Source of the DNA: a virus
Taxonomy: Duplodnaviria; Caudoviricetes
Virus record (IMG/VR): IMGVR_UViG_3300032307_000764
Coordinates: 160,001-224,000 of that record
Length of the DNA stretch: 64,000 nt
Strand: one strand, 5' to 3'
Part shown: positions 1-64,000 of the stretch, in pieces
Layout of the letters: every line of letters starts with the position of its first letter
Position numbering within the stretch: position 1 is the first letter of the stretch
Program-made: the position numbers and the translations under genes
Notes under the pieces: generated by a model
What the model was told of the DNA's origin: nothing
Seen by the model: only the letters and a program-made list of their open reading frames with translations
Database searches by the model: none

Positions 1-90
1 AGCATTGGGATATTTAGCTTTTAACTCCTCTAATCTATCCTCTCCACTATGGGAGAATTGCTCGAATAATTTGATGTGATCTAAACTCAT
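1..90 (-). CDS. Partial ORF running off the left edge; N-terminal HIKLFEQF-tag protein
   Basis: Manual translation MSLDHIKLFEQFSHSGEDRLEELKAKYPNA; late-type GATATATAG box upstream on the minus strand (108-116). Confidence 0.75.
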   Translation of the reverse strand, partial: MSLDHIKLFEQFSHSGEDRLEELKAKYPNA

Positions 91-118
91 TTCGTCCTTT
101 ATTTACTCTATATATCAA

Positions 119-1030
119 TGCCCCGATACCCCGAGGCGAACACCTATAAACTCGCCCCGATATCCCAAAGATTTCGCCCCGTTTCTTGAAAAATATCCAA
201 TTCGCCCCGCATACCACACCAAACAAACAACTAAGCGCGGTTATAGAAATCTCCACCTAAAACTCCCGATTTTTCCACTAATCAATCCCGAAAAATCTAC
301 CCTAAAATTGGGGGGACAAAACCAAGAAAAATCCCCAAAAAAGGCCTCGCTCTTTAATACTCCTAACTATATAGTAAAGCACATCAACATATAGTATAGA
401 CACATACATAGTACACACATCACTATAGTATAAGAGAACACACATGTAATACCCATCAATATCCAAGAATACATCAAAACATATAAAAAACTAAGGAACA
501 CATATAAAACCCCTATATAGATACCTACACATATACACATCCCTATACTACAGACAACACACATCCCTACTATATAGAAGAACACTATACTATAGAGACA
601 AGGGCAAGCTATTATACCATCCTCCTAACCCATCTGAACCCATCCTAAATAAGCCCCAGAAAATAGTGGGGAAAAATGGAAAAAAATGGAGACTTGTGGA
701 GATCCCTGGTAACTGTAGAAAATACCACAAAACTGCACAAGGTTAAACCCACTTTCTACGTGTGTCCCCGAGAGGGCCCTCCCCGGGACCCCTTGCGTGC
801 CTACGCGGGCGATTTCTGGGATTATCTTAGAGATCTTTGGGGAATGTCCGAAGGAATTTTACGGAACTCCGAGATGTCTCGGGAATTCCCCGGTAGTCTG
901 GGATTGGTCTGGGATTGATCTGGGAGTTTCTTGGATTTTCTTGGTTTGGACCTGTTGGCTGAGGTGCCCCCGCTGGGATTATCTTGGAGACTTCCCGAAT
1001 AGATTTTCTTAGATAGACTTGGATCCTTTT
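119..1030. repeat. Left non-coding repeat block (island boundary)
   Basis: TCGCCCCG x3 (152,174,202), inverted CGAGGCGAA (132), CCCTAAAATTGGGGGG (300), CA/TA-rich tract 361-600 with CTATATAG x3, CTGGGA at 898/909/920, CTGGGATTATCTT at 816 and 973; only spurious low-complexity ORFs. Confidence 0.7.
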
Positions 1031-1189
1031 GGAAGCCCCGAAAAGATTATAAAAAGTTAAGAAAAGATTTTTATATTCAGGAAAGATTTCTTATATTAAC
1101 CTTATATAAAGGATATAAAAGATTTCTTAAATGCTATAGTTATTTCTAGAAATCATTTTTTATTAAGACATAGAGTTTCTACATTTGCA

Positions 1190-1579
1190 ATGTTAAATTT
1201 AAAAACAATTACGAAAGAGGATATGATTACATCTAACAACGGGTCCGCTTGGACTAAGTCTGACCGTAAGACTTTAAAGACAATGGTTAAAGAAGGAAAG
1301 GCTATTAAGGATATCGCTGCTGAGCTTGGACGCACCCCGGCTGCTGTGATTTATCAGAAGAGTCAGATGGGATTAACTAAGGTGACCAAGTCAACAAAGG
1401 TACCTAAGGTTAAGAATAAGAACGGGAAGTTGGTTATCCCAGCAGCTAAGACTAAGGATACAGTTCCCACAGTAACAACACGAGACAAAGCTAAGGAGAT
1501 GACTAGCGCTGCCCGTCAGATAGCGAGAGCTAATGGTAAGCGTATCACGATGGCTATGTTCTTTGTAGAGGATTTGTAA
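1190..1579 (+). CDS. Myb/SANT-like (GcrA-like) HTH DNA-binding protein
   Basis: WTKSDRKTLKTMVKEGKAIKDIAAELGRTPAAV motif; start may be ATG 1223. Confidence 0.65.
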   Translation: MLNLKTITKEDMITSNNGSAWTKSDRKTLKTMVKEGKAIKDIAAELGRTPAAVIYQKSQMGLTKVTKSTKVPKVKNKNGKLVIPAAKTKDTVPTVTTRDKAKEMTSAARQIARANGKRITMAMFFVEDL

Positions 1580-1599
1580 ACAATTAAAATCTAAATAGA

Positions 1600-2250
1600 A
1601 TGCCAGCACAAATTAAAAGAGCGGTTATGTCTGCCGCAATCAAAGACTATCTCAAGAACAATAAGACCTTGAGAGAGGTTGCTCAGTCACATGGAATGAA
1701 CATGGAGACTTTGCGTAAAGCATTAGGTAGTCGAGTTCGTCCTAGAGGTACACGTTACCTTGCTGATGGATCAGTGAAGACTCCAGGTGTTAAGAATGGT
1801 CGTAAGATCCGTACATCTAAGGCATCTGAGGCAACCCCACGTAGTAACAAACGTTGGACGGCAACTGAAGACGAGATGCTAAGAGATGCAGTGTTAACAG
1901 GTATGACTGTGGGAGAGACCGTAGATCTACTTGGACGTACAGCAGTATCGATCTACTGTCGTAAGTGTTATCTTTTGGACAATGGATACATTCCAGATCC
2001 AGAGACTAGATTCGCTTTACCTAAAGGGATCAAAAGAAATCGTAAGGTAGAAAATGCTACCATTGAAAGAATCGTTGAGATCGGCGAGTCAAGAGAGGAA
2101 GAAGAAAAAGTTCCTTCGGCTCCAGTGACTCAAACAACAACTATTAACTCTATCGAGCTTGAGGATCTTGCTAAGCTTGTTAAGTCGTATGGAGTTAACA
2201 TCACCGTGTCTGTGACTTCGTCTGGTACTGAAGTTAAGATGCACAGTTAA
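1600..2250 (+). CDS. Two-HTH DNA-binding protein (N-terminal HTH plus Myb-like repeat)
   Basis: KTLREVAQSHGMNMETLRKAL and RWTATEDEMLRDAVLTGMTVGETVDLLGRT. Confidence 0.65.
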   Translation: MPAQIKRAVMSAAIKDYLKNNKTLREVAQSHGMNMETLRKALGSRVRPRGTRYLADGSVKTPGVKNGRKIRTSKASEATPRSNKRWTATEDEMLRDAVLTGMTVGETVDLLGRTAVSIYCRKCYLLDNGYIPDPETRFALPKGIKRNRKVENATIERIVEIGESREEEEKVPSAPVTQTTTINSIELEDLAKLVKSYGVNITVSVTSSGTEVKMHS

Positions 2251-2371
2251 AAATCAGTTCTGCTTCTGATTTTTTGTTAGACGTGAAAGGGCTAGTTCTT
2301 AGGAGCTGGCCCTTTTTTATATAGGGGGCTCCGGCAGGACCCCTTGCGAATGCGCGTATGCGTGAGGGATC

Positions 2372-2785
2372 TTAGTTGATCTGACCGATGTACATGGTTA
2401 CTTTCCAGAATTCTGGATCCATTGTGTGGTTCATATAGATCTCTATTGACTGTAGGCTTAGAGGAAATTCCCCTATTTCATATTGAATTACGTCAAAAGA
2501 GGTTGATCCTTCTGGTACTTCTATTGATGTAGTGACGTAGTCTCCTGTCTCTTCGTCTTCAGTCTCAACGTCGAAGTACATTTCTTTGATCTTAGCGCCA
2601 TCTAATTCAATTCCCCATGACTTATAGGTTAAGTCTAGCGTCCATGTAACGCGTCCTTCTTGTACTGAGCAGTACTTTATCTCTGATGGTTCATCGTATA
2701 GATTGACTTCCACTTGGTTGCGACCAATCTTGTCGGTGAACTCATTTGGATTTTCTTGGAAATTTTCGAATAGTCTTAGCTTCAT
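2372..2785 (-). CDS. Hypothetical protein with N-terminal MKLRLFENFQE tag
   Basis: 137-aa ORF; GATAAATA late-type box upstream (2838-2845, minus); the only minus-strand gene inside the island. Confidence 0.75.
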   Translation of the reverse strand: MKLRLFENFQENPNEFTDKIGRNQVEVNLYDEPSEIKYCSVQEGRVTWTLDLTYKSWGIELDGAKIKEMYFDVETEDEETGDYVTTSIEVPEGSTSFDVIQYEIGEFPLSLQSIEIYMNHTMDPEFWKVTMYIGQIN

Positions 2786-2884
2786 GGCGATTTTTATTGG
2801 AAGGAACCCCCGCAGAGGTATCCGTTTTTTGTTCTTTTATTTATCCTCAAAATTTTTTTATTCTTTTAAGATGGTGTATATTTG

Positions 2885-2978
2885 CGGTGTAAATTAACTA
2901 CTCAGAATTTACGCTCATATATTTAGATTTTAATTGTCAAAAAAAACCAGATTCAACAGAGTCTGGTTTTTTTGTGTG
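2885..2978 (+). ncRNA. Candidate small RNA (promoter to terminator, no ORF)
   Basis: TATATTTG box 2877-2884, hairpin GTAAATT/AATTTAC 2889-2912, terminator 2941-2973, no ATG in between. Confidence 0.35.
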
Positions 2979-3033
2979 CGAAAGTTGACCGAAATGTGTC
3001 CGAAAGTTGTCCGATACATGTCCGATACACATC
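2979..3033 (+). repeat. Five 11-nt tandem repeats
   Basis: CGA at 2979, 2990, 3001, 3012, 3023. Confidence 0.8.
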
Positions 3034-3140
3034 GTGGGGGAACCTCCGAATTTCCCTAGCCCCTAGGGAAAAATCGGAAGCATTTAGTGAATCATTTTTT
3101 TGTTTTAGAAAAAACTATTACATTTGAGAAAACTGAAAAC

Positions 3141-3395
3141 ATGTACGTAGTCATTAGATCAAACCCAGACGGAGATAGCTATTACATTACATCTTCATTA
3201 GATAACGCCCGTGCTTCTTTTGAAAAAGAACGAAAGATTGTTAAGGAGAGTATTATTGATAGTGAAGAGAGTGTTGCTTTGCTGAGTGTTAAAGAAGACG
3301 AAGACTTTAGTCGAGGTGCTTGGGGTACTTGGTACGGGTGTGAGGTCATCGAAGAATTTGGTGTGACTCCTGATGAATCATATTTTCCTTTGTAG
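3141..3395 (+). CDS. Hypothetical early protein
   Basis: ATG 3141 downstream of TACATTTG promoter; the longer track start overlaps the promoter. Confidence 0.7.
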   Translation: MYVVIRSNPDGDSYYITSSLDNARASFEKERKIVKESIIDSEESVALLSVKEDEDFSRGAWGTWYGCEVIEEFGVTPDESYFPL

Positions 3396-3433
3396 AAAAT
3401 TCCATATATTTGTCTTAACTAAATAAAACCATT

Positions 3434-3796
3434 ATGGTAACGAAGGTAAAGAAAGATCAATTGGGGCTTTATGTAATTGCTGGAGGGTACATTACAAGAC
3501 CATTTTGGGGTACCTGTTTTAACGAGGGTGATGAGGTAAAGACCCATCATTTCGGCGGATCGACTCGTGCAGGTGTAACAGTCACCGACAAAAAAGAAAC
3601 CCATAACTTTAAAAGAGATGGTCAATATGAGTACTGGTGCACAACAGGACTCTGTTCAACCAAATACAAGAGGGGCGAATATACTCTGGAAGAAATTGAA
3701 AAGCAAACTGAGTGGTACAGTAAAGATATGATTCACGTTGCGGATCGTTTGACCGAAGCCAATCGCGAATTTTCAAAAACACTTACCCAGTCCTAA
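3434..3796 (+). CDS. Hypothetical early protein
   Basis: 120-aa ORF with its own promoter. Confidence 0.75.
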   Translation: MVTKVKKDQLGLYVIAGGYITRPFWGTCFNEGDEVKTHHFGGSTRAGVTVTDKKETHNFKRDGQYEYWCTTGLCSTKYKRGEYTLEEIEKQTEWYSKDMIHVADRLTEANREFSKTLTQS

Positions 3797-3863
3797 CATA
3801 AAAATCATTTTTTTCTTTGTAGAAAATTCCATATATTTGTATCAACCAATTAAATAAAAGGAG

Positions 3864-4739
3864 ATGCCAAATCACGTAACGAACTTATTGACTATTACCG
3901 CAGCTACTGAAGAGAGAGTAGATGAGATTAAATCTTTGATAAGTGGTAAATTTGACGATGGAGAAACAATGCACATTGATTTCAATAAGATTATCCCTCG
4001 TCCGGATTCATTGAATATCACTAGTGGAAGTACTACTGATAATGGTATTGCCATCTTGCAATATCGTGCAGGTGACGAAACAGCCATCCGAGGAATTATG
4101 CAATATCAATGGGGTAAGGGTTTTGATACTCCGGAGGATTTGATTAACTATATTCTCGAAAAAGGATCTGCTAATTTGGAAGAAGCTCAAAAAGCTTTGG
4201 ATAATGAAAAGCTTTATGGTCATCGGGATTGGTACGGATGGTCTAGTGATAAATGGGGTACAAAATGGAACGCATATTCCCAGGAATTGAATGAGTCCGG
4301 TGTTATCAAATTTGAAACTGCTTGGAGTACACCTGAACCAGTTATCTGTGCTCTTAGCCGAATGTTTCCCGATGCCCAATTCGATTTGAGATATGCAGAT
4401 GAAGATTTCGGTCACAACGTTGGAGAGTACACCTATGTAGATGGTGAGATCGTAGAAGAGTATCAACCAGAGGGTGGTTCCGATGAGGCTTATGAATTGG
4501 CAGCAGACATTACTGGCTATGAAGATTACTTCACCGACCGTATTTATGACATCGAAGCTGAGAGTATCGAAGAGCTTGAGGATTACGAAAAAGCTGCTAT
4601 CAGATATGTTTATCGAAAAGAGATCCTTGATGATTTCCCTAAGGTTGTTCTAAGCTATATGGAACAGTTAGCAGTCGAAGATGAGAATTACGAATTTGCT
4701 GAAAAGATTAAGAATACTGTAGCGGTAAACGAAGAGTAA
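3864..4739 (+). CDS. DUF1281/YubB (Api92-like) ferredoxin-like domain protein
   Basis: MPNHVTN, IDFNKIIPRP, WYGWSSDKWGTKWNA, FETAWSTPEPV motifs. Confidence 0.75.
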   Translation: MPNHVTNLLTITAATEERVDEIKSLISGKFDDGETMHIDFNKIIPRPDSLNITSGSTTDNGIAILQYRAGDETAIRGIMQYQWGKGFDTPEDLINYILEKGSANLEEAQKALDNEKLYGHRDWYGWSSDKWGTKWNAYSQELNESGVIKFETAWSTPEPVICALSRMFPDAQFDLRYADEDFGHNVGEYTYVDGEIVEEYQPEGGSDEAYELAADITGYEDYFTDRIYDIEAESIEELEDYEKAAIRYVYRKEILDDFPKVVLSYMEQLAVEDENYEFAEKIKNTVAVNEE

Positions 4740-4921
4740 AAATTATCACCTCCATATATAGAAAAGGGTCTGGATTATTTTCAGACCTTTTTTGTGTGCG
4801 GAGGTTTTTTCTGCAGCCGCGGATTATTGACTGAGGAACCCCCTCGAGGGTGTTAAAAACTATTTGGACGGAAATTCAGGAATCATTTTTATATATAGAA
4901 AATTCTATTTATATTTGTACT

Positions 4922-5080
4922 ATGAAATCTTTTAAGAAAATTCTGTTTAATTATAGCAAGGCTCGTGAACGTGAGCGTGCTAAGGAAGCGGGTTTTTTCG
5001 ATGGAAGGTTTAAGACAAAAGTTGTCACACCCAAGACCAAGAAGCCACCTAAGCACAAACATAAATTGTTTCAAGAATAA
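4922..5080 (+). CDS. Small basic hypothetical protein
   Basis: ATG 4922 just after TATATTTG; Lys/Arg-rich. Confidence 0.65.
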   Translation: MKSFKKILFNYSKARERERAKEAGFFDGRFKTKVVTPKTKKPPKHKHKLFQE

Positions 5081-5586
5081 TGGCTAAGATTAAAGTAGAT
5101 CAGAATAGGTTGCAGAGCAATCTGAAGAGAGGAGAGATTAAGTTCTCTTATGAGAAGGTTGACGGATCGATTAGAGAAGCTAGGGGTACAACACTTTTAG
5201 ATTTGATACCCGCATCACAGCATCCTAAGGATGGAGAGAAGGCTCACAAAGGTACAGCATTCTTTGATTTGGATAATTTGGCTTGGAGATCAATTTCTGA
5301 AAAGACCGAGTGTGTTGATATAGATTCAGATTCACTAGTTGAAATTTACGGGTCACCTATCATAGAGGAGGAGGAGATTAGCTTTATGTTATTCAAGGAA
5401 GGAACACTAGGTGATGTGTGGTTGAATAAATTGATAGAGGTTATCATGGATGCTACACCTCATCGTGCAACGGAGCTTGGTCACGGAGAGTTTAAAAAGC
5501 TAGTCCGAGTTTGTAGAAGGTACATTGAGGACGAGAGCTATGTTAATAGCCTTGAGGATCGATGGAATAAATTTGTAACCAATTAA
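5080..5586 (+). CDS. WYL_2/DUF2693-like SH3 beta-barrel protein
   Basis: LKRGEIKFSYEKVDGSIREARGT...FFDLDNLAWRS. Confidence 0.7.
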   Translation: MAKIKVDQNRLQSNLKRGEIKFSYEKVDGSIREARGTTLLDLIPASQHPKDGEKAHKGTAFFDLDNLAWRSISEKTECVDIDSDSLVEIYGSPIIEEEEISFMLFKEGTLGDVWLNKLIEVIMDATPHRATELGHGEFKKLVRVCRRYIEDESYVNSLEDRWNKFVTN

Positions 5587-5596
5587 ACTTAAATAT

Positions 5597-6052
5597 ATGC
5601 AAGAAGATTCTAAAATTAGTATGTCCAGAAAAAGACGGATAGTACGATGGAGAAGATTCACCTCGTGGATGTACAGAGGAATGGAGAAGGGATTTTCACG
5701 ACAGGATGAATTATCAGATTCACAGAAAGCTGGAGTCAAGATTTTTGAAAGAGCTTTAACTGTTAAGGATGCTGATTTGTTATTAGCTCCATTGAGCGAT
5801 ACTATCTACATAGAGGTTGATGACATTTTCCTTATTTTGGATGGTAGACAATTAAAGATTATCAATGGAAAATATCAGTACGATATTTACCTTCCAGAAA
5901 AGGTTAATCAGAAGCTTTACTCTTCCTTTAAGAAAGTGTTAGAGAAAAGAAGAAAACAAATGGAGTACAAAATCATCACTAAGACTAACCGTAGTCTAAA
6001 TAACATCCTCGATGATTTAGCAGAAATCAGAGATCGCAAGAAAGAGGAGTAA
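5597..6052 (+). CDS. Hypothetical protein
   Basis: 151-aa ORF with AACCAATTAAAC leader. Confidence 0.75.
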   Translation: MQEDSKISMSRKRRIVRWRRFTSWMYRGMEKGFSRQDELSDSQKAGVKIFERALTVKDADLLLAPLSDTIYIEVDDIFLILDGRQLKIINGKYQYDIYLPEKVNQKLYSSFKKVLEKRRKQMEYKIITKTNRSLNNILDDLAEIRDRKKEE

Positions 6053-6233
6053 GAAACCAAAAACCCAAAGGAGCCTAAGAGAAATCTTAGGCTTTTTTGT
6101 GTGCGGATGTTTTTGTAGCAGCAGCGGATTATTGCCTGAGGAACCCCCGATGAACATCCCGTCAGACGGGATTTACAAATCATTTTTTATTTTGTAGAAA
6201 ATTCTATATATTAGCTAAGTAAACCAATTAGAC

Positions 6234-6668
6234 ATGGATAAGAACATTTTCAAAGTAAAGGACAATCTCTATGTTGAGGGTAACAAGGTTATCAGTTATG
6301 TAACTGTTGTTGCTATTATAAAGGGTGATAGCATAATAGAGCTTGGTAAATTTTCAAGGACCACGACTAAGCATATCTTTATGCTTTCACAATTGATGAG
6401 CAAGAAGATAGTTCACACTACAAAAAAGAGGAGAGAAGATTTTGACAAGTTTAATTTGGGTGTGAAGACATCCTATGATAATTGTATCGGTCAAAAGGCT
6501 TCTCTTATGATTTTGGAGTCGCTCGGAAAAGGTATTCCTTATAATGTTACTCTTGCTACTTTGAAAGGAAAGATAGCTAAGAGGGATTGGGAATTATTAG
6601 ATAAGGAAGGCATCGATCCGGAGTTATTGAAAGGCGGGTCTTTATTAAGTCGAGTGGGAATTTATTAA
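6234..6668 (+). CDS. Hypothetical protein with C-terminal LKGGSLLSRVGIY tag
   Basis: 144-aa ORF with its own promoter. Confidence 0.75.
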   Translation: MDKNIFKVKDNLYVEGNKVISYVTVVAIIKGDSIIELGKFSRTTTKHIFMLSQLMSKKIVHTTKKRREDFDKFNLGVKTSYDNCIGQKASLMILESLGKGIPYNVTLATLKGKIAKRDWELLDKEGIDPELLKGGSLLSRVGIY

Positions 6669-6722
6669 ATCATTTTTTTGTTTGTAGAAAATTCTCTATA
6701 TTAGCTAAGTAAATCAAACGAT

Positions 6723-7016
6723 ATGGCAGACTTAAATTTTGTAGCTATAATTACAGGGCCCGCAGAATATCTCGAGGGTGGTGTAAAGGTTGAGGACTTC
6801 ACTATCACTTGGGATGAGATAGTAGAGGATTGTGATGATTTTGATGATGAAGGAAATCCAACTGAGGAAGGTGTAGTTGGAGCTATCGATTATCTCAAAG
6901 AGGAGTATGCTGCTGAGTGGTCACAGAGATGGTGTAAGGTAACTCTTCTTTCCAAAGAACAGTTCCTAGTTATTAAAAATTTTAGACCGGAAGAAAATTT
7001 GTTTATACCTAATTAA
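6723..7016 (+). CDS. Acidic hypothetical protein
   Basis: 97-aa ORF with its own promoter. Confidence 0.75.
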   Translation: MADLNFVAIITGPAEYLEGGVKVEDFTITWDEIVEDCDDFDDEGNPTEEGVVGAIDYLKEEYAAEWSQRWCKVTLLSKEQFLVIKNFRPEENLFIPN

Positions 7017-7079
7017 ATCATTTTTTTAATTGAAAAGAATTTTCTATATTAGCTAAGTAAACCAATTAAACAAAAAGAG

Positions 7080-7502
7080 ATGGCAACACGATCTAGGATC
7101 GCAATCGAAAAAGAAGACGGTAAAGTAGAATCGATCTACTCTCATTGGGATGGATATCCTGAAGGCAATGGAGCGAAACTTTTCGAACACTACAAAGACC
7201 GTGAAAAAGTTCAAAGCCTAATTGATTTAGGCGACATCAGTTCCTTAGCTCCAGAAGTCGAAGCACCAGAGGGTCACTCATTTAATTCACCAGCAAAAGG
7301 TGTAGTGGTAGCTTACGGAAGGGACAGAGGAGAGAAAAATGTAGGAAAAAGATACCATGCTTCAAAAGATGCTTTTTTTAATTCTGATATTGAAGAATGG
7401 GGATATCTTTTAACCAAGGAAGGCGATTGGGAAGTTAAATCGGCTTACGAAAGAACCAACGGGGTGGAGAAACTCGAAGAAGTCCTGAGTAAATTGGTTT
7501 AG
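7080..7502 (+). CDS. Conserved phage hypothetical protein (HWDGYP family)
   Basis: MATRSRIA...SIYSHWDGYPEGNG motif, seen in many phage early genes. Confidence 0.75.
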   Translation: MATRSRIAIEKEDGKVESIYSHWDGYPEGNGAKLFEHYKDREKVQSLIDLGDISSLAPEVEAPEGHSFNSPAKGVVVAYGRDRGEKNVGKRYHASKDAFFNSDIEEWGYLLTKEGDWEVKSAYERTNGVEKLEEVLSKLV

Positions 7503-7767
7503 TGTTTAATTGGTTGAAACACGGAGAGGGGGCTCAGATCTTAGGATCTGGCCCTCTTTTTTTGTGGGGTTATGTTATGGAATCTAAAACCTCTGTAGGT
7601 GCTATGCCTGGGGAACCTTCGGGGAGTCCGATAATGCTGTTTAATCTTTTCTGAGAAACGTTAAACGAAAAAAATCAAAAAAAAGCTACTAAATTCTAAG
7701 GAATCATTTTTTATATCAAATGGAAGTTTCTATATTAGCTATGTAAACCAATTAAAAATAAAAAAAA

Positions 7768-8151
7768 ATGGCAAGAGACAAAAGCACAATTTCAGGAGGA
7801 TTAGGAATCTCTGAAGAGTTTTTCACAGAAGCACAAAAGATTGTAGCAGAAAACTACAAGAAGTACGACACCATCTCGGATGCTTTGGAAGCGATCGGTG
7901 AGGAAGTTCGAGTTGAGGCTTTGGGTGAATGTAACGAAGCATTATCCGATTACGAACGTAAGCTATTGTTAGCTGGGTTCTTGGGTGGTGCTAAAGGAAC
8001 AGAAAGCAAGCTCAACGGAATCCTAAACGCTATGAAGGTTATGATGGCGTTGGACGGAGCTCCTGAGGAACTCAAAAAAGCTTTGTTCAGCAAGATCTTG
8101 AATGACTTCGGGATTGGCGAAAAAAATGATGACGGGTCTGACGAAGATTAG
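7768..8151 (+). CDS. Hypothetical protein
   Basis: 127-aa ORF with its own promoter and terminator. Confidence 0.75.
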   Translation: MARDKSTISGGLGISEEFFTEAQKIVAENYKKYDTISDALEAIGEEVRVEALGECNEALSDYERKLLLAGFLGGAKGTESKLNGILNAMKVMMALDGAPEELKKALFSKILNDFGIGEKNDDGSDED

Positions 8152-8248
8152 TCTAAGGGGAGCTTAATTGCTCCCCTCTTTTTCTTGGAATCATTTTTTT
8201 ATTCCAATGGATTTTTCTACATTTGTATCAATCAATTAAACACGAAAT

Positions 8249-8596
8249 ATGAACGCATGCACGCACTGCGGTACCTTACACGATAAAAAAGGTATGTACT
8301 GCTCAAAAAAATGCACTGACGCAGCTTATAGAGCTCGTAAGAAAGCAGCTACAGTTGTTACTGAAACATCGACAACTGACCCGGATGAGATCGTCGAAAA
8401 GTTCACCAAAAGGTTTGGTTTCCCTGTTAGGCTATTTTGGAACAAACGCCTAGAAAGAGAAAACTCTTCATGTGCAAAAGCAGGAACCACTTTGGAGTTC
8501 GAACAAATCTCTAAAAAGGGAGGTCGAGTAATTTATCGGGTTCGAAGAGGTAAAAGAAACTTCTTCACATCGGACAAGGAATTATTAGATTCCTAA
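8249..8596 (+). CDS. Zn-finger protein with C-terminal beta domain
   Basis: CxxC...YCSxxC-DAAYR; N-terminus like 11391, C-terminus like 28408. Confidence 0.75.
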   Translation: MNACTHCGTLHDKKGMYCSKKCTDAAYRARKKAATVVTETSTTDPDEIVEKFTKRFGFPVRLFWNKRLERENSSCAKAGTTLEFEQISKKGGRVIYRVRRGKRNFFTSDKELLDS

Positions 8597-8699
8597 TTGA
8601 AATCAAAGTAAATAAAAGGCTCAGGTTACTGGGCCTTTTTTGTGGAATCCTTTTTTTATATCTTAGAAAATTCTTATATTAGCTATCTAATCTATCATC

Positions 8700-8960
8700 A
8701 TGAATAATAAAAAAGTTCTCGAAAGATACCCCACTGCAATAGCTGTAGAATACAGAACCAAATTTGATGTTGGCATCGTAGGTAAAGGTGTGAAATTTTA
8801 CATCATTCAGGAGAGCAAGGATTCTGAGTATGCTTTGGGATTTGCCAGATCAGAGAGAGGTGCATGGCAAATGGCAGAATCATGGTTACAAAATGATATG
8901 TCGATGTTTCCTGATTACAAAGGCTATCCAATAGATCAAGCTAAATTAGAGATGGAATAA
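8700..8960 (+). CDS. Hypothetical protein
   Basis: 86-aa ORF with its own promoter. Confidence 0.7.
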   Translation: MNNKKVLERYPTAIAVEYRTKFDVGIVGKGVKFYIIQESKDSEYALGFARSERGAWQMAESWLQNDMSMFPDYKGYPIDQAKLEME

Positions 8961-9030
8961 TCAGGAAATCCTTTTTTTATCTCTTGGAAAATTCTTATAT
9001 TAGCTAAGTTAACCAATTAAAACATAGGAT

Positions 9031-9480
9031 ATGTCAAAAGAAAGAGAAGAAGCAACTGTTACAATCAAAAAAATGGTAGCAGAATCAGGGAACAAAATTT
9101 TCATGGGAATGACACATCATATTTATGGCCCACTAAGAGGACTCAACTACATTTTAGTAAATCCAAACATTGAGGAAATCCTAGATTGTTTGGACGAACA
9201 AGCTGGAGGTGTTGAACTAGATGACCAGATGAAGATCATCGAGAAAGTTAAAACCGCTGAGCCAAAAACCAATATTGAAACTGCAATTAAGATTTGGACG
9301 AAAACAGGAATGGCAGTTCAACTTATGATTCTTCCTTACGAAATGGTCGAACAAGCTGAGAACGCACCAACAGAAGTTAACTCACTTGAAGAAGGAAGAA
9401 AAGAAATCCTAAAAAATCTTTCATTCACAGCACCCCTGCAAGAAAAAGATCCTTTCTTTTTCCGAACAGGAATAGTTTAA
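9031..9480 (+). CDS. Hypothetical protein
   Basis: 149-aa ORF with promoter and terminator. Confidence 0.75.
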   Translation: MSKEREEATVTIKKMVAESGNKIFMGMTHHIYGPLRGLNYILVNPNIEEILDCLDEQAGGVELDDQMKIIEKVKTAEPKTNIETAIKIWTKTGMAVQLMILPYEMVEQAENAPTEVNSLEEGRKEILKNLSFTAPLQEKDPFFFRTGIV

Positions 9481-9680
9481 ACTCCTATAAACTAGAAGAA
9501 GAAGAAGCCAGAGAAATCTGGCTTTTTTTGTGTGCGGATGTTTTTTCTGCAGCCGCGGATTATTGCCTGAGGAACCCCCTCATGATGGTATCCGGAAATT
9601 ATCCTTTAGATTTTCTTGGAAATCATTTTTTATATTAAGTAGAAGTTTCTATATTTGTATTAACCAATAAAAATAACACC

Positions 9681-10004
9681 ATGAAATACTTCGGAATCGC
9701 AGATGCACACGGAATAGAAAGCTTCATCAAAGGTGACCCGGCTTCTACAGAAAACTCGACTCAAACTATGATGCTTCATATGAGAGCAGGAGCCAATCGA
9801 CATCGACATGCAGTTGTGTATATCGTTGATATTTCTGAAAGCACAGCTCAGGATATTGATGAATTACTCGGCGAAGGAGATTACACTGGAGCTTTAGTAA
9901 GACTAAAAATGTCTGTTGAAGATCTTCAATTAACTAATCTTCCTGGAGCAGAGAAGAGCTGGAGGTTAATACCAAACTCTGATTTGGATCCTTTTAATGG
10001 ATAA
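9681..10004 (+). CDS. Hypothetical protein
   Basis: 107-aa ORF with its own promoter. Confidence 0.75.
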   Translation: MKYFGIADAHGIESFIKGDPASTENSTQTMMLHMRAGANRHRHAVVYIVDISESTAQDIDELLGEGDYTGALVRLKMSVEDLQLTNLPGAEKSWRLIPNSDLDPFNG

Positions 10005-10165
10005 AATATCAGGTTTTTCTGCTGATTATAGAATATTCTAACGTAATTGGATCTAGAATCGTTTTTTATATCGGACATAACACCCTAAATTTGTCATATA
10101 ACTAAAAAGGGAAGATATGAAGAACTTAAGCAGGGAAACACAGCCGAAAGCAAAACCTTACTACT

Positions 10166-10666
10166 ATGGAGTGGCAGGAACAACACGTCCAATCAATCGT
10201 CCGAAGTAATCCAAATCCCGGAACTTCTAGCTACTTCAACGATAATATAACTATGCAGCTAAGAGGAGGAGATTTATACCCTTACATTTTTACTCAAATA
10301 GAAATCGAGAGAGGTAAGGATTACACGGTAGGTGAATTGATTACTAAATTCAGAAATCTTGGTATTGTCATCAAATACGTAGGTAAAACGAAGATGCCAC
10401 CAGGAGATGTCGATTTCTCAATCAGTGAAGAGTTCACATCTGGATTTAGACAAAGGTTTTTAGAAAACGTTCTATTTGAAACCGAAGAAGAAAAAAACAA
10501 CTTTGAATCTATTTTAAAGATTATAGACAAGAAGGTAACAATAGGTCAACATGTATCGATAGATTCAAATGGATTAGAAGATTCATCATCGTATCTAACA
10601 ATTTTCGGATCATATGAAGATTCACATGGTCCGATACAGATATTCGTACTTGAAATACCTTATTAA
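10166..10666 (+). CDS. Hypothetical protein
   Basis: 166-aa ORF; true start may be ATG 10253, with a separate 30-aa ORF at 10117-10209. Confidence 0.65.
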   Translation: MEWQEQHVQSIVRSNPNPGTSSYFNDNITMQLRGGDLYPYIFTQIEIERGKDYTVGELITKFRNLGIVIKYVGKTKMPPGDVDFSISEEFTSGFRQRFLENVLFETEEEKNNFESILKIIDKKVTIGQHVSIDSNGLEDSSSYLTIFGSYEDSHGPIQIFVLEIPY

Positions 10667-10753
10667 CAATTGAATGTTAAAAAAGTTAGAAAATATTTTT
10701 TTAATATAGAAAAAGCGCATACATTTGCAATAACTATTAAACGCATTAGATAA

Positions 10754-10987
10754 ATGACTTGGGAACAGTGTAGGGATTACGGATTAATAAGCATCGAGCC
10801 TGGGAACAATACCGTTCGATTGCATTATAATCAATGGGGAACAAGAATTGCTGAAAAGCCTTTATTCCTTCAAGTTGAGTCCGCTTCTTGGCAAGGTAAC
10901 AATATCATACTAAGAGGATACAATCACTACGGAGAACATCTCGTTTATGTAATGACTGATTTCAATAGCTATCAAAGAATCCTATAA
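10754..10987 (+). CDS. Hypothetical protein
   Basis: 77-aa ORF after a TACATTTG promoter. Confidence 0.7.
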   Translation: MTWEQCRDYGLISIEPGNNTVRLHYNQWGTRIAEKPLFLQVESASWQGNNIILRGYNHYGEHLVYVMTDFNSYQRIL

Positions 10988-11008
10988 TTTTTTAAACACT
11001 CTCAAAAA

Positions 11009-11224
11009 ATGATGAATCGTAAGATCACAGTAACTCTCGATAAAGCAATCAAATTGTATTCGAGTTTAAAATTTGAAGAAAAAGGAATCACCAGCGTAAA
11101 ACCTGGTACAACTGTTACCTTAGAAGAAACCGGAAAGGTTCTTACTAATTCTGAAGGTAAGGATTGCAAAGTCTTGAGACTTCGCAAAAACACTCGTAAT
11201 TATTATACAATAGACGAGATCTAA
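11009..11224 (+). CDS. Small beta-domain protein related to the C-termini of 8249 and 28408
   Basis: IKLYSSLKFE...G...VLRLRKNTRNYYT aligns with VRLYKNLKME...G...VFRVKRTGRRTFYT. Confidence 0.65.
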   Translation: MMNRKITVTLDKAIKLYSSLKFEEKGITSVKPGTTVTLEETGKVLTNSEGKDCKVLRLRKNTRNYYTIDEI

Positions 11225-11390
11225 TTTTTATATCAGGAAACTGCCTTTTCCTGAATTTTTTTACTGTCAAAACCCGAGATTAACCCCTCGGGTTTTTTTG
11301 TGGGTTTTAAATCTGTCTGCTGGAGATATTTTCTGGGGCACCCCATGTAATTTTACCGTATGTTTGCACTATAAAAGATAAACCAGATTT

Positions 11391-11744
11391 ATGAAATGTA
11401 TACAATGCGGAGATGAACACGAGAGGAAAGGAATGTATTGTTCAAAGAGCTGTACTGATAAAGCATATCGTGAGAGAAAGAAAAATAAGATAGACGTTCC
11501 GGAGGAAAAAGGTGAAAAGCTTAAATGGTGTAACTTCTGTGGTGCATCTATAGATGAATCACCAAAGCTAGCCTTCTGTGACGATGACCACGAGAAAGAC
11601 TATTGGAGAACTATCAGAGACGGAGGAACCCTCAAAATAAAGATCGATGCTAGAACAGAGATTCAAACAAAGAAATATTATAGAGTTCAAGATATTATAG
11701 AAGCAATGGTTAACAGAGGTAAGAACGGTGTAACATACTTTTGA
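11391..11744 (+). CDS. Double Zn-finger protein
   Basis: CIQC...YCSKSCTDKAYR and CNFC...FCDDDH. Confidence 0.75.
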   Translation: MKCIQCGDEHERKGMYCSKSCTDKAYRERKKNKIDVPEEKGEKLKWCNFCGASIDESPKLAFCDDDHEKDYWRTIRDGGTLKIKIDARTEIQTKKYYRVQDIIEAMVNRGKNGVTYF

Positions 11745-11783
11745 AACCTTTACTCCGATTTTTCTATAATAAAAAACCAAACT

Positions 11784-11909
11784 ATGAAGAACAGATTCCT
11801 ATGGATACTTGCTATACTTTGTGCAGTATCAATTCTACTAAGCTGTAAAACATCAAAGACAAACTGTGATGCTTACGGTGAGGTTCCTCAGAAGACATCC
11901 CGAGTTTAA
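11784..11909 (+). CDS. 41-aa predicted lipoprotein
   Basis: Manual translation MKNRFLWILAILCAVSILLSCKTSKTNCDAYGEVPQKTSRV; hydrophobic core plus LLSC lipobox. Confidence 0.65.
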   Translation: MKNRFLWILAILCAVSILLSCKTSKTNCDAYGEVPQKTSRV

Positions 11910-11997
11910 AAAACAATTCCATTTTTTTCCAAGAATCATTTTTTCTTTTAAATAGAATTTTCTACATTAGCTATGTAAACCAATTAAAACTAGCAAA

Positions 11998-12264
11998 ATG
12001 TCAGAAAAAGAAAAAAGAGATCAGATATTCAATAAGATCGCAGAACTTGCTAACATGGCAAGTATTCAAGGATTCTTAACCGAGGATACGGAATCAATCT
12101 TAGTTGCTGAATCAATCAAAGTTGTCTTGACTGCTGCTCAAGATGAAAAGCACCTAGAGTTATTACATCAACACATGAGCAACTTCTTAGATGAGGTACA
12201 AGTTTTAATGGGTCAAAGAACTGTAAAAGAGCATTTGCTCGCTAAAGAAAGATGTGTGAATTAA
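11998..12264 (+). CDS. Hypothetical protein
   Basis: 88-aa ORF with its own promoter. Confidence 0.75.
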   Translation: MSEKEKRDQIFNKIAELANMASIQGFLTEDTESILVAESIKVVLTAAQDEKHLELLHQHMSNFLDEVQVLMGQRTVKEHLLAKERCVN

Positions 12265-12334
12265 TTCCAAGAATCCTTTTTTCTTTTAAATAGAATTTTC
12301 TACATTAGCTTCAACCAATTAAAGACTAGAAATC

Positions 12335-12658
12335 ATGAACTGTAACAACTGCGGAACCACAAAAGAATTTAAGTCAGTCCAAACATGCTGCGAAATGACA
12401 GGAGCATTAATCACTATCCAGATGGGATACTGTACCTGTAAAGATGATGACGATGACGACGATGATCTGTCAGGAAGAATGATTGACCATGGTGAAAGAC
12501 CAACGATCACTATTGATCCCACTGATGCAAGCCCGGGATTGCTTCGTAAGGTAGCAGGGCTTAAAAAGCTTCAGAGAGTAGGTAAGGCTATCGGAATCGA
12601 GAACACATTCGAAGTGGAGGTTAAAGAATCTGTTGACTCTAAAAGAAAGGTTATTTAG
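12335..12658 (+). CDS. Cys-rich hypothetical protein with poly-Asp tract
   Basis: CNNC, CC, CTC and DDDDDDDD. Confidence 0.7.
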   Translation: MNCNNCGTTKEFKSVQTCCEMTGALITIQMGYCTCKDDDDDDDDLSGRMIDHGERPTITIDPTDASPGLLRKVAGLKKLQRVGKAIGIENTFEVEVKESVDSKRKVI

Positions 12659-12720
12659 AAAATCATTTTTTTTATTAAGTAGATTTTTCTATATTTGTAA
12701 AGTAACCAATTAAAACTAAC

Positions 12721-14157
12721 ATGTCAAAAGGATTTATAAAGAAAGCTTGGAACTCGGTCTCAGGATGGGAACGATCTCACTTCGGAGGATTCAAAAGAAT
12801 GGTCTATGACTACCCTTACGTTTCGGTAGATCACAAAGCTAACATCGATACCCCGAATGGTTTAGCTAGAAACTTAGGAAGTGTTTTCAATGCAGAGAAG
12901 CTCATCAAGATTTATTTGATGAAAGCTAAAAAGCACGAAGCTGCTATGGCGACTCTTCTTAGAGAGAAGGTAAGTATTACTGAGTCCGTTGATCCTTTTA
13001 CTAGAAGACCGATTAAGACTCAAAGGATGACACTCGATCACGAAGGTGTTTTTGAATATCTTCTTAACCATGAGCCAGAGTTCGCTCCTCTATTTGAAGA
13101 GTATCGTAAAGAAATCTTTTCTAGCTATATCGAGACCGAATTACCTGAGGGGCAAGAAGGAGAAGGCCAGGGCGAAGGTGAAGGCGATGGAGATGGTGAA
13201 GGCCAAGGTGAAGGCCAAGGTGATGCTAAGCCTAAGAATGGAGATGGCGAAGGTGAAGGCGAAGGGCCGACTACGAAAAGCTACGGCGGATGGGGTGCTG
13301 GTAAAAAAAGCTTACAGGAGGTACTTGATGCGATGAAGGAGTTTAAACCTTTCAGTGCATCAAAAATCGGAGAAGAAGTACCTATTAGATGGCTTAGCAA
13401 ACCTAGATATGGTCGATCTGAAGGCTATACTACTGAGCGGGAATTTACCACAGAAGAAAAAATCAATGGTGATCGTCTTGTAAAAATGCTCGATATTAGC
13501 TTTGAACCGAAGAGTGATATTGTGAGAAGCTTAAGAGCGGGAAGATTGGACACATCTAAGATTGCCGAGGTACCTGCAGGAAACACCGCTATCTACCGTC
13601 AGACCCTAGAGGATCAAGACACCAAACCATTTGCGGTCTGTATCTTAGCCGATATGTCAGGAAGTATGGATGGAGCCAAATTACATGCTCAGTATCACGT
13701 TCTCAATTCTCTCTATTACGGTCTTCACCAAATTATTCCGCCTGATGATCTTTACATCTATGCACATACGGGAGATGACGAAGCGGACATCTACACTTTG
13801 TGTTCTCCACACAACCCAGAGTATGAGAAAAACATCGGAATGTATTATGACATCGACACAGAATGTAATTACGACGGAACTGTAATTGAGGAAGTACACA
13901 AGAAGATTCGGAATATAACAGACAACCCTGTAATTATGATTACTCTATCCGATGGTCAACCTTGTGACAGTGAGGAGGCGATGAAGAAAATTCTCGAGAA
14001 GGCTAGGAGAGATCAATTCGTAACAATGGGAGTTGGTATTAAAGCTCCTTACGTTTCGAAACTTTACACCTACCATTGTGTTGTTGAAGAGTTAGATACA
14101 TTCATATCGGACGTATCACAATTAATCAACAAGGTGGTTCGAACGGAATTCAAATAA
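12721..14157 (+). CDS. vWA-domain protein (CobT-like MoxR partner), copy 1
   Basis: MIDAS DMSGSM and LSDGQP; Gly/Glu-rich linker. Confidence 0.85.
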   Translation: MSKGFIKKAWNSVSGWERSHFGGFKRMVYDYPYVSVDHKANIDTPNGLARNLGSVFNAEKLIKIYLMKAKKHEAAMATLLREKVSITESVDPFTRRPIKTQRMTLDHEGVFEYLLNHEPEFAPLFEEYRKEIFSSYIETELPEGQEGEGQGEGEGDGDGEGQGEGQGDAKPKNGDGEGEGEGPTTKSYGGWGAGKKSLQEVLDAMKEFKPFSASKIGEEVPIRWLSKPRYGRSEGYTTEREFTTEEKINGDRLVKMLDISFEPKSDIVRSLRAGRLDTSKIAEVPAGNTAIYRQTLEDQDTKPFAVCILADMSGSMDGAKLHAQYHVLNSLYYGLHQIIPPDDLYIYAHTGDDEADIYTLCSPHNPEYEKNIGMYYDIDTECNYDGTVIEEVHKKIRNITDNPVIMITLSDGQPCDSEEAMKKILEKARRDQFVTMGVGIKAPYVSKLYTYHCVVEELDTFISDVSQLINKVVRTEFK

Positions 14158-14459
14158 AGTAACCATGTAAAGGAAAGGAGACTTCGGTCTCCTTTTTTTG
14201 TGGGCTAAGGTTTCTGAAATCAGCAGCCACATCCAAACGCGGGGGTTCCTCAGTCAACCTCCAGGTAGCGTCGGATAGATTTTTTTAGAAAAAACTCAGG
14301 AATCATTTTTTATATTAAAGAGAAATTTCTATCTTTGCATAGTTCCAAAAGAGGGACAAACACCAAACAAAAAAAATCTAGAAAAATCTCAAAAATCATT
14401 TTTTATATTAAAGAGAATTTTCTACTTTAGCTAAGTAAACCAATTAAATATCTATAATT

Positions 14460-15431
14460 ATGTCAGAGACAACAAAAAAGACAATGTCAGAAGAAGCAAA
14501 AGCAAAAATCGCAGAAGGTGTTCGTAGAGCAGCTCTAGCAAAGAAAGGGATAATCGCGGAGGCTGCGGAATCCATCGAGGGCAGACTCAAAGTTGATCCT
14601 TCAAAGGTTCAAGAGCTTGACGGAATAGTTACCTTAAACGGTTACTTCAAGCTCGAGAAAGGAACATTCGAAGTTATCAAACATAACATCGAGCATGGGG
14701 TCAATACGATGTTGATCGGGGCAACAGGAACTGGTAAGACCGAGGTTATCTCAAATGTCGCTCAGGCATTCAATTTACCTCTTGTCATCTTCGACATGGG
14801 TACGATGACCGATCCTGTAATGGGACTTGTTGGAACTCACGTAATCACAGTCGAGGACGGGGTTACCAAGTCAGAGTTCAAACGCTCTCGCTTCTCTGAA
14901 ATCATCCAACAACCGGGTATCATCCTATTGGACGAAATCTCCCGAGCTGGAGCGATGGCCAACAACTTGCTCTTCCCTTGTTTGGACTTCCGACGTGAGT
15001 TACCTATGGAATACTCATTCCACGATACAGCTCCTGTCAAAATTCACGAACAATGTGTTTTCTTCTCGACTGCCAACATGGGTAGCCAGTACACAGGAAC
15101 GCACAAACTTGACCGTGCATTACTTGACCGCTTCATGCTTATCGAAATGGATCCGATCAAGAAGCAAGATATCATGGACACTCTATCAGCAGAGTTTCCG
15201 AAATTGCCAAAAACAAAAGTTGAAAAACTCGTATCAACATTCTTGAAAATCAACCAAGAACATGACGAGTTCAAAATCAGCTTCAACCTTTCGCTTCGTC
15301 ACCTTAAGACAATTGCGAAATTGGTCTCAAACGGTTTCGAAATCTATGACGGTTACTTCGTCCTTTGTAAAGGACTTGGCGGCAAGGAAGGTCTACAAGG
15401 AATCAAATCGATCTTGGACTCAGCCAAGTAA
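14460..15431 (+). CDS. MoxR/CobS-like AAA+ ATPase
   Basis: Walker A GATGTGKT, Walker B ILLDE, TANMG, LDRALLDRF. Confidence 0.9.
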   Translation: MSETTKKTMSEEAKAKIAEGVRRAALAKKGIIAEAAESIEGRLKVDPSKVQELDGIVTLNGYFKLEKGTFEVIKHNIEHGVNTMLIGATGTGKTEVISNVAQAFNLPLVIFDMGTMTDPVMGLVGTHVITVEDGVTKSEFKRSRFSEIIQQPGIILLDEISRAGAMANNLLFPCLDFRRELPMEYSFHDTAPVKIHEQCVFFSTANMGSQYTGTHKLDRALLDRFMLIEMDPIKKQDIMDTLSAEFPKLPKTKVEKLVSTFLKINQEHDEFKISFNLSLRHLKTIAKLVSNGFEIYDGYFVLCKGLGGKEGLQGIKSILDSAK

Positions 15432-15556
15432 TTCTCCATCCACAAAAAGAACCCTGGAAATTTCTCCAGGGGTTTTTAGTTTTTTCTTGGAATCATTTTT
15501 TTTATTAAATAGAAATTTCTATATTAGCTAAGTAAACCAATTAAACAAACAAACAA

Positions 15557-17068
15557 ATGAAAAAGACTTTCGGTAACGTATGGAGCTCGGTATCAGGGTG
15601 GGAGAGATCACACTTCGGCGGATTCTCTAGGATGCTATGGGACTACCCATATATCAAAATGGATCTTGATGTTCGTATTGAACCTGGACAAGGTATTAGG
15701 GATTCTCACGGAGCTTACAATGCGGAGAAGCTTGTTAAGATGTATCTATTGAAGGTCAAGGAATTAGGATTAGTAGATCACCTCCGTCAAGAGCGCATCG
15801 AAGAAAAATCTTTCTTTGGTGGTATGAAGAAGTATGACTTACTTCGGTTAGATAATGAAGGTGTTTTCCATAATGTCTTATCAGCAGATAAGGAACTTGC
15901 ACCTCTCTTCGAACACTACCGAGCGGATGTACTAGCTAGCTATATCAAGATGGAAGTTCCTGGAGAGGAGGAAGGAAACAGTAAAGGATCAAAAGGTGAA
16001 GAGGACGAAGAGGGAGAAGGAAAAGGCAATGGTGAAGGAGAGGGAGAAGAGGGAGAAGGTAAAGGCAATGGTGAAGGAGAGGGCGAAGACGAAGGTGAAG
16101 GTGAAGGTCAAGGAAATGGCGACGGTGATGGAGAAGGCGAGGGAGAAGGCGACGGTAAAAGTAACACATCATCCTCTGGAAATTCGGAATCAAATTCTGC
16201 AGGAAATGCGATAAGAGAAGCGGTCAAAGCTATGAGCAAGTACGAGCCATACAAAGGAAAGAACCTTAGTAAGTTCGAAGAGAAAGCTAAGTTCGTTTCT
16301 TTGCCTGCCTCTTTGTCGAAATATAAATACGAATTCACTAGCGAGGAGATCAAGAATTCGGAATTGCTTATCAAGATGTTAGATATCGACTTCGAACCTA
16401 AGGACGATATAGTTAAGAGCTTAAGATTAGGTCGACTTGATACATCTAAGATTGCCGAGGTACCTGCAGGAAATTTGTCCGTGTATCAGCAAGTCTTAGA
16501 GGACCAAGACACTCAGCCATTCTCCGTTTGTATCTTAGCCGATATGTCTGGTAGCATGGGAGGTTATAGAGTTCAAGTACAAAAACAGGTTATGAATTCC
16601 TTATACTTGGCGATGACACAAATCTTACCTGCGGACAAGCTTTATATCTACGGACACTCTGGAGAATACTCACCTGAAATCTTCACCTTCTATAGTCCGT
16701 ATGACACAGACTACGAAAAGAATATTATGTCTTATGAGCGTATCGATCTTTGTCAGAATTACGACGGACCTGTAGTAGAGGAAGTTCACAGAAAGATTAG
16801 AGAGACGAACGAGGACAGAATTATCTTTATCACTTTATCCGACGGCGAACCTTGTGGTAACGGATACGGAAGCCATAACGATATCGTTGACTTAAAAAGA
16901 GTCCTTGAAAGATGCCGAAGAGATAGCTTTGTAACAGTAGGTATCGGTATTCAAAGCTACCATGTTAATAACCTTTACACATACAGTCAAGTCGTTGAGG
17001 ACTTATCTGAAATGTCAAGAGACGTAGCGAACATTATCAACAAAGTAGTTAGAGCCGAATTCAAGTAG
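15557..17068 (+). CDS. vWA-domain protein (CobT-like MoxR partner), copy 2
   Basis: DMSGSM, LSDGEP; paralog of 12721 sharing SVSGWERSHFGGF and the C-terminal INKVVRxEFK. Confidence 0.85.
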   Translation: MKKTFGNVWSSVSGWERSHFGGFSRMLWDYPYIKMDLDVRIEPGQGIRDSHGAYNAEKLVKMYLLKVKELGLVDHLRQERIEEKSFFGGMKKYDLLRLDNEGVFHNVLSADKELAPLFEHYRADVLASYIKMEVPGEEEGNSKGSKGEEDEEGEGKGNGEGEGEEGEGKGNGEGEGEDEGEGEGQGNGDGDGEGEGEGDGKSNTSSSGNSESNSAGNAIREAVKAMSKYEPYKGKNLSKFEEKAKFVSLPASLSKYKYEFTSEEIKNSELLIKMLDIDFEPKDDIVKSLRLGRLDTSKIAEVPAGNLSVYQQVLEDQDTQPFSVCILADMSGSMGGYRVQVQKQVMNSLYLAMTQILPADKLYIYGHSGEYSPEIFTFYSPYDTDYEKNIMSYERIDLCQNYDGPVVEEVHRKIRETNEDRIIFITLSDGEPCGNGYGSHNDIVDLKRVLERCRRDSFVTVGIGIQSYHVNNLYTYSQVVEDLSEMSRDVANIINKVVRAEFK

Positions 17069-17311
17069 GTTGGTTTACACGAATAAAAAAGAGAGGAGAC
17101 TTCGGTCTCCTTTTTTTGTGTGTGGAGGTTTTTTCTGCAGCCGCGGATTATTGACTGAGGAACCCCCGTATATGGGATGAGGTCCTCCAGGAGGGGGCTT
17201 GCGTATACGTGCGTGCGAAGTGGGTTTTTCCAACAAAATCTACCAGAATCCTTTTTTTCTTTGGATAGTTTATTCTATATTAGCTCTATCAATCAATTAA
17301 CACACACAACT

Positions 17312-17449
17312 ATGTCAGAAACCTCAGTAAAACAATGGCTAAACCCACACAATGCAACTGAGCAGGAGATAGCAGAACAGGAGTTATTTGATTCTTTGTT
17401 ATTAGCTAAATATAAGTCCATAGAAGAGCTTAAAGATACCAACGAATAG
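17312..17449 (+). CDS. Small hypothetical protein
   Basis: ATG 17312 after promoter; the longer track start lies in the intergenic repeat. Confidence 0.65.
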   Translation: MSETSVKQWLNPHNATEQEIAEQELFDSLLLAKYKSIEELKDTNE

Positions 17450-17760
17450 ATTGATAGGTTTGCACAACAAAAAGCCCTTACAACTAAATATATGAGTGAA
17501 TCATTACACAATCAACACGGTAAAGAAAGTATAGGTTAGCATTATCATTTGTATTCTTTATAAAGCTTGGAGTTACTCCAGGCTTTTTTTGTTTTAGACC
17601 CTGTCCGATCGCACTACGGACTGCGGATCTGTCCGAGTTGTGGAACCCCCGCAGCAGATCAGGACTGTCCAAAAAATTATTTAGAAAATTCCAAGAATCC
17701 TTTTTTTATTTGTAGAGGATTTCTTATATTAGCTATGTTAATCAATTAAACAAATAAGAT

Positions 17761-18009
17761 ATGCCAGCTTTAAAACCAATTACACATGACGATCTAAAGA
17801 ACCAACTACGTTCAGGATCAGTTAAATTTTACTTCCGCAAAACAGGAGGTGATTTAAGAATCGCTTTAGGAACATTAGACCTAAACCGTATCCCAAATGC
17901 CAACCATCCAAAGGGTGGAAAAATATCGGAAGCACAGGTTGCTTATTACGATTTAGAAAAAGGAGCATGGAGATCGGTTTCAAAAACACAAGAGGTTTGG
18001 ATTGATTAA
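17761..18009 (+). CDS. WYL_2/DUF2693-like SH3 beta-barrel protein, copy 2
   Basis: LRSGSVKFYFRKTGGDLRIALGT...YYDLEKGAWRS; paralog of 5080. Confidence 0.75.
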   Translation: MPALKPITHDDLKNQLRSGSVKFYFRKTGGDLRIALGTLDLNRIPNANHPKGGKISEAQVAYYDLEKGAWRSVSKTQEVWID

Positions 18010-18178
18010 CAAAAATTCGCAAACTAAGGAAAGGAGCTTCGGCTCCTTTTTTTGTGGGCTTAGCTTCCGGTTAGCATATGCTAGACCAAACTGAGGAACC
18101 CCCGTCAATCTTACCAGGAATCATTTTTTTATTTGGATAGAAGTTTCTACATTTGGTGAAACCAATAAAACAAAAGCT

Positions 18179-18658
18179 ATGTTAGATGCCATTTATTCAA
18201 TCCTTGTTGCATTACAGCTAAGTGATGTAATTGTAAGTATTCTTACTAAGAAAACGAAGAGAACAGTTTATTTCTCTTTCTTTGTGTGGCATTTGTCATT
18301 GATTGTTGGAGTAATTAATGGTATATCAATCTGGATATCTTTGCTTCAGGTTTTAAATTGTGCTTTCATCTTCTCGAGCTTTAGAAAGGTTAAAGTTGTT
18401 ACTATAATAGGAATAGGTGATGAGATTGAAGATCCTTCCGACCTTTATCTATCAGCTATGGAAAGAATATTAGGTGACTCAATAAGTAACCAATCGGGTG
18501 AAACATTAAAGATATTTAGGCTTACTCTTCTCGAAAAGAAGTTCTTTGGACTAACTAAAGAAACCAAAGAGATGGAAATACCAGTAAAATTAAGGGAAGA
18601 AGATGTAATTGCATTCAGAAAACAAATCATAGGTCACACTTTTGATGTGGTAATCTAA
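18179..18658 (+). CDS. Membrane protein
   Basis: Three hydrophobic N-terminal segments. Confidence 0.7.
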   Translation: MLDAIYSILVALQLSDVIVSILTKKTKRTVYFSFFVWHLSLIVGVINGISIWISLLQVLNCAFIFSSFRKVKVVTIIGIGDEIEDPSDLYLSAMERILGDSISNQSGETLKIFRLTLLEKKFFGLTKETKEMEIPVKLREEDVIAFRKQIIGHTFDVVI

Positions 18659-18709
18659 ATCGTTTTTTTATTCAATTAGTAATATCTACATTTACAAAAA
18701 CAATCTGAT

Positions 18710-19114
18710 ATGACAACAATATTTTTCTTCCTCTGTTTAGCTTATTTCTTATACGAGATAACCGTATTGACCAACCCTCGAAAAAGCATCGAGAAACTTA
18801 AGAAGCTTAGCAACGCTGAATTCATGAAGAATCCAGATACACCAGCTTCAGAAAAAACCATGAGCTGTTCATTTGCTTTATTTGCAAGCACCTATTTAAT
18901 GTGGAGTTTTATAGGATTGGCTTATTCTTATCAGTGGTTGTCATTTGGTATCTTAATAGTTATAGGTTTTGTACATATGGCTATTGCTAAGCTTTATAAA
19001 AAGACAATACTCTCAACATTCATTGATGCTCTATTATCTTCACTGATTATATTAGACATCTTCGTTCAGCATTACCATCCTGAATTACCAGGATTAATAG
19101 AATCATTATTTTAG
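18710..19114 (+). CDS. Membrane protein, paralog of 53156
   Basis: Four hydrophobic segments; MTTxFF...P...E start shared with 53156. Confidence 0.7.
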   Translation: MTTIFFFLCLAYFLYEITVLTNPRKSIEKLKKLSNAEFMKNPDTPASEKTMSCSFALFASTYLMWSFIGLAYSYQWLSFGILIVIGFVHMAIAKLYKKTILSTFIDALLSSLIILDIFVQHYHPELPGLIESLF

Positions 19115-19284
19115 TTGGTTAAGTTTAGAGAGAGGAGACTTCGGTCTCCTTTTTTTGTGGGCTAAGATTTTCACGTAGCAGTCGCAGGAATTCTGGGGGA
19201 ACCCCAGCAGTTTAACCAGGAATCATTTTTTTGTTTGGATAGAAGTTTCTACATTTGTTGAAAACAATAGAACAAAAGCTATTT

Positions 19285-19950
19285 ATGAAAGAAAAAACTT
19301 ATACAGTAGACGGAATAGAATTTATTGCATTTGATGTAGATTCTAGTGAAACTCTAAAATTCTTACAGGATGAGTTTGACATGGACATGATGGACATCAA
19401 GACTATGAATCTTCCTGATGATCCTGTAATAGTAGACATTGGAGCAAATGTAGGGATAATTTCATTCTATTTTGCAAAGAGATTCCCGAATGCAAAAATT
19501 TATTCATACGAACCTCATCCCATTAATTACGCAAATTTGATTCGAGGAATTGAAGCCAATGGGCTAACAAATGTATTTCCTTTTAATAAGGCGGTACTCG
19601 ATAATTCAGATTCTGGAATAGAAATTTATCTAAACAGAGAAAATAGCGGAGCTTCTTCTGTTTTCCATCCGACTGAAGATTCTGCATTCGTTGACACTAT
19701 CACATTAGAGGAAATTGTAGCAGAACATCAGATCGAGAAGATAGACTTTTTGAAAATAGACTGTGAAGGTTCAGAATTTGAGATATTAGAAAATAGTGAG
19801 ATTCTGTATACTGGCAATTTACCGATTCAACGTATGTTTGCAGAAATACACGCATTTCGAGAATCAGAAGGAGAAAAGAGTATTTCTCTGTTAATTGCAA
19901 AGATGAATTATATCAAAAATGTCTCAGAATTTAGATTCATAATTATTTGA
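19285..19950 (+). CDS. FkbM-family SAM methyltransferase
   Basis: IVDIGANVG, YSYEPHP, FLKIDCEGSEFEIL. Confidence 0.85.
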   Translation: MKEKTYTVDGIEFIAFDVDSSETLKFLQDEFDMDMMDIKTMNLPDDPVIVDIGANVGIISFYFAKRFPNAKIYSYEPHPINYANLIRGIEANGLTNVFPFNKAVLDNSDSGIEIYLNRENSGASSVFHPTEDSAFVDTITLEEIVAEHQIEKIDFLKIDCEGSEFEILENSEILYTGNLPIQRMFAEIHAFRESEGEKSISLLIAKMNYIKNVSEFRFIII

Positions 19951-20058
19951 TGTAATATATAAGTTGTCAGAACAAAGGTTAACTCCTCAGTTTAACCAGG
20001 TAATTGTTTTTTAATCAAAAAGAAATTTCTATATTTAAGGTTAGACAAAAAAGCCACT

Positions 20059-20187
20059 ATGAAAAGATACAATTTAATTCTTAGCCTATTAGCAGTTGTC
20101 GGTGTTTCTTTAGTTTTTCAAAACTATCCAGTAGTTGTAGGGATTCTTAGCTTTGGTATAGCAATAGGTTACAAAGAAATACTATAA
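20059..20187 (+). CDS. 42-aa two-TM membrane protein
   Basis: Manual translation; between promoter and terminator. Confidence 0.6.
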   Translation: MKRYNLILSLLAVVGVSLVFQNYPVVVGILSFGIAIGYKEIL

Positions 20188-20380
20188 CTGATTCAAACTT
20201 TTTAAAAACCCTAAGAGAAATCTTAGGGTTTTTTGTGGGGTAATGTTTTGCCCTGCTGGGCAGAATTCTGGAGGAACCCCCGACGAGCTGATCAAACTAA
20301 ACCTATAGGTTGATTTCTTGGAATCATTTTTTTATTTGTAGAAAAATCTATATATTAGCTCTATCTTAAAACCATACAAC

Positions 20381-20575
20381 ATGACCAAAGAAGAAGCACA
20401 CATCGAAGCACAAAGAATAGCAGAGGATATCTATGAGGAGCACGGAGAGTTTGCACCACACGGACTAATCACGTTGGAGGAAGCAAAAGAAACTGTGTGT
20501 AGCTATGGTTACGAAGGTTCTGATCTGGAAGATATAGCAATGGAGTTAGTTGCAATGATGGAAGGTAACTTCTAG
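20381..20575 (+). CDS. Small acidic protein
   Basis: 64 aa with its own promoter. Confidence 0.7.
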   Translation: MTKEEAHIEAQRIAEDIYEEHGEFAPHGLITLEEAKETVCSYGYEGSDLEDIAMELVAMMEGNF

Positions 20576-20635
20576 AATCATTTTTTTATCTTAGTAGAAT
20601 TTTCTATATTTGTATTAACCAATTAAACAGGAACT

Positions 20636-21274
20636 ATGGGTTATCGTAATTATATAGGATCTTTACCTAAGAAGAAGTATGATGAGATTAAGGAGCTTTC
20701 TTTAAAGGAGCTTTTTATTAAGAGAGGATTGGCATGGAATGAAGAGGATCCTTTCGAAGAAGATTACATCGGACCTTACGATCTTGTTGACCAGACTCAT
20801 CACGAGCTAGGTAAATACGTTGATAGCTTTCCTGATGAATTGCTCAAACCTTTTTTCCTGGACGAAGCAACTCAAAAGACCCTAGGAGATGAGAGTGATC
20901 TATGGGTAGTTGATAAAGATTTCCTACTTGCAGTAATCGAAATGTATCGTGATAAGATTAGGGAATACTATCAGGGTATGCTCGATCCTTTATTTAGTGA
21001 GGATGGAAGACCTAAAGCGGAATTTATGAAAACTGAGGGTGCACCTATTTCTACTGATGATCTTTCCGCTATCTTCAAAGTGATTAATCACGTCAAGGAT
21101 ACGGGATCTGATTGGGGAGTTATGAATCCCTGGACTAAAGGTACTCCTTATAAAATTGAAGGGAGCGAAACAATAGTTGATAGCTGGAAGTTCGAACATG
21201 CTATCTTTCAATTGGTCCATTTGTACAAGACCTTTAATTGGAAGAGAAGAGTAATGGTTTACTACGGTTACTAG
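20636..21274 (+). CDS. Hypothetical protein
   Basis: 212 aa with its own promoter. Confidence 0.75.
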   Translation: MGYRNYIGSLPKKKYDEIKELSLKELFIKRGLAWNEEDPFEEDYIGPYDLVDQTHHELGKYVDSFPDELLKPFFLDEATQKTLGDESDLWVVDKDFLLAVIEMYRDKIREYYQGMLDPLFSEDGRPKAEFMKTEGAPISTDDLSAIFKVINHVKDTGSDWGVMNPWTKGTPYKIEGSETIVDSWKFEHAIFQLVHLYKTFNWKRRVMVYYGY

Positions 21275-21332
21275 GAATCATTTTTTTCTTTGTAGAAAAA
21301 TCTATATATTTGTCTTATCTAACCAACCAACC

Positions 21333-21731
21333 ATGGAAAAGAAAATCGAATCATTCAAAGAACTAAAGGTAGGAGACTTAGTTCTTATTGTAAGCCCATT
21401 GACTAAGAAGGATGAGGTAGCTGTTGTATCGTCAATCATATCAACTTACAAATATCCTATATCTAATGTGGGGTCTACACGGAAGTATTACATGAAAGAC
21501 CGTAAGGCTTTTTATGCAGATGAATGCGGAGAGGTGGGAAATGAGATGATTAAAGAGTATGGAATCTCATCATCAGTAGCAGGAGAGTACACCTTCAGGG
21601 AGGACGATGAGCCAATCTGGAACATCCGGTTAATCGACAAGTCCCATCCTAAATGGGATAGCGAATTATCACTATCTGGAAAGATGCAGTCTGGTATTCT
21701 TAATATGTTTGGTTCTTTATTTGGGAAATAA
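21333..21731 (+). CDS. Hypothetical protein (possible KOW/SH3-like N-terminus)
   Basis: ELKVGDLVLIVSP start; own promoter. Confidence 0.7.
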   Translation: MEKKIESFKELKVGDLVLIVSPLTKKDEVAVVSSIISTYKYPISNVGSTRKYYMKDRKAFYADECGEVGNEMIKEYGISSSVAGEYTFREDDEPIWNIRLIDKSHPKWDSELSLSGKMQSGILNMFGSLFGK

Positions 21732-21796
21732 CAGAAATCATTTTTTTCTCTAGGTAGAATTTTCTATATTTGTCTTAACCAATTAAACATAAGAGC

Positions 21797-22099
21797 ATGT
21801 CAGGAGATGAAGAAATAAGAGCAGAAGTTTCAATCACAATCAAAGGTGAGAAGAAAGATTACGAGATGTTAGTAAAGGATATCTACGAGATTGAAGATTG
21901 TCCAAAGGGTAAGATAGTAATTCTTATCGGTCACGATGAAAGTCAATGGACAGGTACCTTCGTAGACACTGATGATGAGGAAATCATCATTGCTTCACTG
22001 GACAACCCTGATAGCAGAATTGCTTTGAATATCAGCGGTGCTGCTTGTTACCTAGAAGAGATTGAAGAAATTCCTTACGCAGAGGAGATTAAAGACTAA
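21797..22099 (+). CDS. Acidic hypothetical protein
   Basis: 100 aa with its own promoter. Confidence 0.7.
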   Translation: MSGDEEIRAEVSITIKGEKKDYEMLVKDIYEIEDCPKGKIVILIGHDESQWTGTFVDTDDEEIIIASLDNPDSRIALNISGAACYLEEIEEIPYAEEIKD

Positions 22100-22102
22100 G
22101 GT

Positions 22103-22777
22103 ATGAAGACAGCAAGAAAATCATTTGGTGAAGATTACGAATGTAAGCAACCTTGGCCTGAAGAGATATTTGTACAGTGTGGCGAAAGTGGTGTTGTCTT
22201 TTCGAAAGAAGGAAACTACGGTACTGCTTTCTTTGAAGCATTTCCTAAATCACCTTCATGTTTCCTTAGAGGTGAAGGCGCAACAGTTGAGGAGGCTGAG
22301 GAGAAGTGTTGGAACAGTTATCAAAAGGTTATCTCATGTGACCACGAGATGGAGCGTAGAAATCGGACAGATGGTTATGGATACTGTAAGCATTGTTCTT
22401 ACTCTTCAATGGTATTCGAACCGCTCACCAAATGTTGTAAGTGCAATACTCCGACTGCTTACACTCAAGACTATCTTGGTAAAATCTACTGTAAGAAACA
22501 CAAAAGGTTTAAACCGAAAGATCCGAACCCGTCTAAATACTTCGACGATTCTTACCAAAGAACCCCTCGTAAATACAAGAAGCTTTTGAAGAAAGCTGCT
22601 ACCAAAAAATTTAGAGATGGAGGTATCCTAGGTAAGGTTAAATACCAGATCGGAGTAACAGGAAGTAAAAAGTTCTTCTGTGGCGGCAAGGTACTAAACA
22701 TAATGTTCAAAAGACAAGAACTTATGTTGGTTGGTAGATACAAGCCTAAAAGGGAAGGAGATGAATATTCTGATTAA
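22103..22777 (+). CDS. Cys-rich hypothetical protein
   Basis: CDH, CKHC, CCKC, CKKH Zn-type motifs. Confidence 0.7.
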   Translation: MKTARKSFGEDYECKQPWPEEIFVQCGESGVVFSKEGNYGTAFFEAFPKSPSCFLRGEGATVEEAEEKCWNSYQKVISCDHEMERRNRTDGYGYCKHCSYSSMVFEPLTKCCKCNTPTAYTQDYLGKIYCKKHKRFKPKDPNPSKYFDDSYQRTPRKYKKLLKKAATKKFRDGGILGKVKYQIGVTGSKKFFCGGKVLNIMFKRQELMLVGRYKPKREGDEYSD

Positions 22778-22831
22778 ATCATTTTTTTAGTTGTAGAAAA
22801 TTCCCTATATTAGCTAAGTAAAATTTTTGAT

Positions 22832-23185
22832 ATGCCTCCTTTTAACTTAAGTGCAGTTTTTGAATACACTATCATTGATGGATTTCTATTTATAGAAGAC
22901 AAAAATGGTGAGGGTGTACTTTCCGTTACTGGGGATATGGAACATGTACTGGAAACAATAGCAGCTGAAAATAGAGATATTGAAATCGCGAAGCTTAAAA
23001 CTATTTACTTAGACAGCGAAGGAATTTGGGACGGAGTAAAATTTAGCTTCTGCTCTAACGGTGTAAGAATCGATGAATTTATTTTTTTAGATGCTACTGA
23101 TGTTGAAGAAGCAATAATCAGATATCAAAAATATCTAGAAGAAAAAGGAGAGGAACAACAACCTAAATATCTTTTTAGTGTATGA
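22832..23185 (+). CDS. Hypothetical protein
   Basis: 117 aa with its own promoter. Confidence 0.7.
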   Translation: MPPFNLSAVFEYTIIDGFLFIEDKNGEGVLSVTGDMEHVLETIAAENRDIEIAKLKTIYLDSEGIWDGVKFSFCSNGVRIDEFIFLDATDVEEAIIRYQKYLEEKGEEQQPKYLFSV

Positions 23186-23460
23186 GTAGAGGAAGATACA
23201 AAGGATATCGATACGAGATTAAAGGAGACATTATTCTTTTAAGGGAGGACAATCACGAGTTAGGTACAAATCATGCTGATGATCTTTTAAATATCTTAAA
23301 AGATCTTCTACCTTGGGACACATTAAAAGATAAAAGAGTATTCGTTCATATAATTAGAACGGATATGTGCTATGAACTAGTATTTGATTCAAAAACCGGA
23401 AGTGCTATACGATGGAATCAATGTGTTAGAACCCTGAGGGGAACAATATCAATGCGTTAG
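23182..23460 (+). CDS. Hypothetical protein
   Basis: 92 aa; ATGA overlap with the upstream gene. Confidence 0.65.
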   Translation: MSRGRYKGYRYEIKGDIILLREDNHELGTNHADDLLNILKDLLPWDTLKDKRVFVHIIRTDMCYELVFDSKTGSAIRWNQCVRTLRGTISMR

Positions 23461-23480
23461 AACCCTGAGGAGAACAATAT
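23425..23480 (+). repeat. 31-nt tandem duplication
   Basis: GTTAGAACCCTGAGG(G/A)GAACAATAT at 23425 and 23456. Confidence 0.85.
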
Positions 23481-23564
23481 TGGATAACCCACATAATCTG
23501 AAATCATTTTTTTAATTGTAGAAAATTCTCTATATTAGCTAAGTAATCAATTAAACAAAACAGC

Positions 23565-23771
23565 ATGCAAGTTCAAACGGAATTATCATTGACACAATTA
23601 GCACAAATAGCTCAGTCGAAATATCCAGATCTATCTGTTATCTGTAATGGATTCTCAGGTACTGTTTATCGAAAAGGTACCCCGGTGTTTAACACAAGCG
23701 GTCCATCTTCTGAGTCAGTGATCTCGGCTTATCTTTCAGGTTTGATTAATGCAGAGCAATTTTTAAAATAA
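23565..23771 (+). CDS. Hypothetical protein
   Basis: 68 aa with its own promoter. Confidence 0.7.
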   Translation: MQVQTELSLTQLAQIAQSKYPDLSVICNGFSGTVYRKGTPVFNTSGPSSESVISAYLSGLINAEQFLK

Positions 23772-23776
23772 GGGAT

Positions 23777-24004
23777 ATGAATGATTTTATTTACGTTCTA
23801 GTTATTTTGGTTTTATTAGCAGTATCTGTTGTACTTGCTGTATCCTTATTTTCAGAACGATGTGATCACCAATGGACTCTAATAAAGAACGCAGATCTTA
23901 TTAAATATAACCGAGAAGGTAAGGAAGTTCCTTATGGTTACCTTAGAGTTCACGAGTGTGAGAAGTGCAAGAAATTGAAAAAGCAACAAGTCGAAATGGA
24001 TTAG
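23777..24004 (+). CDS. Membrane-anchored Zn-ribbon protein
   Basis: N-terminal TM, CDHQW...CEKC. Confidence 0.7.
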   Translation: MNDFIYVLVILVLLAVSVVLAVSLFSERCDHQWTLIKNADLIKYNREGKEVPYGYLRVHECEKCKKLKKQQVEMD

Positions 24005-24006
24005 TT

Positions 24007-24147
24007 ATGAAGTGGACATTTTTTATATTTGGTACAATTGCGACGATTTTAGGAATTGCATTATCGTCTGACACAGAATGTATTGTAGGTGCTGTATTTC
24101 TTTCAGCTTACGCAGTGATCAATGAAATTCAAAAAGTAAAAAAATAA
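24007..24147 (+). CDS. Small two-TM protein
   Basis: MKWTFFIFGTIATILGIALS... Confidence 0.6.
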   Translation: MKWTFFIFGTIATILGIALSSDTECIVGAVFLSAYAVINEIQKVKK

Positions 24148-24152
24148 AAGCC

Positions 24153-24479
24153 ATGGGAGCTACACTAGTTAAGGATATGGAAAGAGTTAACTGTCCAGAT
24201 TGCAGTGCAGCTCCAGGAGAATACCACATGGATGGATGTGACATCGAAAGATGTACTGATTGTGAGGGACAAAGATTATCTTGTAGCTGTCCAGACCACG
24301 GAGATTATCAAAGAGAGAAATGGTCAGGAATAGCTTACGAGAAAGCTAGGTTAATAGCAGAAGAAAATAACCTATATGTTAAATGGAATAAAGGCTGGGT
24401 TAAATGCTCCAAAGATGATGAAGGAGCATCACACGATCTTAATGAAGCTACATTTCTTTTAATGTCTGGCAAAGTTTAG
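24153..24479 (+). CDS. Zn-binding phage protein
   Basis: CPDC..PGEYH..GCDIERC..CEGQRLSCSC motif known from phage early genes. Confidence 0.75.
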   Translation: MGATLVKDMERVNCPDCSAAPGEYHMDGCDIERCTDCEGQRLSCSCPDHGDYQREKWSGIAYEKARLIAEENNLYVKWNKGWVKCSKDDEGASHDLNEATFLLMSGKV

Positions 24480-24741
24480 TTTTGTTTGTTTAGTTTGTTT
24501 GGTTTAGAGAGGGACACAATTGTCCCTCTCTTTTTTTGTGCATTCTTTTTCTGTGTAGCTATGCTGCATCATGAGGAGGTTCCCCACACCTGGATACACC
24601 TGAAAACACCATAAACACCCCGGGGACACCCAGGAGGGGACTTGCGTATACGTGCGTACGTACGAGGGTTTTTATAGGTAATCATTTTTTATAATGTAGA
24701 AAATTCCATATATTTGTAATAACAATCTAAAACACAAACAA

Positions 24742-25023
24742 ATGAGTGAAACAAAATCCCCTATTGGTTTAGTAGTTTATAAAGGAGACTGGGAAGGAGC
24801 ACAATGGACTATCACAGGAAATCCTAAGAAAGAACTAACTATTAAAGAGTTTGAATCTGCTTATGACTTCGAAGAGTTTATCCAGCAAAAGGTTGACCAT
24901 GTAGGAATTGAATTTGATTCAGAGTTTTGTCAGTTCTTTGCCTATGCTGAAACAGAAGGAAGAGCAATCAAGTTCCTAAGAGATATTGAAGAATACTTTA
25001 AGAAAGTTCGAGATTTACTTTAG
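24742..25023 (+). CDS. Hypothetical protein
   Basis: 93 aa with promoter and terminator. Confidence 0.75.
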   Translation: MSETKSPIGLVVYKGDWEGAQWTITGNPKKELTIKEFESAYDFEEFIQQKVDHVGIEFDSEFCQFFAYAETEGRAIKFLRDIEEYFKKVRDLL

Positions 25024-25194
25024 TAAATCCATCAACATAAAAAAAAGGGTCTTCGGACTCTTTTTTTGTGCGCTAAGGTTTTCCTGTAGCAGCCACAAGA
25101 ATTCGGGAGGAACCCCAGCGAACGAATCTTAGAAATCATTTTTTATTTAGTAGAAAAATCTTTATATTTGTATCAACCAATTAAAACAAATATT

Positions 25195-25386
25195 ATGTCA
25201 TTAAGTCAAGAAGAAAAACAAGAGGTCCTAAAAGGAGTAGACCATGCAATTAACGCTACTGAACAAACAGTGTTGGCGTTGAAGGACACATACGAATTTG
25301 CTCATCTCAAAAGGATCTCAGACATCCTAGTTGCTCAAGAGCTTTCGTTGAAGGAATTAAAAGATTTACGAAACTCAATATCATAA
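25195..25386 (+). CDS. Small coiled-coil protein
   Basis: ATG 25195 after promoter and leader. Confidence 0.65.
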   Translation: MSLSQEEKQEVLKGVDHAINATEQTVLALKDTYEFAHLKRISDILVAQELSLKELKDLRNSIS

Positions 25387-25389
25387 GAT

Positions 25390-25611
25390 ATGAAAGCATT
25401 GTTAGGCTTAGTAGGATTGGCAATTGGAATTCTATTAATTGCTGCTTACTGTGAAAGCAAAAAGGATCCTTATGAAGAGGGTATGCACATGGACTATTCT
25501 ATTGAATGTGAGAACGGTTTTGTTTACAAATCTCTAAATCATCGAAGGGGAACAATTCAAGTTCTAAACTCTGATGGAACACCTTTAAGATGTGGAGAGA
25601 AAATACATTAA
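25390..25611 (+). CDS. Membrane-anchored Cys-containing protein
   Basis: N-terminal TM; IECENGFVYK. Confidence 0.7.
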   Translation: MKALLGLVGLAIGILLIAAYCESKKDPYEEGMHMDYSIECENGFVYKSLNHRRGTIQVLNSDGTPLRCGEKIH

Positions 25612-25720
25612 CTCATAAACGGCCAGGTTGGTAGACTGGGGGATATTCAGCGTACTATCCCAAGTCAAGGAATAATGTCTCGCCAGGCATGGAAGGCACC
25701 AAGATATAAACCGATGAGTT
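25610..25720 (+). ncRNA. Candidate structured RNA (multibranch)
   Basis: AACTCAT/ATGAGTT, CGG/CCG, TTGGT/ACCAA, GACT..GGGATA/TATCCC..AGTC and ATGTCT/AGGCAT stems; directly before a terminator. Confidence 0.5.
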
Positions 25721-25901
25721 ATTAATCCCAAGAGCAATCTTGGGATTTTTTGTGGACTAAGGTTTTCACGTAGCAGCCGCAGGAATTCTGGAGGAACCCC
25801 CGGCGAGCTGATCAGACTAAACCTATAGGTTGATTTATAGGAATCATTTTTTTATTTGTAGAAAAATCTATATATTAGCTTAGTAACTAAAAACAAGAAC
25901 A

Positions 25902-26357
25902 ATGAATCACGATTTTATTAAAACAGTAAAAGTTATATCTGTTCAAGATTGGGACAGATTAGTTGAAAAAACCTATGGGAAAACTTATTCTTTTCAGCAA
26001 CAAGATGATTGCAAAGATAGAGGTACAGAGTACATAACAGTTCCGTGTGAACCTGAAGATTATGAAAATGATACTATTCCTGAAATAATTAATGGGGAGG
26101 AAATGGGTGTAAGTTTTAAAAGTTGGTTGGAAAGAGATCCAAAAGCTCTTTTAAACCCTTCCGCTAAAGAACTTGAGGGTTCTGATTATTATTGGGGTAA
26201 TACACCAGCTGATGAAAAAGAGTACAAAGAGAACCCAAGTAATATTAGCTTGTTCTGGGAAAGAAATTTTTATCCTCATGTAAGTATGATTGTTAATGAT
26301 CTACATGCTAAAGGTATTCTTGAAGAAGGTGAGTATGGAATTGAAATTGATTGGTAA
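25902..26357 (+). CDS. Hypothetical protein
   Basis: 151 aa with its own promoter. Confidence 0.75.
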   Translation: MNHDFIKTVKVISVQDWDRLVEKTYGKTYSFQQQDDCKDRGTEYITVPCEPEDYENDTIPEIINGEEMGVSFKSWLERDPKALLNPSAKELEGSDYYWGNTPADEKEYKENPSNISLFWERNFYPHVSMIVNDLHAKGILEEGEYGIEIDW

Positions 26358-26373
26358 TTAAACAACAAGAAAG

Positions 26374-26619
26374 ATGAAAACACCAACAGCAGAAGAGTAC
26401 ATCAAAACAAATCTAACTGATTTTTGGGAAGGGGGTAAAGCACAGTATACAGGAGAAGATGTTGCAAAAGCAATGATTGAGTTCGCCAAGCTCCATGTAG
26501 AAGCTGCAATAAAAGCTTGTATAGAAGATGCACCTTCAGGGTCATCTACTGATACTGTAAGCCAAGAAGATGTTGTAGAAGCATTGAAAGACAGTTATCC
26601 ATTAGAAAACATTAAGTAG
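26374..26619 (+). CDS. Hypothetical protein
   Basis: AMIEFAKLHVEAAIKA...YPLENIK pattern typical of Bacteroidota phage small ORFs. Confidence 0.7.
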   Translation: MKTPTAEEYIKTNLTDFWEGGKAQYTGEDVAKAMIEFAKLHVEAAIKACIEDAPSGSSTDTVSQEDVVEALKDSYPLENIK

Positions 26620-26698
26620 CATGGAAATTCCAAGAATCATTTTTTTCTTTAAGTAGAATTTTCTATATTTGTAATGTTAATCAATTAAACAAAAACAA

Positions 26699-26836
26699 AT
26701 GGCAGAAAAAATCGTTTTAAGAGCATTTCAAGTTTGGTCAGCAACTTTAGGTTTGACAGTAGTATTTGGGATTGGTTTTGCAATCTATAGTTTAATCGTT
26801 GGTAACTATACCAGCACCGCAAGTTTTGAGTTTTAG
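26699..26836 (+). CDS. 45-aa single-TM protein
   Basis: Manual translation MAEKIVLRAFQVWSATLGLTVVFGIGFAIYSLIVGNYTSTASFEF; own promoter and terminator. Confidence 0.65.
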   Translation: MAEKIVLRAFQVWSATLGLTVVFGIGFAIYSLIVGNYTSTASFEF

Positions 26837-27000
26837 TTTTGTTTGTTTTGTTTTGGTTAAAGAGGAACTTCGGTTCCTCTTTTTTTGTGGGCTAACTTTT
26901 TCCTCCCTGCAGGGTAGGAATCTGGAGGAACCCCCGAACCCCGATTCTAGAATCATTTTTTTCTCCAGATTATAATGATTACATTGTAAGAAAAATAATA

Positions 27001-27285
27001 ATGGCCGATTGCTATAACTGTAAGTACAGAGGAGAAATTCCGGGGAGTGCACACTCATGCTGTGAAATCACAAAACATGTTCCTGCATTAAGTAAGGTTA
27101 AATCAGAATTTCTAGATATAGCTCTTATGATAGGGAAAGCTAAAATAAAAGGTAGCGATGGTACCAATGCAGTTAAACTAAATCCTGAAGGTGTTAAAAA
27201 CGGATGGGCTAGTTGGCCTCTAGACTTTGACCCAGTCTGGATAACATCCTGTGAATTATTCAAAGCCAAACCCAAACGTAAATAG
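27001..27285 (+). CDS. Cys-motif hypothetical protein
   Basis: CYNCKYR..PGSAHSCC...GWASWPLDFDPVWITSC. Confidence 0.75.
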   Translation: MADCYNCKYRGEIPGSAHSCCEITKHVPALSKVKSEFLDIALMIGKAKIKGSDGTNAVKLNPEGVKNGWASWPLDFDPVWITSCELFKAKPKRK

Positions 27286-27347
27286 GAATCATTTTTTTCT
27301 TTGTAGAAAATTCTATATATTTGGTATAACCAATTAAACAAAAGGAC

Positions 27348-27578
27348 ATGCCAACTACAGACACTTTTTATGTTTCCTCTAAGGACAACAAAGTAAGAAG
27401 AACCACAGAGCCCGGAAGAGAGTACTTCATCAAAGGAGGAAAGAAAGAAGGACAAGCTAAATACTTAATCGAAGTATTTGGATACGGCCACGAAGAAGTA
27501 GCTAAAGAAGTTAGGGACATGGTTGATAAAGGAGGAATGGACCAAAAATTATTTAGGATCAGAGTAGAGACCAGATAA
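27348..27578 (+). CDS. Hypothetical protein
   Basis: 76 aa with its own promoter. Confidence 0.7.
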   Translation: MPTTDTFYVSSKDNKVRRTTEPGREYFIKGGKKEGQAKYLIEVFGYGHEEVAKEVRDMVDKGGMDQKLFRIRVETR

Positions 27579-27833
27579 AGATATACAAGAATGGAGAAAG
27601 CCTAGAGATAGGTACTTGCTAAAGTGATTAAACCTCGCTTGTATGAAATCCCAAGTTAACTCTTGGGATTTTTTGTGTGCTAAGGTTTTGTGTTAGCACA
27701 TGCTATAAGCACCCGGGGTTCCCCAGGGGAGGGGTTGCGTATACGTGCGTACGTACGAAGGGATTTTCTTGGAATCATTTTTTTCTTTGAAGTAGGATAC
27801 TTATATTTAAGATAACCAATTAAAACAAATAAC

Positions 27834-27989
27834 ATGTACTCTTTAAAATGTGATTACTACACAAAACAATTCTCAACTCTTAATCAACTCCTAGGTGACA
27901 TTGCACTCTCAGGAATGGACCCAAATTATGAGATTACCTTCAATGGTAAAGGAACCGGTGAACTAGCTATTGATCTTATTCAATTTTAA
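27834..27989 (+). CDS. 51-aa hypothetical protein
   Basis: Manual translation; promoter and leader upstream. Confidence 0.65.
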   Translation: MYSLKCDYYTKQFSTLNQLLGDIALSGMDPNYEITFNGKGTGELAIDLIQF

Positions 27990-27992
27990 ACC

Positions 27993-28145
27993 ATGTTCAT
28001 AATACTCTTTATCATCTTATCATTCTTTACCTTGATATCAATAGGAGCAGCTTATGCAATTAAAGAAAGAAAAATGACTATTACAGCAATCATTATATCC
28101 TCAGTCTGGATCCTTTCTTTATATTTAATCTTATATTTGAGGTAA
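27993..28145 (+). CDS. 50-aa two-TM protein
   Basis: Manual translation; two hydrophobic stretches. Confidence 0.55.
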   Translation: MFIILFIILSFFTLISIGAAYAIKERKMTITAIIISSVWILSLYLILYLR

Positions 28146-28407
28146 GCTTTAGTTCATAGAAGCAGTAATAAATTATCACTAAATCCCAAGAGCAATCTTG
28201 GGATTTTTTTTGTGCTGAAGTTTTCTGGTAGCAGCCACAGGAATTCTGGAGGAACCCCCGCTGGAAAACCCCTAAAACCCCTAAAGTCCCTCTCGGAAAA
28301 AAGTTTGAATTATTTCCAAGAAATTCCAAGAATCATTTTTTATATCGAGTAGAAGTTTCTATATTAGCTATGTTAATCAATTAAACAAAACCAAAAAACA
28401 AAACATT

Positions 28408-28722
28408 ATGAAAACTTTAACAGCAGAACAAAAAGCAAAAAAGGCAGCTTATGACAAAGCTTACAGAGCAAAGAAAAAAGCTCAAACTCAAATGGAAGCT
28501 TTCAAAATCCCAAGCGAAGACAAATTCGAAAAAAGCTTTGACTATCCGGTTCGACTTTACAAAAACTTGAAAATGGAGAAAACAAATTCTTACTGTGCAG
28601 CAGCAGGAGCACTCTTAAGCTTTGTTAAAATCAAAAACGAAAACAACCAAATCGTTTTCAGAGTTAAAAGAACTGGTCGCAGAACTTTCTATACAACTTC
28701 AAATGAACTTATCCAAAAATAA
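28408..28722 (+). CDS. Basic protein sharing a C-terminal domain with 8249
   Basis: DKAYRAKKK; FDYPVRLY...FRVKRTGRRTFYT. Confidence 0.75.
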   Translation: MKTLTAEQKAKKAAYDKAYRAKKKAQTQMEAFKIPSEDKFEKSFDYPVRLYKNLKMEKTNSYCAAAGALLSFVKIKNENNQIVFRVKRTGRRTFYTTSNELIQK

Positions 28723-28945
28723 GAGCATCCAAAAAACAAATGAGGAGACTTCGGTCTCCTTTTTTGTGACCTAAGGTTTTGCAAAAGACGTATGCATGTA
28801 AGACGAGGGAACCTCCGAGACTTTAAGCAGCTCTAGCAAAAACTGATACATCTATCAAAAACTGATAATACATAGCTTTACCATAAGCTCCTGAGGAACC
28901 CCAGCCATTTTACTGGAGATCTTACCAGGAGTTTTTGATCCTTTT

Positions 28946-29003
28946 CTATCCTACTTCTACCTCTTTTCTACTCTTCTTCTACAACTCCTCTACTCTTCTT
29001 CTA
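28946..29003 (+). repeat. Six CTA motifs at exact 11-nt phase in a pyrimidine-rich tract
   Basis: CTA at 28946, 28957, 28968, 28979, 28990, 29001. Confidence 0.8.
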
Positions 29004-29100
29004 ATCACCTGAGGAACCCCAGGAACCCTAGCATTTTCTATTTGGGAATCATTTTTTTATTTGTGGAAAATTCTATACATTTATAACAAATAAAACAAAG

Positions 29101-29292
29101 ATGAATAACTACGCTAAACTAGTTTCACCAGACGGAGAAATCGTAGGAGTACTTGAACTTGAGGCAGGAACTTTAAACGAGACCCTCGTTGTTGAAGCAG
29201 CTCTTGAATTGGGTATTAAATTAGAAGCATGCACTGAGGAAGAGTACAACAATTTTGATGGTGATGAAATCAAACCAAGTTGGATGGAATAA
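29101..29292 (+). CDS. Small acidic protein
   Basis: 63 aa with its own promoter. Confidence 0.7.
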   Translation: MNNYAKLVSPDGEIVGVLELEAGTLNETLVVEAALELGIKLEACTEEEYNNFDGDEIKPSWME

Positions 29293-29363
29293 TTTCAAAA
29301 ATCATTTTTTATCTTCAGTAGATTTTTCTATATTAGCTAGGTTAATCAATATAACCACTCAAC

Positions 29364-29540
29364 ATGAAACAGGTACTTAAAGTCTTAGCATTTCCATTCA
29401 TCTTGTTATGGAGCTTATGTCAATCATTGCTAGAAATCCTTGAAGCATTATTCGCAAAGCCATTTGTGTTTCGCATGGGAAAGAACAGCATAGAAATCGG
29501 GATCGTGCCCCTGGTACTAATCATCTGGTTAATCTGCTAG
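29364..29540 (+). CDS. 58-aa hydrophobic protein
   Basis: Manual translation; its promoter is identical to the one at 29553. Confidence 0.55.
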   Translation: MKQVLKVLAFPFILLWSLCQSLLEILEALFAKPFVFRMGKNSIEIGIVPLVLIIWLIC

Positions 29541-29617
29541 AAAATTTACTAAAATCATTTTTTATCTTCAGTAGATTTTTCTATATTAGCTAAGTAATCA
29601 ATTAAACACAAATACAT

Positions 29618-30007
29618 ATGCGAATCTTAATTTTATCAGTGTTACTAATGGTAATTACCAGCTTCACCACAGTAACACTAGCTGCTATCCCTAGCAGCCA
29701 AGGCCTGGTTACCGATACAGTGTTAAAGAAGTATTCATACTTAGACACTTCAAAGGTAATCAACACTGAACAGCTCAAGATTGACCCAAGGTGGGTTCAA
29801 GGGCTATCTAATATTTCAAATTACAAACCCATCCTACATATTGACCCTGGCAGCCAGGACACGGTTTCTAATTATACTTTAGCTCGAATCACAGAACCAA
29901 TATTACACATCGACCCTGGCAATCAGGAATTTGGTTCTCTATACAACTATAATTCATTAGCTATTTTTAAGGAACCTGTACTACACATTGACCCCGGTCG
30001 TGATTAA
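29618..30007 (+). CDS. Secreted protein with three P(I/V)LHIDPG repeats
   Basis: Signal peptide MRILILSVLLMVITSFTTVTLAA; repeats differ at synonymous sites. Confidence 0.75.
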   Translation: MRILILSVLLMVITSFTTVTLAAIPSSQGLVTDTVLKKYSYLDTSKVINTEQLKIDPRWVQGLSNISNYKPILHIDPGSQDTVSNYTLARITEPILHIDPGNQEFGSLYNYNSLAIFKEPVLHIDPGRD

Positions 30008-30202
30008 GAAATAAAAAAAAAGAAAAGACTCTTCGGAGTCTTTTTTTGTGGCCCAAGGGTTTAAGGCAAATAAGGCAAACAAGGAAGTGCTCCTGAGGAA
30101 CCCCCGTACATCTTCCATCAATCATTTTTTTATTTAGAGAAAAATCCATACATTTATACTAGCCAATTAAAAATATTATTACCTTTACCTAAACAAAAAG
30201 AC

Positions 30203-30379
30203 ATGAAAGTAAAAATAGGAGAAAAGATTTACGATTCAGAAAAAGAACCTATTATGGTGATATTATCAGATGCAGACAAAAAAAATATTCACAATATGTT
30301 ACCAACAGCAACAAAATATTGTAGTTTTCCTGATGAAATCCCAACAGAAGATATAAAAGAATTTATGAAGACCACATAA
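30203..30379 (+). CDS. 58-aa hypothetical protein
   Basis: Manual translation MKVKIGEKIYDSEKEPIMVIL... Confidence 0.65.
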   Translation: MKVKIGEKIYDSEKEPIMVILSDADKKNIHNMLPTATKYCSFPDEIPTEDIKEFMKTT

Positions 30380-30388
30380 TCATAATAC

Positions 30389-30488
30389 AGTCAGGTGGTG
30401 TAATTGGTAACACGGGGTTCGAGTCCCCAATCTTCTCGAAGGGAAGATAAAGGCTGGCAAGATACAGGTTCGAGCCCTGTCCTGACTA
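30389..30488 (+). tRNA. Atypical ~100-nt tRNA-like gene (nominal anticodon CGA, Ser-like; no encoded CCA)
   Basis: 7-bp acceptor AGTCAGG/CCTGACT, D-arm GTGT-AATTGGTA-ACAC, T-arm ACAGG-TTCGAGC-CCTGT; GGGG-TTCGAGT-CCCC at the anticodon position plus a 35-nt extra region. Confidence 0.65.
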
Positions 30489-30553
30489 CAAAATCATTTT
30501 TTTAATTGGAAGTAATTCCTTACATTTATACTAACCAATTAAAACAAAACAAA

Positions 30554-30709
30554 ATGAAAACACACAAATTAGTTTACCCACTAGCTTACACTTCACTCTT
30601 CACATTAGTAATAGGAGCAATCCTAATGGTAGGAGGAAATCACATAGGAGATTATATGGTTGCAGGAGGTGCAATCGTAGCAACATTACTCATGCACAAA
30701 TTAGATTGA
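30554..30709 (+). CDS. Small two-TM protein
   Basis: ATG 30554 after promoter and leader. Confidence 0.65.
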   Translation: MKTHKLVYPLAYTSLFTLVIGAILMVGGNHIGDYMVAGGAIVATLLMHKLD

Positions 30710-30853
30710 GTTTGATTGGTTAACACATACAACTCAAATCAGAAAGACCAGCTTCCTCCAGCTGGTCTTTTTTTGTGGACCTTTGACAAATCTTTAAGAA
30801 GACAACTGGAACTTAGCAGGAACCCCCGATATATAAGAGATAACAACAACATT

Positions 30854-31069
30854 ATGAAAGAGTATCTTTTATCAATCAAGAATGGTGAAACCATCAACAC
30901 AATCAAAGCACATACACTAGAAGAAGCAATTCTCTACTTTGCAAAGGTTAAAAACCTATCACAAGATTCATTATTAGACATCTATAGTGTTAATCCTAGA
31001 CCATTCACAATAAACCTTGCTGATTATTGTGAAGCTCATAAAATAGATCCTTACATGCAAACTAAGTGA
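30854..31069 (+). CDS. Hypothetical protein (late-type promoter)
   Basis: ATG 30854 after GATATATA at 30828; the track start 30716 spans a terminator. Confidence 0.65.
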   Translation: MKEYLLSIKNGETINTIKAHTLEEAILYFAKVKNLSQDSLLDIYSVNPRPFTINLADYCEAHKIDPYMQTK

Positions 31070-31266
31070 TAGTAAGTATTCCTTATTCCTAAGGTTTACA
31101 TCCCTATTTTCCAGATAATAGTATACTAGCATAAGTCTGAGGAGGTACCCCATTCTATTTTACCATAGCTTAACATAAGGTTTACCATAGCCTAGCATAA
31201 GCTCCTGAGGAACCTCCCTAAGGATACTAAAAACAAGTAACAGGATATATACAATAAAACACAACC

Positions 31267-31494
31267 ATGGAATTACTAAGATTTGAAGATTACATCAACG
31301 AAAATAACAACATATCTGAACAAGAAGATATGATGATTAAAAATTTTAAAACTGATGTTCAAAGAGTACTTATGCAAGACACAGTAGCTAGACCTAACTT
31401 TGCGGAAGGAACCTTCGGGAGTAGACCAGCATCTTTACCAGAAATGATCTCTTCTCTAGAATCTATTATTGCTGATTATAAATCTAAGATGTAA
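31267..31494 (+). CDS. Tag protein MELLRFEDYINE
   Basis: GATATATA at 31244; N-terminal tag. Confidence 0.7.
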   Translation: MELLRFEDYINENNNISEQEDMMIKNFKTDVQRVLMQDTVARPNFAEGTFGSRPASLPEMISSLESIIADYKSKM

Positions 31495-31705
31495 AGTTAA
31501 CCACATACCTACAAAAAGAGATCTTAGGATCTCTTTTTTTGTGACCATAAGACTTACCATAAGCTCCTGAGGAACCCCAGAAAAGATCAGCATAGCTCCA
31601 GCATTATATCTTACATTAGCTGCATGGGATACTGGATCTGGGCTGATTAGAATCATTTTTTATATTGTGGAATTTTCCATACATTAGCTAAACAAACAAT
31701 TAGCT

Positions 31706-31909
31706 ATGAGTGAAAGTAACTTTGAAAAGAATCTCAAAAAGAAGAACCCTGATATTGACATTAATAGGATGCTGAATATCTTTGATGCGAAGATAGAAGA
31801 GGTACAGGCATCACAGGGACTTGAAGAGATTAGATTACCCTTAGGATGTGATCTCAATAAAGCAATCTTTGCTTCTGTGCTTTCAGAATACTTAAACACA
31901 AAAATATAA
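31706..31909 (+). CDS. Hypothetical protein
   Basis: 67 aa with its own promoter. Confidence 0.65.
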   Translation: MSESNFEKNLKKKNPDIDINRMLNIFDAKIEEVQASQGLEEIRLPLGCDLNKAIFASVLSEYLNTKI

Positions 31910-32005
31910 CATCAATGTGGGTTTTTAATATAACATCAATTGGAGTTTTTTTCATTCTATTTTTAATTCTTTGCCTAATGGCAGGTCTTGCAATTGGCTT
32001 GATCA

Positions 32006-32335
32006 TTGGAGATAGTAGAAACAATCTACCGGGTCATAGAAACCCACCACCTCCTCCAACAAAAAAAAAGGATGAAGTTTAATGAGTTCTGTCATAGAAT
32101 ATGTGATGGTCTATATGATCCACGATTCCCTATGGAAGACCAATGCTCTGGCTATCACCAACTAAGAAACGTAGTACTTAACAAAATCCCTCCACACCCT
32201 TTAGAAATAAAAGACTGGCTGGATGATCCAGAAGCACCACCACCACAAGAAAGATATCTAAGAGCACTACACCCAAAGCTAAGAAAATTCGTTATAGATA
32301 ATTGGGACAAAATAAAAGAACTAGAGGTTGATTGA
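32006..32335 (+). CDS. Hypothetical protein
   Basis: Start uncertain (TTG 32006 or ATG 32072). Confidence 0.6.
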   Translation: MEIVETIYRVIETHHLLQQKKRMKFNEFCHRICDGLYDPRFPMEDQCSGYHQLRNVVLNKIPPHPLEIKDWLDDPEAPPPQERYLRALHPKLRKFVIDNWDKIKELEVD

Positions 32336-32544
32336 TTAACACCACATCCGCTAAAAAAAGAAAGAGACTAACTGTCTCTTTTTTTGTGACCTAATCTTAC
32401 CCAAATGCTTACCAGATAATCTGCTGGGGTTCCCCAGTACATCTACCAGCATTAACTTAGGACCTCATAACATATTCCAAGAATCATTTTTTATATTGTA
32501 GAAAAATCCATACATTTACTCTATAACCAATTAAACAAAACAAA

Positions 32545-32928
32545 ATGATTATCTTCACTTCAAACATTACAAAAGTACAGGTATACCCTAAATACAGACC
32601 AAAAATCTATGAATCATCCTTAGCATATAGAAAGGACTACAAAAAGCGAGTAGGAACCAAATTCTTGTTCTTTCCAGTCTATGAAATAGTACCTCACGCA
32701 GTTATCCATGAAGGAGGATTATTTAATTCAACTGAAGAGTTTGAGTGTGATCTAAAAGACTTCAAAAGTGATTACTACTACTTCGAAGATGGTGTACTAT
32801 ATGAAAACCCACATTGCACCATCTATATGAACGATCGTTCTAGCAAAGAGGTACACTTTGAAACAGTAGACGAGCTAAATGCCTATGTAGAAGAGCTCAA
32901 ATCTAAAGCCCCACATATCATTGTTTAA
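32545..32928 (+). CDS. Hypothetical protein (last island gene)
   Basis: 127 aa with its own promoter. Confidence 0.75.
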   Translation: MIIFTSNITKVQVYPKYRPKIYESSLAYRKDYKKRVGTKFLFFPVYEIVPHAVIHEGGLFNSTEEFECDLKDFKSDYYYFEDGVLYENPHCTIYMNDRSSKEVHFETVDELNAYVEELKSKAPHIIV

Positions 32929-33039
32929 ACCCCCCTTAAAACACACATTATATATGAAGTAACTTATCATCCATATATCACATCTAAAGGCTCTTAAACA
33001 AGCCTAAAACAACACCCAAGGTATCACTAAAATATACCC

Positions 33040-33785
33040 TCCCCGAAGGCCTCCCAAGAAGAGGCCTTTTTTAATGCCCCTAGGAATCCCTACCAGCTAG
33101 GGATAAATCTGAGGGGGTTCCCCCAATTGGGACAACATTTAAAAAGCAAGGATATCAGGGTATACCCCAGTAGCATAGGCAGCATAAATGCTCCGGGGAA
33201 CCCCCATTTAAAACACCTATAAAACACCTTGGAAACACCCCTGGATAGGCCCTTAAAATAGGGGTCCAAAATGCCTAAAAAGGACCCCTAAAATAGGGGG
33301 TAAAAACGGGGGGAGAGACCCCTAAAATAAGGGGGGCTAAAAGGGGTAAAAAGGCCCTTAAAATAGGGGGTAAAACAGGGGGCTAGGACCCTAAAAACGG
33401 GCCTTATATACGTATACTATATAGGGGGGGATAAAAATGTAATTGATCCCTTAGTCGGCCTGTTTCTAAATTTCTACGTGCGGGCCCATACCCCCTTTTT
33501 AGGGATTCGCCTCGAAATCTTGGCTACTATCTTGGATAGATCTTGGCTACCCCCCTAAAGGGTAAATCCTGTAGGTGTTCCCATTTTAGAAATTTGCGTG
33601 CGTATCGGAAAGGGGTGTTTTTAGGGTTCGCCTCGGGCCTTACTATGTTGATCCAGCACTACGCGCGCGAAGAAGGGGGGTAAACCCTCAAAAACCCTTG
33701 GTGTTCAGTTTTGAAAATTTTACGTGCGGGGCGGAACAGGGGTTTCCTAGGGCTCGCCTCGATTACTCTTTGATATATAGAGTAT
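33040..33785. repeat. Right non-coding repeat block (island boundary)
   Basis: ACACC x3 at 11-nt phase (33213, 33224, 33235); CCC(C/T)TAAAATA(A)GGGG x4 (33250-33370); three ~122-125-nt degenerate repeats starting 33468, 33590, 33715, each with CGTGCG and TAGGG..TCGCCTCG. Confidence 0.8.
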
Positions 33786-34140
33786 GTCTAAGATCAATCA
33801 CGTATTCGGTAACATACAGGTGTTTCATGAGGATCTTCCTAGTGGTAGGGATTATAATAGATATAAATCTTTATGTTTGGCTTTAAAAGGAGATGGATGG
33901 AGAATACCTACTATACAGGAGCTTACTTATCTTTATGGTTTACATGAATTGAATATCTTAGGATTTAATCCTCATGGATCTTATTATAGTTCAACTAATC
34001 GTATTAATTCTCTTGGCCAAGTAAAGACGCATATTTTAGAATGTATTTATTTTGGAGATGGTACATTAATAGGCGGTTCCATTTTAGCATATAAAGATGA
34101 TTTTCTAGTGAGACCTGTTAGGGATATAAGTTTTTTATGA
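33784..34140 (+). CDS. DUF1566/Lcl-like (C-type lectin fold) small protein
   Basis: GWRIPTIQEL...YYSST...LVRPVRD. Confidence 0.75.
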   Translation: MSKINHVFGNIQVFHEDLPSGRDYNRYKSLCLALKGDGWRIPTIQELTYLYGLHELNILGFNPHGSYYSSTNRINSLGQVKTHILECIYFGDGTLIGGSILAYKDDFLVRPVRDISFL

Positions 34141-34463
34141 TGAGGAGTTACAATCTAGGTATAATAGAGGTTCTTGATCTTTCTGATCTTGGTGTTATGA
34201 GTTACAAAAGGGCTAGTAAGATTAAGAAGGATAGGTATGGTTATGATGGTCGTCGATGGAGATTCCCTACTATGAAAGAGATGGATTATATTAGAAATCT
34301 GAGTAGGAGTCTTGGTGTTCATATAGCGGATTACAGATATTATTGGACTTCTACGAGTCCTTATCAGTCTTCCACTCTGGGATATCATATGGAGACAGGT
34401 ACTGGTAGTTTGATTAAGGATACAACTGCGGCTTGTAAAATGATCTTGATTCGGGATTTGTAA
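34137..34463 (+). CDS. DUF1566/Lcl-like small protein
   Basis: WRFPTMKEM...YYWTST...MILIRDL. Confidence 0.7.
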   Translation: MMRSYNLGIIEVLDLSDLGVMSYKRASKIKKDRYGYDGRRWRFPTMKEMDYIRNLSRSLGVHIADYRYYWTSTSPYQSSTLGYHMETGTGSLIKDTTAACKMILIRDL

Positions 34464-34482
34464 TCTTTATATAGATATATAA

Positions 34483-35040
34483 ATGAAAATGTTAAAAATG
34501 AAGCACGTTAAATTATTCGAGCAATTTATAAGTTCTGAATCAGGTATGAATCCTGTAATTCTGGCAAGAGTTGATTATTCTAAGATAACCGAGGGTGGAG
34601 AAGCTCCTCATGGTTTTTGTCAGCCGAATGCTTACTATGTTTACTATTACACAAACGGTTTACCTCCGGAGTTATCATTTTATGATGACAAGGTTAAAGA
34701 ATCATCTGTTGAAGACCCAACTAGTGCTGCTGAATTAATATTAACTGCAGACCAAAATGGACTTTATATGTTACAACATAAGGGATTAGTATTTCGTGTT
34801 GATCCTAGTTTCTCTCCTGAGGATTACAAGAATGAATTAGAAAAATTTATAACTAGCTTTAATGAAAACCCTGAGGGGTATGAAGGTGATACGTGCTATC
34901 AATTTTTAGAAGATGAAAGAATGAAAAATATCCTTACTCCTGAATTTTTAGCACACTGTGAGGCAATTACTACGGGAAGCTCAACAAACACAATGGAGCC
35001 AAGGATAGAATTAGTTTTCAAAGTGGATCAGTTAGATTAA
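34483..35040 (+). CDS. Tag protein MKHVKLFEQFISSE, unknown body
   Basis: GATATATA at 34474; start could be ATG 34498. Confidence 0.8.
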   Translation: MKMLKMKHVKLFEQFISSESGMNPVILARVDYSKITEGGEAPHGFCQPNAYYVYYYTNGLPPELSFYDDKVKESSVEDPTSAAELILTADQNGLYMLQHKGLVFRVDPSFSPEDYKNELEKFITSFNENPEGYEGDTCYQFLEDERMKNILTPEFLAHCEAITTGSSTNTMEPRIELVFKVDQLD

Positions 35041-35205
35041 ATCATACCATATAAAAATCAAAAAGACCTTCGGGTCTTTTTTTGTGAGATAATGATTTGC
35101 CCTCCGGGCCCTAGATTTTTCTACAGTTCTTAAAATCGGCCCTGGGGGCCGTGATCTTAGACTGCTTTGAATTCACTTTGATTTTCACGGATATATAAGT
35201 AAGAT

Positions 35206-36267
35206 ATGAAACATATAAAGACTTTCGCTGCTCTAAATGAATCTTTACAAGATTCTTCTGAGATTTTAGATTTTATTAAAAACTCTCCAGAAGGAAGGGA
35301 CTTACTTAAGGTTAGTAAATACCCCACGTTCGAAGAGAATTTCGAGGCCAAAAGATCCGGTAGAGTACATTGTAACGGAATAGGATCTAAGACCTATGTA
35401 GAAAAAACACCTAGGGGATATTGCTTTCAGAGTCTTTCGAATGGTAAAATATTTGGTCAAGAATGTTACCCAACTATTGAAGAATGTATAAGAAAATTAT
35501 GGTCTAATGCAGTTAGTAAATATGTGACTAATAATTACGGTGTTAAAAAACAAGAAATTAGAGATTGGGTATTAGTGAATATACCTGTAGGTAGTGAATT
35601 AGGAAATAAGGAGATATTGGATTCTTTTAGTGAAGCATCTAAAAAAGAAGCTCCAGATTTTGAAGAGATTATTAAAAAAAGCAGATCGATTAGAATTCTT
35701 GAGGATGTATTTGGAGCTAGATTCGCTCGTGCAGAAAATAAGCTAAATCCTAATGATGTCATTTACAAATCAGGACCCATTAATCTTTTTCAACCATTCG
35801 GATTAGATATTTGCGATAATGAAGAAAATCCGTATACTTTCTCTGTAGAGGTTAAGGTTAATCTATCTGGGAAAAATAAATCATCCACTGATTATAATAA
35901 TAATAATAATATAATTTTAGGTGATCCTTCTACCGCTTTAAAATATTTAGATAAAGTTATTCCACCATGGGCTTTAAAAATAGTTGAAAATCCTAGTAAA
36001 TTTATATACTATAGGACTCCTAAGACTTCTCCTGAATTAATAGAATTGTTAAGGAGTCTTTTTCTTAATAACACCGTAGGGTCAACAGTTTATGATGCTT
36101 TAGATAATGCTTTATCAAGTATTAAATCAAGTAATCCCCTCGCATTTGAATCTGTTATAAAAAAATTAGAATCCGCTGGAGCATTTCCTGAATTAACTAG
36201 TAAGTACAGAGAATCCGAAAGCGGTACACTAAAAGGAGCATCTATTCTAAATAGATTTGGTATTTAA
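35206..36267 (+). CDS. Tag protein MKHIKTFAALNES with C-terminal LKGASILNRFGI
   Basis: GATATATA at 35190. Confidence 0.8.
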   Translation: MKHIKTFAALNESLQDSSEILDFIKNSPEGRDLLKVSKYPTFEENFEAKRSGRVHCNGIGSKTYVEKTPRGYCFQSLSNGKIFGQECYPTIEECIRKLWSNAVSKYVTNNYGVKKQEIRDWVLVNIPVGSELGNKEILDSFSEASKKEAPDFEEIIKKSRSIRILEDVFGARFARAENKLNPNDVIYKSGPINLFQPFGLDICDNEENPYTFSVEVKVNLSGKNKSSTDYNNNNNIILGDPSTALKYLDKVIPPWALKIVENPSKFIYYRTPKTSPELIELLRSLFLNNTVGSTVYDALDNALSSIKSSNPLAFESVIKKLESAGAFPELTSKYRESESGTLKGASILNRFGI

Positions 36268-36306
36268 CATATTAATTCATAATGTATAGAACACGTTAAT
36301 AAAACT

Positions 36307-36903
36307 ATGAAACACATTAAGCTATTCGAATCCTATCATAATGGTAAGTTGTTATGTTATCATGCAACAGGTAATAAAGGGGGAAACTGGAAAGATATAT
36401 TTCTTGGAAATTTTAAAATAGGAGGAGGCTCTAATTTTGGACCTGGTCTTTATACTTTTTATAATCTGGAGGATCTAAATAGTGACATGGATTGGAGTAG
36501 AGTTCCTGTTATTATCGAGTTTGAAGTTACTAACTATGACGGGTTTTATGTGGAAGTACCAGAGATAGCTGTTAAGATGTTTGGAGAGTATAATATCAAG
36601 AATCAGGTTGATAATATCATGGGTGTAGATTGGGGTAGGAATAATCCTGATTTACTTCAAAAGATTATAGATAGCCCAGAAAGCTTTCCTACTATTGCAA
36701 ATCTTAGTAAATATAGAAGAGAGGATTCTCTTGAGGTAAAGCAAGCTAAGTGGATTTATGGTAGAGAGCTTAAAGGAAGTATTCTCAATAATGTGGATGG
36801 AATTTTTTGCGTGATCCACGATGTGTCATTAGCTTCTCCTAAAAGATTTTCACTTGATGGTGGTAACACATGGAATACAGGTGAGGAGCTTAATAATTTT
36901 TAA
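36307..36903 (+). CDS. Tag protein with ADP-ribosyltransferase-like fold
   Basis: MKHIKLFESY; CYHAT...NFGPGLYTF...VIIEFEV (H-Y type ART pattern). Confidence 0.55.
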   Translation: MKHIKLFESYHNGKLLCYHATGNKGGNWKDIFLGNFKIGGGSNFGPGLYTFYNLEDLNSDMDWSRVPVIIEFEVTNYDGFYVEVPEIAVKMFGEYNIKNQVDNIMGVDWGRNNPDLLQKIIDSPESFPTIANLSKYRREDSLEVKQAKWIYGRELKGSILNNVDGIFCVIHDVSLASPKRFSLDGGNTWNTGEELNNF

Positions 36904-36974
36904 AGTATAAGATACTTAGGGGTTCTTTGAATACCCTACGATTTTCTTGGATATATAATGTGTTAATTAATACT

Positions 36975-37595
36975 ATGATCAATAAGAGAGACTACGAAAG
37001 AATCCACGGAGCTAATCAAGATAGCTCTGAAATAGAGAGAAGATGGTTCCTATTTGAACAAGAGCAAGCAGCTTTAACTCAACAGATGTCATTATCTGGT
37101 GCTGGTGGAGCATCCCCCTTACCTGAGCCAGAGCCAGCTCCTAGCGGGTTACTTATCACATCGGCAGACTTTGTTAGCGGTTCGGTTTTTGATTCAGGAA
37201 CAACAACCGAGTTGGGAACTAATGGTGTTGATGGATTTGAGATCACGTCTGCTGGTTCTAATCAAATGGATGAGGGATACATAGCATACGATCTAACAAC
37301 GGATCTTATTGATAGAATCACTGCTGCATATATAGAGGCTGGTCTAGATCCTACAAGCTCTGAAGGCTATGTTTGGAATGCAACTTGGGGTGCTGGTAGC
37401 ACAATAACAACAGGTCTAATTAAATTTGGCTTTCAAGATAGCACACCTGCGTCTCTCTATATTCAAACAATCGACCCTGCGGATACATCTTGGGAGAATT
37501 CTGGATATGATGGAACCCCCTTGGTTGGTACATTCTTATTCCCGTTAACCATAACCATCTACACGCCTTTAACTGATAAAAATAATTGGTGCTAA
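36975..37595 (+). CDS. Probable structural/late protein
   Basis: GATATATA at 36950; G/S/T-rich beta-type body after a Pro linker. Confidence 0.7.
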   Translation: MINKRDYERIHGANQDSSEIERRWFLFEQEQAALTQQMSLSGAGGASPLPEPEPAPSGLLITSADFVSGSVFDSGTTTELGTNGVDGFEITSAGSNQMDEGYIAYDLTTDLIDRITAAYIEAGLDPTSSEGYVWNATWGAGSTITTGLIKFGFQDSTPASLYIQTIDPADTSWENSGYDGTPLVGTFLFPLTITIYTPLTDKNNWC

Positions 37596-37609
37596 TCATA
37601 TAGAATAAT

Positions 37610-38281
37610 ATGATTGTACATAGACCCGCGAACTCTAGAGGTAATCCTAAAAATAACTGGATAAACTCCTATAGGACATTTAGCTTTCCTGGATACTTTG
37701 ATCCTAAATATAGAAACTTTGGCAACCTGAGAACAATCAACGATGATCGAGTCCAACCAGGAGGCCACGTACCAATTCACGAGCATAGGAACATGGAGAT
37801 CTTTGGTTACGTAGTGGAAGGAGCTTGTAGACACACAGACAGTCATGGAAATGTGTTTGATATTCCAGCAGGTGCAGTTCAAAGAATGAGCACTGGTAGC
37901 GGCATCAGTCATACCGAGGGTAATGCTTCAGAAACTCCAAATAGATATCTCCAGCTTTGGATAGAGCCTAATGTTTTAGATACTGAACCTATTCATGAGT
38001 GGCATCAGTTCACCAGAGAGGATAAGCTAAATAGATTTTGTGATATCACTGAGAAGCTTCCTATAAAACAGGACGCTAGGCTTCTTGCTGGCATATTTAC
38101 CAATGATTATGAATTTGTTTTGGATAATGAGCGTAGATATTATCTATATGTTGTTCTAGGTGATCTTGAGATAAATTCGATACCTTTGATTGAAGGTGAC
38201 GGGTTAAGCTTTGTTGCAGAATCTTTAATTATGATTAAAAATCCCAATAATTGCGAGGTGATACTATTTGATCTTGTCTAA
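37610..38281 (+). CDS. Pirin-family (YhhW-like) cupin protein
   Basis: SYRTFSF..YFDP...GNLRTINDD...HEHRNMEI...HTDSHGN. Confidence 0.9.
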   Translation: MIVHRPANSRGNPKNNWINSYRTFSFPGYFDPKYRNFGNLRTINDDRVQPGGHVPIHEHRNMEIFGYVVEGACRHTDSHGNVFDIPAGAVQRMSTGSGISHTEGNASETPNRYLQLWIEPNVLDTEPIHEWHQFTREDKLNRFCDITEKLPIKQDARLLAGIFTNDYEFVLDNERRYYLYVVLGDLEINSIPLIEGDGLSFVAESLIMIKNPNNCEVILFDLV

Positions 38282-38297
38282 TACTGATATATAAGAT

Positions 38298-39116
38298 ATG
38301 AAACACATTAAGCTATTTGAATCTTTTTCAACTGAAGCTGGCAATAAGCTAAAGCATTTTATATTAGATGGTGCATCTTCCGCAGGTAAAAGCTCAGCCC
38401 TGGTTGATTTAGATTCTTCTTGGTGTGTATTAGCTGTAGACTCTTTTTACAATGTTATGTTTGAAGAATTGGGCATGGAAGATTTTGGTAATAGTGGAAA
38501 GCCAACTATTTCAGAGATCTATCCAGGATGTCCATATAAGTATACTAGTTCAGAAGATTATCCTAATTACGATAAGGCTGCTAGATGGTATATGGCACAA
38601 GAAGCTATGTATGGTAAGATTTTTGAAACTGACCTAAAAGATGCTTCGGGAAATCTATTCGGTAAGCCACACGATAAGAATAAGGTGATATATGATGATG
38701 TTGAGGGAAGGGTGATTGATATGTTTAATGTGGAGGATAAACCAAAATGGTTACTTATCCATGCTCCTATAGATCACACTATTAAGAATGTTCAGAGAAG
38801 AGGTGACAGACCTTTGGATGGTGTTCTTAAGAATTCTTATTGCTTCAAGTACTATGCAAAGCCTATTCAGGGTGGTGTTGACCCAGATAAGTCGTGGACT
38901 GCTGATGAGATAAGATCTTTACTACCGAAGGAAGAATGGGTAGAGATATTTCTAACAAATCTTGGTATATCAGATGAGAATAGAGAATATTGGATTTACA
39001 CTAAACCTCAACCACAAGGCAAATATGATGTGATTATTAACACAAGAGACAGTAGAGGAAATCAAAAGTCTATAGATCAGATTGCAAAAGAGGCTAAAAT
39101 AAAATTCGAGCAGTGA
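38298..39116 (+). CDS. Tag protein with P-loop kinase (chloramphenicol-phosphotransferase-like)
   Basis: MKHIKLFESF; ILDGASSAGKSS, LAVDSF, lid-like NVQRRGDRP. Confidence 0.75.
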   Translation: MKHIKLFESFSTEAGNKLKHFILDGASSAGKSSALVDLDSSWCVLAVDSFYNVMFEELGMEDFGNSGKPTISEIYPGCPYKYTSSEDYPNYDKAARWYMAQEAMYGKIFETDLKDASGNLFGKPHDKNKVIYDDVEGRVIDMFNVEDKPKWLLIHAPIDHTIKNVQRRGDRPLDGVLKNSYCFKYYAKPIQGGVDPDKSWTADEIRSLLPKEEWVEIFLTNLGISDENREYWIYTKPQPQGKYDVIINTRDSRGNQKSIDQIAKEAKIKFEQ

Positions 39117-39130
39117 GACCCTTAAATTAT

Positions 39131-39691
39131 TTAGATAGATTTTAATCTATCTATTGGAAAGTTATCAACTGAATACTTAGTTACAATAGCATTAGAATTA
39201 GTTAGTCCTTGCATTGCGTCATTGTATATGTCTGTGATGTCTGTTGTTTTTGTAATAATCATTCCTGCATCCTGAGCTTTCTTCATTATGAAGTGATTGT
39301 ATATTCTTGATCTTCTATCGTCACCTAATGTTTCGGATTTAGCAACGACTATGATAGATCTTAAATTTCCACCTTTACTTCTTTCTTTAGCCCATTCCTT
39401 TACCGCCCACCATACACTTCCCATAACATCTTGCATGTTGTTTCTACCTGTTAAGGCGTCAGAATATTCGGTATCAGTAATTTCAGATTTAGACGAGAAA
39501 TGTATTTCTAATGTTACTGTGTTGTCTTCCCATCTTCTTACCATGATAAAGACCTTGTATATAGCACCATCGATTTCAAATTCGTAGGTCATATCCTCGT
39601 CCCTTGCGGGAATTCTTTTTATGACACGGAGATCTGGGATTGTGTCCCACATCTCATTAATAAATTGTGAATATCTAAATATCTTTTTCAT
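39131..39691 (-). CDS. Tag protein MKKIFRYSQFINE
   Basis: ATG 39691 directly after a minus-strand GATATATA (39697-39704). Confidence 0.75.
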   Translation of the reverse strand: MKKIFRYSQFINEMWDTIPDLRVIKRIPARDEDMTYEFEIDGAIYKVFIMVRRWEDNTVTLEIHFSSKSEITDTEYSDALTGRNNMQDVMGSVWWAVKEWAKERSKGGNLRSIIVVAKSETLGDDRRSRIYNHFIMKKAQDAGMIITKTTDITDIYNDAMQGLTNSNAIVTKYSVDNFPIDRLKSI

Positions 39692-39722
39692 CCTATTATA
39701 TATCTTTCGTGATATATAAGAC

Positions 39723-40163
39723 ATGATATTAGATTACGACAAATTTATACTCGAGAAAAATAATCCTTGTTGGAAAGGTTACAAGCAGATTGGAACCAAG
39801 GATAAAAACGGTAGGCCCGTTCCCAATTGTGTAAAAGAAAATTCTGAAGTAAGCGAGAAAAAAGAAACCCATCAGGAATTTGCGGAAAACAGATTAGCTG
39901 GAGCAGCAAAAATATCTAAGGCAGCAAAAGAGAAAGGCGGAGATGCTTTATTGACATATCACCATTTCCATGTTAAACTTCCATACTATCAGAAAAGTGT
40001 AGACGGTGAATTGGATATGCAGATGGTTAAGGAAGAATATGATGATCTATTAACTGATCTTTACGAAGCAACCAGAAACTCTATGAATATCACTCAAGTT
40101 GAATTCCAAGAGCTTGTTGGTAAGATAGAGGTTCTTGGAGAACTTTTAATCGAAAACAAATGA
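39723..40163 (+). CDS. Tag protein with PCWKGY...VPNCV motif
   Basis: MILDYDKFILE; motif also seen in T4-like phage proteins. Confidence 0.75.
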   Translation: MILDYDKFILEKNNPCWKGYKQIGTKDKNGRPVPNCVKENSEVSEKKETHQEFAENRLAGAAKISKAAKEKGGDALLTYHHFHVKLPYYQKSVDGELDMQMVKEEYDDLLTDLYEATRNSMNITQVEFQELVGKIEVLGELLIENK

Positions 40164-40171
40164 TATACACT

Positions 40172-40828
40172 ATGAGACATATTAAATCGAGGAGTCAATT
40201 TGTAAACGAGCAGCTATTCCAAGACGCTAATAGATATGCTAAGTTAATATTAGGAGATGACTCCAAAGGAAAAGATGGAACAGGAGGTGGAAACGAAACA
40301 CCTACTGGGCCGGTGGTTAATTCTAGAGATGATGAGAACAGCTGTCCTAATAATAACTGTTGGGCTCATTTCGGTAAGGAGGCTTTCTGGAATGGTTCTA
40401 GTAAGATTAATGGTAAGACAGTGCCTAAGATCGTTATTAATAAAACAGCGAATTCTTTTAATATAAGTTATGAAGGAGCTGCTTCTGGCTTCCTTCTTAA
40501 GCATGGTAAGGGTGGTAAGGATGATACTATCCACCAATTGTTAAATGTACTAACTGCTGAAATTAATCCGTATCTTAAAGAGAATAAATTTAAGCCGGAT
40601 GTGAAGGCTATTAAAATGAATATGTCCGGTAAGAAACTTTCAATATCTGTTCCTTTGCTTAAAATCAATGATGCTAACAAGTATTATGTATTGGATAGAA
40701 GAGGTGGATTAGGACATGCTGGGGATTACAGTGATCTTGAAAAATATAGGGGTAAAGAAGGTTACGAAGAAGCTATACAAAAATCGGGAAATCTCACTGA
40801 GAAATTTGTAACTTTCGTTAATGGATGA
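40172..40828 (+). CDS. Tag protein MRHIKSRSQFVNE
   Basis: GATATACA box at 40162; Gly-rich linker. Confidence 0.75.
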   Translation: MRHIKSRSQFVNEQLFQDANRYAKLILGDDSKGKDGTGGGNETPTGPVVNSRDDENSCPNNNCWAHFGKEAFWNGSSKINGKTVPKIVINKTANSFNISYEGAASGFLLKHGKGGKDDTIHQLLNVLTAEINPYLKENKFKPDVKAIKMNMSGKKLSISVPLLKINDANKYYVLDRRGGLGHAGDYSDLEKYRGKEGYEEAIQKSGNLTEKFVTFVNG

Positions 40829-41105
40829 TCAAACTATTAATCTTGGTATAATCGAGATCATTTTTTTAGATGGAGAATCTAGAAAAGACGAACTTAGTTC
40901 GGTTAAGATGAGTGATTGGAGATTACCTACTGAGGCTGAAATTGAATACATCTCAGATATTTATATAGAATATAATATCGTAGGACAGCCGGGATGGTAC
41001 TGGACTAACACTGGATTTCTTTATGAGCTAGACACCAAACATTCCTTTCTCGTAGTTCACGAGGACAAAGAATCAGGGAGGGTTATATTAGTTAAAGACC
41101 TCTAA
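40821..41105 (+). CDS. DUF1566/Lcl-like small protein
   Basis: WRLPTEAEI...WYWT...VILVKDL. Confidence 0.7.
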   Translation: MDDQTINLGIIEIIFLDGESRKDELSSVKMSDWRLPTEAEIEYISDIYIEYNIVGQPGWYWTNTGFLYELDTKHSFLVVHEDKESGRVILVKDL

Positions 41106-41124
41106 AATCTAAGATATATAACAT

Positions 41125-42747
41125 ATGTCAACATCAAGACCTTTCGCATATAATACTGGTGCTCCTATACCTGGAACAGAACAAGTAGGAGATTTAGCTA
41201 TTGGATTACCCACAAATGGATTTGAATCTACTGGATTGGCATGGTGGAACGGACCTGACGAGGATTTGGGATATGTTATAGCTAAAGTAAATTCTGGTGG
41301 AAATCAACCTACACCTGTACCAGAAGATGCTCTTATATTAAGTCCAACATATAAAGGTGCGGGTATTTCTTTAAGTAATAACAATCAAACTGCTACACAG
41401 GCATTCAGTTATTCGCAATCTGTATTAAGTGATGTTAGTATAGATACCTATAATAAAGTGATGTTTAGTGTTATTTACACCTCAACCAATCCTAGTATTG
41501 GTGTTGGTACCCGTACTATAGGATTAGGTAATACATCAATGAATTATTCTGGTCCCTTTAATGGGTATCCGGGAAATGACGGTAACAGTGTAGGTTTCTC
41601 AGACGATGGAAATTATTACTATAACGGAACTGCTGTGTTAACGGGTTTACCGACGTGGACTAGTGGTGACATTATAGATATTGCTATCGATAATGATAAT
41701 GCTTATTGCTGGATTAGAGTAAATGGTGGTAGTTGGAATGGACAATCTCCATCACCCGCGGGTATAGGAGCGTCTCTTTATTCTGTGGGTGTTATTCGTG
41801 CATGCTTAAATCCTTCTACCTACGGAACAATGAAGATTTTAAACTATCCAGTATACGGAAGACCTGTGGGGTACGACTTTCTTGGAAATGTTACTGCTTC
41901 GGTTGCATTTAGTAGATCTACTCAATTAACTCAAAGTTCTTTTATTTTATTGGCTAATTCTATAGGTAACCAAGTATTTGCTAGCGGAGCTGCTGCTAAG
42001 ACTTGGCTTAATAATAACGGATATTGGACTAGCTGGGAGGACGTATTGCCTATATTCTCGCTAGATGCTGGTGATGTAAATAGTTATCCAGGATCTGGAA
42101 CTACTTGGACAGATACAGTCGGTGGTTTGACTTTTAGTTTAGAGAATGGTCAATCTATAGGTAACAATTCAGGACCAATTTATGACCCAAATAATGGTGG
42201 TAGTATATACTTCGCTACTATGAATGGTGTTGGTGGCAGTGATTATGCTGAGTGTTTGACAAGTTTACCAAGTTTACCAACATTTACCGTATCGGTTTGG
42301 ATAAGATGGATGGGTACGGTAAATAGTTTGCCTGCGATTATTACAGAAATACAATCAGGCAGTGGTCCAATAAATTATAAGATAGGTAAAATAGTTCCAT
42401 CTTCAGCAGACATAGCAGCAGGTTATCGTAGTAATGGATCTTGGAGAAATACCACTACATTACCTAATAGTATTGACTATAATCAAGTTTGGTTTAATGT
42501 ATTAATGACAGTTGATTCTCAACAGAATCTTAAACTATATTTAAACAACAATCTAATACAGTCAGTAACATTTACTGGAGAAATACCATCATCATCTGGT
42601 CAAGGTATAAGATTAATGAAGAACCACGGAAATCTTGAAGAAAACACCGCTGGATATTTAGCCAAGGTAGATATTTATGATAAAGCATTGAATTCTGTTG
42701 AAATATCAGATATATGGGATTTAAACAGAAATAGATTTGGGCTCTAA
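41125..42747 (+). CDS. Virion appendage-like protein: N-terminal anchor, SPRY-like and LamG lectin domains
   Basis: SGDIIDIAIDNDN..WIRVNG (SPRY-like); LDAGDVNSYPGSGTTW...KALNSVEI...RFGL (LamG-like). Confidence 0.75.
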   Translation: MSTSRPFAYNTGAPIPGTEQVGDLAIGLPTNGFESTGLAWWNGPDEDLGYVIAKVNSGGNQPTPVPEDALILSPTYKGAGISLSNNNQTATQAFSYSQSVLSDVSIDTYNKVMFSVIYTSTNPSIGVGTRTIGLGNTSMNYSGPFNGYPGNDGNSVGFSDDGNYYYNGTAVLTGLPTWTSGDIIDIAIDNDNAYCWIRVNGGSWNGQSPSPAGIGASLYSVGVIRACLNPSTYGTMKILNYPVYGRPVGYDFLGNVTASVAFSRSTQLTQSSFILLANSIGNQVFASGAAAKTWLNNNGYWTSWEDVLPIFSLDAGDVNSYPGSGTTWTDTVGGLTFSLENGQSIGNNSGPIYDPNNGGSIYFATMNGVGGSDYAECLTSLPSLPTFTVSVWIRWMGTVNSLPAIITEIQSGSGPINYKIGKIVPSSADIAAGYRSNGSWRNTTTLPNSIDYNQVWFNVLMTVDSQQNLKLYLNNNLIQSVTFTGEIPSSSGQGIRLMKNHGNLEENTAGYLAKVDIYDKALNSVEISDIWDLNRNRFGL

Positions 42748-42845
42748 GCGATTAAATAAATTCAAATTATGAAAAATAAAGTACCGACTATTGTTTATGT
42801 TATCCTATGGTTTATATTTATAGGAACTGTAGCATACATTTTTGG

Positions 42846-43295
42846 CTAATCTATACATCTTATAGATAAAAGATTTTTTCTGTATTCATCTGATAGTAAT
42901 GATGATCCCTCTATTAAAAATCCTAAATATTCTTTAGTTGGAAAAATTCCTTCAACTATATGGTTTTCTTGTGCAATATAGGTTATACATTCGGTGGGAT
43001 TTCCTTTAACCATTACTTCTATTTTTTCTCTTCTGTAATGATTAGGAGCTCCTTCGAATTTATCTAATTTTTCTAGGTCGCTTTCGGGTATACTAAAAAC
43101 TATACCTTCTACTACCTCCCCTTCAATTTTCTCTATGTTTGCAAAAGCCCAATCACCTTTTGATGCTTTTTTGTTGAATTTTAATTTCCATCCTTTAAGA
43201 ATCCCAACTGATCCTGATAAAGGGCTTAGACCTCTTTGGATAATCCTAGGAACACTCATGTTAGATCCGTATGCGAAGTAGTTTATCATTTTCAT
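42846..43295 (-). CDS. Gamma-glutamylcyclotransferase (GGCT/AIG2-like)
   Basis: YFAYGSNM, VEGIVF, LDKFEG, Y.R. Confidence 0.85.
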   Translation of the reverse strand: MKMINYFAYGSNMSVPRIIQRGLSPLSGSVGILKGWKLKFNKKASKGDWAFANIEKIEGEVVEGIVFSIPESDLEKLDKFEGAPNHYRREKIEVMVKGNPTECITYIAQENHIVEGIFPTKEYLGFLIEGSSLLSDEYRKNLLSIRCID

Positions 43296-44302
43296 AATCC
43301 GAATCTTGATTTTTGTGAATTGAAATTCTGTAGTATCTCTGAATCTGACAAAGCAACATCATATATTAAAGCCTGTGCCATCTTTGCTGCTAAATATTCG
43401 TTGCTATATGTTTTTGCTATCTGTATATTACTATTGGTAACATTGTGTCCAGTAGGTGTATCAGATCCTATGGATACCCCGTTGACAAATAAACTTCTAA
43501 CTGTTCCGTCGAATTTTGCAACAACATTTACCCATGAATTTGGATTTGCCAATGAACTGTTTGCTGTTAGATCATTTCCCCACCAATAGTGTATAATTTG
43601 ATTAGTAGTGCCCGTTCGTAATGCGTTTGATTGATTACCCACTCCAAATGACCCAATACTCATAATTCCTTGTGCTGACCATACAGAATCTAAGCCAACC
43701 CAAGCACTTAGTGTATATGGTGAGTTACCTATGGGTATGTTATTTCCGTTTAATTTACTGAACCATCCATTACCCCCGATCGAAAAGTAAGATGCTCCTC
43801 CTTGTGTCCATGCTATATTTCCAGAATTTTGCATTGTTACATCATTACCGTTCCCACTAAGATCGTACCATATTGTGTCTGTTCCTGGGTAGCTAGATGG
43901 ATCTCCTGCATCTAGATATAATCGTAATCCTGTTGTTATTACATTTGGAGTATAAGAAGTCCAGTATCCATTTGTATCTAACCAGTCTAGTGCATTTTGA
44001 ATGTCTCCTTGTGATATACCACTTATACGATTGACAAGCTTTATAAATGCTGAATCATTCTTGTTGCTTTTTTTAAAAAATACAGTGCCTATATTTCCTA
44101 ATGGTGTTGGCCTGTCTCCAGCAGGATAATCCTTTGCTATAATGTACTTAAGATCCTCGTCTGGTCCCATCCACCATGTTAATCCTCCAGGATTGCTGCT
44201 ATAATCTAGATCGTCATCACCAATACATAATGTTCCTATATTGGTAGTTCCAGCTATGACTGATTGTGTTGGATTATACGCGAATGGTCTAGTAGTTGCC
44301 AT
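43292..44302 (-). CDS. LamG lectin-domain protein, paralog of 41125
   Basis: RPFAYN...WWMGPDEDL; LDAGDPSSYPG...WYDLSGNGN...YDVALSDSEI. Confidence 0.8.
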   Translation of the reverse strand: MATTRPFAYNPTQSVIAGTTNIGTLCIGDDDLDYSSNPGGLTWWMGPDEDLKYIIAKDYPAGDRPTPLGNIGTVFFKKSNKNDSAFIKLVNRISGISQGDIQNALDWLDTNGYWTSYTPNVITTGLRLYLDAGDPSSYPGTDTIWYDLSGNGNDVTMQNSGNIAWTQGGASYFSIGGNGWFSKLNGNNIPIGNSPYTLSAWVGLDSVWSAQGIMSIGSFGVGNQSNALRTGTTNQIIHYWWGNDLTANSSLANPNSWVNVVAKFDGTVRSLFVNGVSIGSDTPTGHNVTNSNIQIAKTYSNEYLAAKMAQALIYDVALSDSEILQNFNSQKSRFGL

Positions 44303-44353
44303 GTATTATATATCCCTTAAATTATCTCTCGTTTATTTAGAAAAATTTTAATT

Positions 44354-44578
44354 TTGTGTTCTATGGAAAGAAGAGGTAAAGCGAATTTAAAGTATAAGGA
44401 GGGAGATATTATTGTTTTCACGGATAAAGCACCCGAGTGGGTAAAAAGAACTTATATTCCTGGTGCTAGGGGAATAGTTACTAAGTACAAGGATAAATCC
44501 TATCTTATTATGATGGAGGATTCTAAGGAAAAAATATATCTAAGAGTCGATCAAATACAAAAATGTGTGACTTTATAG
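44354..44578 (+). CDS. Small SH3/KOW-like hypothetical protein
   Basis: YKEGDIIVF...RGIVTK; start probably ATG 44363. Confidence 0.55.
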   Translation: MCSMERRGKANLKYKEGDIIVFTDKAPEWVKRTYIPGARGIVTKYKDKSYLIMMEDSKEKIYLRVDQIQKCVTL

Positions 44579-44591
44579 GAATATATAATGT

Positions 44592-44933
44592 ATGAAGGAA
44601 CTGGTAATGTTTAATGTTACTAAAGATGACTATTTCAAATTTATAGTCAACTTCGGTATTGTTCCTACTCTCATATTATTAGAAAAATTTGAGAAACTAG
44701 AATTTTACGAGGAGTGCTCTAAGATAGTTAAAGCTATAGATGCAGTAAACAAGAAGGTAAAGGTTTATAAAGAGACAAGACTCACTGATAGTTTATTAAA
44801 CGAGGTTATAGATGACTATAGAAAACTTGGCCTCGAGTACATGGATCGTGAAAAACTAATGGAAAGATGCGAGAGATACGCTTCTATGTTTCTATCTGAG
44901 AATTCTTACATTAAATATAGACAGTTAGCATGA
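44592..44933 (+). CDS. Hypothetical protein
   Basis: 113 aa; AATATATA box upstream. Confidence 0.7.
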   Translation: MKELVMFNVTKDDYFKFIVNFGIVPTLILLEKFEKLEFYEECSKIVKAIDAVNKKVKVYKETRLTDSLLNEVIDDYRKLGLEYMDREKLMERCERYASMFLSENSYIKYRQLA

Positions 44934-45235
44934 GATTTGGTAATATAGAAATTTCTGATAAAAGATTCCGCGACATCACTTTTAGGAACGCTAAAAAAGC
45001 ATGCGAAATTCTTGGCGATGCATGGCGTTTGCCTACTGAGTTAGAACTAGACGCATTATTTTATTTTTTAAATGAATTAGGTCCTGACAGGAGAGTTGGA
45101 CAATTTGTAAAAGATGATAAGCCGGTTTTATACTGGACTGATGAGGGTTCAATAATTGATGATACTGGAAGTACCTATCGTATTATGCCTTCCTTCCTTT
45201 CTGATGTCTGTTCTATAATGGTAAGAGACATTTAA
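44930..45235 (+). CDS. DUF1566/Lcl-like small protein
   Basis: WRLPTELEL...LYWTD...IMVRDI. Confidence 0.7.
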   Translation: MRFGNIEISDKRFRDITFRNAKKACEILGDAWRLPTELELDALFYFLNELGPDRRVGQFVKDDKPVLYWTDEGSIIDDTGSTYRIMPSFLSDVCSIMVRDI

Positions 45236-45288
45236 GGAAATCTTTTTTTTTATCTATAGTATAAACTTATATTTGTAGAAAATTAAAT

Positions 45289-45660
45289 ATGAGTTTCGAT
45301 TTTTATCCGGATGATATAGTATGCAGATTCTTAGGAATGAGAGAATCTCAGATTGGATATTTTTACGATGCCAAGTTAAAAACTTTAATCGTTGGAAGAA
45401 TCAAGGACGGGAAACTCAAAGGAAGAGTTATACATAACGGACGTACTCAGAAAGATTTTGATGAAGGAAGATACTTTAGTGCATGGAGCATGGGATATTC
45501 CTATTCTGACTGGGATAAACACGATTTCATATACGTTGGTAAAAAAATAAATTACACCTCGTTAAAGGGATATTTTGAATTTATCGACCAAGCTGATCTT
45601 GAATCTATAAAAGCATATTTTAAAGCTAAAGAGTTATTAAAAGATATTAATCAGATATGA
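45289..45660 (+). CDS. Hypothetical protein
   Basis: 123 aa; early-type promoter upstream. Confidence 0.7.
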   Translation: MSFDFYPDDIVCRFLGMRESQIGYFYDAKLKTLIVGRIKDGKLKGRVIHNGRTQKDFDEGRYFSAWSMGYSYSDWDKHDFIYVGKKINYTSLKGYFEFIDQADLESIKAYFKAKELLKDINQI

Positions 45661-45813
45661 GTAAAATATTTTTGTCCTTTCTGTTAAATCGAACTAGTGG
45701 TGTTCCATCCAGGGAATGTTAAAGAATTAATTCAGGAATATAAAAAATAATTTCGGGAATCATTTTTTTCTATGTATAGTTATTTCTACATTTGAATTAT
45801 AAATTTAAACGTC

Positions 45814-46152
45814 ATGGAAAAAAAATCAGCAGAAATTCTTAACGCTATTCCAACAGGGTTGGAATTGAAAGATTATTTTAACACATTAGACCCTTTCCAA
45901 AAAAGAGAGCTAATCAACGAACTAAAAGAAATTGCATCTTTCTGGGTTTCTAAATCTAAGAAAACTCTTCCTTTAGCAATTCTTTCTTACGTTGTTTCTT
46001 TTGTATGTTACTTTGGAACAGACCAATCTTGGGCTGGATGGTATCTTTTTGCCATCAACGTTCCTTTAACATTTATCCATATTCTCCACTACGTTAAAGC
46101 ATATCGATACACAATCGCTGCAAAGATTTTGGAGAAAGAATTATCTAAGTAA
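45814..46152 (+). CDS. Two-TM membrane protein
   Basis: Early-type promoter at 45758. Confidence 0.7.
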   Translation: MEKKSAEILNAIPTGLELKDYFNTLDPFQKRELINELKEIASFWVSKSKKTLPLAILSYVVSFVCYFGTDQSWAGWYLFAINVPLTFIHILHYVKAYRYTIAAKILEKELSK

Positions 46153-46176
46153 TAGTTCTTACCTGATATATAAAGA

Positions 46177-46776
46177 ATGAAACATTTATCTTTATATGAA
46201 AATTTTGATCCTGGTCAATTCGATTCCGAGGGGGATTTTGAGAATTTTTTAATATCCAGTGGAATCCCAGTAGAAGAATGGGGAAAAGGATCAGCAAAGA
46301 CCGTTAATCATTTGTATAGGGAAGTATTGGATAAGGAGTCTACATTTTCTTATATTGATAATAAATTAACAAGATCTATTGAGTTTGTTAGTGCTCAGAT
46401 CTTCTATGATAGTCCTAAGGGTGTTTTAAAACTAGTTGAAGAGAAACAGGTATTCAAGGACGGAAGAGTTAGATCTAGACATTTAGAAAGCTCTGTATCT
46501 GAGAAGATGAAAGCAGGAGAAGATCCAGGTGATAGTATCATAAGAGGAATAGAGGAAGAGCTTAAGATCTCGATTTCAAATGATCAGTTAAAAAAAGAAG
46601 GTGTTATAAACGAAACAGAGGAATCTAATTCCTATCCAGGTCTTACAACACATTACAAAGGTCATAAATATAAAATAGATCTAAGAACACATCAATATAG
46701 ACCAGAGGGATATGTTGAACACCAAAGAGATAAATCTACGTATTTTAAATGGGAAATATACGATTGGGATAGGTAG
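46177..46776 (+). CDS. Tag protein with degenerate Nudix box
   Basis: MKHLSLYENF; EKMKAGEDPGDSIIRGIEEELKI. Confidence 0.65.
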   Translation: MKHLSLYENFDPGQFDSEGDFENFLISSGIPVEEWGKGSAKTVNHLYREVLDKESTFSYIDNKLTRSIEFVSAQIFYDSPKGVLKLVEEKQVFKDGRVRSRHLESSVSEKMKAGEDPGDSIIRGIEEELKISISNDQLKKEGVINETEESNSYPGLTTHYKGHKYKIDLRTHQYRPEGYVEHQRDKSTYFKWEIYDWDR

Positions 46777-46834
46777 AAAGAAACTTTTAACGTAATCTGA
46801 TATAGGATAATACACACAATCTAAAAATCTGATT

Positions 46835-47014
46835 ATGGGAATTTTTAAAAATGTATTTCTAACTCTTGGATTTAATATCAATATAGATTTTAAAAATCTT
46901 GTCCAAGTAAGAAGAGCTAAGATGATTGAAGAGGGATATGACGTATCAGGGATTAACTGGGATTTATATGCTAGGGTTTTAGAGGCTAAGCGAGAAATGT
47001 TATCAAGGGAGTAA
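46835..47014 (+). CDS. 59-aa hypothetical protein
   Basis: Manual translation; followed by a terminator at ~47036. Confidence 0.5.
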   Translation: MGIFKNVFLTLGFNINIDFKNLVQVRRAKMIEEGYDVSGINWDLYARVLEAKREMLSRE

Positions 47015-47086
47015 CTGGGATAATTCAAAAAATTTAAAACCTGGGTCTCCGGGTTTTTTTGTGTTTAATATTTTATTGTTATAAAT

Positions 47087-47311
47087 ATGAGTAAAAAGCA
47101 AGAAAGATTCTTTGTTGATATCCAATCTGGATTTGCAGCAATAAGGGATAGAAATGAGATCGATCCAGAAAATCCAGAAAAGGAAATGGTGGTAGAAATA
47201 CTAGAAGGATCGTACATCAAAGAAAATAACAGCGTCAGATATGAGATAGACGAAAAATCTCTCAACGATCTTATAAAAAAGTGTAAGGCTCTAAATAAAA
47301 CAGAATCTTAA
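47087..47311 (+). CDS. Hypothetical protein
   Basis: 74 aa between two terminators. Confidence 0.65.
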   Translation: MSKKQERFFVDIQSGFAAIRDRNEIDPENPEKEMVVEILEGSYIKENNSVRYEIDEKSLNDLIKKCKALNKTES

Positions 47312-47419
47312 TATAATTTTTAAAACCCTAGAATTTTACAGTTCTAGGGTTTTTTGTGATATTAGATAGAAACTTAAGAGATTTTTATTGGTATAAAATT
47401 ATATTAGTAAAAAAGACCT

Positions 47420-48127
47420 ATGATCAATTTTAATTTTGACGAATTTATTGCTCCTTATAAGGATGCTATAATAAAAAATGGTGTATCCAGATACCATAAC
47501 TATGAGTATGTTATCAGAAAACTTGTATCCAAGAATAAACCGATTACCATAATAGAGACAGGTACTATGTGGAGCGGTATAGAAGATAACATGGGAGCTT
47601 TCACTCTAGTTTTCGCAGATCTTATTAAAAATTGGACTGGCGGTAAATTAATAACTATCGATATATCGGAAAAATCAATTAACAATTGTAAAGAAACAAC
47701 TAAGGAATATTCGGATGTTATAGATTATGTTCTTTCTGATTCAGTTACTTATCTAAAATCAATGAGTGACGATCAAGTTAAAGAAATAGATTACATCTAT
47801 TTTGATTCATATGATCTGTTTGTTCCTGATCCTGCACCTTCCCAATTACACCATTATCGTGAATTGGACGCAGTATATTACAGATTATCTAATGATGTTA
47901 TATTATCAGTCGATGATAATTTTATGCCTAAATCTTGGGTCGAGTGGCACACTTACGATAGAGCTACTGGAGAGATCACAGATCGTACAAGATATGATAT
48001 AGGTGATAGAATTTTAGGTAAAGGTACTCTTATCGATTTATTTCTCTTACAGGAGGGATGGAAAAGATATGACGATTTTTTACATGTTGACACTGTTCAT
48101 ATACTTACATATGAAAAGGCTATCTAA
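47420..48127 (+). CDS. Class I SAM methyltransferase (Methyltransf_24-like)
   Basis: IIETGT, ITIDIS, SDSVTYL, IYFDSYD. Confidence 0.75.
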   Translation: MINFNFDEFIAPYKDAIIKNGVSRYHNYEYVIRKLVSKNKPITIIETGTMWSGIEDNMGAFTLVFADLIKNWTGGKLITIDISEKSINNCKETTKEYSDVIDYVLSDSVTYLKSMSDDQVKEIDYIYFDSYDLFVPDPAPSQLHHYRELDAVYYRLSNDVILSVDDNFMPKSWVEWHTYDRATGEITDRTRYDIGDRILGKGTLIDLFLLQEGWKRYDDFLHVDTVHILTYEKAI

Positions 48128-48983
48128 GGAAGAAGTTTCTTCTATACTTACTGATTATTATAAAGATGTAAATTCTTATAAGGAATTTAGACATCCCTTT
48201 GAAGCGGATTCTATTTTTAATCTGGCAAACGGGCTAGGAGATTCTCTAATTCTTTCTCCTTTCATTAATGACAAAAAAATCAACAATAATTTATTAGCTG
48301 AATTAAATAATCATATTGCCTTTTGTGAATATGAAAGATTCACTAACGAGAAAGAATTGAATATAGCCGAGATCGCTAATTATAATTGGGGTGGCGGACA
48401 CTGTATACAACGAATACAAAGGGGTTTAGGCTTGCCTATTCAGGCTCGTCCATATCCTACATTAGAAAAAGATAGAAGTCCTTTTAAAGGCTATGTATTT
48501 GTTCATTTAATTACCAATACAGACTGGAAAAGAAATACTCCAAATAGTTTGGACATAGATGATCAGTATTTGATAAAAGATTTTTTTGAAAAAAATCCTA
48601 ATCTTACTCCTTACTATTTTAAAAACGATCTTCCGTTACCGCTTCTTTTTTACATTATGTCTAAGTGCGAGTATTTCTTAGGTATAGATAGTGGACCTAT
48701 GCACATGGCAGCAGGACTTGGATTAAAATCTATTATAGTTATAAACAATATAGGAAATAACATATACTTACCGAGAATTAAGGAATGTGATATACCTAAT
48801 TCTGAATGGCTATATCCTCAGAACGTTCACCTTAACACGAGAGGAGAAAATCCTTTGGTTTCTTCGTTCTCTTTGGAAAATTTATCAATGGCTTTTAATG
48901 GTGAGATTTACCCTTATTTTTCAGATGAATTTCTGCCAATATATTTTGAAAATAATCTAGATTATGTCGCAAGGAGTACATAA
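48111..48983 (+). CDS. Glycosyltransferase family 9-like protein
   Basis: NGLGDSL; FLGIDSGPMHMAAGLG. Confidence 0.8.
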   Translation: MKRLSKEEVSSILTDYYKDVNSYKEFRHPFEADSIFNLANGLGDSLILSPFINDKKINNNLLAELNNHIAFCEYERFTNEKELNIAEIANYNWGGGHCIQRIQRGLGLPIQARPYPTLEKDRSPFKGYVFVHLITNTDWKRNTPNSLDIDDQYLIKDFFEKNPNLTPYYFKNDLPLPLLFYIMSKCEYFLGIDSGPMHMAAGLGLKSIIVINNIGNNIYLPRIKECDIPNSEWLYPQNVHLNTRGENPLVSSFSLENLSMAFNGEIYPYFSDEFLPIYFENNLDYVARST

Positions 48984-49608
48984 AATAACTGCAGATTTTG
49001 AAAAAGCAGTAGGAGATTATACTGGAGCTCCTTATGTTATTGCACTAGATAACATGAGCAATGCAATTTTTTTAGCTTTGTATTACGAAAAAAACGTGAA
49101 AAAAAGCTTAGTATCGGGTAAGGTTGATTGTCCATCTAGAACCTACCCTTCAGTCCCTTGTGAAATTATTCACGCTGGATTGAACGTTAATTTTATAAAA
49201 TCCGAGGGACCTACGATTAAAGGAGCTTATCAATTGACACCAAGTAATGTTTGGGATTCAGCTTTAAGATTTACTGCTGATATGTATATCCCAGGATCTC
49301 ATATGTGTCTTTCATTTACCGGACCATATAAGACCTTAAAATTAAGTAAAGGCGGTGCAATCTTAACTGACGATTACCAGGCAATGCTTTGGTTTAAAAG
49401 AGCAAGGTTTAGTGGAAGGCGAGAGTGTTCGTATCATGATGATTATTTCGATATGCTAGGGTGGAATTTTTATATGATGCCGGAGCTTGCAGCCAGAGGA
49501 TTACTAATGATGTCACAGTTTTATGATTTGAACGGTAACAAAAAAAATATAGAAGATTTGGAATTGCCTTATCCTGATTTATCTAAATATGAAATTTATA
49601 CTACATAA
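48964..49608 (+). CDS. Short DegT/DnrJ/EryC1/StrS PLP aminotransferase
   Basis: FEKAVGDYTGAPYVIA, WDSA, LSFTGPYKTLKLSKGGAILTDD, GWNFYM. Confidence 0.8.
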   Translation: MSQGVHKITADFEKAVGDYTGAPYVIALDNMSNAIFLALYYEKNVKKSLVSGKVDCPSRTYPSVPCEIIHAGLNVNFIKSEGPTIKGAYQLTPSNVWDSALRFTADMYIPGSHMCLSFTGPYKTLKLSKGGAILTDDYQAMLWFKRARFSGRRECSYHDDYFDMLGWNFYMMPELAARGLLMMSQFYDLNGNKKNIEDLELPYPDLSKYEIYTT

Positions 49609-50164
49609 TATGTTTTATTCAAAAGATGATCTTGATAAAATAGGTTTTAAATCTATAGGTACAAACGTTTTAATATCAAATAAAGCATCAATTTATAATG
49701 CTCAGGAAATTTCTATAGGTAATAATGTAAGAATTGACGATTATTGTGTAATAAGTGCGGGTAAAAATATTGTTATAGGAAACAATGTTCATATAGCATG
49801 TTACTCTTCCTTAATAGGTAAATCTGAGATATTTATGGATGATTTTTCTGGATTATCATCGAGAGTTTCAATATACTCATCAAGTGATGATTATTCCGGT
49901 GAGTTTTTAACAAATCCAACTGTCGATCCTGAATTTACTGGAATAATATCTAAGCCTGTATATTTAGGAAAGCATGTTATAATCGGGGCAGGATCTGTAA
50001 TTTTACCCGGGGTTACACTTCAAAACGGTGTTGCGGTTGGTTCATTAAGTTTGGTGACTAAAAGTTTTGGAGAATATAAAATAATTGGAGGATCACCTGC
50101 TAAATTTATTAAAGAAAGAAAAAGAAAAATAGAGGAACTTGAATGCTTGTATCTGAAAAAATAA
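49589..50164 (+). CDS. Hexapeptide-repeat sugar O/N-acyltransferase
   Basis: ISIGNNVRIDDYCVIS; VIIGAGSVILPGVTL; GGSPAKFIKER. Confidence 0.85.
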   Translation: MKFILHNMFYSKDDLDKIGFKSIGTNVLISNKASIYNAQEISIGNNVRIDDYCVISAGKNIVIGNNVHIACYSSLIGKSEIFMDDFSGLSSRVSIYSSSDDYSGEFLTNPTVDPEFTGIISKPVYLGKHVIIGAGSVILPGVTLQNGVAVGSLSLVTKSFGEYKIIGGSPAKFIKERKRKIEELECLYLKK

Positions 50165-50514
50165 AGATTACTAAAGAAATGGTGATTAATTTTTCTGAAT
50201 TGGTCGGGGATAAAAATCCTTTGCATTTAGATACTGAATATTGTGCTAACACTAAATTTGAAAAACCTATAGTTCCTGGTATGTTTCTATCATCCTTTTT
50301 TTCTAAATTGATTTCGGAAAAATATCCTGGACCAGGTAGCATATATCTGAGTCAAAATTTATCCTTTATTTCTCCTTGTTTTATTAACGATACGGTAAAT
50401 GTTGTTATTGAATTGAAAGAAAAAATAAATAACAAGTATTATCTTAAAACAATAATATATGACTTGGATGGTAATAAAATAATTGAAGGTGATGCTTTAA
50501 TTTTAAAAAAATGA
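50143..50514 (+). CDS. MaoC-family (R)-specific enoyl-CoA hydratase/dehydratase
   Basis: FSELVGDKNPLHLD...IVPGM...PGPGSIYLSQNLSF. Confidence 0.85.
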   Translation: MLVSEKIKITKEMVINFSELVGDKNPLHLDTEYCANTKFEKPIVPGMFLSSFFSKLISEKYPGPGSIYLSQNLSFISPCFINDTVNVVIELKEKINNKYYLKTIIYDLDGNKIIEGDALILKK

Positions 50515-51509
50515 AAGATTTAATAATAATTGGTACATACTGCCCGGATAAGGAAAGAAAAAAACTTCTTAATGCGTGCATAGATTCTCTTTTACCTTCG
50601 AAAAAAGATTTCGATCTTTTAATTGTTAGCCATACTATAATTCCTGATTATATTTCAGAAAAGGCTGATTTCGTATTTTACGATAAGAATAATGATTTGA
50701 TTACGGATTTAAAGTATCTTAATAGGCCTTGGTTCATGCTATCTGATAATATGGCAATTTTATCTACATATATTGGATCTCATAGCACTTATTTGGCTGT
50801 ATACAGATTACTTATTGCTGGGTTAGGATTTGCAAAGATGTTCCAATACGAAAAAGCACATTATTTAGAATATGATTCAATTATGAACGACTTATCTGAA
50901 TTATATGATAATTCAAAATTATTGGACAAATATGACGGAGTAGGATTTCAAAAAGATAAAACAGATTTTGAAAATCATCTCCCTTGGCCTATTGGTAATT
51001 TTCTTTCTTTTAAAGTTAAATCAGTCGATGAAATTTTTACTAATTATAACAAAGAAAAATTGTTAGAGATATTATTAGAAAGCCCTTTTAAAACAAACGA
51101 GAAAATTACCAATGATGTGATGCTAATGAATGGTAATACCATGTATATTAAGGATTATAGCCAGATTAAGAGTAAGGATATAAAATTTGGATTGTCCGAT
51201 AATACTTCAAAAGAAAAAATGAATTATTGGGCAGTTCCTTTTTATAATCCTGAAGAAGATAAAGTTTTTGCCGTTGTTTGGAATAATAAGGATGACGAAC
51301 CGATAAACGTTAATTTTATTATCAACGGAACAAGGATGATTAATTTTAATCAGATACAAAAATTTGACTGGAGAACTGAGGAGATTGGTGACATTAATGA
51401 TATAAATTCTATTTTAGTTTTAGTTAACAATAATATTAAAACTACCATTATTCTAAATAATGAAAATAGGGATTTATTCAAAAAAACTAATCATTCGGTA
51501 CGTACTTGA
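50511..51509 (+). CDS. Glycan-operon protein (possible glycosyltransferase)
   Basis: Translationally coupled inside the operon; YLEYDS DxD-like motif. Confidence 0.55.
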   Translation: MKDLIIIGTYCPDKERKKLLNACIDSLLPSKKDFDLLIVSHTIIPDYISEKADFVFYDKNNDLITDLKYLNRPWFMLSDNMAILSTYIGSHSTYLAVYRLLIAGLGFAKMFQYEKAHYLEYDSIMNDLSELYDNSKLLDKYDGVGFQKDKTDFENHLPWPIGNFLSFKVKSVDEIFTNYNKEKLLEILLESPFKTNEKITNDVMLMNGNTMYIKDYSQIKSKDIKFGLSDNTSKEKMNYWAVPFYNPEEDKVFAVVWNNKDDEPINVNFIINGTRMINFNQIQKFDWRTEEIGDINDINSILVLVNNNIKTTIILNNENRDLFKKTNHSVRT

Positions 51510-52069
51510 TTTTAAAAAATATGATAGAGAATATACATTTATGGAATGCAGATAGAGGAACTTATTTTGATAGAAATGTCAATATAATTTCTTGGAGCGA
51601 TGAATATAGGATCAATGTTGGAAAGTATTGTTCGATAGGTAGAGATTGTAATTTCTTTCTACATGCTAATCATAGATCTGATTGGATTACAACAAGTTCA
51701 CAGCTGTTAGGACCGGTTACTAACGAGATTGCAGAAATGCACATGGGAATGGGTCATCCGTCTTGTAAGGGAGATATAACAATTGGAAGTGATGTTTGGA
51801 TTGGTGCAAAAGCAACAATAATGTCAGGTATTAAAATCGGACACGGAGCGATTGTTGCCGCAGGTTCTTTAGTTACAAAGGATGTTGAGCCATATTCTGT
51901 TGTAGGAGGAAACCCAGCAAAACATTTAAAGTATAGATTTAGTGATCAACAAATCATTGACCTATTAGATATAGCTTGGTGGAATTGGGACGAATCGAAG
52001 ATAAAAGAAAATGCGATGCTGATGTGGAGCAAGGACATAAATTATTTTATTAAAAAATATAAAGGATGA
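51506..52069 (+). CDS. CatB/Vat-like hexapeptide O-acetyltransferase
   Basis: VGKYCSIG; KGDITIGSDVWIG; GGNPAKHLKYRF. Confidence 0.85.
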   Translation: MILKNMIENIHLWNADRGTYFDRNVNIISWSDEYRINVGKYCSIGRDCNFFLHANHRSDWITTSSQLLGPVTNEIAEMHMGMGHPSCKGDITIGSDVWIGAKATIMSGIKIGHGAIVAAGSLVTKDVEPYSVVGGNPAKHLKYRFSDQQIIDLLDIAWWNWDESKIKENAMLMWSKDINYFIKKYKG

Positions 52070-52908
52070 TTACCGTAATATACAACGAAGAAGGGATTAG
52101 AGTTAATGCAGACGAAATTAGCAAATACAATAAAAATACTCCCCTAAGATTAAAAATAAAAAAACATGTAAGCGGTGAGGAGCAATGGGCAACGGATCTA
52201 AATGACAATTGGTTTGCTACTTTCCCGAACACTGAAATGTTTGATGTTGAGATATTCGATAGTAAAGATATGCTAATCTACAAAAAAGAATGGGACATTA
52301 TGGAACACGGAAACCATTTCTATAAATCGATGTTTATATTTAACAAGGGAATACTATCATCTGGTAAATTCCCAAGGGGTCTGGTTATAGGAACTCACGA
52401 CGGTGAATTTGGCGAATGGGTACCAATTGTAGAAAAAAGAGAGTGTGAGGTCGTATTGGTTGAAGCTTCAGAAAAACAATTTAATAGACTAAAGAATAAT
52501 TATAGAGATAATTCATTGGTTAAAACAGTTCAGCAATTAGTAACAACTAACGGTGATGATGTTGAATTTTTTGAGGGAGGAGCGGGTTATACTAATACAA
52601 TAGTAGAAAATGTTATAAGAAATTGGGAAACTGAAGAGATTAGTTCATCAAAAAGAAAATCAATTAGTATTACTGATTTAATTATAAATGAATGTAATGG
52701 ACACATAGATTGGTTACATCTAGATGTTGAAGGATTGGACGCCGAGTTAATTATGAGTATAGACGAATCTAAAATTAAATTGCCGAATCTTATCATATTT
52801 GAGGATTATAATTTACCACAGGATAAAAAAGATGAAATTTATAATTGGTTTCATGATAGAGGATATCAAACTTATTCTAATGGAGGAATTTGTGAAGCAA
52901 TTAAATAG
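52066..52908 (+). CDS. FkbM-like methyltransferase with N-terminal extension
   Basis: VIGTHDG, VLVEAS, LHLDVEGLDAELI, IIFE. Confidence 0.75.
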   Translation: MITVIYNEEGIRVNADEISKYNKNTPLRLKIKKHVSGEEQWATDLNDNWFATFPNTEMFDVEIFDSKDMLIYKKEWDIMEHGNHFYKSMFIFNKGILSSGKFPRGLVIGTHDGEFGEWVPIVEKRECEVVLVEASEKQFNRLKNNYRDNSLVKTVQQLVTTNGDDVEFFEGGAGYTNTIVENVIRNWETEEISSSKRKSISITDLIINECNGHIDWLHLDVEGLDAELIMSIDESKIKLPNLIIFEDYNLPQDKKDEIYNWFHDRGYQTYSNGGICEAIK

Positions 52909-52957
52909 GATTTTTTAATATTATTTTCTGATATATAATCCTACAATATCATTTCAT

Positions 52958-53143
52958 ATGGGACAGTACGAAGATACATTTTATGAGATTTACGAACAAG
53001 TCGAGGAAAAAGGACTTAGGGATCAATTTTATAAACAGCTGGACAAAATGAAACATCAAGATAAACATAAGTATAAAAGTGTAAAGGATCTTTGGGAATA
53101 TGCCTATAGAAGGATAACCGGTCAAATCTCAACTCCTGTTTAA
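52958..53143 (+). CDS. Small hypothetical protein
   Basis: GATATATA at 52930. Confidence 0.7.
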   Translation: MGQYEDTFYEIYEQVEEKGLRDQFYKQLDKMKHQDKHKYKSVKDLWEYAYRRITGQISTPV

Positions 53144-53155
53144 TCTACTTTTATT

Positions 53156-53572
53156 ATGACAACATTTTTTTATCTAATGGCTATATTTTACTTCTTTAGC
53201 CGCTTTTCTAAAATTTTAGATCCTTCTAGAGATATAAAGGAAATGTCTAGATTTTCTGATAAGGAATTTTTCGATAATGCTGATTCTAAAGGAAAGAGCG
53301 AAGGATGTGCTTGGGCTCTTAAAAATTTCATATTTTCTATATGGTGTATTATTGGAATAGCTTTCTCGAATGTGTGGGGAGCTTTTGCATTATTAATGAT
53401 GGTAGGTGTTGTTTCTGGCTTGTTTAAGAAGATATTAGGCAAAGATCGGGAGAAAACATTAGAAATAGTTTTAAAGGTCGTACAGCACTCTATTTCAGCC
53501 ATTATATTGCTTTACATTTTCTTTTCTTACTTCCACCCTGAAGCATCACAGTATATGAAATCCCTTATATAG
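53156..53572 (+). CDS. Membrane protein, paralog of 18710
   Basis: Four hydrophobic segments. Confidence 0.7.
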   Translation: MTTFFYLMAIFYFFSRFSKILDPSRDIKEMSRFSDKEFFDNADSKGKSEGCAWALKNFIFSIWCIIGIAFSNVWGAFALLMMVGVVSGLFKKILGKDREKTLEIVLKVVQHSISAIILLYIFFSYFHPEASQYMKSLI

Positions 53573-53629
53573 GTATCAATAAAAAAGTCCAAGTAAACCT
53601 GGACTTTTTTATTATGTGTTTAATTGGTT

Positions 53630-54226
53630 TCAGAAGTAGGTGTTCTCGAAATAAAGAACGTCCAATCTATTGTTAACATCTACTAATTCTAAGGCATTTA
53701 AGAAATCAGAATATTCTTCTACCTCTCCGTTTTGTATGTCAACATATTTTTGGATGAAATTAAAAGTTGCAGGATCCATAGAATCTAATTCTTTTTGATC
53801 CTCTGAATATTTCATTAACAAATTATATTCAAGATCGTAAGCCTTATTTATAATGTCAACAAGATTTTCAAATTTTTGTGATGTTGGAACCTGTGGTATT
53901 GCTGGCATTAAGTTCCATTGTGTTAAATAGTCTTGTATTCCTTGTGCATGTCCTAGTTCTCCTTCGGCTTCAGAATTAAAGAATGCTGCTGCTTTTTTGT
54001 AATTTGTGTTTTTACACCAATTAGCTGCATTTCTGTAGAAATAATAAGCTGTGTATTCGTCTCCAAGTCTTTCGTTAAGTATAGACTCAACATCAGATGA
54101 AAGAGTTTTAGGCTTAATCATTGGAGATTTTAAATCCATTACTGGTTGAGTTTCAGCAGGTAAATTTGGTGTCATCTCGTTTTGTTCTTTTAAAGATTTG
54201 CCTCTGAACTTATCAAATGTTTCCAT
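53630..54226 (-). CDS. Ferritin with N-terminal tag extension
   Basis: LNERLGDEY..Y, EAEGELGH, YVDIQNGEVEE ferroxidase pattern; METFDKF..SLKE start; GATATATA at 54248. Confidence 0.85.
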   Translation of the reverse strand: METFDKFRGKSLKEQNEMTPNLPAETQPVMDLKSPMIKPKTLSSDVESILNERLGDEYTAYYFYRNAANWCKNTNYKKAAAFFNSEAEGELGHAQGIQDYLTQWNLMPAIPQVPTSQKFENLVDIINKAYDLEYNLLMKYSEDQKELDSMDPATFNFIQKYVDIQNGEVEEYSDFLNALELVDVNNRLDVLYFENTYF

Positions 54227-54301
54227 GCAAATTGTTTTTATATCTTCTATATATCTGGAAATCGTTTTTTTATTTTATTCGTTTTTTCTACCTTTGTATC
54301 T

Positions 54302-54673
54302 ATGCTAAAAACAAAAGTTCGGTTTAATCTATCAAGGGGAAATAACTACAAAAAATGGAAGATAACATACCCAGGTGGAAATATAGAATATCTAGATCCG
54401 AACGAAGTAACTTTAGTTATGAATAGGTGTAAGCTTAGAAATAACAAAAAGACAGCGGAGAGAATATTCAACGGAGAAGCTAAATCTGTTTGTGCATGGA
54501 TATTGTGTGAATACGTAGTTATTACTGGAAGGTCAAAAGATACTTTAGAAGAACAACAAAGACTTAGATACAATCCTAGAGTAAAACCGAATTGGGATTT
54601 TAAAGATATTAACGTTGATGGAAAAGATTTCAAAATTATAGAGAGCAGAGGTAATAGTCTCTATGTTATTTAA
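54302..54673 (+). CDS. Hypothetical protein
   Basis: 123 aa; TACCTTTG promoter. Confidence 0.7.
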   Translation: MLKTKVRFNLSRGNNYKKWKITYPGGNIEYLDPNEVTLVMNRCKLRNNKKTAERIFNGEAKSVCAWILCEYVVITGRSKDTLEEQQRLRYNPRVKPNWDFKDINVDGKDFKIIESRGNSLYVI

Positions 54674-54717
54674 GGAAATCATTTTTTTATTATTTGAGAA
54701 ATTTCTAAATTTGTGAT

Positions 54718-54927
54718 ATGGAATTAAACGCTAAACAGAAAAGAGCAATCGAAGAGCATTACGATTCGATGGATCCTCGAAACATTGAATTTGAAGATGC
54801 AGTAGAGTTAGTAACAGATCATTTGATCGACGAGAATCTTGTAGATCTTTCTGAAGACGAAGATGGAGATATGCACGAAGATCTTTACAATTCAGTTTGG
54901 GAACATTTAGAATTTTATGTGGGATGA
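54718..54927 (+). CDS. Small acidic protein
   Basis: Early-type promoter at ~54677. Confidence 0.7.
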   Translation: MELNAKQKRAIEEHYDSMDPRNIEFEDAVELVTDHLIDENLVDLSEDEDGDMHEDLYNSVWEHLEFYVG

Positions 54928-55235
54928 TGGAAAAAGAAAAATTAATCAATTATTTGAAAACTGAGGGTTACTACGAAATAAGAGAGATCCCAGGAAAAGG
55001 AATCTGTGGATTGAATCAATTTGCATTCACTACTGGATTAATGATAGGAATGACAGAGATAGGATATTACGGAAGATATTGTTATTCCTTAGAATCTGAA
55101 GCTCTTGAAGCATTGAATACATGGAACGGTGAAGGAGATCCTCCAGGACCGTGGATTAAATATAAAGGATCACCTTACGAAAGAAGTAATCCTTTAATGG
55201 AGAACGGATGTTTAAATTGTAAAGCAAATGGATAA
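54924..55235 (+). CDS. Conserved phage hypothetical protein
   Basis: GRYCY...ALEALNTWNGEGDPPGPWIKYKG. Confidence 0.7.
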   Translation: MMEKEKLINYLKTEGYYEIREIPGKGICGLNQFAFTTGLMIGMTEIGYYGRYCYSLESEALEALNTWNGEGDPPGPWIKYKGSPYERSNPLMENGCLNCKANG

Positions 55236-55827
55236 TATACTTATACCAGAGGATCTAAAGGCTATAATTTCTAAGGATAGTGACATATTCGAATACCTTA
55301 GATCCCCTAGGCATTCCATAGTCGAGAATTGGGAGAAGAGAGAAGATTTTAGAAGCGGTACATCATGGCACATACCGACTAAAGAACTTGTAGCTTCCAT
55401 GGTTGAATATTCACCTCTGGTTTCTGTAGGATCTGGATTTGCTTATACTGAAAGCTTAGCTATTAAAGAAGGAGCAGACATTATAGCTACTGACTTATCA
55501 CCAGATTCAAATAACCATTGGTGTAGGGACGGAAAATTCTATTGTGATGTTGAAAAATTAAAAGCTGACGAAGCTGTTAAAAAATATAAAGACCGTAACG
55601 TTTTTATGGCTTGGCCTCCTTATGATAATCCTATGGCAGCAGAAGTTGTCGAAGCTATGGAGGTAGGAAAATATCTAGTATTTGTTGGAGAGTATCATGG
55701 AGGATGTACTGGAGATGACAATTTCTTTGAGATCCTTTATGCTAATTTCGAAGAGGTTTCTGATCTATCAATACCAAACTGGCCGGGTATCAGAGATTCA
55801 TGTATAATCTATAAAAAAATAAAATAA
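55228..55827 (+). CDS. Class I SAM-methyltransferase-like protein
   Basis: VSVGSGFAY; FMAWPPYDNPM; FVGEYHGGCTGDD. Confidence 0.7.
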   Translation: MDNILIPEDLKAIISKDSDIFEYLRSPRHSIVENWEKREDFRSGTSWHIPTKELVASMVEYSPLVSVGSGFAYTESLAIKEGADIIATDLSPDSNNHWCRDGKFYCDVEKLKADEAVKKYKDRNVFMAWPPYDNPMAAEVVEAMEVGKYLVFVGEYHGGCTGDDNFFEILYANFEEVSDLSIPNWPGIRDSCIIYKKIK

Positions 55828-56186
55828 TGGCTCTAAATTACGATCTAAGAGAAATTAATGGGTATAAAAGAAGAGTATTCTCCACTGTTAAATCAGAATC
55901 AGGAGAAATCCAATACAAAATGAAATCTGTTCCCCAGACTATCGTGTTCCTTACCATGACAGTAGGGATGAGAGAAATAACAGAAAAAAACTGGGAGAGA
56001 TTTTACAATAGGGCTCATCTTATTGAGACTATACATGGAAGTTTCTACTTCGTAACAAAAAGAGGAAAATTGGTTCCGAAATATATTTCTAAGGATGATA
56101 TCAAATCTATGATAGGTCTAAAAACCAATGCTTCCGAATTAACTACGAAGCAATTTATGAAAAGATTCGATTCACACCAGATATAA
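55827..56186 (+). CDS. Hypothetical protein
   Basis: 119 aa, coupled to the upstream gene. Confidence 0.7.
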   Translation: MALNYDLREINGYKRRVFSTVKSESGEIQYKMKSVPQTIVFLTMTVGMREITEKNWERFYNRAHLIETIHGSFYFVTKRGKLVPKYISKDDIKSMIGLKTNASELTTKQFMKRFDSHQI

Positions 56187-56188
56187 TT

Positions 56189-56542
56189 ATGCGTAACGAG
56201 AAGGGACAATTTATTAAAGGTCTATCTCCCTGGAATAAGGGTAAAAAAGGATTTAATCCTAGCCCTGATACACAATTTACATCTGGTGATCACCACACGG
56301 GGGAAACACACAACAGCTGGAAAGGTGGTGTTCAGGTAATGAAAAAAGACTGTGTACATCTATGGGATGGTACAGGTAAAAGAGCAAGAAGACCAAGGGT
56401 TGTTTATGAAATGTATCATGGCCCAATCCCTAAGGGATATGTAATAATCCACAAAGACGGAGATCATCATAACGATCACCCTTCAAATTTAATGGCTATT
56501 TCTAGATCTGAAAATCTTAAAAGAAACAGGAAAAGAATATAG
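56189..56542 (+). CDS. HNH endonuclease (HNH_3-like) with NUMOD-type N-terminus
   Basis: GQFIKG..PWNKG; VIIHKDGDHHNDHPSNL. Confidence 0.8.
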   Translation: MRNEKGQFIKGLSPWNKGKKGFNPSPDTQFTSGDHHTGETHNSWKGGVQVMKKDCVHLWDGTGKRARRPRVVYEMYHGPIPKGYVIIHKDGDHHNDHPSNLMAISRSENLKRNRKRI

Positions 56543-56605
56543 AATCATTTTTTTATGTAATTAGATTTTTCTAAATTTGCTCACTAACATTTTAAAATCT
56601 ATCAA

Positions 56606-57466
56606 ATGAGGCAATTAAAGATCACTGCATCCATAACCAGTAGAAGCGATTATTCACTCGAAAAGTATCTTAGCGATATTTCTAAAGAGGAAATGATTAA
56701 TTCTGAAGAGGAGGTTAGGCTAGCAAGAAAGATTAGAGAAGGTGATCAGGCTGCACTCGATAGATTAGTTAGAGCGAATCTAAGATTCGTGGTATCCGTT
56801 TCTAAGCAGTACCAAAATCAAGGTCTACCTCTTACAGATCTGATAAGTGAGGGAAATGTAGGATTAATTAAGGCCGCAAAAAAGTTTGATGAAACGCGAG
56901 GATTCAAATTTATTTCCTATGCCGTATGGTGGATTAGACAGTCTATACTTGAAGCATTAGCTGAAAAAGCCAGAATAGTTAGATTGCCACTAAATCAGGT
57001 AGGGGTTTTAAGTAAAATTAACAAGAGCATAACTAAGCTTGAGCAGGATCTAGAAAGACTACCATCACCCGATGAAATAGCCGAAGTCCTAGATCTTTCT
57101 GCTCATAAGGTGGAAGAATCTTTAAAGTCATACAGTAAGCACGTATCTATTGATGCTCCTTTAACCAATGATTCAGACTCTGGAAATTTAGTTGACGTAA
57201 TGTCCAATGATGGTCCGGATTCAGATTACCTTTCAATAGAAAGATCTCTAAAAATAGAGATTGATAGAAGCTTAGATACTCTAAGTCAAAAGGAAAGGGA
57301 GGTATTAAAGTTATTTTACGGAATAGATGCAACCAATCCTATATCTTTAGATGAGATAGGTACTAAACTTAGTATTTCTAGAGAGCGGGTTAGACAGATA
57401 CGTGAAAAATCAATTAAAAAATTAAGAGCAAATACTAGAAGCGGATTACTGAAATCTTACCTGTAA
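56606..57466 (+). CDS. rpoD: RNA polymerase sigma-70 factor, Bacteroidota RpoD/SigA type
   Basis: MRQLKIT..IT.R...LEKYL; NLRFVVSVSKQY; DETRGFKFISYAVWWIRQSI; SRERVRQIRE; no region 1.1. Confidence 0.95.
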   Translation: MRQLKITASITSRSDYSLEKYLSDISKEEMINSEEEVRLARKIREGDQAALDRLVRANLRFVVSVSKQYQNQGLPLTDLISEGNVGLIKAAKKFDETRGFKFISYAVWWIRQSILEALAEKARIVRLPLNQVGVLSKINKSITKLEQDLERLPSPDEIAEVLDLSAHKVEESLKSYSKHVSIDAPLTNDSDSGNLVDVMSNDGPDSDYLSIERSLKIEIDRSLDTLSQKEREVLKLFYGIDATNPISLDEIGTKLSISRERVRQIREKSIKKLRANTRSGLLKSYL

Positions 57467-57479
57467 AGGTAAATACAGT

Positions 57480-57689
57480 ATGAAGCATTTTCTTAAGTAT
57501 CTTATTGTATGGATAAGTCAAAACTTATCCATTCCTTTTTGGATTGTTGGTCATATACATCTAAGTGTTAATGTTTATGAGGATCTATACGAAATTCTAG
57601 CATCTCTTGGAATGAACATAATAGTTGCAACAGGATTTATCATAGACTATATAGACAATAAAAAGTCCACCAAAAAAGATGATATATAG
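57480..57689 (+). CDS. Small membrane protein
   Basis: Two hydrophobic segments. Confidence 0.65.
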   Translation: MKHFLKYLIVWISQNLSIPFWIVGHIHLSVNVYEDLYEILASLGMNIIVATGFIIDYIDNKKSTKKDDI

Positions 57690-57711
57690 CTTATATTATT
57701 AAAATAGAATT

Positions 57712-59343
57712 ATGAGCAATATCGAATCTTTCCAGTCTTTTCACCTTAGAAATATGGGAATAGACTATGAGGATCTTTTTTCCTTACAAGAAAATAAATC
57801 GCAAGCAAAGTATTCATTTGAGGGATTTAAAAACTATTTTTCAGGACTTCTTTTAGAAAGTGACGGATACATTGACGAATCTCTATTAGAGGATTCATTT
57901 GCCTTCTATGAATACACTATGCTGTACGAAGCAAAGTCTCATTGGTTCGAATCTGAATCAATGAATAAAGCAATGTATCTGGACTGTGATTCACATATGA
58001 TGATCTTTACAGAGGGAGAGGGATTCTTAATCGAAAAAAGGACTTTTACTAAAATTAATGAGTGGCTTACTATGGATGATATAGGTAAAGCATGGAACTC
58101 ATTAAAAAGTAAAACTAAATCAGCAGTAGATAATATTAAATCAGTTGCAGGAAAAACTTGGGATTCTATATCTTATGGAGCTAAAAAAGCTTGGGAATTT
58201 GTAAAAATGTGTGCTAATGCAGTTGCAGATTTTGTTAAAGGTATGACATTCTTGGAATGGGCAGCTTTAGGTTTAAGCTTACTTTCTGCAGTTCTTGGTA
58301 TAGCTGGAGCAGCAACTACTGCTGTTGGAGTTGGTCCTGCACTTACTGCGATAGGTGGTGTTTGTCAAGGTATTTCTGGTGGAATTCACATTTACGAAGG
58401 GGTTCATAAGTATAATGGTGCTATTAAAATATTTGGTAAATCTGGGATTACTCCACAGGCAAAATTATATTCTGCAATATCCATAGCATTGCCTGAGGTT
58501 CTTACAGGAGGGGTTTTGATAGCATTAGGAATTAATGACGTTGTACAATCAGCTACTGGACTTGTAGATCCTTCATCAGGTTCAAGAAGTGTTGCTACTA
58601 GCACATCATCTAAAATAACCCTTAAAAGCTTTATAAAAAGTATATCTAAACCTGGACATGCTATAGAACATGCAATCCACGGATTAGCTGAAGGAGCACT
58701 AAAGAAAGCTGGTATAGAGGTTTCGAAGGTAGCGGGAGAAGGAGTAGCTAGGGTTGCAACAACAGTTTTTGCTACTATAGCTCCTGCAATAATGAGTAAA
58801 TTATTTGGATGGCTTTTCGAGTTTATGTTAAAAGCAGGTAAAACTGTAACCAAAGGATTCGATTACCTAATTAATATTCCTTCTAAAATATCTTCTGCTA
58901 TAGCTAGCTTCCAAAAGAATGCAGATTCTACTTTGACTAAAATATTGTCTACAGGACTAGGAAAGATAGTTAAGCCGATGACCGATGGAGCAAGTTCAAT
59001 TATTAAAAAATATGTCCAGCCGAATGTAAATTTTGCTAAAATTTGGATTGATCTACAGATTAAAGGATATAACGAAAATAAGAAGATTCTCGAAGAATAT
59101 AAACACGAGCTTCATACAGGTATTAAGCACGAGCATAAAAAAGAGGATAAGGTTAAACCCATTTTTAAATTAGAAAAGAAAACTGACGTCCCTAAAAGTG
59201 ATGTGGATAAATTAAATAAGCTAAACGATAAATCTAAAAACCAAGACAAATCGAAGAAAGCTAAGGTAAAAGGTAAGGTAAAAGAATCTCAAGTCTGGGA
59301 AATGAAATATATAAAAGGATTCGATAACCTAAACTTTATTTAA
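57712..59343 (+). CDS. Large late protein with Gly/Ala-rich TM hairpins (candidate internal/ejection protein)
   Basis: GATATATA at 57681; ALGLSLLSAVLGIAGAATTAVGVGPALTAIGG; tag-like segments at both ends. Confidence 0.7.
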   Translation: MSNIESFQSFHLRNMGIDYEDLFSLQENKSQAKYSFEGFKNYFSGLLLESDGYIDESLLEDSFAFYEYTMLYEAKSHWFESESMNKAMYLDCDSHMMIFTEGEGFLIEKRTFTKINEWLTMDDIGKAWNSLKSKTKSAVDNIKSVAGKTWDSISYGAKKAWEFVKMCANAVADFVKGMTFLEWAALGLSLLSAVLGIAGAATTAVGVGPALTAIGGVCQGISGGIHIYEGVHKYNGAIKIFGKSGITPQAKLYSAISIALPEVLTGGVLIALGINDVVQSATGLVDPSSGSRSVATSTSSKITLKSFIKSISKPGHAIEHAIHGLAEGALKKAGIEVSKVAGEGVARVATTVFATIAPAIMSKLFGWLFEFMLKAGKTVTKGFDYLINIPSKISSAIASFQKNADSTLTKILSTGLGKIVKPMTDGASSIIKKYVQPNVNFAKIWIDLQIKGYNENKKILEEYKHELHTGIKHEHKKEDKVKPIFKLEKKTDVPKSDVDKLNKLNDKSKNQDKSKKAKVKGKVKESQVWEMKYIKGFDNLNFI

Positions 59344-59344
59344 T

Positions 59345-59554
59345 ATGATAATTTATACCTTATCAGTAATATTAGGGACTTTAATGTTCTCTATTGGTAT
59401 TATCTTTTTTATTATATCACTATTTTCCCAAAAAGTAGAAAGGCCTTTTATCTTTCTAATCGGATGTCTCTTTTGGCCTTTTAGTCTAATTATTATCTAT
59501 GTCTACATATTTGTACATAATAAGTTCTTTTCTAAAAAATCATTTTTTTCTTAA
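59345..59554 (+). CDS. Two-TM protein
   Basis: Hydrophobic; LFWPF. Confidence 0.6.
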   Translation: MIIYTLSVILGTLMFSIGIIFFIISLFSQKVERPFIFLIGCLFWPFSLIIIYVYIFVHNKFFSKKSFFS

Positions 59555-59590
59555 GAGAATATTCTATAAATTTGTATAAAATCCAAAAAA

Positions 59591-60043
59591 ATGAATAGAA
59601 GTTCAATCTTTATCATACTACCTACATTTATTACTACTATTGTTTTAATGTCGCTTAATGCTTGTAATTCCGGAACTGAAAAAAAAGTGGATAAGCCTGA
59701 GATTATAGAAGCTAGTCACTATGCCATTTATACTCTGGAAGGATGTGAATATATTTTAGTCGGAGTTGGTAATAATAGATGGGGATCACACAAAGGAAAT
59801 TGTTCCAATCCCATACACAAAGGTCAGCATCCTAGTCCTTACGAGCTAGAATCATATGACATAGAAAAATCATTATTAGATGAGGAAAAGCATTTTGACT
59901 GTTACGTAAACAGTATAGATCTGGACCCTAAAGATGGAAAAAAGTATTGGGTGGAAACCGAATGTGGTATTCTTTTTCAGAGTGACAAGCCTTATAAAGT
60001 TGGGGATGTGCTTAAAAATTTCAAGTCAGAGAAGCACAAATAA
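59591..60043 (+). CDS. Predicted lipoprotein
   Basis: Signal peptide with LNAC lipobox; early-type promoter. Confidence 0.7.
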   Translation: MNRSSIFIILPTFITTIVLMSLNACNSGTEKKVDKPEIIEASHYAIYTLEGCEYILVGVGNNRWGSHKGNCSNPIHKGQHPSPYELESYDIEKSLLDEEKHFDCYVNSIDLDPKDGKKYWVETECGILFQSDKPYKVGDVLKNFKSEKHK

Positions 60044-60057
60044 TCCATGATATATAA

Positions 60058-60672
60058 ATGGTGAAACACATAAAACTTTTTGAAAATTTCGATAATGCTT
60101 ATAAATGGCCGGAAGCTAAATTCTGGATTGATAAGCTAGAACCAGAGGAGATATGTTTTCTTGGTCTATATTCACTAGATTCTAAGAAAGAAAAATTATT
60201 CCAATCCGAATATGAAGGACCTGATGATGCAGAATCTGACGAAAATGGATCGGGTTCTTTAGAAATGTTTTTTCAATTTCCTATAGCTAAAGGACAGGGA
60301 TATTCAACGTTGTCATGCGAAATAAGTTTCAGTGGAGATTTCACAACTTTTCATCCTGGAGATTATTATACACCTCCTGAAGGCGGTGATTATATCTTGG
60401 AAAATATAGAGACAGAATCAGCATATTATCTAGACGAGTCTGAGGATAAAGAATACGATCTTTTAGAAATGGAATACAGATCTGAGTTTATTAAAAAAAC
60501 CGATCTGATTAATATGATCGAATATTTTGCATTAAACAATATAAGCTACGGCGAGGATGAAACTGATGTAAAGAAGCCAGAAATACCTCAAGGACTACTA
60601 GAAAAGTGTGAGAATATAAGAAACCAAAATCCTGATATGCTTAAGGGCCACGGATTATTAAACAGATTTTAA
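60058..60672 (+). CDS. Tag protein MVKHIKLFENF with C-terminal LKGHGLLNRF
   Basis: GATATATA at 60049. Confidence 0.8.
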   Translation: MVKHIKLFENFDNAYKWPEAKFWIDKLEPEEICFLGLYSLDSKKEKLFQSEYEGPDDAESDENGSGSLEMFFQFPIAKGQGYSTLSCEISFSGDFTTFHPGDYYTPPEGGDYILENIETESAYYLDESEDKEYDLLEMEYRSEFIKKTDLINMIEYFALNNISYGEDETDVKKPEIPQGLLEKCENIRNQNPDMLKGHGLLNRF

Positions 60673-60721
60673 ACATTTTTCCACTATCTTAAAATAAAAA
60701 TGGAACAATCCTTATTTTTTA

Positions 60722-61027
60722 GTGTATAAAAAGCTAAAAGATATTATGAGAATTTTACTATTTTTAATCTATTTGTCCATTTCAGTTTCTGCAATTTCAC
60801 AAAGCACAATGTCTGCTGGAGGTGAAAGAATTTCTTATTACACACCAAATAGAGATACTCTATGGTTAGTAAATAAGGAAATAGGTAGACTTATTGCATC
60901 CACTTGGGAAATGAGTACAGATGTAAAAGTCAAGCCAGTGATAGTATTAGTTGAAACTCTTCCTGTCAGAAATGAGGATCTTATAGAAGCAAAATATGTG
61001 AGACCAAGAAAAAGAAAGGATCAATAA
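60722..61027 (+). CDS. Secreted hypothetical protein
   Basis: Signal-like MRILLFLIYLSISVSAIS from ATG ~60746. Confidence 0.6.
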   Translation: MYKKLKDIMRILLFLIYLSISVSAISQSTMSAGGERISYYTPNRDTLWLVNKEIGRLIASTWEMSTDVKVKPVIVLVETLPVRNEDLIEAKYVRPRKRKDQ

Positions 61028-61065
61028 TTTTTATTTTAAACCCGGATATATAAAATAAAAAAAAG

Positions 61066-61494
61066 ATGAATCACATCAAACTTTTCGAACAATTCAAAAA
61101 CGGATTATTAAAAGAAAGCGTACAAGATAATATGGTATTCGATTGGCTTCCTTATGACGCTCAAATCGATAATCCTATTCAATCGTCCATGCCCGAATCT
61201 TTGTCTTATGACGATCTTATTAAATATTGCAACGAGAATGATTGCTCAGGAGCACAAGAGGCTGGTCTTTTTATAGCTCACGTTAAAAATAATGACGGAG
61301 GTTTTACTAGATATATTGCCACATCTTTAATGCCTTTGAAATTTGACATTTCTACCTTTAGTAAGGATTTTGAAATGAAAAACGAAACTAAGGATGTAGA
61401 TCAAGCGGATCTAGATCCTACTGCTTATAAAAAAGCATCATCTCTTTTAGGAAGATCTGGTATGTTTGATTTTAAACCTAAAGATTCGGAATAA
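61066..61494 (+). CDS. Tag protein MNHIKLFEQF with KKASSLLGRSGMF near the C-terminus
   Basis: GATATATA at 61045. Confidence 0.8.
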   Translation: MNHIKLFEQFKNGLLKESVQDNMVFDWLPYDAQIDNPIQSSMPESLSYDDLIKYCNENDCSGAQEAGLFIAHVKNNDGGFTRYIATSLMPLKFDISTFSKDFEMKNETKDVDQADLDPTAYKKASSLLGRSGMFDFKPKDSE

Positions 61495-61654
61495 TAGAAA
61501 AATATAGTTATTATTAAAGCCTGGACGCTAAGCGACCGGGCTTTTTTGTGCTCTGTAGAAAAATTTTCAACTTTTTTTCAAAAAACCTTAAACTTTTTTA
61601 AAACCCCCGCATATAATATCTGTATAATATAAAAACAATTAAAAAATAAAAATT

Positions 61655-62128
61655 ATGGAAAATTTAGAAACAACGTTAACAGCAATTAGAGCTTTAAGAA
61701 ATGACAAGGGTGTAAAAGCTTGGTTAGCACCCAATGAAATTCTCTTTAGAGAGAGCGAAACAAACAGTGATATGTTTCTCACCACTTATCGAATTAGAAA
61801 CGCTTACGAGGAGCTTTTAAGCAAATTAAGAGTGGGCGAGGAAGTTACTGAAGAAAGAGATATCCTATTAATTCAAAGATTCTTTGATATGACTTTCTAT
61901 CCTCCAAGAAAAATGAGTCTTTCCGCTTGGAAAGAGGGAAGAGATCCTAAAGTGAGAATCGTCAGAGCTTATAAGGATAGAAGATGGAAAGGTAACAGAA
62001 GAAGACAACACGAGATTACCCTATTATTAGACGACGGGAAAACATATCAGATAAATCCTAATGATGTACTTAATAAGTTTTTGCACATTAGAGAAAACTT
62101 TGTTAGCCTCTTAGGATCTAATCTTTAA
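61655..62128 (+). CDS. Hypothetical protein
   Basis: 157 aa between terminators. Confidence 0.7.
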   Translation: MENLETTLTAIRALRNDKGVKAWLAPNEILFRESETNSDMFLTTYRIRNAYEELLSKLRVGEEVTEERDILLIQRFFDMTFYPPRKMSLSAWKEGRDPKVRIVRAYKDRRWKGNRRRQHEITLLLDDGKTYQINPNDVLNKFLHIRENFVSLLGSNL

Positions 62129-62226
62129 TTAAGAATATTCTCCTGAAATAATAAACCGATGCTTTAGAGCATCGGTTTTTCTTTGTTTTTATTTATTGTA
62201 AATAATTTTCGAAATATATACTTAGT

Positions 62227-62535
62227 ATGGCTAACATCAGAATAGACGGAATAGAAATAATGGAAGCAGACCTTCCAGGTAAAATGGCTTGGACCTCAGT
62301 AAGCGAGGAAATAGAAGCTCTTGGTGGAAACGGATGGAGATTACCTACTGAAAAGGAATTTGCAACTATCTATAGACTATATAAGCTAGGTATAGGAGGG
62401 TTTAAAAAGACAAAATACTGGTCAGCATCTTCTTATCTTACTGATTCCTGGTATTTCGATTTAAGCGTAGGTTATTCACCTCATGTGACTTCACAAGAGA
62501 ACCTTTTCTACGTTAGACTGGTTAGAAGCTTTTAA
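62227..62535 (+). CDS. DUF1566/Lcl-like small protein
   Basis: GWRLPTEKEF...YWSAS...YVRLVRSF. Confidence 0.8.
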   Translation: MANIRIDGIEIMEADLPGKMAWTSVSEEIEALGGNGWRLPTEKEFATIYRLYKLGIGGFKKTKYWSASSYLTDSWYFDLSVGYSPHVTSQENLFYVRLVRSF

Positions 62536-62536
62536 A

Positions 62537-62749
62537 TTATTCTTCTCTTAATCTTCTAAGTGCCTTAGAGACAGCTTTATCAAGATCCTCTGTAGATTTT
62601 CTTAGACCTACATCATGAATACTAGATAATGATCTTGCAATTCTGTTCTGCTCTAATACAACCTGATAGGAGTGATCTTTTTCTTTTCTGATGATTTCGT
62701 CTGCTATTTCTACAGCAAGCTCTTCGATGTGTTTTTCGTATGATTTCAT
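62537..62749 (-). CDS. Small helical hypothetical protein
   Basis: 70 aa, convergent with 62227. Confidence 0.6.
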   Translation of the reverse strand: MKSYEKHIEELAVEIADEIIRKEKDHSYQVVLEQNRIARSLSSIHDVGLRKSTEDLDKAVSKALRRLREE

Positions 62750-62850
62750 AATTATAATAGTTAAGATATTCTAAAATATTTCATATAACTAAAATAAAAA
62801 TACCAATTGAATATAAAATGGGAAGATCCTAAGATCTTCCCATTTTTAAA

Positions 62851-63192
62851 TTACGGCTTAATCTTATTAAAAACACTTCTCCTAATGGATTTATACCCAT
62901 GATCTTTGGGAAATAATCTCAGTTTCAAATACTGTTTCATATCTGAATAATAACTAAAGATAAGATTCAGATCGATATGTGAACTAGATTTTATCTCATT
63001 CTTATATTCGTACCACTTACCATCTTCATCCTTAGCAATTCTTAAAAAATTCCCGGACTCTGTCATAAATACGTGCTTTGATGTTTGCTCTAAATAGTTA
63101 AAACCGATTTTTACTTGTTCTTCTTTTGTTTTCATAATTTTTAATTTTAATTGTTGAATATAGATTTCGTTTTCTTCTTCTCTTGTTTTCAT
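62851..63192 (-). CDS. Hypothetical protein
   Basis: Duplicated MKT(R/K)EE starts; terminator at ~62818. Confidence 0.6.
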   Translation of the reverse strand: MKTREEENEIYIQQLKLKIMKTKEEQVKIGFNYLEQTSKHVFMTESGNFLRIAKDEDGKWYEYKNEIKSSSHIDLNLIFSYYSDMKQYLKLRLFPKDHGYKSIRRSVFNKIKP

Positions 63193-63198
63193 AATTTA

Positions 63199-63825
63199 TT
63201 ATTTTTTAATCCATTGGTAGTAACCTTCCATTACTCCATTATCGTGTCTTTCAAATAGCCCAGACCTGTAAACTGCTTCCACGTTATGCAGATTCGATCC
63301 CTGATCTTTACCTTTTTCGTCATACACCTTCCATGTATAGTAATGGTGAATGTTTGGCCTAATTGTGAGGTCATCTACTAGTTTATTCTGAAACCATGAC
63401 CACCCTTTTTCTGAGTTCTCTAATGCACGTTTCTCTCCTTCCAATTGAAATCCCTTGTGCATTTCTACCGAGTGCTCATAAGATTCTTTAGCATCCTTTA
63501 GACTGTTCTCTTCCCTTTCTTTTCTTTGAGATTCAGAATATCCCAGACTAAATTTGAATTTAGAAACGACCTCTTCCCAAGTGGGAATATTGTAAGTGCT
63601 GATCATGTCAGATACGTAGTCCCATCTGTCTATGCAGTGGATATCAACTTTATTTCCTTCGGTGCTGTAAACCCAGTTACCTTCTTCATCTAGGTAACTA
63701 TAAGGTCCGTCCCAATATCCTGCTTTTAATTCTGCAAATCTTGGAATACCCCCCTCCATTCTGATGTGTGCTTCTCCTGAAGGGTCTGCTTCTTGGAGCA
63801 TCTTAATAAATTCACTTGTTTTCAT
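63199..63825 (-). CDS. Hypothetical protein
   Basis: 208 aa. Confidence 0.75.
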   Translation of the reverse strand: MKTSEFIKMLQEADPSGEAHIRMEGGIPRFAELKAGYWDGPYSYLDEEGNWVYSTEGNKVDIHCIDRWDYVSDMISTYNIPTWEEVVSKFKFSLGYSESQRKEREENSLKDAKESYEHSVEMHKGFQLEGEKRALENSEKGWSWFQNKLVDDLTIRPNIHHYYTWKVYDEKGKDQGSNLHNVEAVYRSGLFERHDNGVMEGYYQWIKK

Positions 63826-64000
63826 AACTTTCTTTTTTTATTTGATTTTTAGGATTACATAGGGACAAATGAGAAAGGCCCTTACGGATATCTGGCGATC
63901 CATAAAGGCACAATGATGTATACTCGTCTACGTCTGGCTCGAAAAACAACGATGCCTCTGTTAGACGAGAATATTTCTCATAAAGCTTTAATAAATGTTC
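63812..64000 (-). CDS. Partial ORF, possibly PTH2 (peptidyl-tRNA hydrolase 2)-like
   Basis: Manual translation ...SLFFEPDVDEYTSLCLYG...LSHLSL resembles the FxEPD..T..a..LxL C-terminus of PTH2-like phage proteins. Confidence 0.4.
   Translation of the reverse strand, partial: EHLLKLYEKYSRLTEASLFFEPDVDEYTSLCLYGSPDIRKGLSHLSLCNPKNQIKKESYENK

What the first reader, a model, noticed from the sequence alone, without database searches (positions are those of the whole stretch)
1..61494. A capsid-targeting-like N-terminal tag on at least 14 unrelated proteins: a large injected cargo set
Seen: MSLDHIKLFEQF (1-90), MKLRLFENFQE (2785), MELLRFEDYINE, MKHVKLFEQFISSE, MKHIKTFAALNE, MKHIKLFESY, MKHIKLFESFSTE, MKKIFRYSQFINE, MILDYDKFILE, MRHIKSRSQFVNE, MKHLSLYENF, METFDKF..SLKE, MSNIESFQSF, MVKHIKLFENF, MNHIKLFEQF..LLKE. 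The bodies are unrelated, and nearly all sit right behind GATATATA. Known: T4 IPII/IPIII begin with MKTYQEFIAE, which targets proteins into the prohead and is removed by gp21 after (I/L)xE. The [FY]-x-x-[FY]-[IV]-x-E core matches here. Inference: this phage packs a broad enzyme toolkit (ART-like, kinase, Nudix-like, ferritin, membrane protein) into its head for delivery before gene expression. It is a modular promoter-plus-tag system for recruiting genes as virion cargo.
Basis: partly seen in the sequence, partly recalled or inferred. Interest (0 to 1): 0.85.

Follow-up and report, generated by a model that had tools for sequence, protein, structure and literature searches.

The report
Capsid-address tag on many phage proteins
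An uncultured 248-kb phage with a T4-type head puts the same roughly 13-residue N-terminal peptide, ending in its head protease's likely cutting site, on about 40 unrelated proteins, so they are probably loaded into the capsid and delivered with the DNA, but no particle has been examined.

Summary
About 30-44 ORFs carry the tag across the whole 248-kb phage contig.

The canonical tag is M-K-H-I-K-L-F-E-Q-F-[IVL]-[NST]-E.
- It is conserved as peptide, not as DNA.
- It occurs only at N-termini.
- The proteins behind it are unrelated.
- A hypervariable linker separates it from the folded body.

The genome encodes a T4 gp21-type (S77) prohead protease fused to a scaffold of about 13 repeats, each holding [YF]-[LI]-A-E. 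It also encodes a gp23-type capsid protein with an invariant L-N-E site.

In IMG/VR the exact 10-mer MKHIKLFEQF heads at least 98 distinct proteins in at least 46 families. The next three residues, which the search left free, are [IVL]-[NST]-E in about 85%, and conservation then collapses. The 10-mer is essentially absent from 596 Gb of cellular genomes.

A matrix trained only on this phage's tags ranks T4's own CTS proteins in the top 5 of 566 T4 N-termini.

Best reading (0.7): a T4-type capsid-targeting propeptide removed by the prohead protease. Packaging, cleavage and injection are untested. GATATATA is the general virion-gene promoter, not a cargo-specific one. This scan has noted similar tags in other phage genomes.

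The parts
1..90 (-). Tagged ORF start MSLDHIKLFEQF (88 aa; the rest lies left of the window)
   Evidence: leave-one-out score 20.1; GATATATA 18 nt upstream at window 116(-)
2375..2785 (-). Tagged ORF MKLRLFENFQE, 137 aa, no GATATATA upstream
   Evidence: leave-one-out score 10.2; no Pfam or PHROG hit
31267..31494 (+). Tagged ORF MELLRFEDYINE, 75 aa
   Evidence: leave-one-out score 13.0; GATATATA at 31244
34498..35040 (+). Tagged ORF MKHVKLFEQFISSE, 180 aa. The longest ORF starts at 34483, but the third ATG gives the canonical tag.
   Evidence: leave-one-out score 23.7; GATATATA at 34474
35206..36267 (+). Tagged ORF MKHIKTFAALNE, 353 aa; also carries the C-terminal motif GASILNRFGI; paralog of genome 156798(-)
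   Evidence: weak in the gapless matrix
36307..36903 (+). Tagged ORF MKHIKLFESY, 198 aa, second gene behind 35206; ART-like only as a lead
   Evidence: leave-one-out score 22.0; AF2 model too poor to use
38298..39116 (+). Tagged ORF MKHIKLFESFSTE, 272 aa, P-loop nucleoside/NMP-kinase-like body
   Evidence: tag residues 1-15 have pLDDT below 50 (helix 2-11), body above 90; the linker is hypervariable in orthologs
39134..39691 (-). Tagged ORF MKKIFRYSQFINE, 186 aa
   Evidence: leave-one-out score 16.2; GATATATA at 39704(-), back to back with the one at 39711(+)
39723..40163 (+). Tagged ORF MILDYDKFILE, 146 aa
   Evidence: leave-one-out score 14.0
40172..40828 (+). Tagged ORF MRHIKSRSQFVNE, 218 aa (the longest ORF starts at 40160)
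   Evidence: score 19.7; second gene behind 39723
46177..46776 (+). Tagged ORF MKHLSLYENF, 199 aa
   Evidence: leave-one-out score 15.4
53630..54226 (-). Ferritin-like protein, 198 aa, with a doubtful tag METFDKFRGKSLKE on a 48-residue extension in front of the domain
   Evidence: PF00210 E 1e-21, domain residues 49-181; tag scores -6.5; GATATATA at 54255(-)
57712..59343 (+). Weakly tagged ORF MSNIESFQSF, 543 aa, paralog of tagged genome 149631(-)
   Evidence: leave-one-out score 8.7
60058..60672 (+). Tagged ORF M(V)KHIKLFENF, 204 aa; C-terminal GHGLLNRF. A GTG start at 60061 would give the canonical MKHIKLFENF.
   Evidence: leave-one-out score 21.0
61066..61494 (+). Tagged ORF MNHIKLFEQFKNGLLKE, 142 aa
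   Evidence: leave-one-out score 26.1
30828..61052 (+). Fourteen forward GATATATA motifs (30828, 31244, 33772, 34474, 35190, 36950, 38286, 39711, 41113, 46165, 52930, 57681, 60049, 61045), each 1-23 nt before an ATG: the virion-gene promoter class
109..54255 (-). Four reverse-strand GATATATA motifs, with the G at window 116, 39704, 44314 and 54255

Best explanation
The peptide is a T4-type capsid-targeting propeptide. Proteins made from the late (GATATATA) transcripts begin with an amphipathic helix, M-K-H-I-K-L-F-E-Q-F. This helix is inferred to dock them onto the scaffold/core of the assembling prohead. Once the shell closes, the gp21-type (S77) prohead protease is inferred to cut after the Glu of [IVL]-[NST]-E at about residue 13, or after a nearby L-F-E or L-N-E in variants. 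That frees the mature protein inside the head, and it would leave with the DNA at infection, as T4 IPI/II/III and Alt do. Shown here: the tag family, its peptide-level conservation, its strict N-terminal position, its sharp boundary at the Glu, its modularity, the presence of the protease, scaffold and capsid genes with matching motifs, and the shared promoter class. Inferred: docking, cleavage, packaging and injection.
For: (1) The tag is real and N-terminal only: 29 of 36 seeds beat the 99.99th percentile of 67,885 internal windows in leave-one-out scoring. (2) Selection acts on the peptide. Codon choice inside tags equals genome usage (TTT 62 vs 65%, AAA 72 vs 70%). Only 52% of same-residue codon pairs are identical among the nine HIKLFE-type tags compared. 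Substitutions are conservative: F/Y, I/L/V, K/R. (3) Bodies are unrelated. In orthologs of window 38298 the tag is conserved, then comes a 0-25-residue hypervariable linker, then a conserved body. Some orthologs carry the other tag flavour, MRRVLNFDQYVSLNE. AF2 gives helix 2-11 with pLDDT below 50 for residues 1-15, detached from a body with pLDDT above 90. (4) The machinery is present. The S77 protease scores PF03420 E 2e-10 and phrog_207 E 2e-37. It is fused to a scaffold of 42-bp repeats, 10.7 copies by Tandem Repeats Finder and about 13-14 by eye, each with Y-[LI]-A-E; T4 gp22 has L-I-A-E, K-L-A-E and K-I-A-E. The gp23-type capsid protein scores PF07068 E 1e-38, and HSLNE|SAGAY at residue 43 is invariant in the window's phage and 24 relatives. 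(5) There is an unbiased boundary. A scan of IMG/VR for the 10-mer alone gave at least 120 stretches and 98 distinct proteins, with 46 BLAST clusters among 90. The unconstrained positions 11-13 are I/V/L in 86/98, N/S/T in 82/98 and E in 87/98. From position 14 on, no residue exceeds about 20%. All five large tag-bearing contigs checked encode an S77 protease in a 645-688-aa ORF with the same kind of scaffold repeat. (6) The tag is virus-specific: one hit in 596 Gb of cellular genomes, on a 3.9-kb, 36% GC contig of a MAG. (7) There is a link to T4. IPII/IPIII start MKTYQEFIAE and IPI starts MKTFKEF...ITE. A P7-P1 matrix from 17 tags of this phage ranks T4 gp61.1 (MKTFKEFIKE) first and IPII/IPIII fourth and fifth of 566 T4 ORF N-termini. 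(8) The tags share a promoter class with head genes and never follow the early promoter (23/47 vs 0/35). (9) The cargo fits the idea: a Tad3 anti-Thoeris domain (E 4.5e-21), CHAP peptidase, adenylate kinase, AAA+ ATPase, and an acidic gp67-like protein next to the head genes. For T4 biology, see PMC5694885 and PMC3012670.
Against: There is no proteomic, N-terminal or packaging datum for this phage or any phage carrying the tag. The nearest cultured relatives, Tenacibaculum phage PTm1 and Flavobacterium phage MaF61 (30-33% capsid identity), have the protease (shown for PTm1) but no tag family, so nothing can be transferred from them. Several good tags (36307, 46177, 60058, 57712) have no [IVL]-x-E right after F-x-x-F, so they may be cut elsewhere (L-F-E) or not at all. 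The resemblance to the T4 CTS rests on about 7 positions. No T4-type portal was found by Pfam. Forty cargo species per head is many, although SPN3US heads hold about 50 proteins (PMC7411985, abstract).
Confidence: 0.7

Rival explanations
1. The tag does target proteins to the prohead, but mainly as core or scaffold-associated assembly components. These would be degraded and expelled at maturation, or stay in the head without being delivered. In that case there is no injected effector arsenal.
For: Tagged genes sit inside the head module: 23117, 23979, the acidic gp67-like 30998(-), 31992(-) and 32464. T4 core proteins gp67 and gp68 are cut into fragments (PMC5694885).
Against: Many tagged bodies are folded enzymes or effectors: a P-loop kinase-like fold with pLDDT above 90, a Tad3 domain, CHAP, adenylate kinase and AAA+. 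These make little sense as disposable scaffold.
Confidence: 0.12
2. The peptide is a recognition handle for some other shared partner: a chaperone, a modifying enzyme as in leader-guided RiPP-like systems, a cytoplasmic protease, or another compartment. It would then have nothing to do with the capsid.
For: A similar shared leader in phage RB43 was re-read by this scan as a radical-SAM recognition site (note e1-127136). Function is untested here.
Against: The contig has no radical-SAM domain. The tag boundary is [IVL]-x-E, the same motif that repeats in the scaffold and occurs in the capsid propeptide. The tag co-occurs with an S77 protease-scaffold gene in 5 of 5 large contigs. It appears only in the promoter class shared with head genes.
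Confidence: 0.12
3. The shared N-terminus reflects a nucleic-acid element, such as the initiation region of near-leaderless late mRNAs, a downstream box, or part of the promoter.
For: ATG lies only 1-23 nt from GATATATA, so the 5' coding region is close to the transcription start.
Against: Synonymous sites are free and match genome codon usage. The distance between promoter and ATG varies, and the number of residues before the core also varies. Tags occur on operon-internal genes without the motif. Many IMG/VR copies of the identical peptide have quite different upstream DNA; only 15 of 93 have a GATATA-like motif.
Confidence: 0.03
4. The tagged genes are diverged paralogs that kept only their N-terminus.
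For: Two pairs are true paralogs: 149631(-)/217712 and 156798(-)/195206.
Against: The other roughly 40 bodies share nothing, range from 75 to 686 aa, and include different Pfam folds: ferritin, CHAP, ADK, AAA_5, Tad3, DUF2201. The same 10-mer heads at least 46 unrelated clusters in IMG/VR.
Confidence: 0.03

Closest known systems
Phage T4 capsid targeting sequence (CTS) of internal proteins IPI, IPII, IPIII and Alt, removed by gp21 (Mullaney & Black 1996; reviewed in PMC3012670 and PMC5694885)
   Same: It is a short N-terminal peptide on unrelated proteins. It has the core [FY]-x-x-F-[I]-x-E with the same spacing and ends in [LI]-x-E. The phage has an S77 protease, a gp23-type capsid and a scaffold rich in [LI]-A-E. 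The cargo includes a homolog of an anti-defence protein (Tad3 here; IPI* in T4).
   Different: The tag is three residues longer (MKHIKL.. against MKT..). P2 is mostly Asn/Ser/Thr rather than Ala/Thr. There are about 30-44 carriers per genome against about 4-5 in T4. The protease is fused to the scaffold. The host is probably Bacteroidota. Nothing has been tested at the bench.
Hypervariable internal-protein loci of T-even phages: diverse ORFs that keep only the CTS (Repoila et al. 1994, from memory; stated in PMC3012670)
   Same: A conserved leader and late expression are combined with swappable, fast-evolving bodies.
   Different: Here the carriers are spread over the whole genome rather than confined to one locus, and at least 46 families share one identical 10-mer across many uncultured phages.
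Propeptides of head and ejection proteins of giant phages phiKZ, 201phi2-1 and SPN3US, cut by a T4-related prohead protease at (S/A/G)-x-E or A-x-E (PMC5694885, PMC10052503)
   Same: These are jumbo phages with dozens of head proteins, N-terminal propeptides ending in x-E, and a proposed CTS-like targeting role.
   Different: Those propeptides are mostly 80-160 residues long and are not one shared sequence (only gp53/gp54 share 15 residues). Here the tag is one short consensus peptide.
Encapsulin cargo-loading peptides
   Same: A short portable peptide sorts unrelated cargo, often ferritin-like, into an HK97-fold shell.
   Different: Encapsulin peptides are C-terminal, bind the shell directly and are not cleaved. 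They are relevant mainly to the separate C-terminal G-x-x-[ILV]-L-x-R-[FLV]-G motif seen here. That resemblance is from memory and was not tested.

Membership tests
T4-type capsid targeting sequence / gp21-processed propeptide | Short (10-20 residue) peptide at the extreme N-terminus | tested here: met
   The tag occupies residues 1-13 (up to about 17). No comparable match occurs internally, and conservation collapses after residue 13.
T4-type capsid targeting sequence / gp21-processed propeptide | Ends in the prohead-protease motif (L/I)-x-E | tested here: met
   81 of 98 IMG/VR proteins have hydrophobic-x-E at positions 11-13, which the search left free. 17 of this genome's tags have [FY]..[FY][ILV].E. 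Some good tags lack it.
T4-type capsid targeting sequence / gp21-processed propeptide | The phage encodes a T4 gp21-type (Peptidase S77) prohead protease and a gp23-type capsid | tested here: met
   PF03420 E 2e-10, phrog_207 E 2e-37 and PF07068 E 1e-38. All 5 of 5 other large tag-bearing contigs also have S77.
T4-type capsid targeting sequence / gp21-processed propeptide | Shared by otherwise unrelated proteins | tested here: met
   BLASTP finds 2 related pairs among 44. There are 46 clusters among 90 IMG/VR carriers.
T4-type capsid targeting sequence / gp21-processed propeptide | Sequence likeness to the T4 CTS (MKT[FY][KQ]EF..) | tested here: inconclusive
   The [FY]xxF[I]xE spacing is the same. 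A matrix from this phage ranks T4 gp61.1, IPII and IPIII at positions 1, 4 and 5 of 566. Only about 7 columns are compared, and T4 IPI is not retrieved.
T4-type capsid targeting sequence / gp21-processed propeptide | Made late, together with head proteins | tested here: inconclusive
   The tagged genes share the GATATATA motif with the protease and head-module genes and never follow the early motif. No RNA data exist.
T4-type capsid targeting sequence / gp21-processed propeptide | Sufficient to load a protein into the prohead, and removed in the mature virion | not testable with these tools
   This needs virion proteomics with N-terminomics or a reporter fusion.
Leader peptide of a radical-SAM / RiPP-like modification system | A radical-SAM/SPASM enzyme encoded with the tagged genes | tested here: not met
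   PF04055 has no match in the 248-kb contig, while all 14 control genomes match.

The most novel reading that the evidence does not exclude
The 13-residue peptide MKHIKLFEQF[IVL][NST]E is a portable, lineage-wide address label. It would mark a first-strike injected proteome of 30-40 proteins per virion (over 10% of the genes), including anti-defence proteins such as a Tad3 homolog. Because it is readable from sequence alone, it would let hundreds of injected phage effectors be catalogued directly from metagenomes. The separate C-terminal G-x-x-[ILV]-L-x-R-[FLV]-G motif on a subset would be a second sorting signal.
Probability: 0.45. Interest if true: 0.85.

Novelty: new variant of a known kind. 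Interest (0 to 1): 0.7.

Why it matters
Which phage proteins enter the cell with the DNA is known for only a handful of model phages. Yet such proteins act before any phage gene is expressed, and they include anti-restriction and host-takeover factors. If this tag works like the T4 CTS, it gives a sequence-only way to list injected proteins of a large, uncultured clade of phages with T4-type heads. That clade has at least 215 related capsid genes and at least 46 tagged families in IMG/VR. The tag would also point to new anti-defence candidates, one of which already matches Tad3. It would further show that the T4 targeting and cleavage logic is ancient and can scale from about 4 to about 40 cargo species. 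The tag could be useful as a packaging handle in Bacteroidota phages.

Tried and rejected
- Megablast of window 34000-46000 against cultured phages found no match.
- tblastn of the 272-aa tagged protein against cultured phages found no match.
- Tenacibaculum phage PTm1 (whole genome scanned) and Flavobacterium phage MaF61 have no tag family, with pattern hits at control level. No proteomics can therefore be borrowed from them.
- The PTm1 GenBank annotation does not flag proteins found by mass spectrometry.
- Literature searches for the peptide strings (HIKLFE, KLFEQF, FEQFINE and others) found nothing relevant.
- The NAR 2026 paper that mentions CTS and jumbo phages concerns only T4 IPI.
- The AF2 model of window 36307-36903 (the ART-like lead) had mean pLDDT 47.7 and was not searched. 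ART-like rests only on an embedding look-alike at 0.85-0.88 and conserved H/Y/E positions.
- Pfam and PHROGs left most tagged window proteins unnamed.
- Pfam Portal_T4 had no hit.
- Radical_SAM had no hit.
- No RNA holder was listed among public runs, so promoter use could not be checked.
- My first regular expression for the early promoter was wrong and was replaced.
- The first, loosely anchored matrix was circular, so leave-one-out scoring replaced it.

Full report
**What the window is.** The window is bases 160001-224000 of a 248,191-bp IMG/VR phage contig, 34% GC and about 85% complete by CheckV. Its capsid protein is of the T4 gp23 type (PF07068, E 1e-38). The nearest deposited relatives by capsid are uncultured huge phages and Lak megaphages (39-43% identity). 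Next come Tenacibaculum phages PTm1/PTm5 and Flavobacterium phage MaF61 (30-33%). IMG/VR holds at least 215 closer relatives; the 80 kept show 66-96% capsid identity. The early genes in window 3-33 kb sit behind a TTC..A[TC]ATT[TA]G motif. From my own knowledge this looks like the Bacteroidota sigma-A -7 element TAnnTTTG, so a Bacteroidota host is likely. That is an inference.

**The observation.** Genome-wide I collected 44 candidates. I built a position matrix anchored on the second aromatic residue and scored it leave-one-out. It puts 29 of 36 seeds above the 99.99th percentile of 67,885 internal windows, and 20 above the best internal window. Within the window:
- 13 tags are solid.
- 35206 (MKHIKTFAALNE) is plausible.
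- The ferritin at 54226(-) (METFDKF..SLKE) does not score.

The bodies are unrelated: BLASTP on residues 19 to the end finds only two related pairs.

**Peptide or DNA?** The nucleotide alignment shows free synonymous variation: TTT/TTC, CAC/CAT, ATA/ATT/ATC, CTT/TTA/CTA.
- Codon usage inside tags equals the genome's (TTT 62 vs 65%, AAA 72 vs 70%, GAA 71 vs 66%).
- Only 52% of same-residue codon pairs are identical among the nine HIKLFE-type tags compared.
- Replacements are conservative (F/Y, I/L/V, K/R).
- The distance from promoter to ATG varies from 1 to 23 nt.
- Tags also sit on operon-internal genes.

So the constraint is on the peptide.

**Where the tag ends.** I scanned IMG/VR for DNA encoding only MKHIKLFEQF. 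They encode 98 distinct proteins, with 46 BLAST clusters among the 90 tagged proteins of at least 60 aa from the 80 loci then read. The search did not constrain positions 11-13, yet:
- position 11 is I/V/L in 86 of 98;
- position 12 is N/S/T in 82 of 98;
- position 13 is E in 87 of 98.

From position 14 on, no residue exceeds about 20%. Most exceptions have S-L-N-E a few residues later. This sharp edge at a Glu preceded by hydrophobic-x is what a cleavable propeptide with a T4-type site looks like. The same 10-mer occurs once in 596 Gb of cellular genomes, on a 3.9-kb, 36% GC contig of a MAG, so it is a viral signal.

**Modularity.** 85 homologs of the protein at window 38298-39116 were found; 22 spanning the range were aligned. 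They keep the tag, then have a linker of 0-25 residues with no conservation, then a well-conserved P-loop body. Three of them carry the other flavour of the tag (MRRVLNFDQYVSLNE), so the flavours are interchangeable. AlphaFold2 on this alignment gives a confident body (pLDDT above 90). The N-terminus (residues 1-15) is low-confidence (pLDDT below 50); DSSP assigns a helix at residues 2-11. The body resembles nucleoside/NMP kinases only loosely (Foldseek E 1e-4, TM 0.35-0.47).

**The machinery that would read the tag.**
- The ORF at genome 18267-20300 (677 aa) matches Peptidase_S77 (T4 gp21; E 2e-10, above cut-off) and phrog_207 'head maturation protease' (E 2e-37) in its first roughly 260 residues.
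- It continues into a scaffold-like tail with a 42-bp (14-residue) tandem repeat. Tandem Repeats Finder counts 10.7 copies, and I count about 13-14 by eye. Each copy holds [YF]-[LI]-A-E.
- T4's scaffold gp22, which gp21 cuts to pieces, has L-I-A-E, K-L-A-E and K-I-A-E (PMC5694885).
- The capsid protein that follows has HSLNE|SAGAY at residue 43, invariant in the window's phage and 24 relatives. Neighbouring head-module proteins have L-N-E or V-N-E near their N-termini.
- Five of five large IMG/VR contigs that carry the tag encode an S77 protease in a 645-688-aa ORF; the four I read have the same kind of [HY]-[VLI]-A-E repeat.
- PTm1 has the protease, but with a different repeat and no tag family.

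**Link to T4.** I read the T4 genes directly. IPII and IPIII begin MKTYQEFIAE. IPI begins MKTFKEF and has I-T-E at residue 19. gp24 begins MAKINELLRE. gp23 has F-L-T-E at residue 65. The 65-residue gp23 propeptide and the 10-20-residue CTS are described in PMC5694885. The core Y-Q-E-F-I-A-E lines up with F-E-Q-F-I-N-E. As a blind test, I trained a seven-column matrix (P7-P1) on 17 tags of this phage only. It ranks T4 gp61.1 (MKTFKEFIKE, a CTS look-alike) first and IPII/IPIII fourth and fifth among 566 T4 ORF N-termini. This supports a real family resemblance, but it rests on few columns.

**Promoter class.** GATATATA occurs 39 times forward and 17 times reverse in the genome, almost always 1-23 nt before an ATG. 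Of 47 ORFs behind it, 23 are tagged. The rest include:
- the protease, with the capsid gene co-transcribed behind it;
- other head-module genes;
- a 938-aa fibre-like protein;
- two proteins matching 'virion structural' PHROGs;
- a few enzymes.

None of the 35 ORFs behind the early motif is tagged. GATATATA is therefore the general virion-gene (late-type) promoter, not a cargo-specific module. No RNA data are available.

**What the cargo is.** Most tagged proteins are orphans. The named ones are:
- ferritin-like (window 53630-54226, doubtful tag);
- CHAP peptidase (genome 226615);
- a Tad3 'type I Thoeris inhibitor' domain (genome 151584, E 4.5e-21);
- adenylate kinase (118393, weak tag);
- AAA_5 ATPase with a DUF2201 neighbour (106796, 105005);
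- an OmpA-like domain (147545).

A tagged, strongly acidic protein beside the head genes (30998(-)) recalls T4 core protein gp67. 'ART-like' for window 36307 is only a lead; the model was too poor to use. No tagged window protein matched a Nudix family or any other family at the thresholds used, and membrane segments were not tested.

**Rivals.**
- A nucleic-acid element is excluded by the codon data.
- Paralogy is excluded by the unrelated bodies.
- A leader for a modifying enzyme, as this scan proposed for RB43 (note e1-127136), finds no radical-SAM gene here. It also would not explain the [IVL]-x-E edge that the tag shares with the scaffold and capsid.
- Two possibilities remain open. The tagged proteins may be assembly components rather than delivered effectors. 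Or the handle may bind some other partner.

**Comparison and novelty.** The closest known system is the T4 CTS and the hypervariable internal-protein genes of T-even phages (PMC3012670). Giant phages such as SPN3US and phiKZ also process many head proteins, but with long, dissimilar propeptides (PMC5694885). New here are a longer consensus tag, its scale (about 30-44 genes per genome and at least 46 families in metagenomes), the protease-scaffold fusion with repeated sites, and the probable Bacteroidota host range. I found no paper describing it. Other agents of this scan have noted similar tags in other megaphages and T4-like phages and in other windows of this genome. Those notes agree with this reading but are not independent evidence.

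**Verdict.** The capsid-targeting reading is the best-supported explanation (0.7) but remains untested. It is a new variant of a known kind.

Noticed in passing
window 6234-6668, 35206-36267, 60058-60672; genome 139943(-), 143663(-), 150910(-), 154608(-), 155716(-), 156798(-), 157718(-): A second shared peptide, G-x-x-[ILV]-L-x-R-[FLV]-G, sits at the extreme C-terminus of 10 proteins and never internally. Seven of them also carry the N-terminal tag. The one at window 6234-6668 is an early-class gene without it. The motif could be a second sorting or partner-binding signal; its resemblance to encapsulin loading peptides or clamp-binding tails is from memory only.
   Followed up: partly
window 30828-61052 and genome-wide: GATATATA lies only 1-23 nt (often 4) before the ATG, so these late-type mRNAs must be leaderless or nearly so. 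Several copies are back to back and drive divergent genes, for example window 39704(-) and 39711(+).
   Followed up: partly
window 34483 vs 34498, 40160 vs 40172, 60058 vs 60061: The tag suggests start-codon corrections. The longest ORFs add MKMLK or MIYT in front of a canonical MKH/MRH tag. At 60058, a GTG start at 60061 would give the canonical MKHIKLFENF.
   Followed up: no
genome 151584-152351 (L010:11584-12351), outside the window: A tagged protein (MKRIKDFKGFINE) carries a Pfam Tad3 'type I Thoeris inhibitor' domain (E 4.5e-21). It is an anti-defence candidate that may be delivered with the DNA.
   Followed up: partly
genome 18267-20300 (L001:1441-3360): The prohead protease is fused to a scaffold-like tail of 14-residue tandem repeats (42-bp period, 10.7 copies by Tandem Repeats Finder). 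Each repeat has [YF]-[LI]-A-E. Tag-bearing relatives have the same architecture, while PTm1 has a different repeat.
   Followed up: partly
genome 15653-18244 and 24290-24820: Two head-module proteins (863 and 176 aa) share an N-terminal G-Y-N-P-[IV]-[YF]-E-[SQ]-L motif followed by ..N-E or A-E, a possible further variant of the propeptide. The 863-aa protein has a long Gly/Ala-rich hydrophobic stretch.
   Followed up: no
T4 NC_000866 18966-19130 (L239): T4 gp61.1, a 54-aa hypothetical protein, begins MKTFKEFIKE. This is a close look-alike of the IPI/IPII/IPIII targeting sequences, and it was the top T4 hit of the matrix built from this phage.
   Followed up: no
window 3400-33000: This is a long array of mostly single-gene early cassettes, each behind a TTC..A[TC]ATT[TA]G(C/T) motif followed by ..AACCAATTAAA.. 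None of the 35 downstream ORFs carries the tag.
   Followed up: partly
window 41125-42747 (+) and 43292-44302 (-): Two GATATATA-driven, untagged proteins share the N-terminus M-[SA]-T-[ST]-R-P-F-A-Y-N and match 'virion structural protein' PHROGs. They are probably fibre or decoration proteins.
   Followed up: no

Follow-up and report, generated by a model that had tools for sequence, protein, structure and literature searches.

Phage SPO1, which infects a Gram-positive host, carries its host-takeover module of about 24 genes in a 13-kb terminal redundancy (PMC5852040) that is a proven terminal repeat. Two jumbo phages have longer repeats: that of PA5oct spans 39,080 bp and holds 105 genes, of which many are early genes sharing one strand (PMC7318152), and that of XacN1 spans 65,875 bp and 131 ORFs (PMC5852040). 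The siphovirus T5 has a 10-kb repeat and a two-step DNA transfer that was shown experimentally (Davison, 10.1101/866236). Its untranslated repeat regions are conserved above the level of the neighboring ORFs, and in certain relatives an HNH gene interrupts one of them (10.1101/866236). In T4-type phages, the hyperplastic regions carry promoter-early stem-loop (PeSL) cassettes (Arbiol et al. 2010, PMC2839356).

The locus described here comes from a freshwater jumbo phage that is uncultivated, has head genes of the T4 type, and is represented by a contig of 248,191 bp. We analyzed a 64,000-nt stretch of it, called the window, and positions below are window positions unless stated otherwise. CheckV puts the completeness of the contig at 85%, so the full genome is probably ~290 kb. 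The capsid gene on the contig is of the gp23 type (PF07068, E = 1.4e-38). The kin of the phage are the Lak, PTm1, MaF61, and Chryseobacterium phages, and since these relatives infect Bacteroidota, the predicted host is a member of that group.

Early-gene array and its promoters

Between 1.15 and 32.9 kb, the island contains 55 called ORFs, and 54 of these lie on the plus strand, the sole minus-strand ORF being located at 2372-2785. The array (1190..32928, +) combines the 55 ORFs, with predicted hairpin terminators between the genes, and 48 instances of a promoter/leader module, AATCATTTTTT-N12-24-TAyATTwG, each roughly 60 nt long. The downstream box of the module matches the Bacteroidota -7 consensus TAnnTTTG or is one base off, in agreement with the host-type promoters reported in a preliminary description of this DNA. 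That description also stated that nearly every gene is on the plus strand with its own promoter. The strand bias stands, but a module is present within 120 nt upstream of only 38 of the 54 plus-strand genes (~70%), the remaining 16 being inside two- to three-gene operons. Early promoter cores are clustered one-directionally at the island (44 of 59). Among the repeat families of the island, D1-D11 correspond to the promoter/leader and D14-D17 and D20 to the terminator plus downstream box.

The first early promoter module, AATCATTTTTT ... TACATTTG (1151..1187, +), precedes an HTH/GcrA-like gene (1190-1579, +; weak Pfam matches), which is the first gene of the island. After the last island gene, a hairpin and T-run read from the sequence (GGCCTC ... 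GAGGCC TTTTTT; 33046..33073, +) form a predicted terminator. Besides this HTH protein, the island products include a DUF1281_C protein, a WYL_2 protein, and a MoxR-type AAA+ ATPase encoded with two VWA/CobT-like proteins; no tRNA genes are carried by the island. Judging expression timing from the promoters and layout, we consider the island to be the putative main early-gene (host-takeover) region, which host RNA polymerase would read rightwards straight after DNA entry.

Two related non-coding blocks

A non-coding block lies at each end of the array. From its outer to its inner side, the left block (119..1150) contains GC boxes of the form TCGCCYCG at 132 (-) and at 152, 174, and 202 (+), one CCCTAAAATTGGGG site at 300, an A/C-rich zone of TATAG/CACACAT repeats (360-600), a TTTCTACGTG box at 753, a GC-rich knot (764-812), and helically phased TCTKRG repeats with a 10-11-nt phase (815-1032), next to which an AT-rich stretch carries AAAGATTT repeats (1040-1135). 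The right block (32929..33783) contains four palindromes, CCCYTAAAATARGGG, with a 35-nt period (33250, 33285, 33319, and 33355), a ATCTTGGCTAC repeat with an 11-nt phase (33517-33550), and three units with a period of ~122-126 nt (33462-33515, 33574-33635, and 33700-33761), each of which terminates in TAGGGnTCGCCTCG. The palindromes of the blocks are 15 bp long.

The blocks had been described as related through shared motifs, and the contig-wide search confirmed that these words are largely private to them. All seven matches to TCGCC[CT]CG in the contig fall inside the two blocks, those on the right being at 33507, 33628, and 33754 (all +). The word CCCTAAAAT[TA]GGGG occurs only at 300 and 33286, TTTCTACGTG only at 753 and 33471, and TTGCGTGC only at 793 and 33594, while CTATATAG is found at 367, 513, 570, and 33417 and at six sites elsewhere. 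The blocks have nine block-exclusive 8-mers in common, whereas random window pairs average 0.09 and reach at most 3 (1891 pairs); of 9-mers, the blocks share 44, with the background averaging 11-16 and peaking at 33-38. We did not observe any long homology between them, the best local alignments scoring 32-35 vs. 23.6 +/- 2.8 (maximum 38) for shuffles. The two blocks are specifically related to each other beyond chance, and the relationship claimed earlier holds at the level of short words only.

Neither block matched an Rfam family or displayed excess folding, as would be expected of sites that act as double-stranded DNA. The blocks are not copies of one another but arrays of such candidate sites (GC boxes, the ACGTGYG box, TCTKRG repeats, and palindromes). 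An iteron-type origin would combine phased direct repeats beside an AT-rich unwinding region with a nearby initiator gene and a switch in strand composition. Here, phased TCTKRG repeats adjoin the AT-rich stretch on the left, arrays with 35-nt and 122-nt periods lie on the right, and at each block the local GC skew changes sign, from negative to positive. No replication initiator for an origin of this type was identified, the neighboring HTH protein having weak Pfam matches. DnaA boxes (TTATCCACA, up to one mismatch) are absent from both blocks; the contig has 76.

We tentatively favor an explanation in which the genome is packaged as in T4 and contains the island only once, with both blocks serving as loading sites for one or a few DNA-binding proteins. 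The loaded blocks would mark both early-region ends for early/late switching and possibly for the start of replication. These roles in binding, switching, and replication are suggested by the sequence. The array itself would follow the same principle as the PeSL cassettes of T4-type hyperplastic regions, gathered into one 32-kb block.

Comparison of the boundary blocks in related genomes, which the preliminary description had proposed, revealed that the blocks are 84-95% conserved, equal to or above the neighboring genes. Positions 201-1100 of the left block are 82-96% identical (~90%) to the close relative G009, vs. ~80% for the adjacent genes, and indels of 1 nt and 11 nt relative to G009 break the frame, evidence against a coding left block. 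The right block shows a mean column identity of 84% with relatives L113 and L114, and its units are still recognizable in the more distant relative G1. The island is colinear with G009 (77-86% nucleotide identity) and with L118/L122. As read from these contigs, the layout is kept in at least two related lineages: the order left block, island, right block recurs in the G009/L118 lineage (contigs overlapping at 97-99%), and the order early array, right block, late genes recurs in G1. Both the island and the blocks are missing from G5, a 99% complete relative with 69% capsid identity.

The gene content of the island varies between this phage, G009, and L118/L122 while the blocks persist. Such a pattern could also arise if the blocks were recombination anchors, homologous "linker" sequences for island swapping among co-infecting related phages, with their conservation stemming from recurrent exchange instead of from any biochemical role during infection. 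T4-type phages do shuffle early modules via recombination between repeated cassettes (PMC2839356), and in run X3 the left-block core (394-766) is 99% identical while the island genes are at 95%. In run X2, however, the block is at 93% vs. 95%, with no extra conservation, and anchoring would leave the phased repeats, the palindromes with a 35-nt period, and the private GC boxes unexplained. We therefore regard this explanation as quite improbable.

Outward late-type genes and the 15-bp inverted repeat

A late motif, GATATATA[AG], is located 0-20 nt upstream of ~50 non-island genes, structural genes included. It marks both operons leaving the island edges and occurs at many sites in both flanks. 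On the left, a gene starting at 90 (its 5' part at 1..90, -; 88 aa, continuing to contig position 159824) heads a 12-gene minus-strand run, with minus-strand motif sites at 108, -206, -2278, -4280, and -6657. On the right, a long plus-strand run of genes that also bear the motif begins with a gene at 33784..34140 (+), which encodes 118 aa and has a weak Lcl_C/DUF1566-like match. Late-type genes thus point outward at both edges, as had been noted from the first inspection.

The 15-mer TTGATATATAGAGTA has exactly two copies in the contig, which form the arms of an inverted repeat around the island. The left arm (104..118, -) is 13 nt upstream of the ATG at 90, and the final base of the right arm (33770..33784, +) is the A of the ATG. 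Both arms are late-promoter-type words; the core of the 15-mer is the general late motif, and upstream of each outward gene, TCGCCTCG is followed after 8-13 nt by TTGATATATAGAGTA. The left arm is not conserved in G009, and the right arm is kept in L113 but is a different, TATA-rich word in L114. The perfect inverted repeat emphasized in the preliminary description is therefore exact and unique, but it is mostly a generic late-promoter word plus a shared GC box. Under the explanation favored above, it would be one composite late promoter (GC box and late word) used in both outward directions.

The shared arrangement ahead of the two outward genes raises the question of whether the blocks are only control regions of the two late operons, with no role in replication, packaging, or entry. 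The right-block units stop 8 nt short of the late word and the palindromes resemble operators, both consistent with such control. In G009, however, an HNH-like ORF replaces the outer left block, with the repeat arm and three of its four GC boxes, and comes to lie between the block and the operon, so the promoter-proximal part is gone, yet the inner 900 nt are conserved at the identity given above; the conserved function therefore is not that of an outward promoter. The late word after the last unit also differs in L114, and a length of 0.85-1.0 kb far exceeds the need, given that ~50 other late genes have only the short word. We consider a purely transcriptional role for the outward operons unlikely.

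A perfect 15-bp inverted repeat that is unique in the genome and brackets the island could also suggest an invertible segment, flipping at the repeats as in Mu G or the Matilda terminal segments; one jumbo phage is reported to have bidirectional segments at its termini that lie between inverted repeats (10.64898/2026.10.21.760668). We observed one orientation in every assembly crossing a junction (at least eight on the right and three on the left), no strand-switch joint at the repeat in four runs, and no recombinase domain in the 20 flanking proteins scanned. Together with the absence of the left arm from G009 and the largely generic nature of the word, these results make inversion of the island extremely improbable, and this candidate was set aside.

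Packaging and comparison with known systems

No terminase gene was found when the contig was searched. The large terminase of relatives (G1) is of the T4 gp17 type (PF03237), and its best cultured matches are PAU (1e-86), PTm1 (1e-74), cyano-T4 phages (~1e-63), and T4-likes (~1e-48); its match to the RaK2-like phage CMSTMSU is no better than 3e-31 and covers 62% of the length. By these E-values, the relatives' enzyme falls outside the terminase lineages with known fixed ends and long repeats. The GenBank records of PAU and PTm1 start in ordinary genes and have no repeat features, and we found no terminus analysis for either of these nearest cultured relatives.

The preliminary description had instead proposed that assembly collapsed the two copies of a ~33.5-kb direct terminal repeat into the single island, with the blocks as terminase or injection-stop sites. 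Packaged DNA would begin in the left block and end in the right block of the next unit, and the early genes would enter first and be present twice; the terminase would recognize or cut the DNA at the blocks, or injection would pause there as in T5. We judge this proposal possible but doubtful. PA5oct, XacN1, T5, and SPO1 provide precedents for long early-gene repeats, and in such company a 33-kb repeat would not be unusually long, as had been suggested, being shorter than those of PA5oct (39 kb) and XacN1 (66 kb). The presumed early, host-takeover content under one-directionally clustered host-type promoters agrees with this class, with timing inferred. The conserved repeat-rich non-coding blocks and the HNH-like insertion in G009 are T5-like traits, and a private motif set common to the two boundaries would be in keeping with a single enzyme working on each of them. 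The relatives' terminase, by comparison, is nearest to the PAU/PTm1/T4 types and far from the RaK2-like clade of long-repeat jumbo phages, and the lack of DnaA boxes is unlike the T5 injection-stop region.

For the same proposal, read depth is an ambiguous indicator. Logan contig depths for flank vs. island were 6.5 vs. 11.6 in run X2 and 2.3 vs. ~5.1 in run X3, although these values come from contigs of 185-458 nt in low-coverage, mixed-strain metagenomes. In X2, k-mer depth was 6.5 at 2-347, 3.4 at 395-594, and 11.6 at 592-5982, so that one block contig lies below the flank depth. In X4 (mixed strains), the block had a depth of 18.5 vs. 22-47 for the island, with no block-to-island step at single-strain depth. 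The contig contains no partial second copy of the island, and the observed contig junctions fit both models because a collapsed repeat leaves no trace in contigs.

Several observations run against the single-copy, T4-packaged explanation that we favor. A one-directional cluster of almost all early promoters beside long, conserved, repeat-rich non-coding DNA is the layout of T5, SPO1, PA5oct, and XacN1, all phages with fixed DNA ends; in two runs, contig depth in the island is about twice that in the left flank; the terminase is known from relatives and not from this contig; and G5 lacks both the island and the blocks.

Compared to the left terminal repeat of T5, the locus is similar in having repeat- and palindrome-rich non-coding regions of 0.2-1.2 kb beside early genes, in their conservation above adjacent ORFs with an HNH insertion in some relatives, and in having two separate regions with common elements in inverted orientation. 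The conserved repeat and palindrome part of a T5-type injection-stop region is thus present, but the T5 regions carry ordered DnaA boxes and the blocks have none, and the shared inverted element is 131 bp in T5 vs. 15 + 8 bp here. Like the island, the SPO1 module is a dense, separate cluster of short early genes served by strong host-type promoters, although it is shorter; the comparison is one of gene layout. The PA5oct and XacN1 repeats share with the island a length of tens of kilobases and small, largely early genes, mostly without known function, on one strand. Early one-strand expression of PA5oct was demonstrated by RNA-seq, whereas timing in the island is predicted, and the repetition of the PA5oct and XacN1 ends was shown by read depth or PFGE, whereas the island is a candidate for it. 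The RaK2-related terminase clade, in which both of these phages fall, is the most remote match to the relatives' enzyme (3e-31), and the XacN1 repeat bears tRNA genes, which the island lacks.

The PeSL hyperplastic regions of T4-type phages differ from the island in that their cassettes are spread over several regions and have sigma-70 -35/-10 promoters, whereas the cassettes here form a single one-directional 32-kb array with Bacteroidota-type (TAnnTTTG) promoters, fenced by two conserved 1-kb non-coding blocks not described for such regions. Both nevertheless consist of many small non-essential early genes with a repeated cassette of strong host-type promoter and stem-loop, and both are variable in content between relatives and associated with T4-type head genes and the T4-type terminase lineage. 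The combination found here, T4-type core genes together with repeated cassettes of predicted promoters and terminators between small variable genes, is that of a T4-type hyperplastic region.

An early-gene island between late-type flanks

The window belongs to a linear contig of 248,191 bp (IMG/VR record IMGVR_UViG_3300032307_000764) that is 85% complete by CheckV. Its major capsid gene is gp23-type (PF07068, E = 1.4e-38), with relatives in Prevotella Lak megaphages, Tenacibaculum PTm1/PTm5, a Flavobacterium phage, and Chryseobacterium phages. Since these capsid kin infect Bacteroidota, the sequence relationships indicate that the host is very probably a Bacteroidota member. The sequencing runs that match the window are mostly freshwater metagenomes, and a megablast search of 1-8 kb and 32-40 kb at near-identity against a phage collection returned no match. 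No tRNA genes were found in the window.

The preliminary description had portrayed the stretch at 1.1-33 kb as a one-directional island in which nearly every gene has its own promoter. Its direction held, as 54 of the 55 ORFs called between ~1.15 and 32.9 kb lie on the plus strand, but the promoter count had to be lowered to ~70%: an early module is present no more than 120 nt upstream of 38 of the 54 plus-strand genes, and the others are arranged in short operons. This module, of which there are 48 copies, consists of AATCATTTTTT, 12-24 nt of spacing, TAyATTwG, and a conserved A-rich leader (...AACCAATTAAAC...) reaching the ATG. TAnnTTTG is the Bacteroidota -7 promoter consensus, as in Bacteroides and Flavobacterium promoters. 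The downstream box of the early module fits it exactly in the ~40% of copies that carry TATATTTG or TACATTTG, and the remaining boxes are mostly one base away (TAnnTTAG). Contig positions 160-200 kb contain 44 of the 59 promoter cores on the contig. Most island units are set apart by hairpin and T-run terminators with a conserved downstream box (families D14-D17 and D20).

The first gene of the island (1190-1579), adjoining the left boundary block, encodes an HTH/GcrA-like protein. Other products include a DUF1281_C protein, a WYL_2 protein, and a MoxR-type AAA+ ATPase (14460-15431) flanked by two VWA/CobT-like proteins (478 and 503 aa; cluster at 12721-17068), both of which contain Gly/Glu-rich 12-nt tandem coding repeats. 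On the coding strand, the last ~5 kb of the island (28000-33000) has GC and GC3 skews that are both negative (-0.16 to -0.50). It is the sole negative-skew region of the contig with plus-strand genes, all others carrying minus-strand genes, and the promoters within it use the variant box TCCATACATTTA. At the other end, window positions 1-6000 have relatives of 88-99% identity in contigs from four metagenomes of four studies (runs X2-X5, 2016-2025). Joints in these contigs skip or replace single cassettes at cassette borders (e.g., 3375->3803 and 5071->5573), which is what shuffling of cassettes would produce.

A different word marks the genes outside the island. When k-mer enrichment was calculated for the 60 nt upstream of 251 non-island genes, ATATATA (59 genes, 21-fold over expectation) and GATATAT (45 genes) were enriched. 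The late word GATATATA[AG] lies 0-20 nt before ~50 starts, including those of structural genes, and is virtually absent in the island. Both outward-pointing genes at the island edges carry it, at 108 (-) and 33773 (+), as do many genes beyond, which upholds the earlier proposal that late-type genes point outward at both edges; that these flank genes are late is inferred from the class they belong to. At least 14 genes have the late word ending 3 nt before the ATG (e.g., at 38287, 39712, 41114, 44581, and 46166), so that either the late mRNAs are near-leaderless or the word is no classical -10 element.

The perfect 15-bp inverted repeat reported for the two edges (104-118 and 33770-33784) is indeed present at both, but it is largely a generic late promoter: 9-10 of its 15 bases are the late word, which occurs before ~50 genes. 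What is specific to the two edge sites is the remaining repeat bases together with a TCGCCTCG box that precedes each arm by 8-13 nt.

Among the late-type genes to the right of the island are a pirin/quercetinase-like cupin gene (37610-38281; PF02678, E = 1e-24) and a gene (41125-42747) whose 540-aa product combines SPRY and Laminin_G_3 domains. The lectin-like domain of this product matches the clostridial neurotoxin receptor-binding fold at 8e-7, and the product itself probably binds a receptor or forms a fibre.

Two boundary blocks linked by short words

The non-coding blocks that bound the island, at 119-1150 on the left and 32929-33783 on the right, had been described as related by shared motifs. 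Words exclusive to the two blocks were confirmed. All seven sites of the GC box TCGCC[CT]CG on the contig fall in the blocks, and TTTCTACGTG, TTGCGTGC, and CCCTAAAATWGGGG occur once in each block and nowhere else in the contig. In total, the blocks share nine exclusive 8-mers, compared with a mean of 0.09 and a maximum of 3 in 1891 random window pairs. The relationship does not extend beyond such words, as local alignment of the blocks scored hardly above shuffles in both orientations. We conclude that the two blocks are truly linked, by short words only.

The left block opens with four GC boxes spaced 20-28 nt apart, followed by an A/C-rich TATAG/CACACAT repeat zone and a GC-rich knot; about nine TCTKRG words at a 10-11-nt phase then lead through an AT-rich stretch into the first early promoter. 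The right block begins past the last terminator and contains four CCCYTAAAATARGGG palindromes repeating every 35 nt and three units recurring every ~122-126 nt, each with a TAGGGnTCGCCTCG end, the last unit abutting the late word. A module of ACGTGYG box, GC box, and phased TCTKGG words runs the same way in the left block (753-840) and the right one (33471-33550), whereas the module of GC box and late word is inverted between them.

Structured RNAs or hairpin arrays in the blocks were unsupported, because an Rfam search of both yielded no family match (PreQ1 appeared below threshold only) and single-strand folding was no better than for shuffles (z -1.3 to +0.5). No DnaA boxes were found within either block.

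Conservation of the blocks in related phages

In five large related contigs, almost no relatives exist for the 353-aa protein of the right flank or the 355-aa protein of the left, and synteny was therefore traced by the capsid gene and by DNA patterns. Aligned with two metagenome relatives, the right block averages 84% column identity, and its units are still recognizable in the more distant contig G1 (83% capsid identity), where early-type promoters are followed by the right-block homologue and then by late genes. The left block (201-1100) is 82-96% identical to its counterpart in contig G009 (IMGVR_UViG_3300027734_000044), compared with ~80% for adjacent genes, and 1-nt and 11-nt frame-breaking indels between the two indicate that it is non-coding. 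In the run X3, the block core is 99% identical and the island genes 95%.

In G009, the outermost 100 nt of the left block has been replaced, with loss of the repeat arm and of all but one of the four GC boxes, and an inserted ORF resembling an HNH endonuclease (...VNHKDLDKKNNHIDNLEWASHMENSRH...; L129:5150-5730) separates the left block from the leftward late operon. Since the inner block is kept while the outer part is lost, the conserved function is not that of an outward promoter; nor is the inverted repeat obligatory, given that its left arm is missing there.

G009 overlaps a second contig, Ga0114973_10000213, at 97-99% identity, and the two combined contain a left block, an island of ~27 kb, and a right block in a lineage ~80% identical to this phage. 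The layout thus recurs in that lineage and its right part in G1, but not in G5 (69% capsid identity, 99% complete), which lacks the blocks as well as any repeated promoter or large gap. Pattern searches of IMG/VR recovered only G1 with the right-block unit pattern, only G009 with a left-block 20-mer, and no match with the exact GC box plus 15-mer pattern. The block motif was not found in five further related contigs (G002, G003, and G006-G008), a result of little weight as these are 26-53% complete.

Few stretches of this fast-changing region are conserved as well as the two gene-free blocks. Together with their exclusive shared words, this makes the blocks good candidates for essential sites acting in cis, whether as an origin, as a signal for packaging or entry, or as a switch between early and late expression. 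To our knowledge, such sites are almost unknown in Bacteroidota phages.

Terminal repeat or single-copy early region

It is possible, though less likely than not, that the blocks are the processing and arrest sites of a ~33.5-kb direct terminal repeat holding essentially the whole early program. One private set of DNA words would then mark both repeat boundaries, and a Bacteroidota jumbo phage with T4-type head and terminase genes would carry a first-injected, double-dose takeover module in the style of T5, SPO1, and PA5oct. In overall layout the region resembles fixed-end phages, its tightly packed early genes running in one direction next to extended, conserved non-coding DNA rich in repeats, with an HNH insertion in one relative.

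The assemblies that cross the junctions (at least eight on the right and three on the left) break at varied island positions, as expected with repeated cassettes, and fit both a terminal repeat and a single copy, because contigs bear no trace of a repeat that has collapsed. Self-comparison of the contig revealed neither a second copy of any part of the island nor long internal repeats. Contig k-mer depth in X2 was 6.5 for flank and outer block, 3.4 for one block contig, and 11.6 for the island, and in X3 it climbed from 2.3 to 5.1, but these ~2-fold rises are unusable as evidence because the contigs are short, low in coverage, and of mixed strains. In X4, the block had a depth of 18.5 and the island, clearly holding two strains, 22-47; X5 left parts of the stretch uncovered, and these gaps carry no meaning.

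The large terminase gene is absent from this contig. In relatives (at 12.4 kb in G5 and 124.9 kb in G1) it is gp17-type, nearest to PAU, PTm1, Lak, and true T4-type enzymes. This placement argues against a terminal repeat, since it is far from the RaK2-like clade that holds the known long-repeat jumbo phages PA5oct (PMC7318152) and XacN1 (PMC5852040). The records of PTm1 and PAU open within ordinary genes and have no repeats among their listed features, and the MA9V-1 paper gives no terminus analysis. This contig (1-250) and G5 (1-420) both start within a collagen-like Gly-X-Y tandem-repeat gene, with 54-nt repeats in the former, and the assembly breaks there are technical in cause. The section of this genome that is missing would connect the end of the contig to the collagen-like gene and is predicted to carry the terminase. 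A GGAACCCC cluster at the start of G5, considered as a terminus, was rejected because it lies within the collagen-like coding repeat.

We tentatively prefer, over a terminal repeat, a single-copy early region whose boundary blocks would be bound by one or a few proteins serving early/late switching or the start of replication. The region is an early-gene island of known kind, bounded by two conserved candidate cis-acting DNA elements. It offers a clean map of the transcription program of an uncultivated freshwater jumbo phage of Lak/PTm1/PAU kinship, in which ~48 early units share one promoter word and ~50 late genes another, with sharp early/late borders. Were the terminal repeat real, the known range of long early-gene repeats would grow to include a new lineage whose terminase is T4-type, and the genome sizes and completeness values estimated for such metagenomic phages would have to be corrected.

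The closest parallel to the layout of island plus blocks is T5 (10.1101/866236), in which an HNH gene splits two untranslated repeat regions; here, an HNH-like ORF lies by the left block in G009. With the hyperplastic regions of T4-type phages (PMC2839356), the island shares the building principle of promoter-early stem-loop cassettes, but its cassettes are written in Bacteroidota promoter grammar and collected in one array.

Follow-up and report, generated by a model that had tools for sequence, protein, structure and literature searches.

The early-gene island of the jumbo phage analysed here carries a 14-bp DNA dyad (the box) that lies 39-40 nt behind terminators, is kept by purifying selection, and belongs to modules at whose edges the gene cassettes are reshuffled. 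We consider it most likely to be a protein-binding mark of cassette boundaries, added to promoter-terminator shuffling modules of the T4 type. The DNA studied is IMG/VR record IMGVR_UViG_3300032307_000764 (G000; 248,191 bp, 85% complete); the window, i.e. the whole 64,000-nt stretch under analysis, covers positions 160001-224000 of that record, and three further IMG/VR records (G001, G002 and G004) served as relatives. The box-bearing clade consists of uncultured freshwater jumbo phages, in which the box follows the terminator of almost every small early-gene cassette, and the host of this phage probably belongs to the Bacteroidota. The T5 frame of the earlier note, which had mentioned the nicks of T5 DNA, is not supported in the case of a 248-kb jumbo virus that encodes its own sigmaA-like factor and has Bacteroidota-type -33/-7 promoters: DNA comparison with phage records gave no match for this record, and kinship of this phage with T5 was looked for and none found.

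The window contains 25 exact matches to GRGGWWCCYC, all of them between 3037 and 33204, whereas 100 dinucleotide shuffles gave a mean of 0.50 and a maximum of 3, in line with the expectation that such a GC-rich box should be rare by chance. Together with seven one-mismatch boxes sharing the same flanks (at 961, 2801, 7610, 11335, 17640, 28806 and 30817) this makes about 32, close to the roughly 30 copies counted earlier. The proposed restriction to an island also holds on a larger scale, as just two of the 27 exact boxes in the whole record lie beyond the island, and in each of the three relatives the box is limited to a single island of 18-30 kb. Terminators outside the island (35068-35083, 47054 and 61542) end in TTTTTTGTG and have no box, as first described.

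The symmetry of the box reaches C(-2)/G(+11) and K(-1)/M(+10), the full element being a 14-bp dyad, C-K-G-R-G-G-W-W-C-C-Y-C-M-G, with AA, TT, AT and TA all accepted at its centre. The 14-mer consensus is CTGAGGAACCCCCG in this phage and CTGGGGAACCCCAG in G004, and the G004 form is unlike that of G000, G001 and G002, a lineage-specific difference suggestive of co-evolution with a phage factor. Both orientations occur, as had been claimed, though 83% of 78 boxes from the four phages have the AA centre along the direction of transcription; an exactly inverted 14-mer is found at 14242 and, with its spacing kept, in the G001 ortholog. The two halves are unequal (the left half reads GAGG in 69% of boxes, the right half in 13%), and this asymmetry combined with the prevailing orientation would not be expected for a simple homodimer site. 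The claim of a dyad was itself borne out by the 14-bp symmetry, by inverted copies that hold their spacing and by the lack of an RNA fold (see below).

The offset, counted from the T-run end to the initial base of the box, is 39-40 nt (range 34-42) in 50 of the 53 modules of this phage and its three relatives. All 18 terminator coordinates of the earlier note were found again; its first eight offsets are uniformly 39 nt (41 from the G of GTG to the GG) and the other ten are 35-42 nt (37-44 in the earlier count). While 80% of boxes fall within ±3 nt of 39, random terminator-promoter placement brought at most 30% within ±3 nt of any one value (20,000 trials). The box keeps a tighter distance to the terminator than to the promoter, about 20 early promoters with no upstream terminator are without a box, and the last terminator of the island bears one with no promoter after it; this couples the box to the terminator and not the promoter, as proposed. 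A box accompanies 23 of the 36 terminator-like sites in the island, the others being compact junctions or probable false calls inside genes. On the other hand, roughly one box in three is not adjacent to a terminator, including seven exact ones in the window (11880, 28893, 29011, 31142, 31207, 33195 and, at 63 nt, 3037). The features of the island are as follows.

1190-1579, plus strand: first gene of the island; its GcrA-like helix-turn-helix product is conserved in G002 and G004
2967-3048, plus strand: T-run and box at 3037, an outlier at 63 nt
4788-4844, plus strand: T-run, 39-nt spacer and 14-mer (GAGGAACCCC at 4833)
6093-6149, plus strand: T-run, 39-nt spacer and box at 6138; G001 homology stops at 6149
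7557-7621, plus strand: terminator and one-mismatch box GGGGAACCTT at 7610 (46 nt)
8636-8660, plus strand: compact junction, terminator TTTTTTGTGG running directly into AATCATTTTT, no box module
9523-9580, plus strand: T-run, 39-nt spacer and box at 9569
11293-11346, plus strand: terminator and one-mismatch box GGGGCACCCC at 11335 (35 nt); the G001 ortholog has GGGGTACCCC
11880-11889, no strand assigned: box with no adjacent terminator, 44 nt ahead of the promoter at 11934
14193-14253, plus strand: T-run, 42-nt spacer and inverted box (GGGGTTCCTC at 14242)
17111-17168, plus strand: T-run, 39-nt spacer and box at 17157; three different natural joints begin at 17167/17168
17584-17651, plus strand: terminator and one-mismatch box GTGGAACCCC at 17640 (49 nt); G001 has GAGGAACCCC
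18047-18104, plus strand: T-run, 39-nt spacer and box at 18093
18119-18178, plus strand: example of the early promoter module (AATCATTTTT, TTTG, about 19 nt, TAnnTTTG, A-rich leader)
19150-19207, plus strand: T-run, 39-nt spacer and perfectly palindromic 14-mer (box at 19196), with a promoter 15 nt on
20229-20282, plus strand: T-run, 36-nt spacer and box at 20271; G001 homology stops at 20282
20300-20311, no strand assigned: second dyad AACCTATAGGTT, 19 nt past the box; it recurs at 25820-25831
24531-24587, plus strand: T-run, 38-nt spacer and box GAGGTTCCCC at 24576
25061-25118, plus strand: T-run, 39-nt spacer and box at 25107; natural joint from 25118 to 30120
25746-25802, plus strand: T-run, 39-nt spacer and box at 25791
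26880-26936, plus strand: T-run, 38-nt spacer and box at 26925
27669-27726, plus strand: T-run, 40-nt spacer and box GGGGTTCCCC at 27715
28204-28260, plus strand: T-run, 37-nt spacer and box at 28249
28760-28817, plus strand: terminator and one-mismatch box AGGGAACCTC at 28806 (40 nt)
28893-29020, no strand assigned: boxes 28893 and 29011 in non-coding DNA with short tandem repeats, ahead of the promoter at 29047
30041-30106, plus strand: T-run, 47-nt spacer and box at 30095
30768-30828, plus strand: terminator and one-mismatch box CAGGAACCCC at 30817 (42 nt)
31142-31216, no strand assigned: boxes 31142 and 31207 with no terminator; a natural variant fuses box 31207 to box 31569
31534-31580, plus strand: T-run, 28-nt spacer and box at 31569
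32379-32437, plus strand: T-run, 40-nt spacer and box GGGGTTCCCC at 32426
33067-33125, plus strand: last terminator of the island, 41-nt spacer and box at 33114, with no early promoter after it
33195-33204, no strand assigned: last box, a perfect GGGGAACCCC, bordering non-coding DNA rich in repeats

In orthologous modules of G000 and G001 the 14-mer is 94% identical, the mid-spacer 61% and the downstream linker 63% (p about 1e-11), and the ~20 spacer bases beside the box carry no information. Orthologous modules show partly compensating indels, and where G000, G002 and G004 share orthologous junctions, the spacers cannot be aligned but the offsets are 34-42 nt. The earlier description of spacers as differing among sub-families is correct in that they are very different; they are, however, chain-linked by weak similarity and thus not unrelated but members of a single diversified family, so the constant spacing may partly reflect inheritance and gene conversion instead of selection. 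Some sub-families are nearly identical across about 55 bp (e.g. boxes 4833, 9569 and 17157).

In the arrangement that we propose, the hairpin and T-run would be followed by GTG(K)GCTAAGGTTTT, about 20 free bases, the box, a short free linker and the next promoter, a strong host-type one (-33 TTTG, -7 TAnnTTTG), the box being the third part of a composite module that would close each cassette of a hyperplastic early-gene array. The box would be a recognition site in double-stranded DNA, bound probably by a dimeric protein that the phage encodes and that is specific to its lineage; this protein would act just behind the terminator, most likely as a polar roadblock or insulator halting read-through polymerases ahead of the next promoter, and the repeated modules may double as cassette-exchange patches via general recombination of the phage. 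We infer these roles, be it roadblock, insulator or recombination aid, and hold the account combining binder, boundary module and exchange patch only tentatively, as the best available. A weak candidate for the binder is the GcrA-like protein, a sub-threshold match and the sole DNA-binding candidate among the conserved early genes.

The earlier statement that no described system matches was too strong, the promoter-early stem-loop (PeSL) cassettes of T4-type phages, which serve there as such exchange patches, being a close analogue (Arbiol et al. 2010, PMC2839356; Comeau et al. 2014, PMC4122927). Like PeSLs, the modules combine a terminator with a strong early promoter of host type whose upstream part is AT-rich, occur in dozens of copies in hyperplastic regions between small ORFan genes, have indels and replacements between close relatives breaking in or beside them, and contain G-run/C-run palindromic motifs, for which the PeSL authors speculated on protein binding (PMC2839356, PMC4122927). 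In contrast to PeSLs, the G/C dyad here stands apart from the terminator stem, behind a complete hairpin and T-run, the dyad is far better conserved than its flanks, and the promoters are of the Bacteroidota type. A separate 14-bp dyad would most likely be what these phages add to the terminator-promoter boundary beyond PeSL-type modules.

The most credible alternative, though an unlikely one, is that the box is a pure PeSL-type homology patch with no binder, kept uniform among about 30 copies by frequent homologous recombination plus gene conversion and serving only to offer the recombination system of the phage short identical stretches for shuffling. Cassette reshuffling is seen in related strains of other metagenomes, with joints at three places, namely the 3' edge of the box, the 5' edge of the promoter and the terminator; the spread of joints over the edges of every conserved part, the promoter being the commonest, fits such a patch, as do the single spacer family, the near-identity within sub-families, the PeSL precedent including GGGG...CCCC motifs (PMC2839356) and the lack of any encoded tyrosine or serine recombinase in the 85%-complete record. 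Gene conversion, however, would even out the whole module rather than leave the 14-mer at about 94% beside 20 information-free bases; the dyad, its tolerance of inversion and the G004 consensus favour recognition over copying, and 14 bp falls short of the roughly 50-bp T4 recombination patches (PMC2839356).

We regard as quite unlikely that the box is an operator at which a phage or host dimer represses early promoters as transcription switches to a later phase, or activates them from upstream. The conserved early promoter module has 49 copies in the record, and the box does precede strong early promoters at two classes of distance, 15-17 nt (9 cases; box centre near -71 by estimate) and 38-49 nt (19 cases), with the GcrA-like gene opening the island. 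These classes are nevertheless 25-30 nt apart, which is no whole number of helical turns, the distance is looser than that to the terminator, about 20 of the 45 island early promoters and all those outside have no box, and the last box-bearing terminator has no promoter behind it.

Doubtful to a greater degree is a dedicated, integron-like system of site-specific exchange in which an unrecognised recombinase or nuclease would cross over or cut at the box, the cassette being promoter-gene-terminator-box. As with attC, a repeated site marks the 3' end of each cassette and array homology stops there, and the box is limited to the hyperplastic array. G000/G001 homology ends 1-2 nt past the box at 6149 and 20282 (box +2), among contigs of other metagenomes 17167/8 is fused to one of three promoters and 25118 to 30120, and one deletion runs from box 31207 to box 31569. 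Since the linker behind the box is unconstrained, alignments ending at its edge are expected anyway. In fact, G000/G001 homology stops at promoter starts as well, breakpoints at the promoter 5' edge are as frequent as those at the box or more so, and G000/G001 indels also occur at junctions with no box, which is therefore not needed for shuffling. The earlier suggestions of a recombination site and of box-linked breakpoints thus survive insofar as joints do fall at the box 3' edge, but crossover at the box itself is left unsupported by the equal or greater use of promoter edges, the box-less indels and the lack of a tyrosine or serine recombinase in the 85%-complete record. Moreover, attC sites are imperfect palindromes of 57-141 nt that recombine in folded single-stranded form, whereas the box is a short perfect-type dyad with no such foldable structure, no integrase is present, and the cassettes here bring their own promoter and terminator.

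It is highly improbable that the module is a selfish, non-autonomous miniature insertion of roughly 65 bp (GCTAAGG... box ...CAGG) targeting the junction of TTTTTTGTGG and AATCATTTTT. Empty junctions do exist at 8636, at position 144046 of the record and, as a natural variant, where 18056 is joined directly to the promoter at about 20321/20322; compact junctions read exactly like a filled one from which the insert has been cut, with a GG on either side, which makes the box dispensable, and a constant left arm would account for the fixed offset. Yet no orthologous junction was seen to have the insert in one phage and to be compact in a second, G004 junctions missing the box also miss the terminator, the right arm is variable, and neither terminal inverted repeats nor a transposase were found. 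Least credible is an RNA-level element (a processing or protein-binding site) in read-through transcripts, for which the 83% orientation bias could speak, as could the small variable inverted repeats that are enriched (z = 3.9) some 20 nt upstream of the box, but RNAalifold on 50 modules gave -0.15 kcal/mol and no covariation, spacer folding a mean z of -0.47 and Rfam no matching family, inverted boxes persist in orthologs, and behind strong terminators most transcripts would have no box.

Several other systems share single traits with the module. KorB/ParB operators and matS palindromes are likewise 13-16-bp intergenic palindromes in many copies, at variable promoter distances or marking one domain; they are not tied to terminators, and no ParB_N protein is encoded here. 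The REP/BIME elements of enterobacteria are similar mosaics of short conserved intergenic motifs after terminators, some parts of them protein-bound, but REPs are hairpin-forming units of about 35 nt, spread genome-wide and mobilised by RAYT transposases, and neither trait is seen here. For the favoured roadblock or insulator role, the parallel is with the polar protein-roadblock terminators of eukaryotes, Reb1/Nsi1 and TTF-I behind RNA polymerase I genes, where an oriented DNA-binding site also lies at a fixed short distance past a T-rich release element; the putative site here differs in being preceded by a complete intrinsic terminator. The T-rich block after GTG is not conserved in G002, where A-rich sequence takes its place, an observation that speaks against a roadblock.

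The window contains 25 exact matches to GRGGWWCCYC (the box), against a mean of 0.5 and a maximum of 3 in dinucleotide shuffles, and all of them are located at 3037-33204, in an array of small early-gene cassettes spanning ~1-33.3 kb (the island). Within this range there are seven extra copies that carry one mismatch but share the flanks of the others, which agrees with the ~30 copies counted in an earlier note on this DNA. The confinement to 1-33.3 kb claimed there was likewise reproduced: the whole record (248,191 bp, about 85% complete) has 27 exact boxes, only two of them outside the island. Alignment of the copies defined a conserved unit of 14 bp, C-K-G-R-G-G-W-W-C-C-Y-C-M-G (the 14-mer), whose dyad symmetry reaches the flanks (C(-2) pairs with G(+11), and T/G(-1) with A/C(+10)) and whose two central bases can be AA, TT, AT or TA. 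The box observation is solid and replicated. A scan of IMG/VR for the commonest 14-mer identified three related records with many copies, each in a single island (14 boxes within 18 kb in G001, 24 within 28 kb in G002 and 15 within 30 kb in G004), and all repeat the layout of hairpin, T-run, GTG, ~39 nt and box, so that both confinement and spacing recur in relatives. The box of G004 is the perfectly symmetric CTGGGGAACCCCAG; our phage (G000), G001 and G002 mostly have CTGAGGAACCCCCG. Outside the island, GGNNCC palindromes, GGWWCC included, are depleted ~2-fold; restriction-site avoidance was rejected as an explanation of the box, since this deficit is not box-specific.

The box starts at a nearly fixed distance from the end of the T-run (the offset). 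A hairpin and T-run scan recovered all the terminators for which the earlier note had claimed a fixed spacing of ~41 nt, with offsets of 39 at its eight 41-nt cases (the two-base difference is a counting convention only) and 35-42 at the other ten. The terminators outside the island (35068, 47054 and 61542) also end in TTTTTTGTG and are indeed box-free. While 80% of the observed boxes fall within ±3 nt of the common offset, boxes placed at random between a terminator and the following promoter never exceeded 30% (20,000 trials). Over the four phages there are 53 terminator-linked boxes; the median of their offsets is 39 (17 boxes at 39, 12 at 40, 5 at 41), and 50 of them range from 34 to 42. 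Spacing to the promoter is less strict: the distances cluster at 15-17 and 38-49 nt, and some are longer.

Behind the T-run, the spacer begins with GTG, followed by a block of moderate conservation that reads GTGKGCTAAGGTTTT in G000, G001 and G004 and has A-rich variants in G002. It continues with ~13 information-free positions and a weak GGAT ~10 nt before the box, and ends with CT. The GTG directly follows the T-run at nearly every intrinsic terminator of the phage, inside or outside the island, and TTTTTGTG occurs 38 times on the + strand of the whole record (its complement six times). The spacers are very diverse yet chain-linked by weak similarity, and so make up one diversified family. 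There is a modest excess (z = 3.9) of small inverted repeats that vary in sequence and have their centre ~20 nt before the box. Selection on the site is evident from nine orthologous G000/G001 pairs, in which the 14-mer is 94% identical, as compared to 61% for the mid-spacer and 63% for the 30 nt after the box (p about 1e-11 for each comparison). Spacer indels partly compensate each other, and at junctions behind orthologous genes of G000, G002 and G004 the spacers are unalignable but the offsets are kept (39/41, 39/40/34, 42/40, 39/40 and 39/36). Thus, the site and its distance to the terminator are maintained while the intervening sequence turns over.

A second perfect 12-bp dyad, AACCTATAGGTT, lies exactly 19 nt after the box and ~10 nt before the promoter module at six junctions in three phages, and the filler between the two is divergent among the six copies:

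20300-20311: second dyad
25820-25831: second dyad
G002 island, locus L093/L094: two copies of the second dyad
G004 island, locus L096: two copies of the second dyad

The linker between box and promoter may also carry a recurrent element of up to ~20 nt, flanked by G-runs, in which purines and pyrimidines alternate (CGTATACGTGCGT...) and which could form Z-DNA or a cruciform:

17202, 24645, 27738: alternating purine-pyrimidine element, also present in G001, G002 and G004

Short tandem repeats of the ACACC type (AAACACC / ATACACC) are found right behind some boxes (24586-24640 and 33205-33240), with the analogues GAAAGACATCT and GAAAACACCT in G002 and G004.

The lack of a conserved RNA fold, the occurrence of inverted copies (at 14242 and at the orthologous G001 site the 14-mer is exactly reverse-complemented, with normal spacing in both) and the free centre fit a double-stranded DNA site recognised by a dimer. 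The earlier proposal of a cis element bound by a dimeric protein is compatible with these features and with the dyad symmetry. On the other side, 83% of the boxes share one orientation and GAGG occupies 69% of the terminator-side halves vs only 13% of the promoter-side halves (78 boxes). Such a bias and half-site asymmetry do not fit a simple homodimer.

With a confidence slightly short of even, we propose that a dimeric lineage-specific protein would bind the 14-mer and mark the 3' boundary of each cassette. Its likeliest role would be to act, at one polymerase-length past the intrinsic terminator, as a polar roadblock or insulator that would halt read-through polymerases before they occlude the next strong promoter; the repeated modules (from the hairpin to the next early promoter) would double as recombination patches. 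The data show the site with its symmetry, geometry and confinement, the selection on it, and the joints at module edges, whereas the binding, the binder and its action are what we infer here. As to the binder, a GcrA-like helix-turn-helix (HTH) protein is a candidate, although only a lead:

1190-1579 (+): first island gene, 129-aa GcrA-like HTH protein

Its match to Pfam GcrA is sub-threshold (E = 3e-4), its Atlas neighbours are GcrA clusters (feature score 0.89-0.91), and it is kept in G002 (48%) and G004 (59%); a PDB sequence search with it returned nothing significant.

As to cassette exchange, we compared G001 with the first 18 kb of the island (78-85% identical, the differences being whole-cassette indels) and read joints from related-strain contigs of three other metagenomes aligned to 13001-33000, in which rearranged joints are numerous.

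Ends of G000/G001 homology and natural joints in the island
6149, 20282: homology ends, each 2 nt after a box
6178, 6667, 7015: homology ends at promoter starts
14174, 18066: homology ends at terminators
17167/17168: natural joints to the promoters at 20576, 23502 and 26635
25118: natural joint to the promoter at 30120
Box 31207: natural joint to box 31569
18056 (terminator GTG): natural joint directly to the promoter at 20322
20575: promoter-to-promoter deletion (an example), to 21736

Two of the three joints from 17167/17168 contain the same 27-nt linker as found after the box at 6138. The joints fall at the edges of module parts, and the parts therefore act as the joints of a shuffling system, as for the promoter-early stem-loops (PeSLs) of T4-type phages (PMC2839356, PMC4122927). 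These joints are also what a pure homology patch, the first of the rival readings, would leave; against it stands the conservation of the 14-mer amid diverged flanks. Site-specific exchange would make the box itself the crossover point. Homology ends and joints at its 3' edge do not show this, since the linker behind the box is unconstrained and alignments must end there; moreover, promoter edges are the commonest joints, and box-less junctions also carry indels. The expected association of cassette breakpoints with the box was thus seen in part, at that 3' edge. No match to tyrosine recombinases (PF00589), ParB_N (PF02195), Xre-type HTH proteins or CcrM-type methylases was found in the record (85% complete), nor does it encode a serine recombinase. 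The modules hence differ from integrons, having neither an IntI tyrosine recombinase nor, among 50 of them, an attC-like long imperfect palindrome with a conserved fold, and from ParB/KorB-type operators by the absence of a ParB_N-domain protein.

Large phages keep and trade host-takeover and anti-defence genes in hyperplastic early regions. To our knowledge, the insulation and exchange of such cassettes are known only in outline, from PeSLs of T4-type coliphages and vibriophages. By analogy, PeSLs are the closest known system to the box modules. Both combine a strong early promoter of the host-sigma type, preceded by AT-rich DNA, with a stem-loop terminator directly upstream of it; both are concentrated where small variable genes form a hyperplastic region; and in both, indels or replacements between close relatives break in or beside the elements. 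On the other hand, the dyad of our phage is separate from the terminator, which is itself complete, and is strongly conserved and set at a fixed distance behind it; further differences are the second dyad 19 nt behind the box, Bacteroidota-type promoters, and population-level evidence of part-by-part re-joining. The earlier statement that no described system matches the element goes too far, given the PeSLs; a literature search with four spellings of the box gave nothing relevant. The present data add a system of Bacteroidota type from freshwater jumbo phages that are uncultured, a discrete 14-bp site that is under strong selection and keeps a fixed geometry to the terminator, and direct population evidence of cassettes re-joined at the edges of module parts. 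The 14-mer can serve as bait for the factor and as a means to test protein-defined cassette boundaries, and the module may serve as a compact terminator-insulator-promoter part for Bacteroidota genetics. In a bolder and improbable reading, a dedicated phage protein recognising the dyad would give each early cassette a protein-defined 3' boundary, either as a bacterial-virus version of polar roadblock terminators or as the crossover site of integron-like exchange without a classical recombinase; the dyad and AACCTATAGGTT, exactly 19 nt apart, would then make up a nucleoprotein "grammar" of the intergenic DNA with fixed geometry.

Another rival reading takes the box for a promoter operator. Promoters, terminators and boxes all peak at 160-193 kb of the record, where most of its 49 early-promoter copies lie; the island genes are small, all on the + strand, and mostly preceded by an early promoter module, and many of its ORFs have no ortholog in G002 or G004. 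The terminators (a GC-rich hairpin with a T-run of 6-8 bases) are 60-150 nt upstream of the promoter or abut it. The box is terminator-linked, not promoter-linked: it is missing from ~20 island early promoters without an upstream terminator and from the early promoters outside the island, and present at the island's last terminator, which has no promoter downstream. About one third of the boxes have no nearby terminator; most of these are in non-coding DNA rich in repeats, around 28.8-29.0, 31.1-31.2 and 33.2 kb. In compact junctions (8636, record position 144046 and one natural variant), TTTTTTGTGG runs straight into AATCATTTTT, and the box module is therefore optional. An ECF-type sigma promoter (GGAAC as -35) was rejected, as no column exceeds 0.35 bit at +12 to +34 after the box start (78 boxes).

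The weakest readings are a miniature insertion and a structured RNA element, the latter rejected because RNAalifold found no consensus fold in 50 modules (-0.15 kcal/mol, no covariation), the spacers fold hardly better than their shuffled versions (mean z -0.47), and Rfam gave no family match at the modules (only a tRNA and chance matches in an E-value scan of 1-35000). Spacer-box pairing (GGTT/AACC) was also rejected, being not preserved in G002 or G004. A single metatranscriptome run yielded only contigs of 70-217 nt, mostly within genes and covering no box, and no RNA data set was listed as containing 24500-28300.

The early promoter consists of AATCATTTTT, TTTG, ~19 nt, TAnnTTTG and an A-rich leader without a Shine-Dalgarno sequence, matching the description of the -33/-7 promoter type of Bacteroides and relatives (PMC4747536). 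A scan of IMG/VR with a promoter 14-mer was too unspecific, and a GANTC (CcrM-type) interpretation of its GAATC was dropped (G is there in only 25 of the 49 promoters, with counts as expected). The phage encodes its own sigma factor:

56606-57466 (+): 286-aa sigma-70-family factor with regions 2-4 (Sigma70_r2, 68.9 bits)

Its size and build are, we assume, those of the short primary sigma of Bacteroidota. The gene is driven by a conserved early promoter at 56543, and a small protein bearing an HNH-like histidine motif is encoded upstream of it (56189-56542). Other genes include the T4-like functions ribonucleotide reductase, type II topoisomerase subunit and helicase, along with many glycosyltransferases; the large structural ORFs match no named PHROG. 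The phage DNA is present in freshwater metagenomes. Promoter type, sigma factor, gene content and freshwater occurrence together identify an uncultured jumbo phage whose host is probably a freshwater member of the Bacteroidota. The T5 frame of the earlier note was abandoned, given a record of 248 kb, no DNA match in a megablast of 8 kb vs 50,697 phage records, and zero ARAGORN tRNA calls in the window. Relatives of the sigma factor occur at more than 580 IMG/VR loci. Among 20 sigma-bearing records and 14 loci with the island's AAA protein (51-72% identity), no box, GTG tail or dense cassette array was found, the sole exception being a G004-like fragment (G006), so that the box system is restricted to a narrow clade.

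Several further features of the island were recorded:

5080-5586 and 17761-18009: early proteins with a WYL_2 (Sm-like SH3 barrel) domain, both kept in G002 and G004
8249-8596 and 11391-11744: zinc-ribbon-like proteins, among the conserved island genes
12721-17068: two paralogous cassettes for proteins of 478 and 503 aa, whose VWA/CobT-like matches are weak and mostly sub-threshold, one cassette missing from G001
14460-15431: MoxR-type AAA ATPase, between these cassettes
30389-30488 (+): 100-nt tRNA-like gene (Rfam tRNA, 43.4 bits; no ARAGORN call)
33200-33760: repeat-rich non-coding region, right island edge

The tRNA-like gene appears to have two T-arm-like hairpins, and its last 32 nt (30462-30493) show very high depth in a lake metagenome, being the sole piece shared with many unrelated contigs. 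The right-edge region comprises four to five CCCYTAAAATAGGGG dyads with a 35-bp period, followed by repeated ~120-bp blocks (each part was found twice, at a distance of 121 or 246 bp), and could be an origin or a cis-acting centre of another kind; across 28-34 kb the GC skew is negative.
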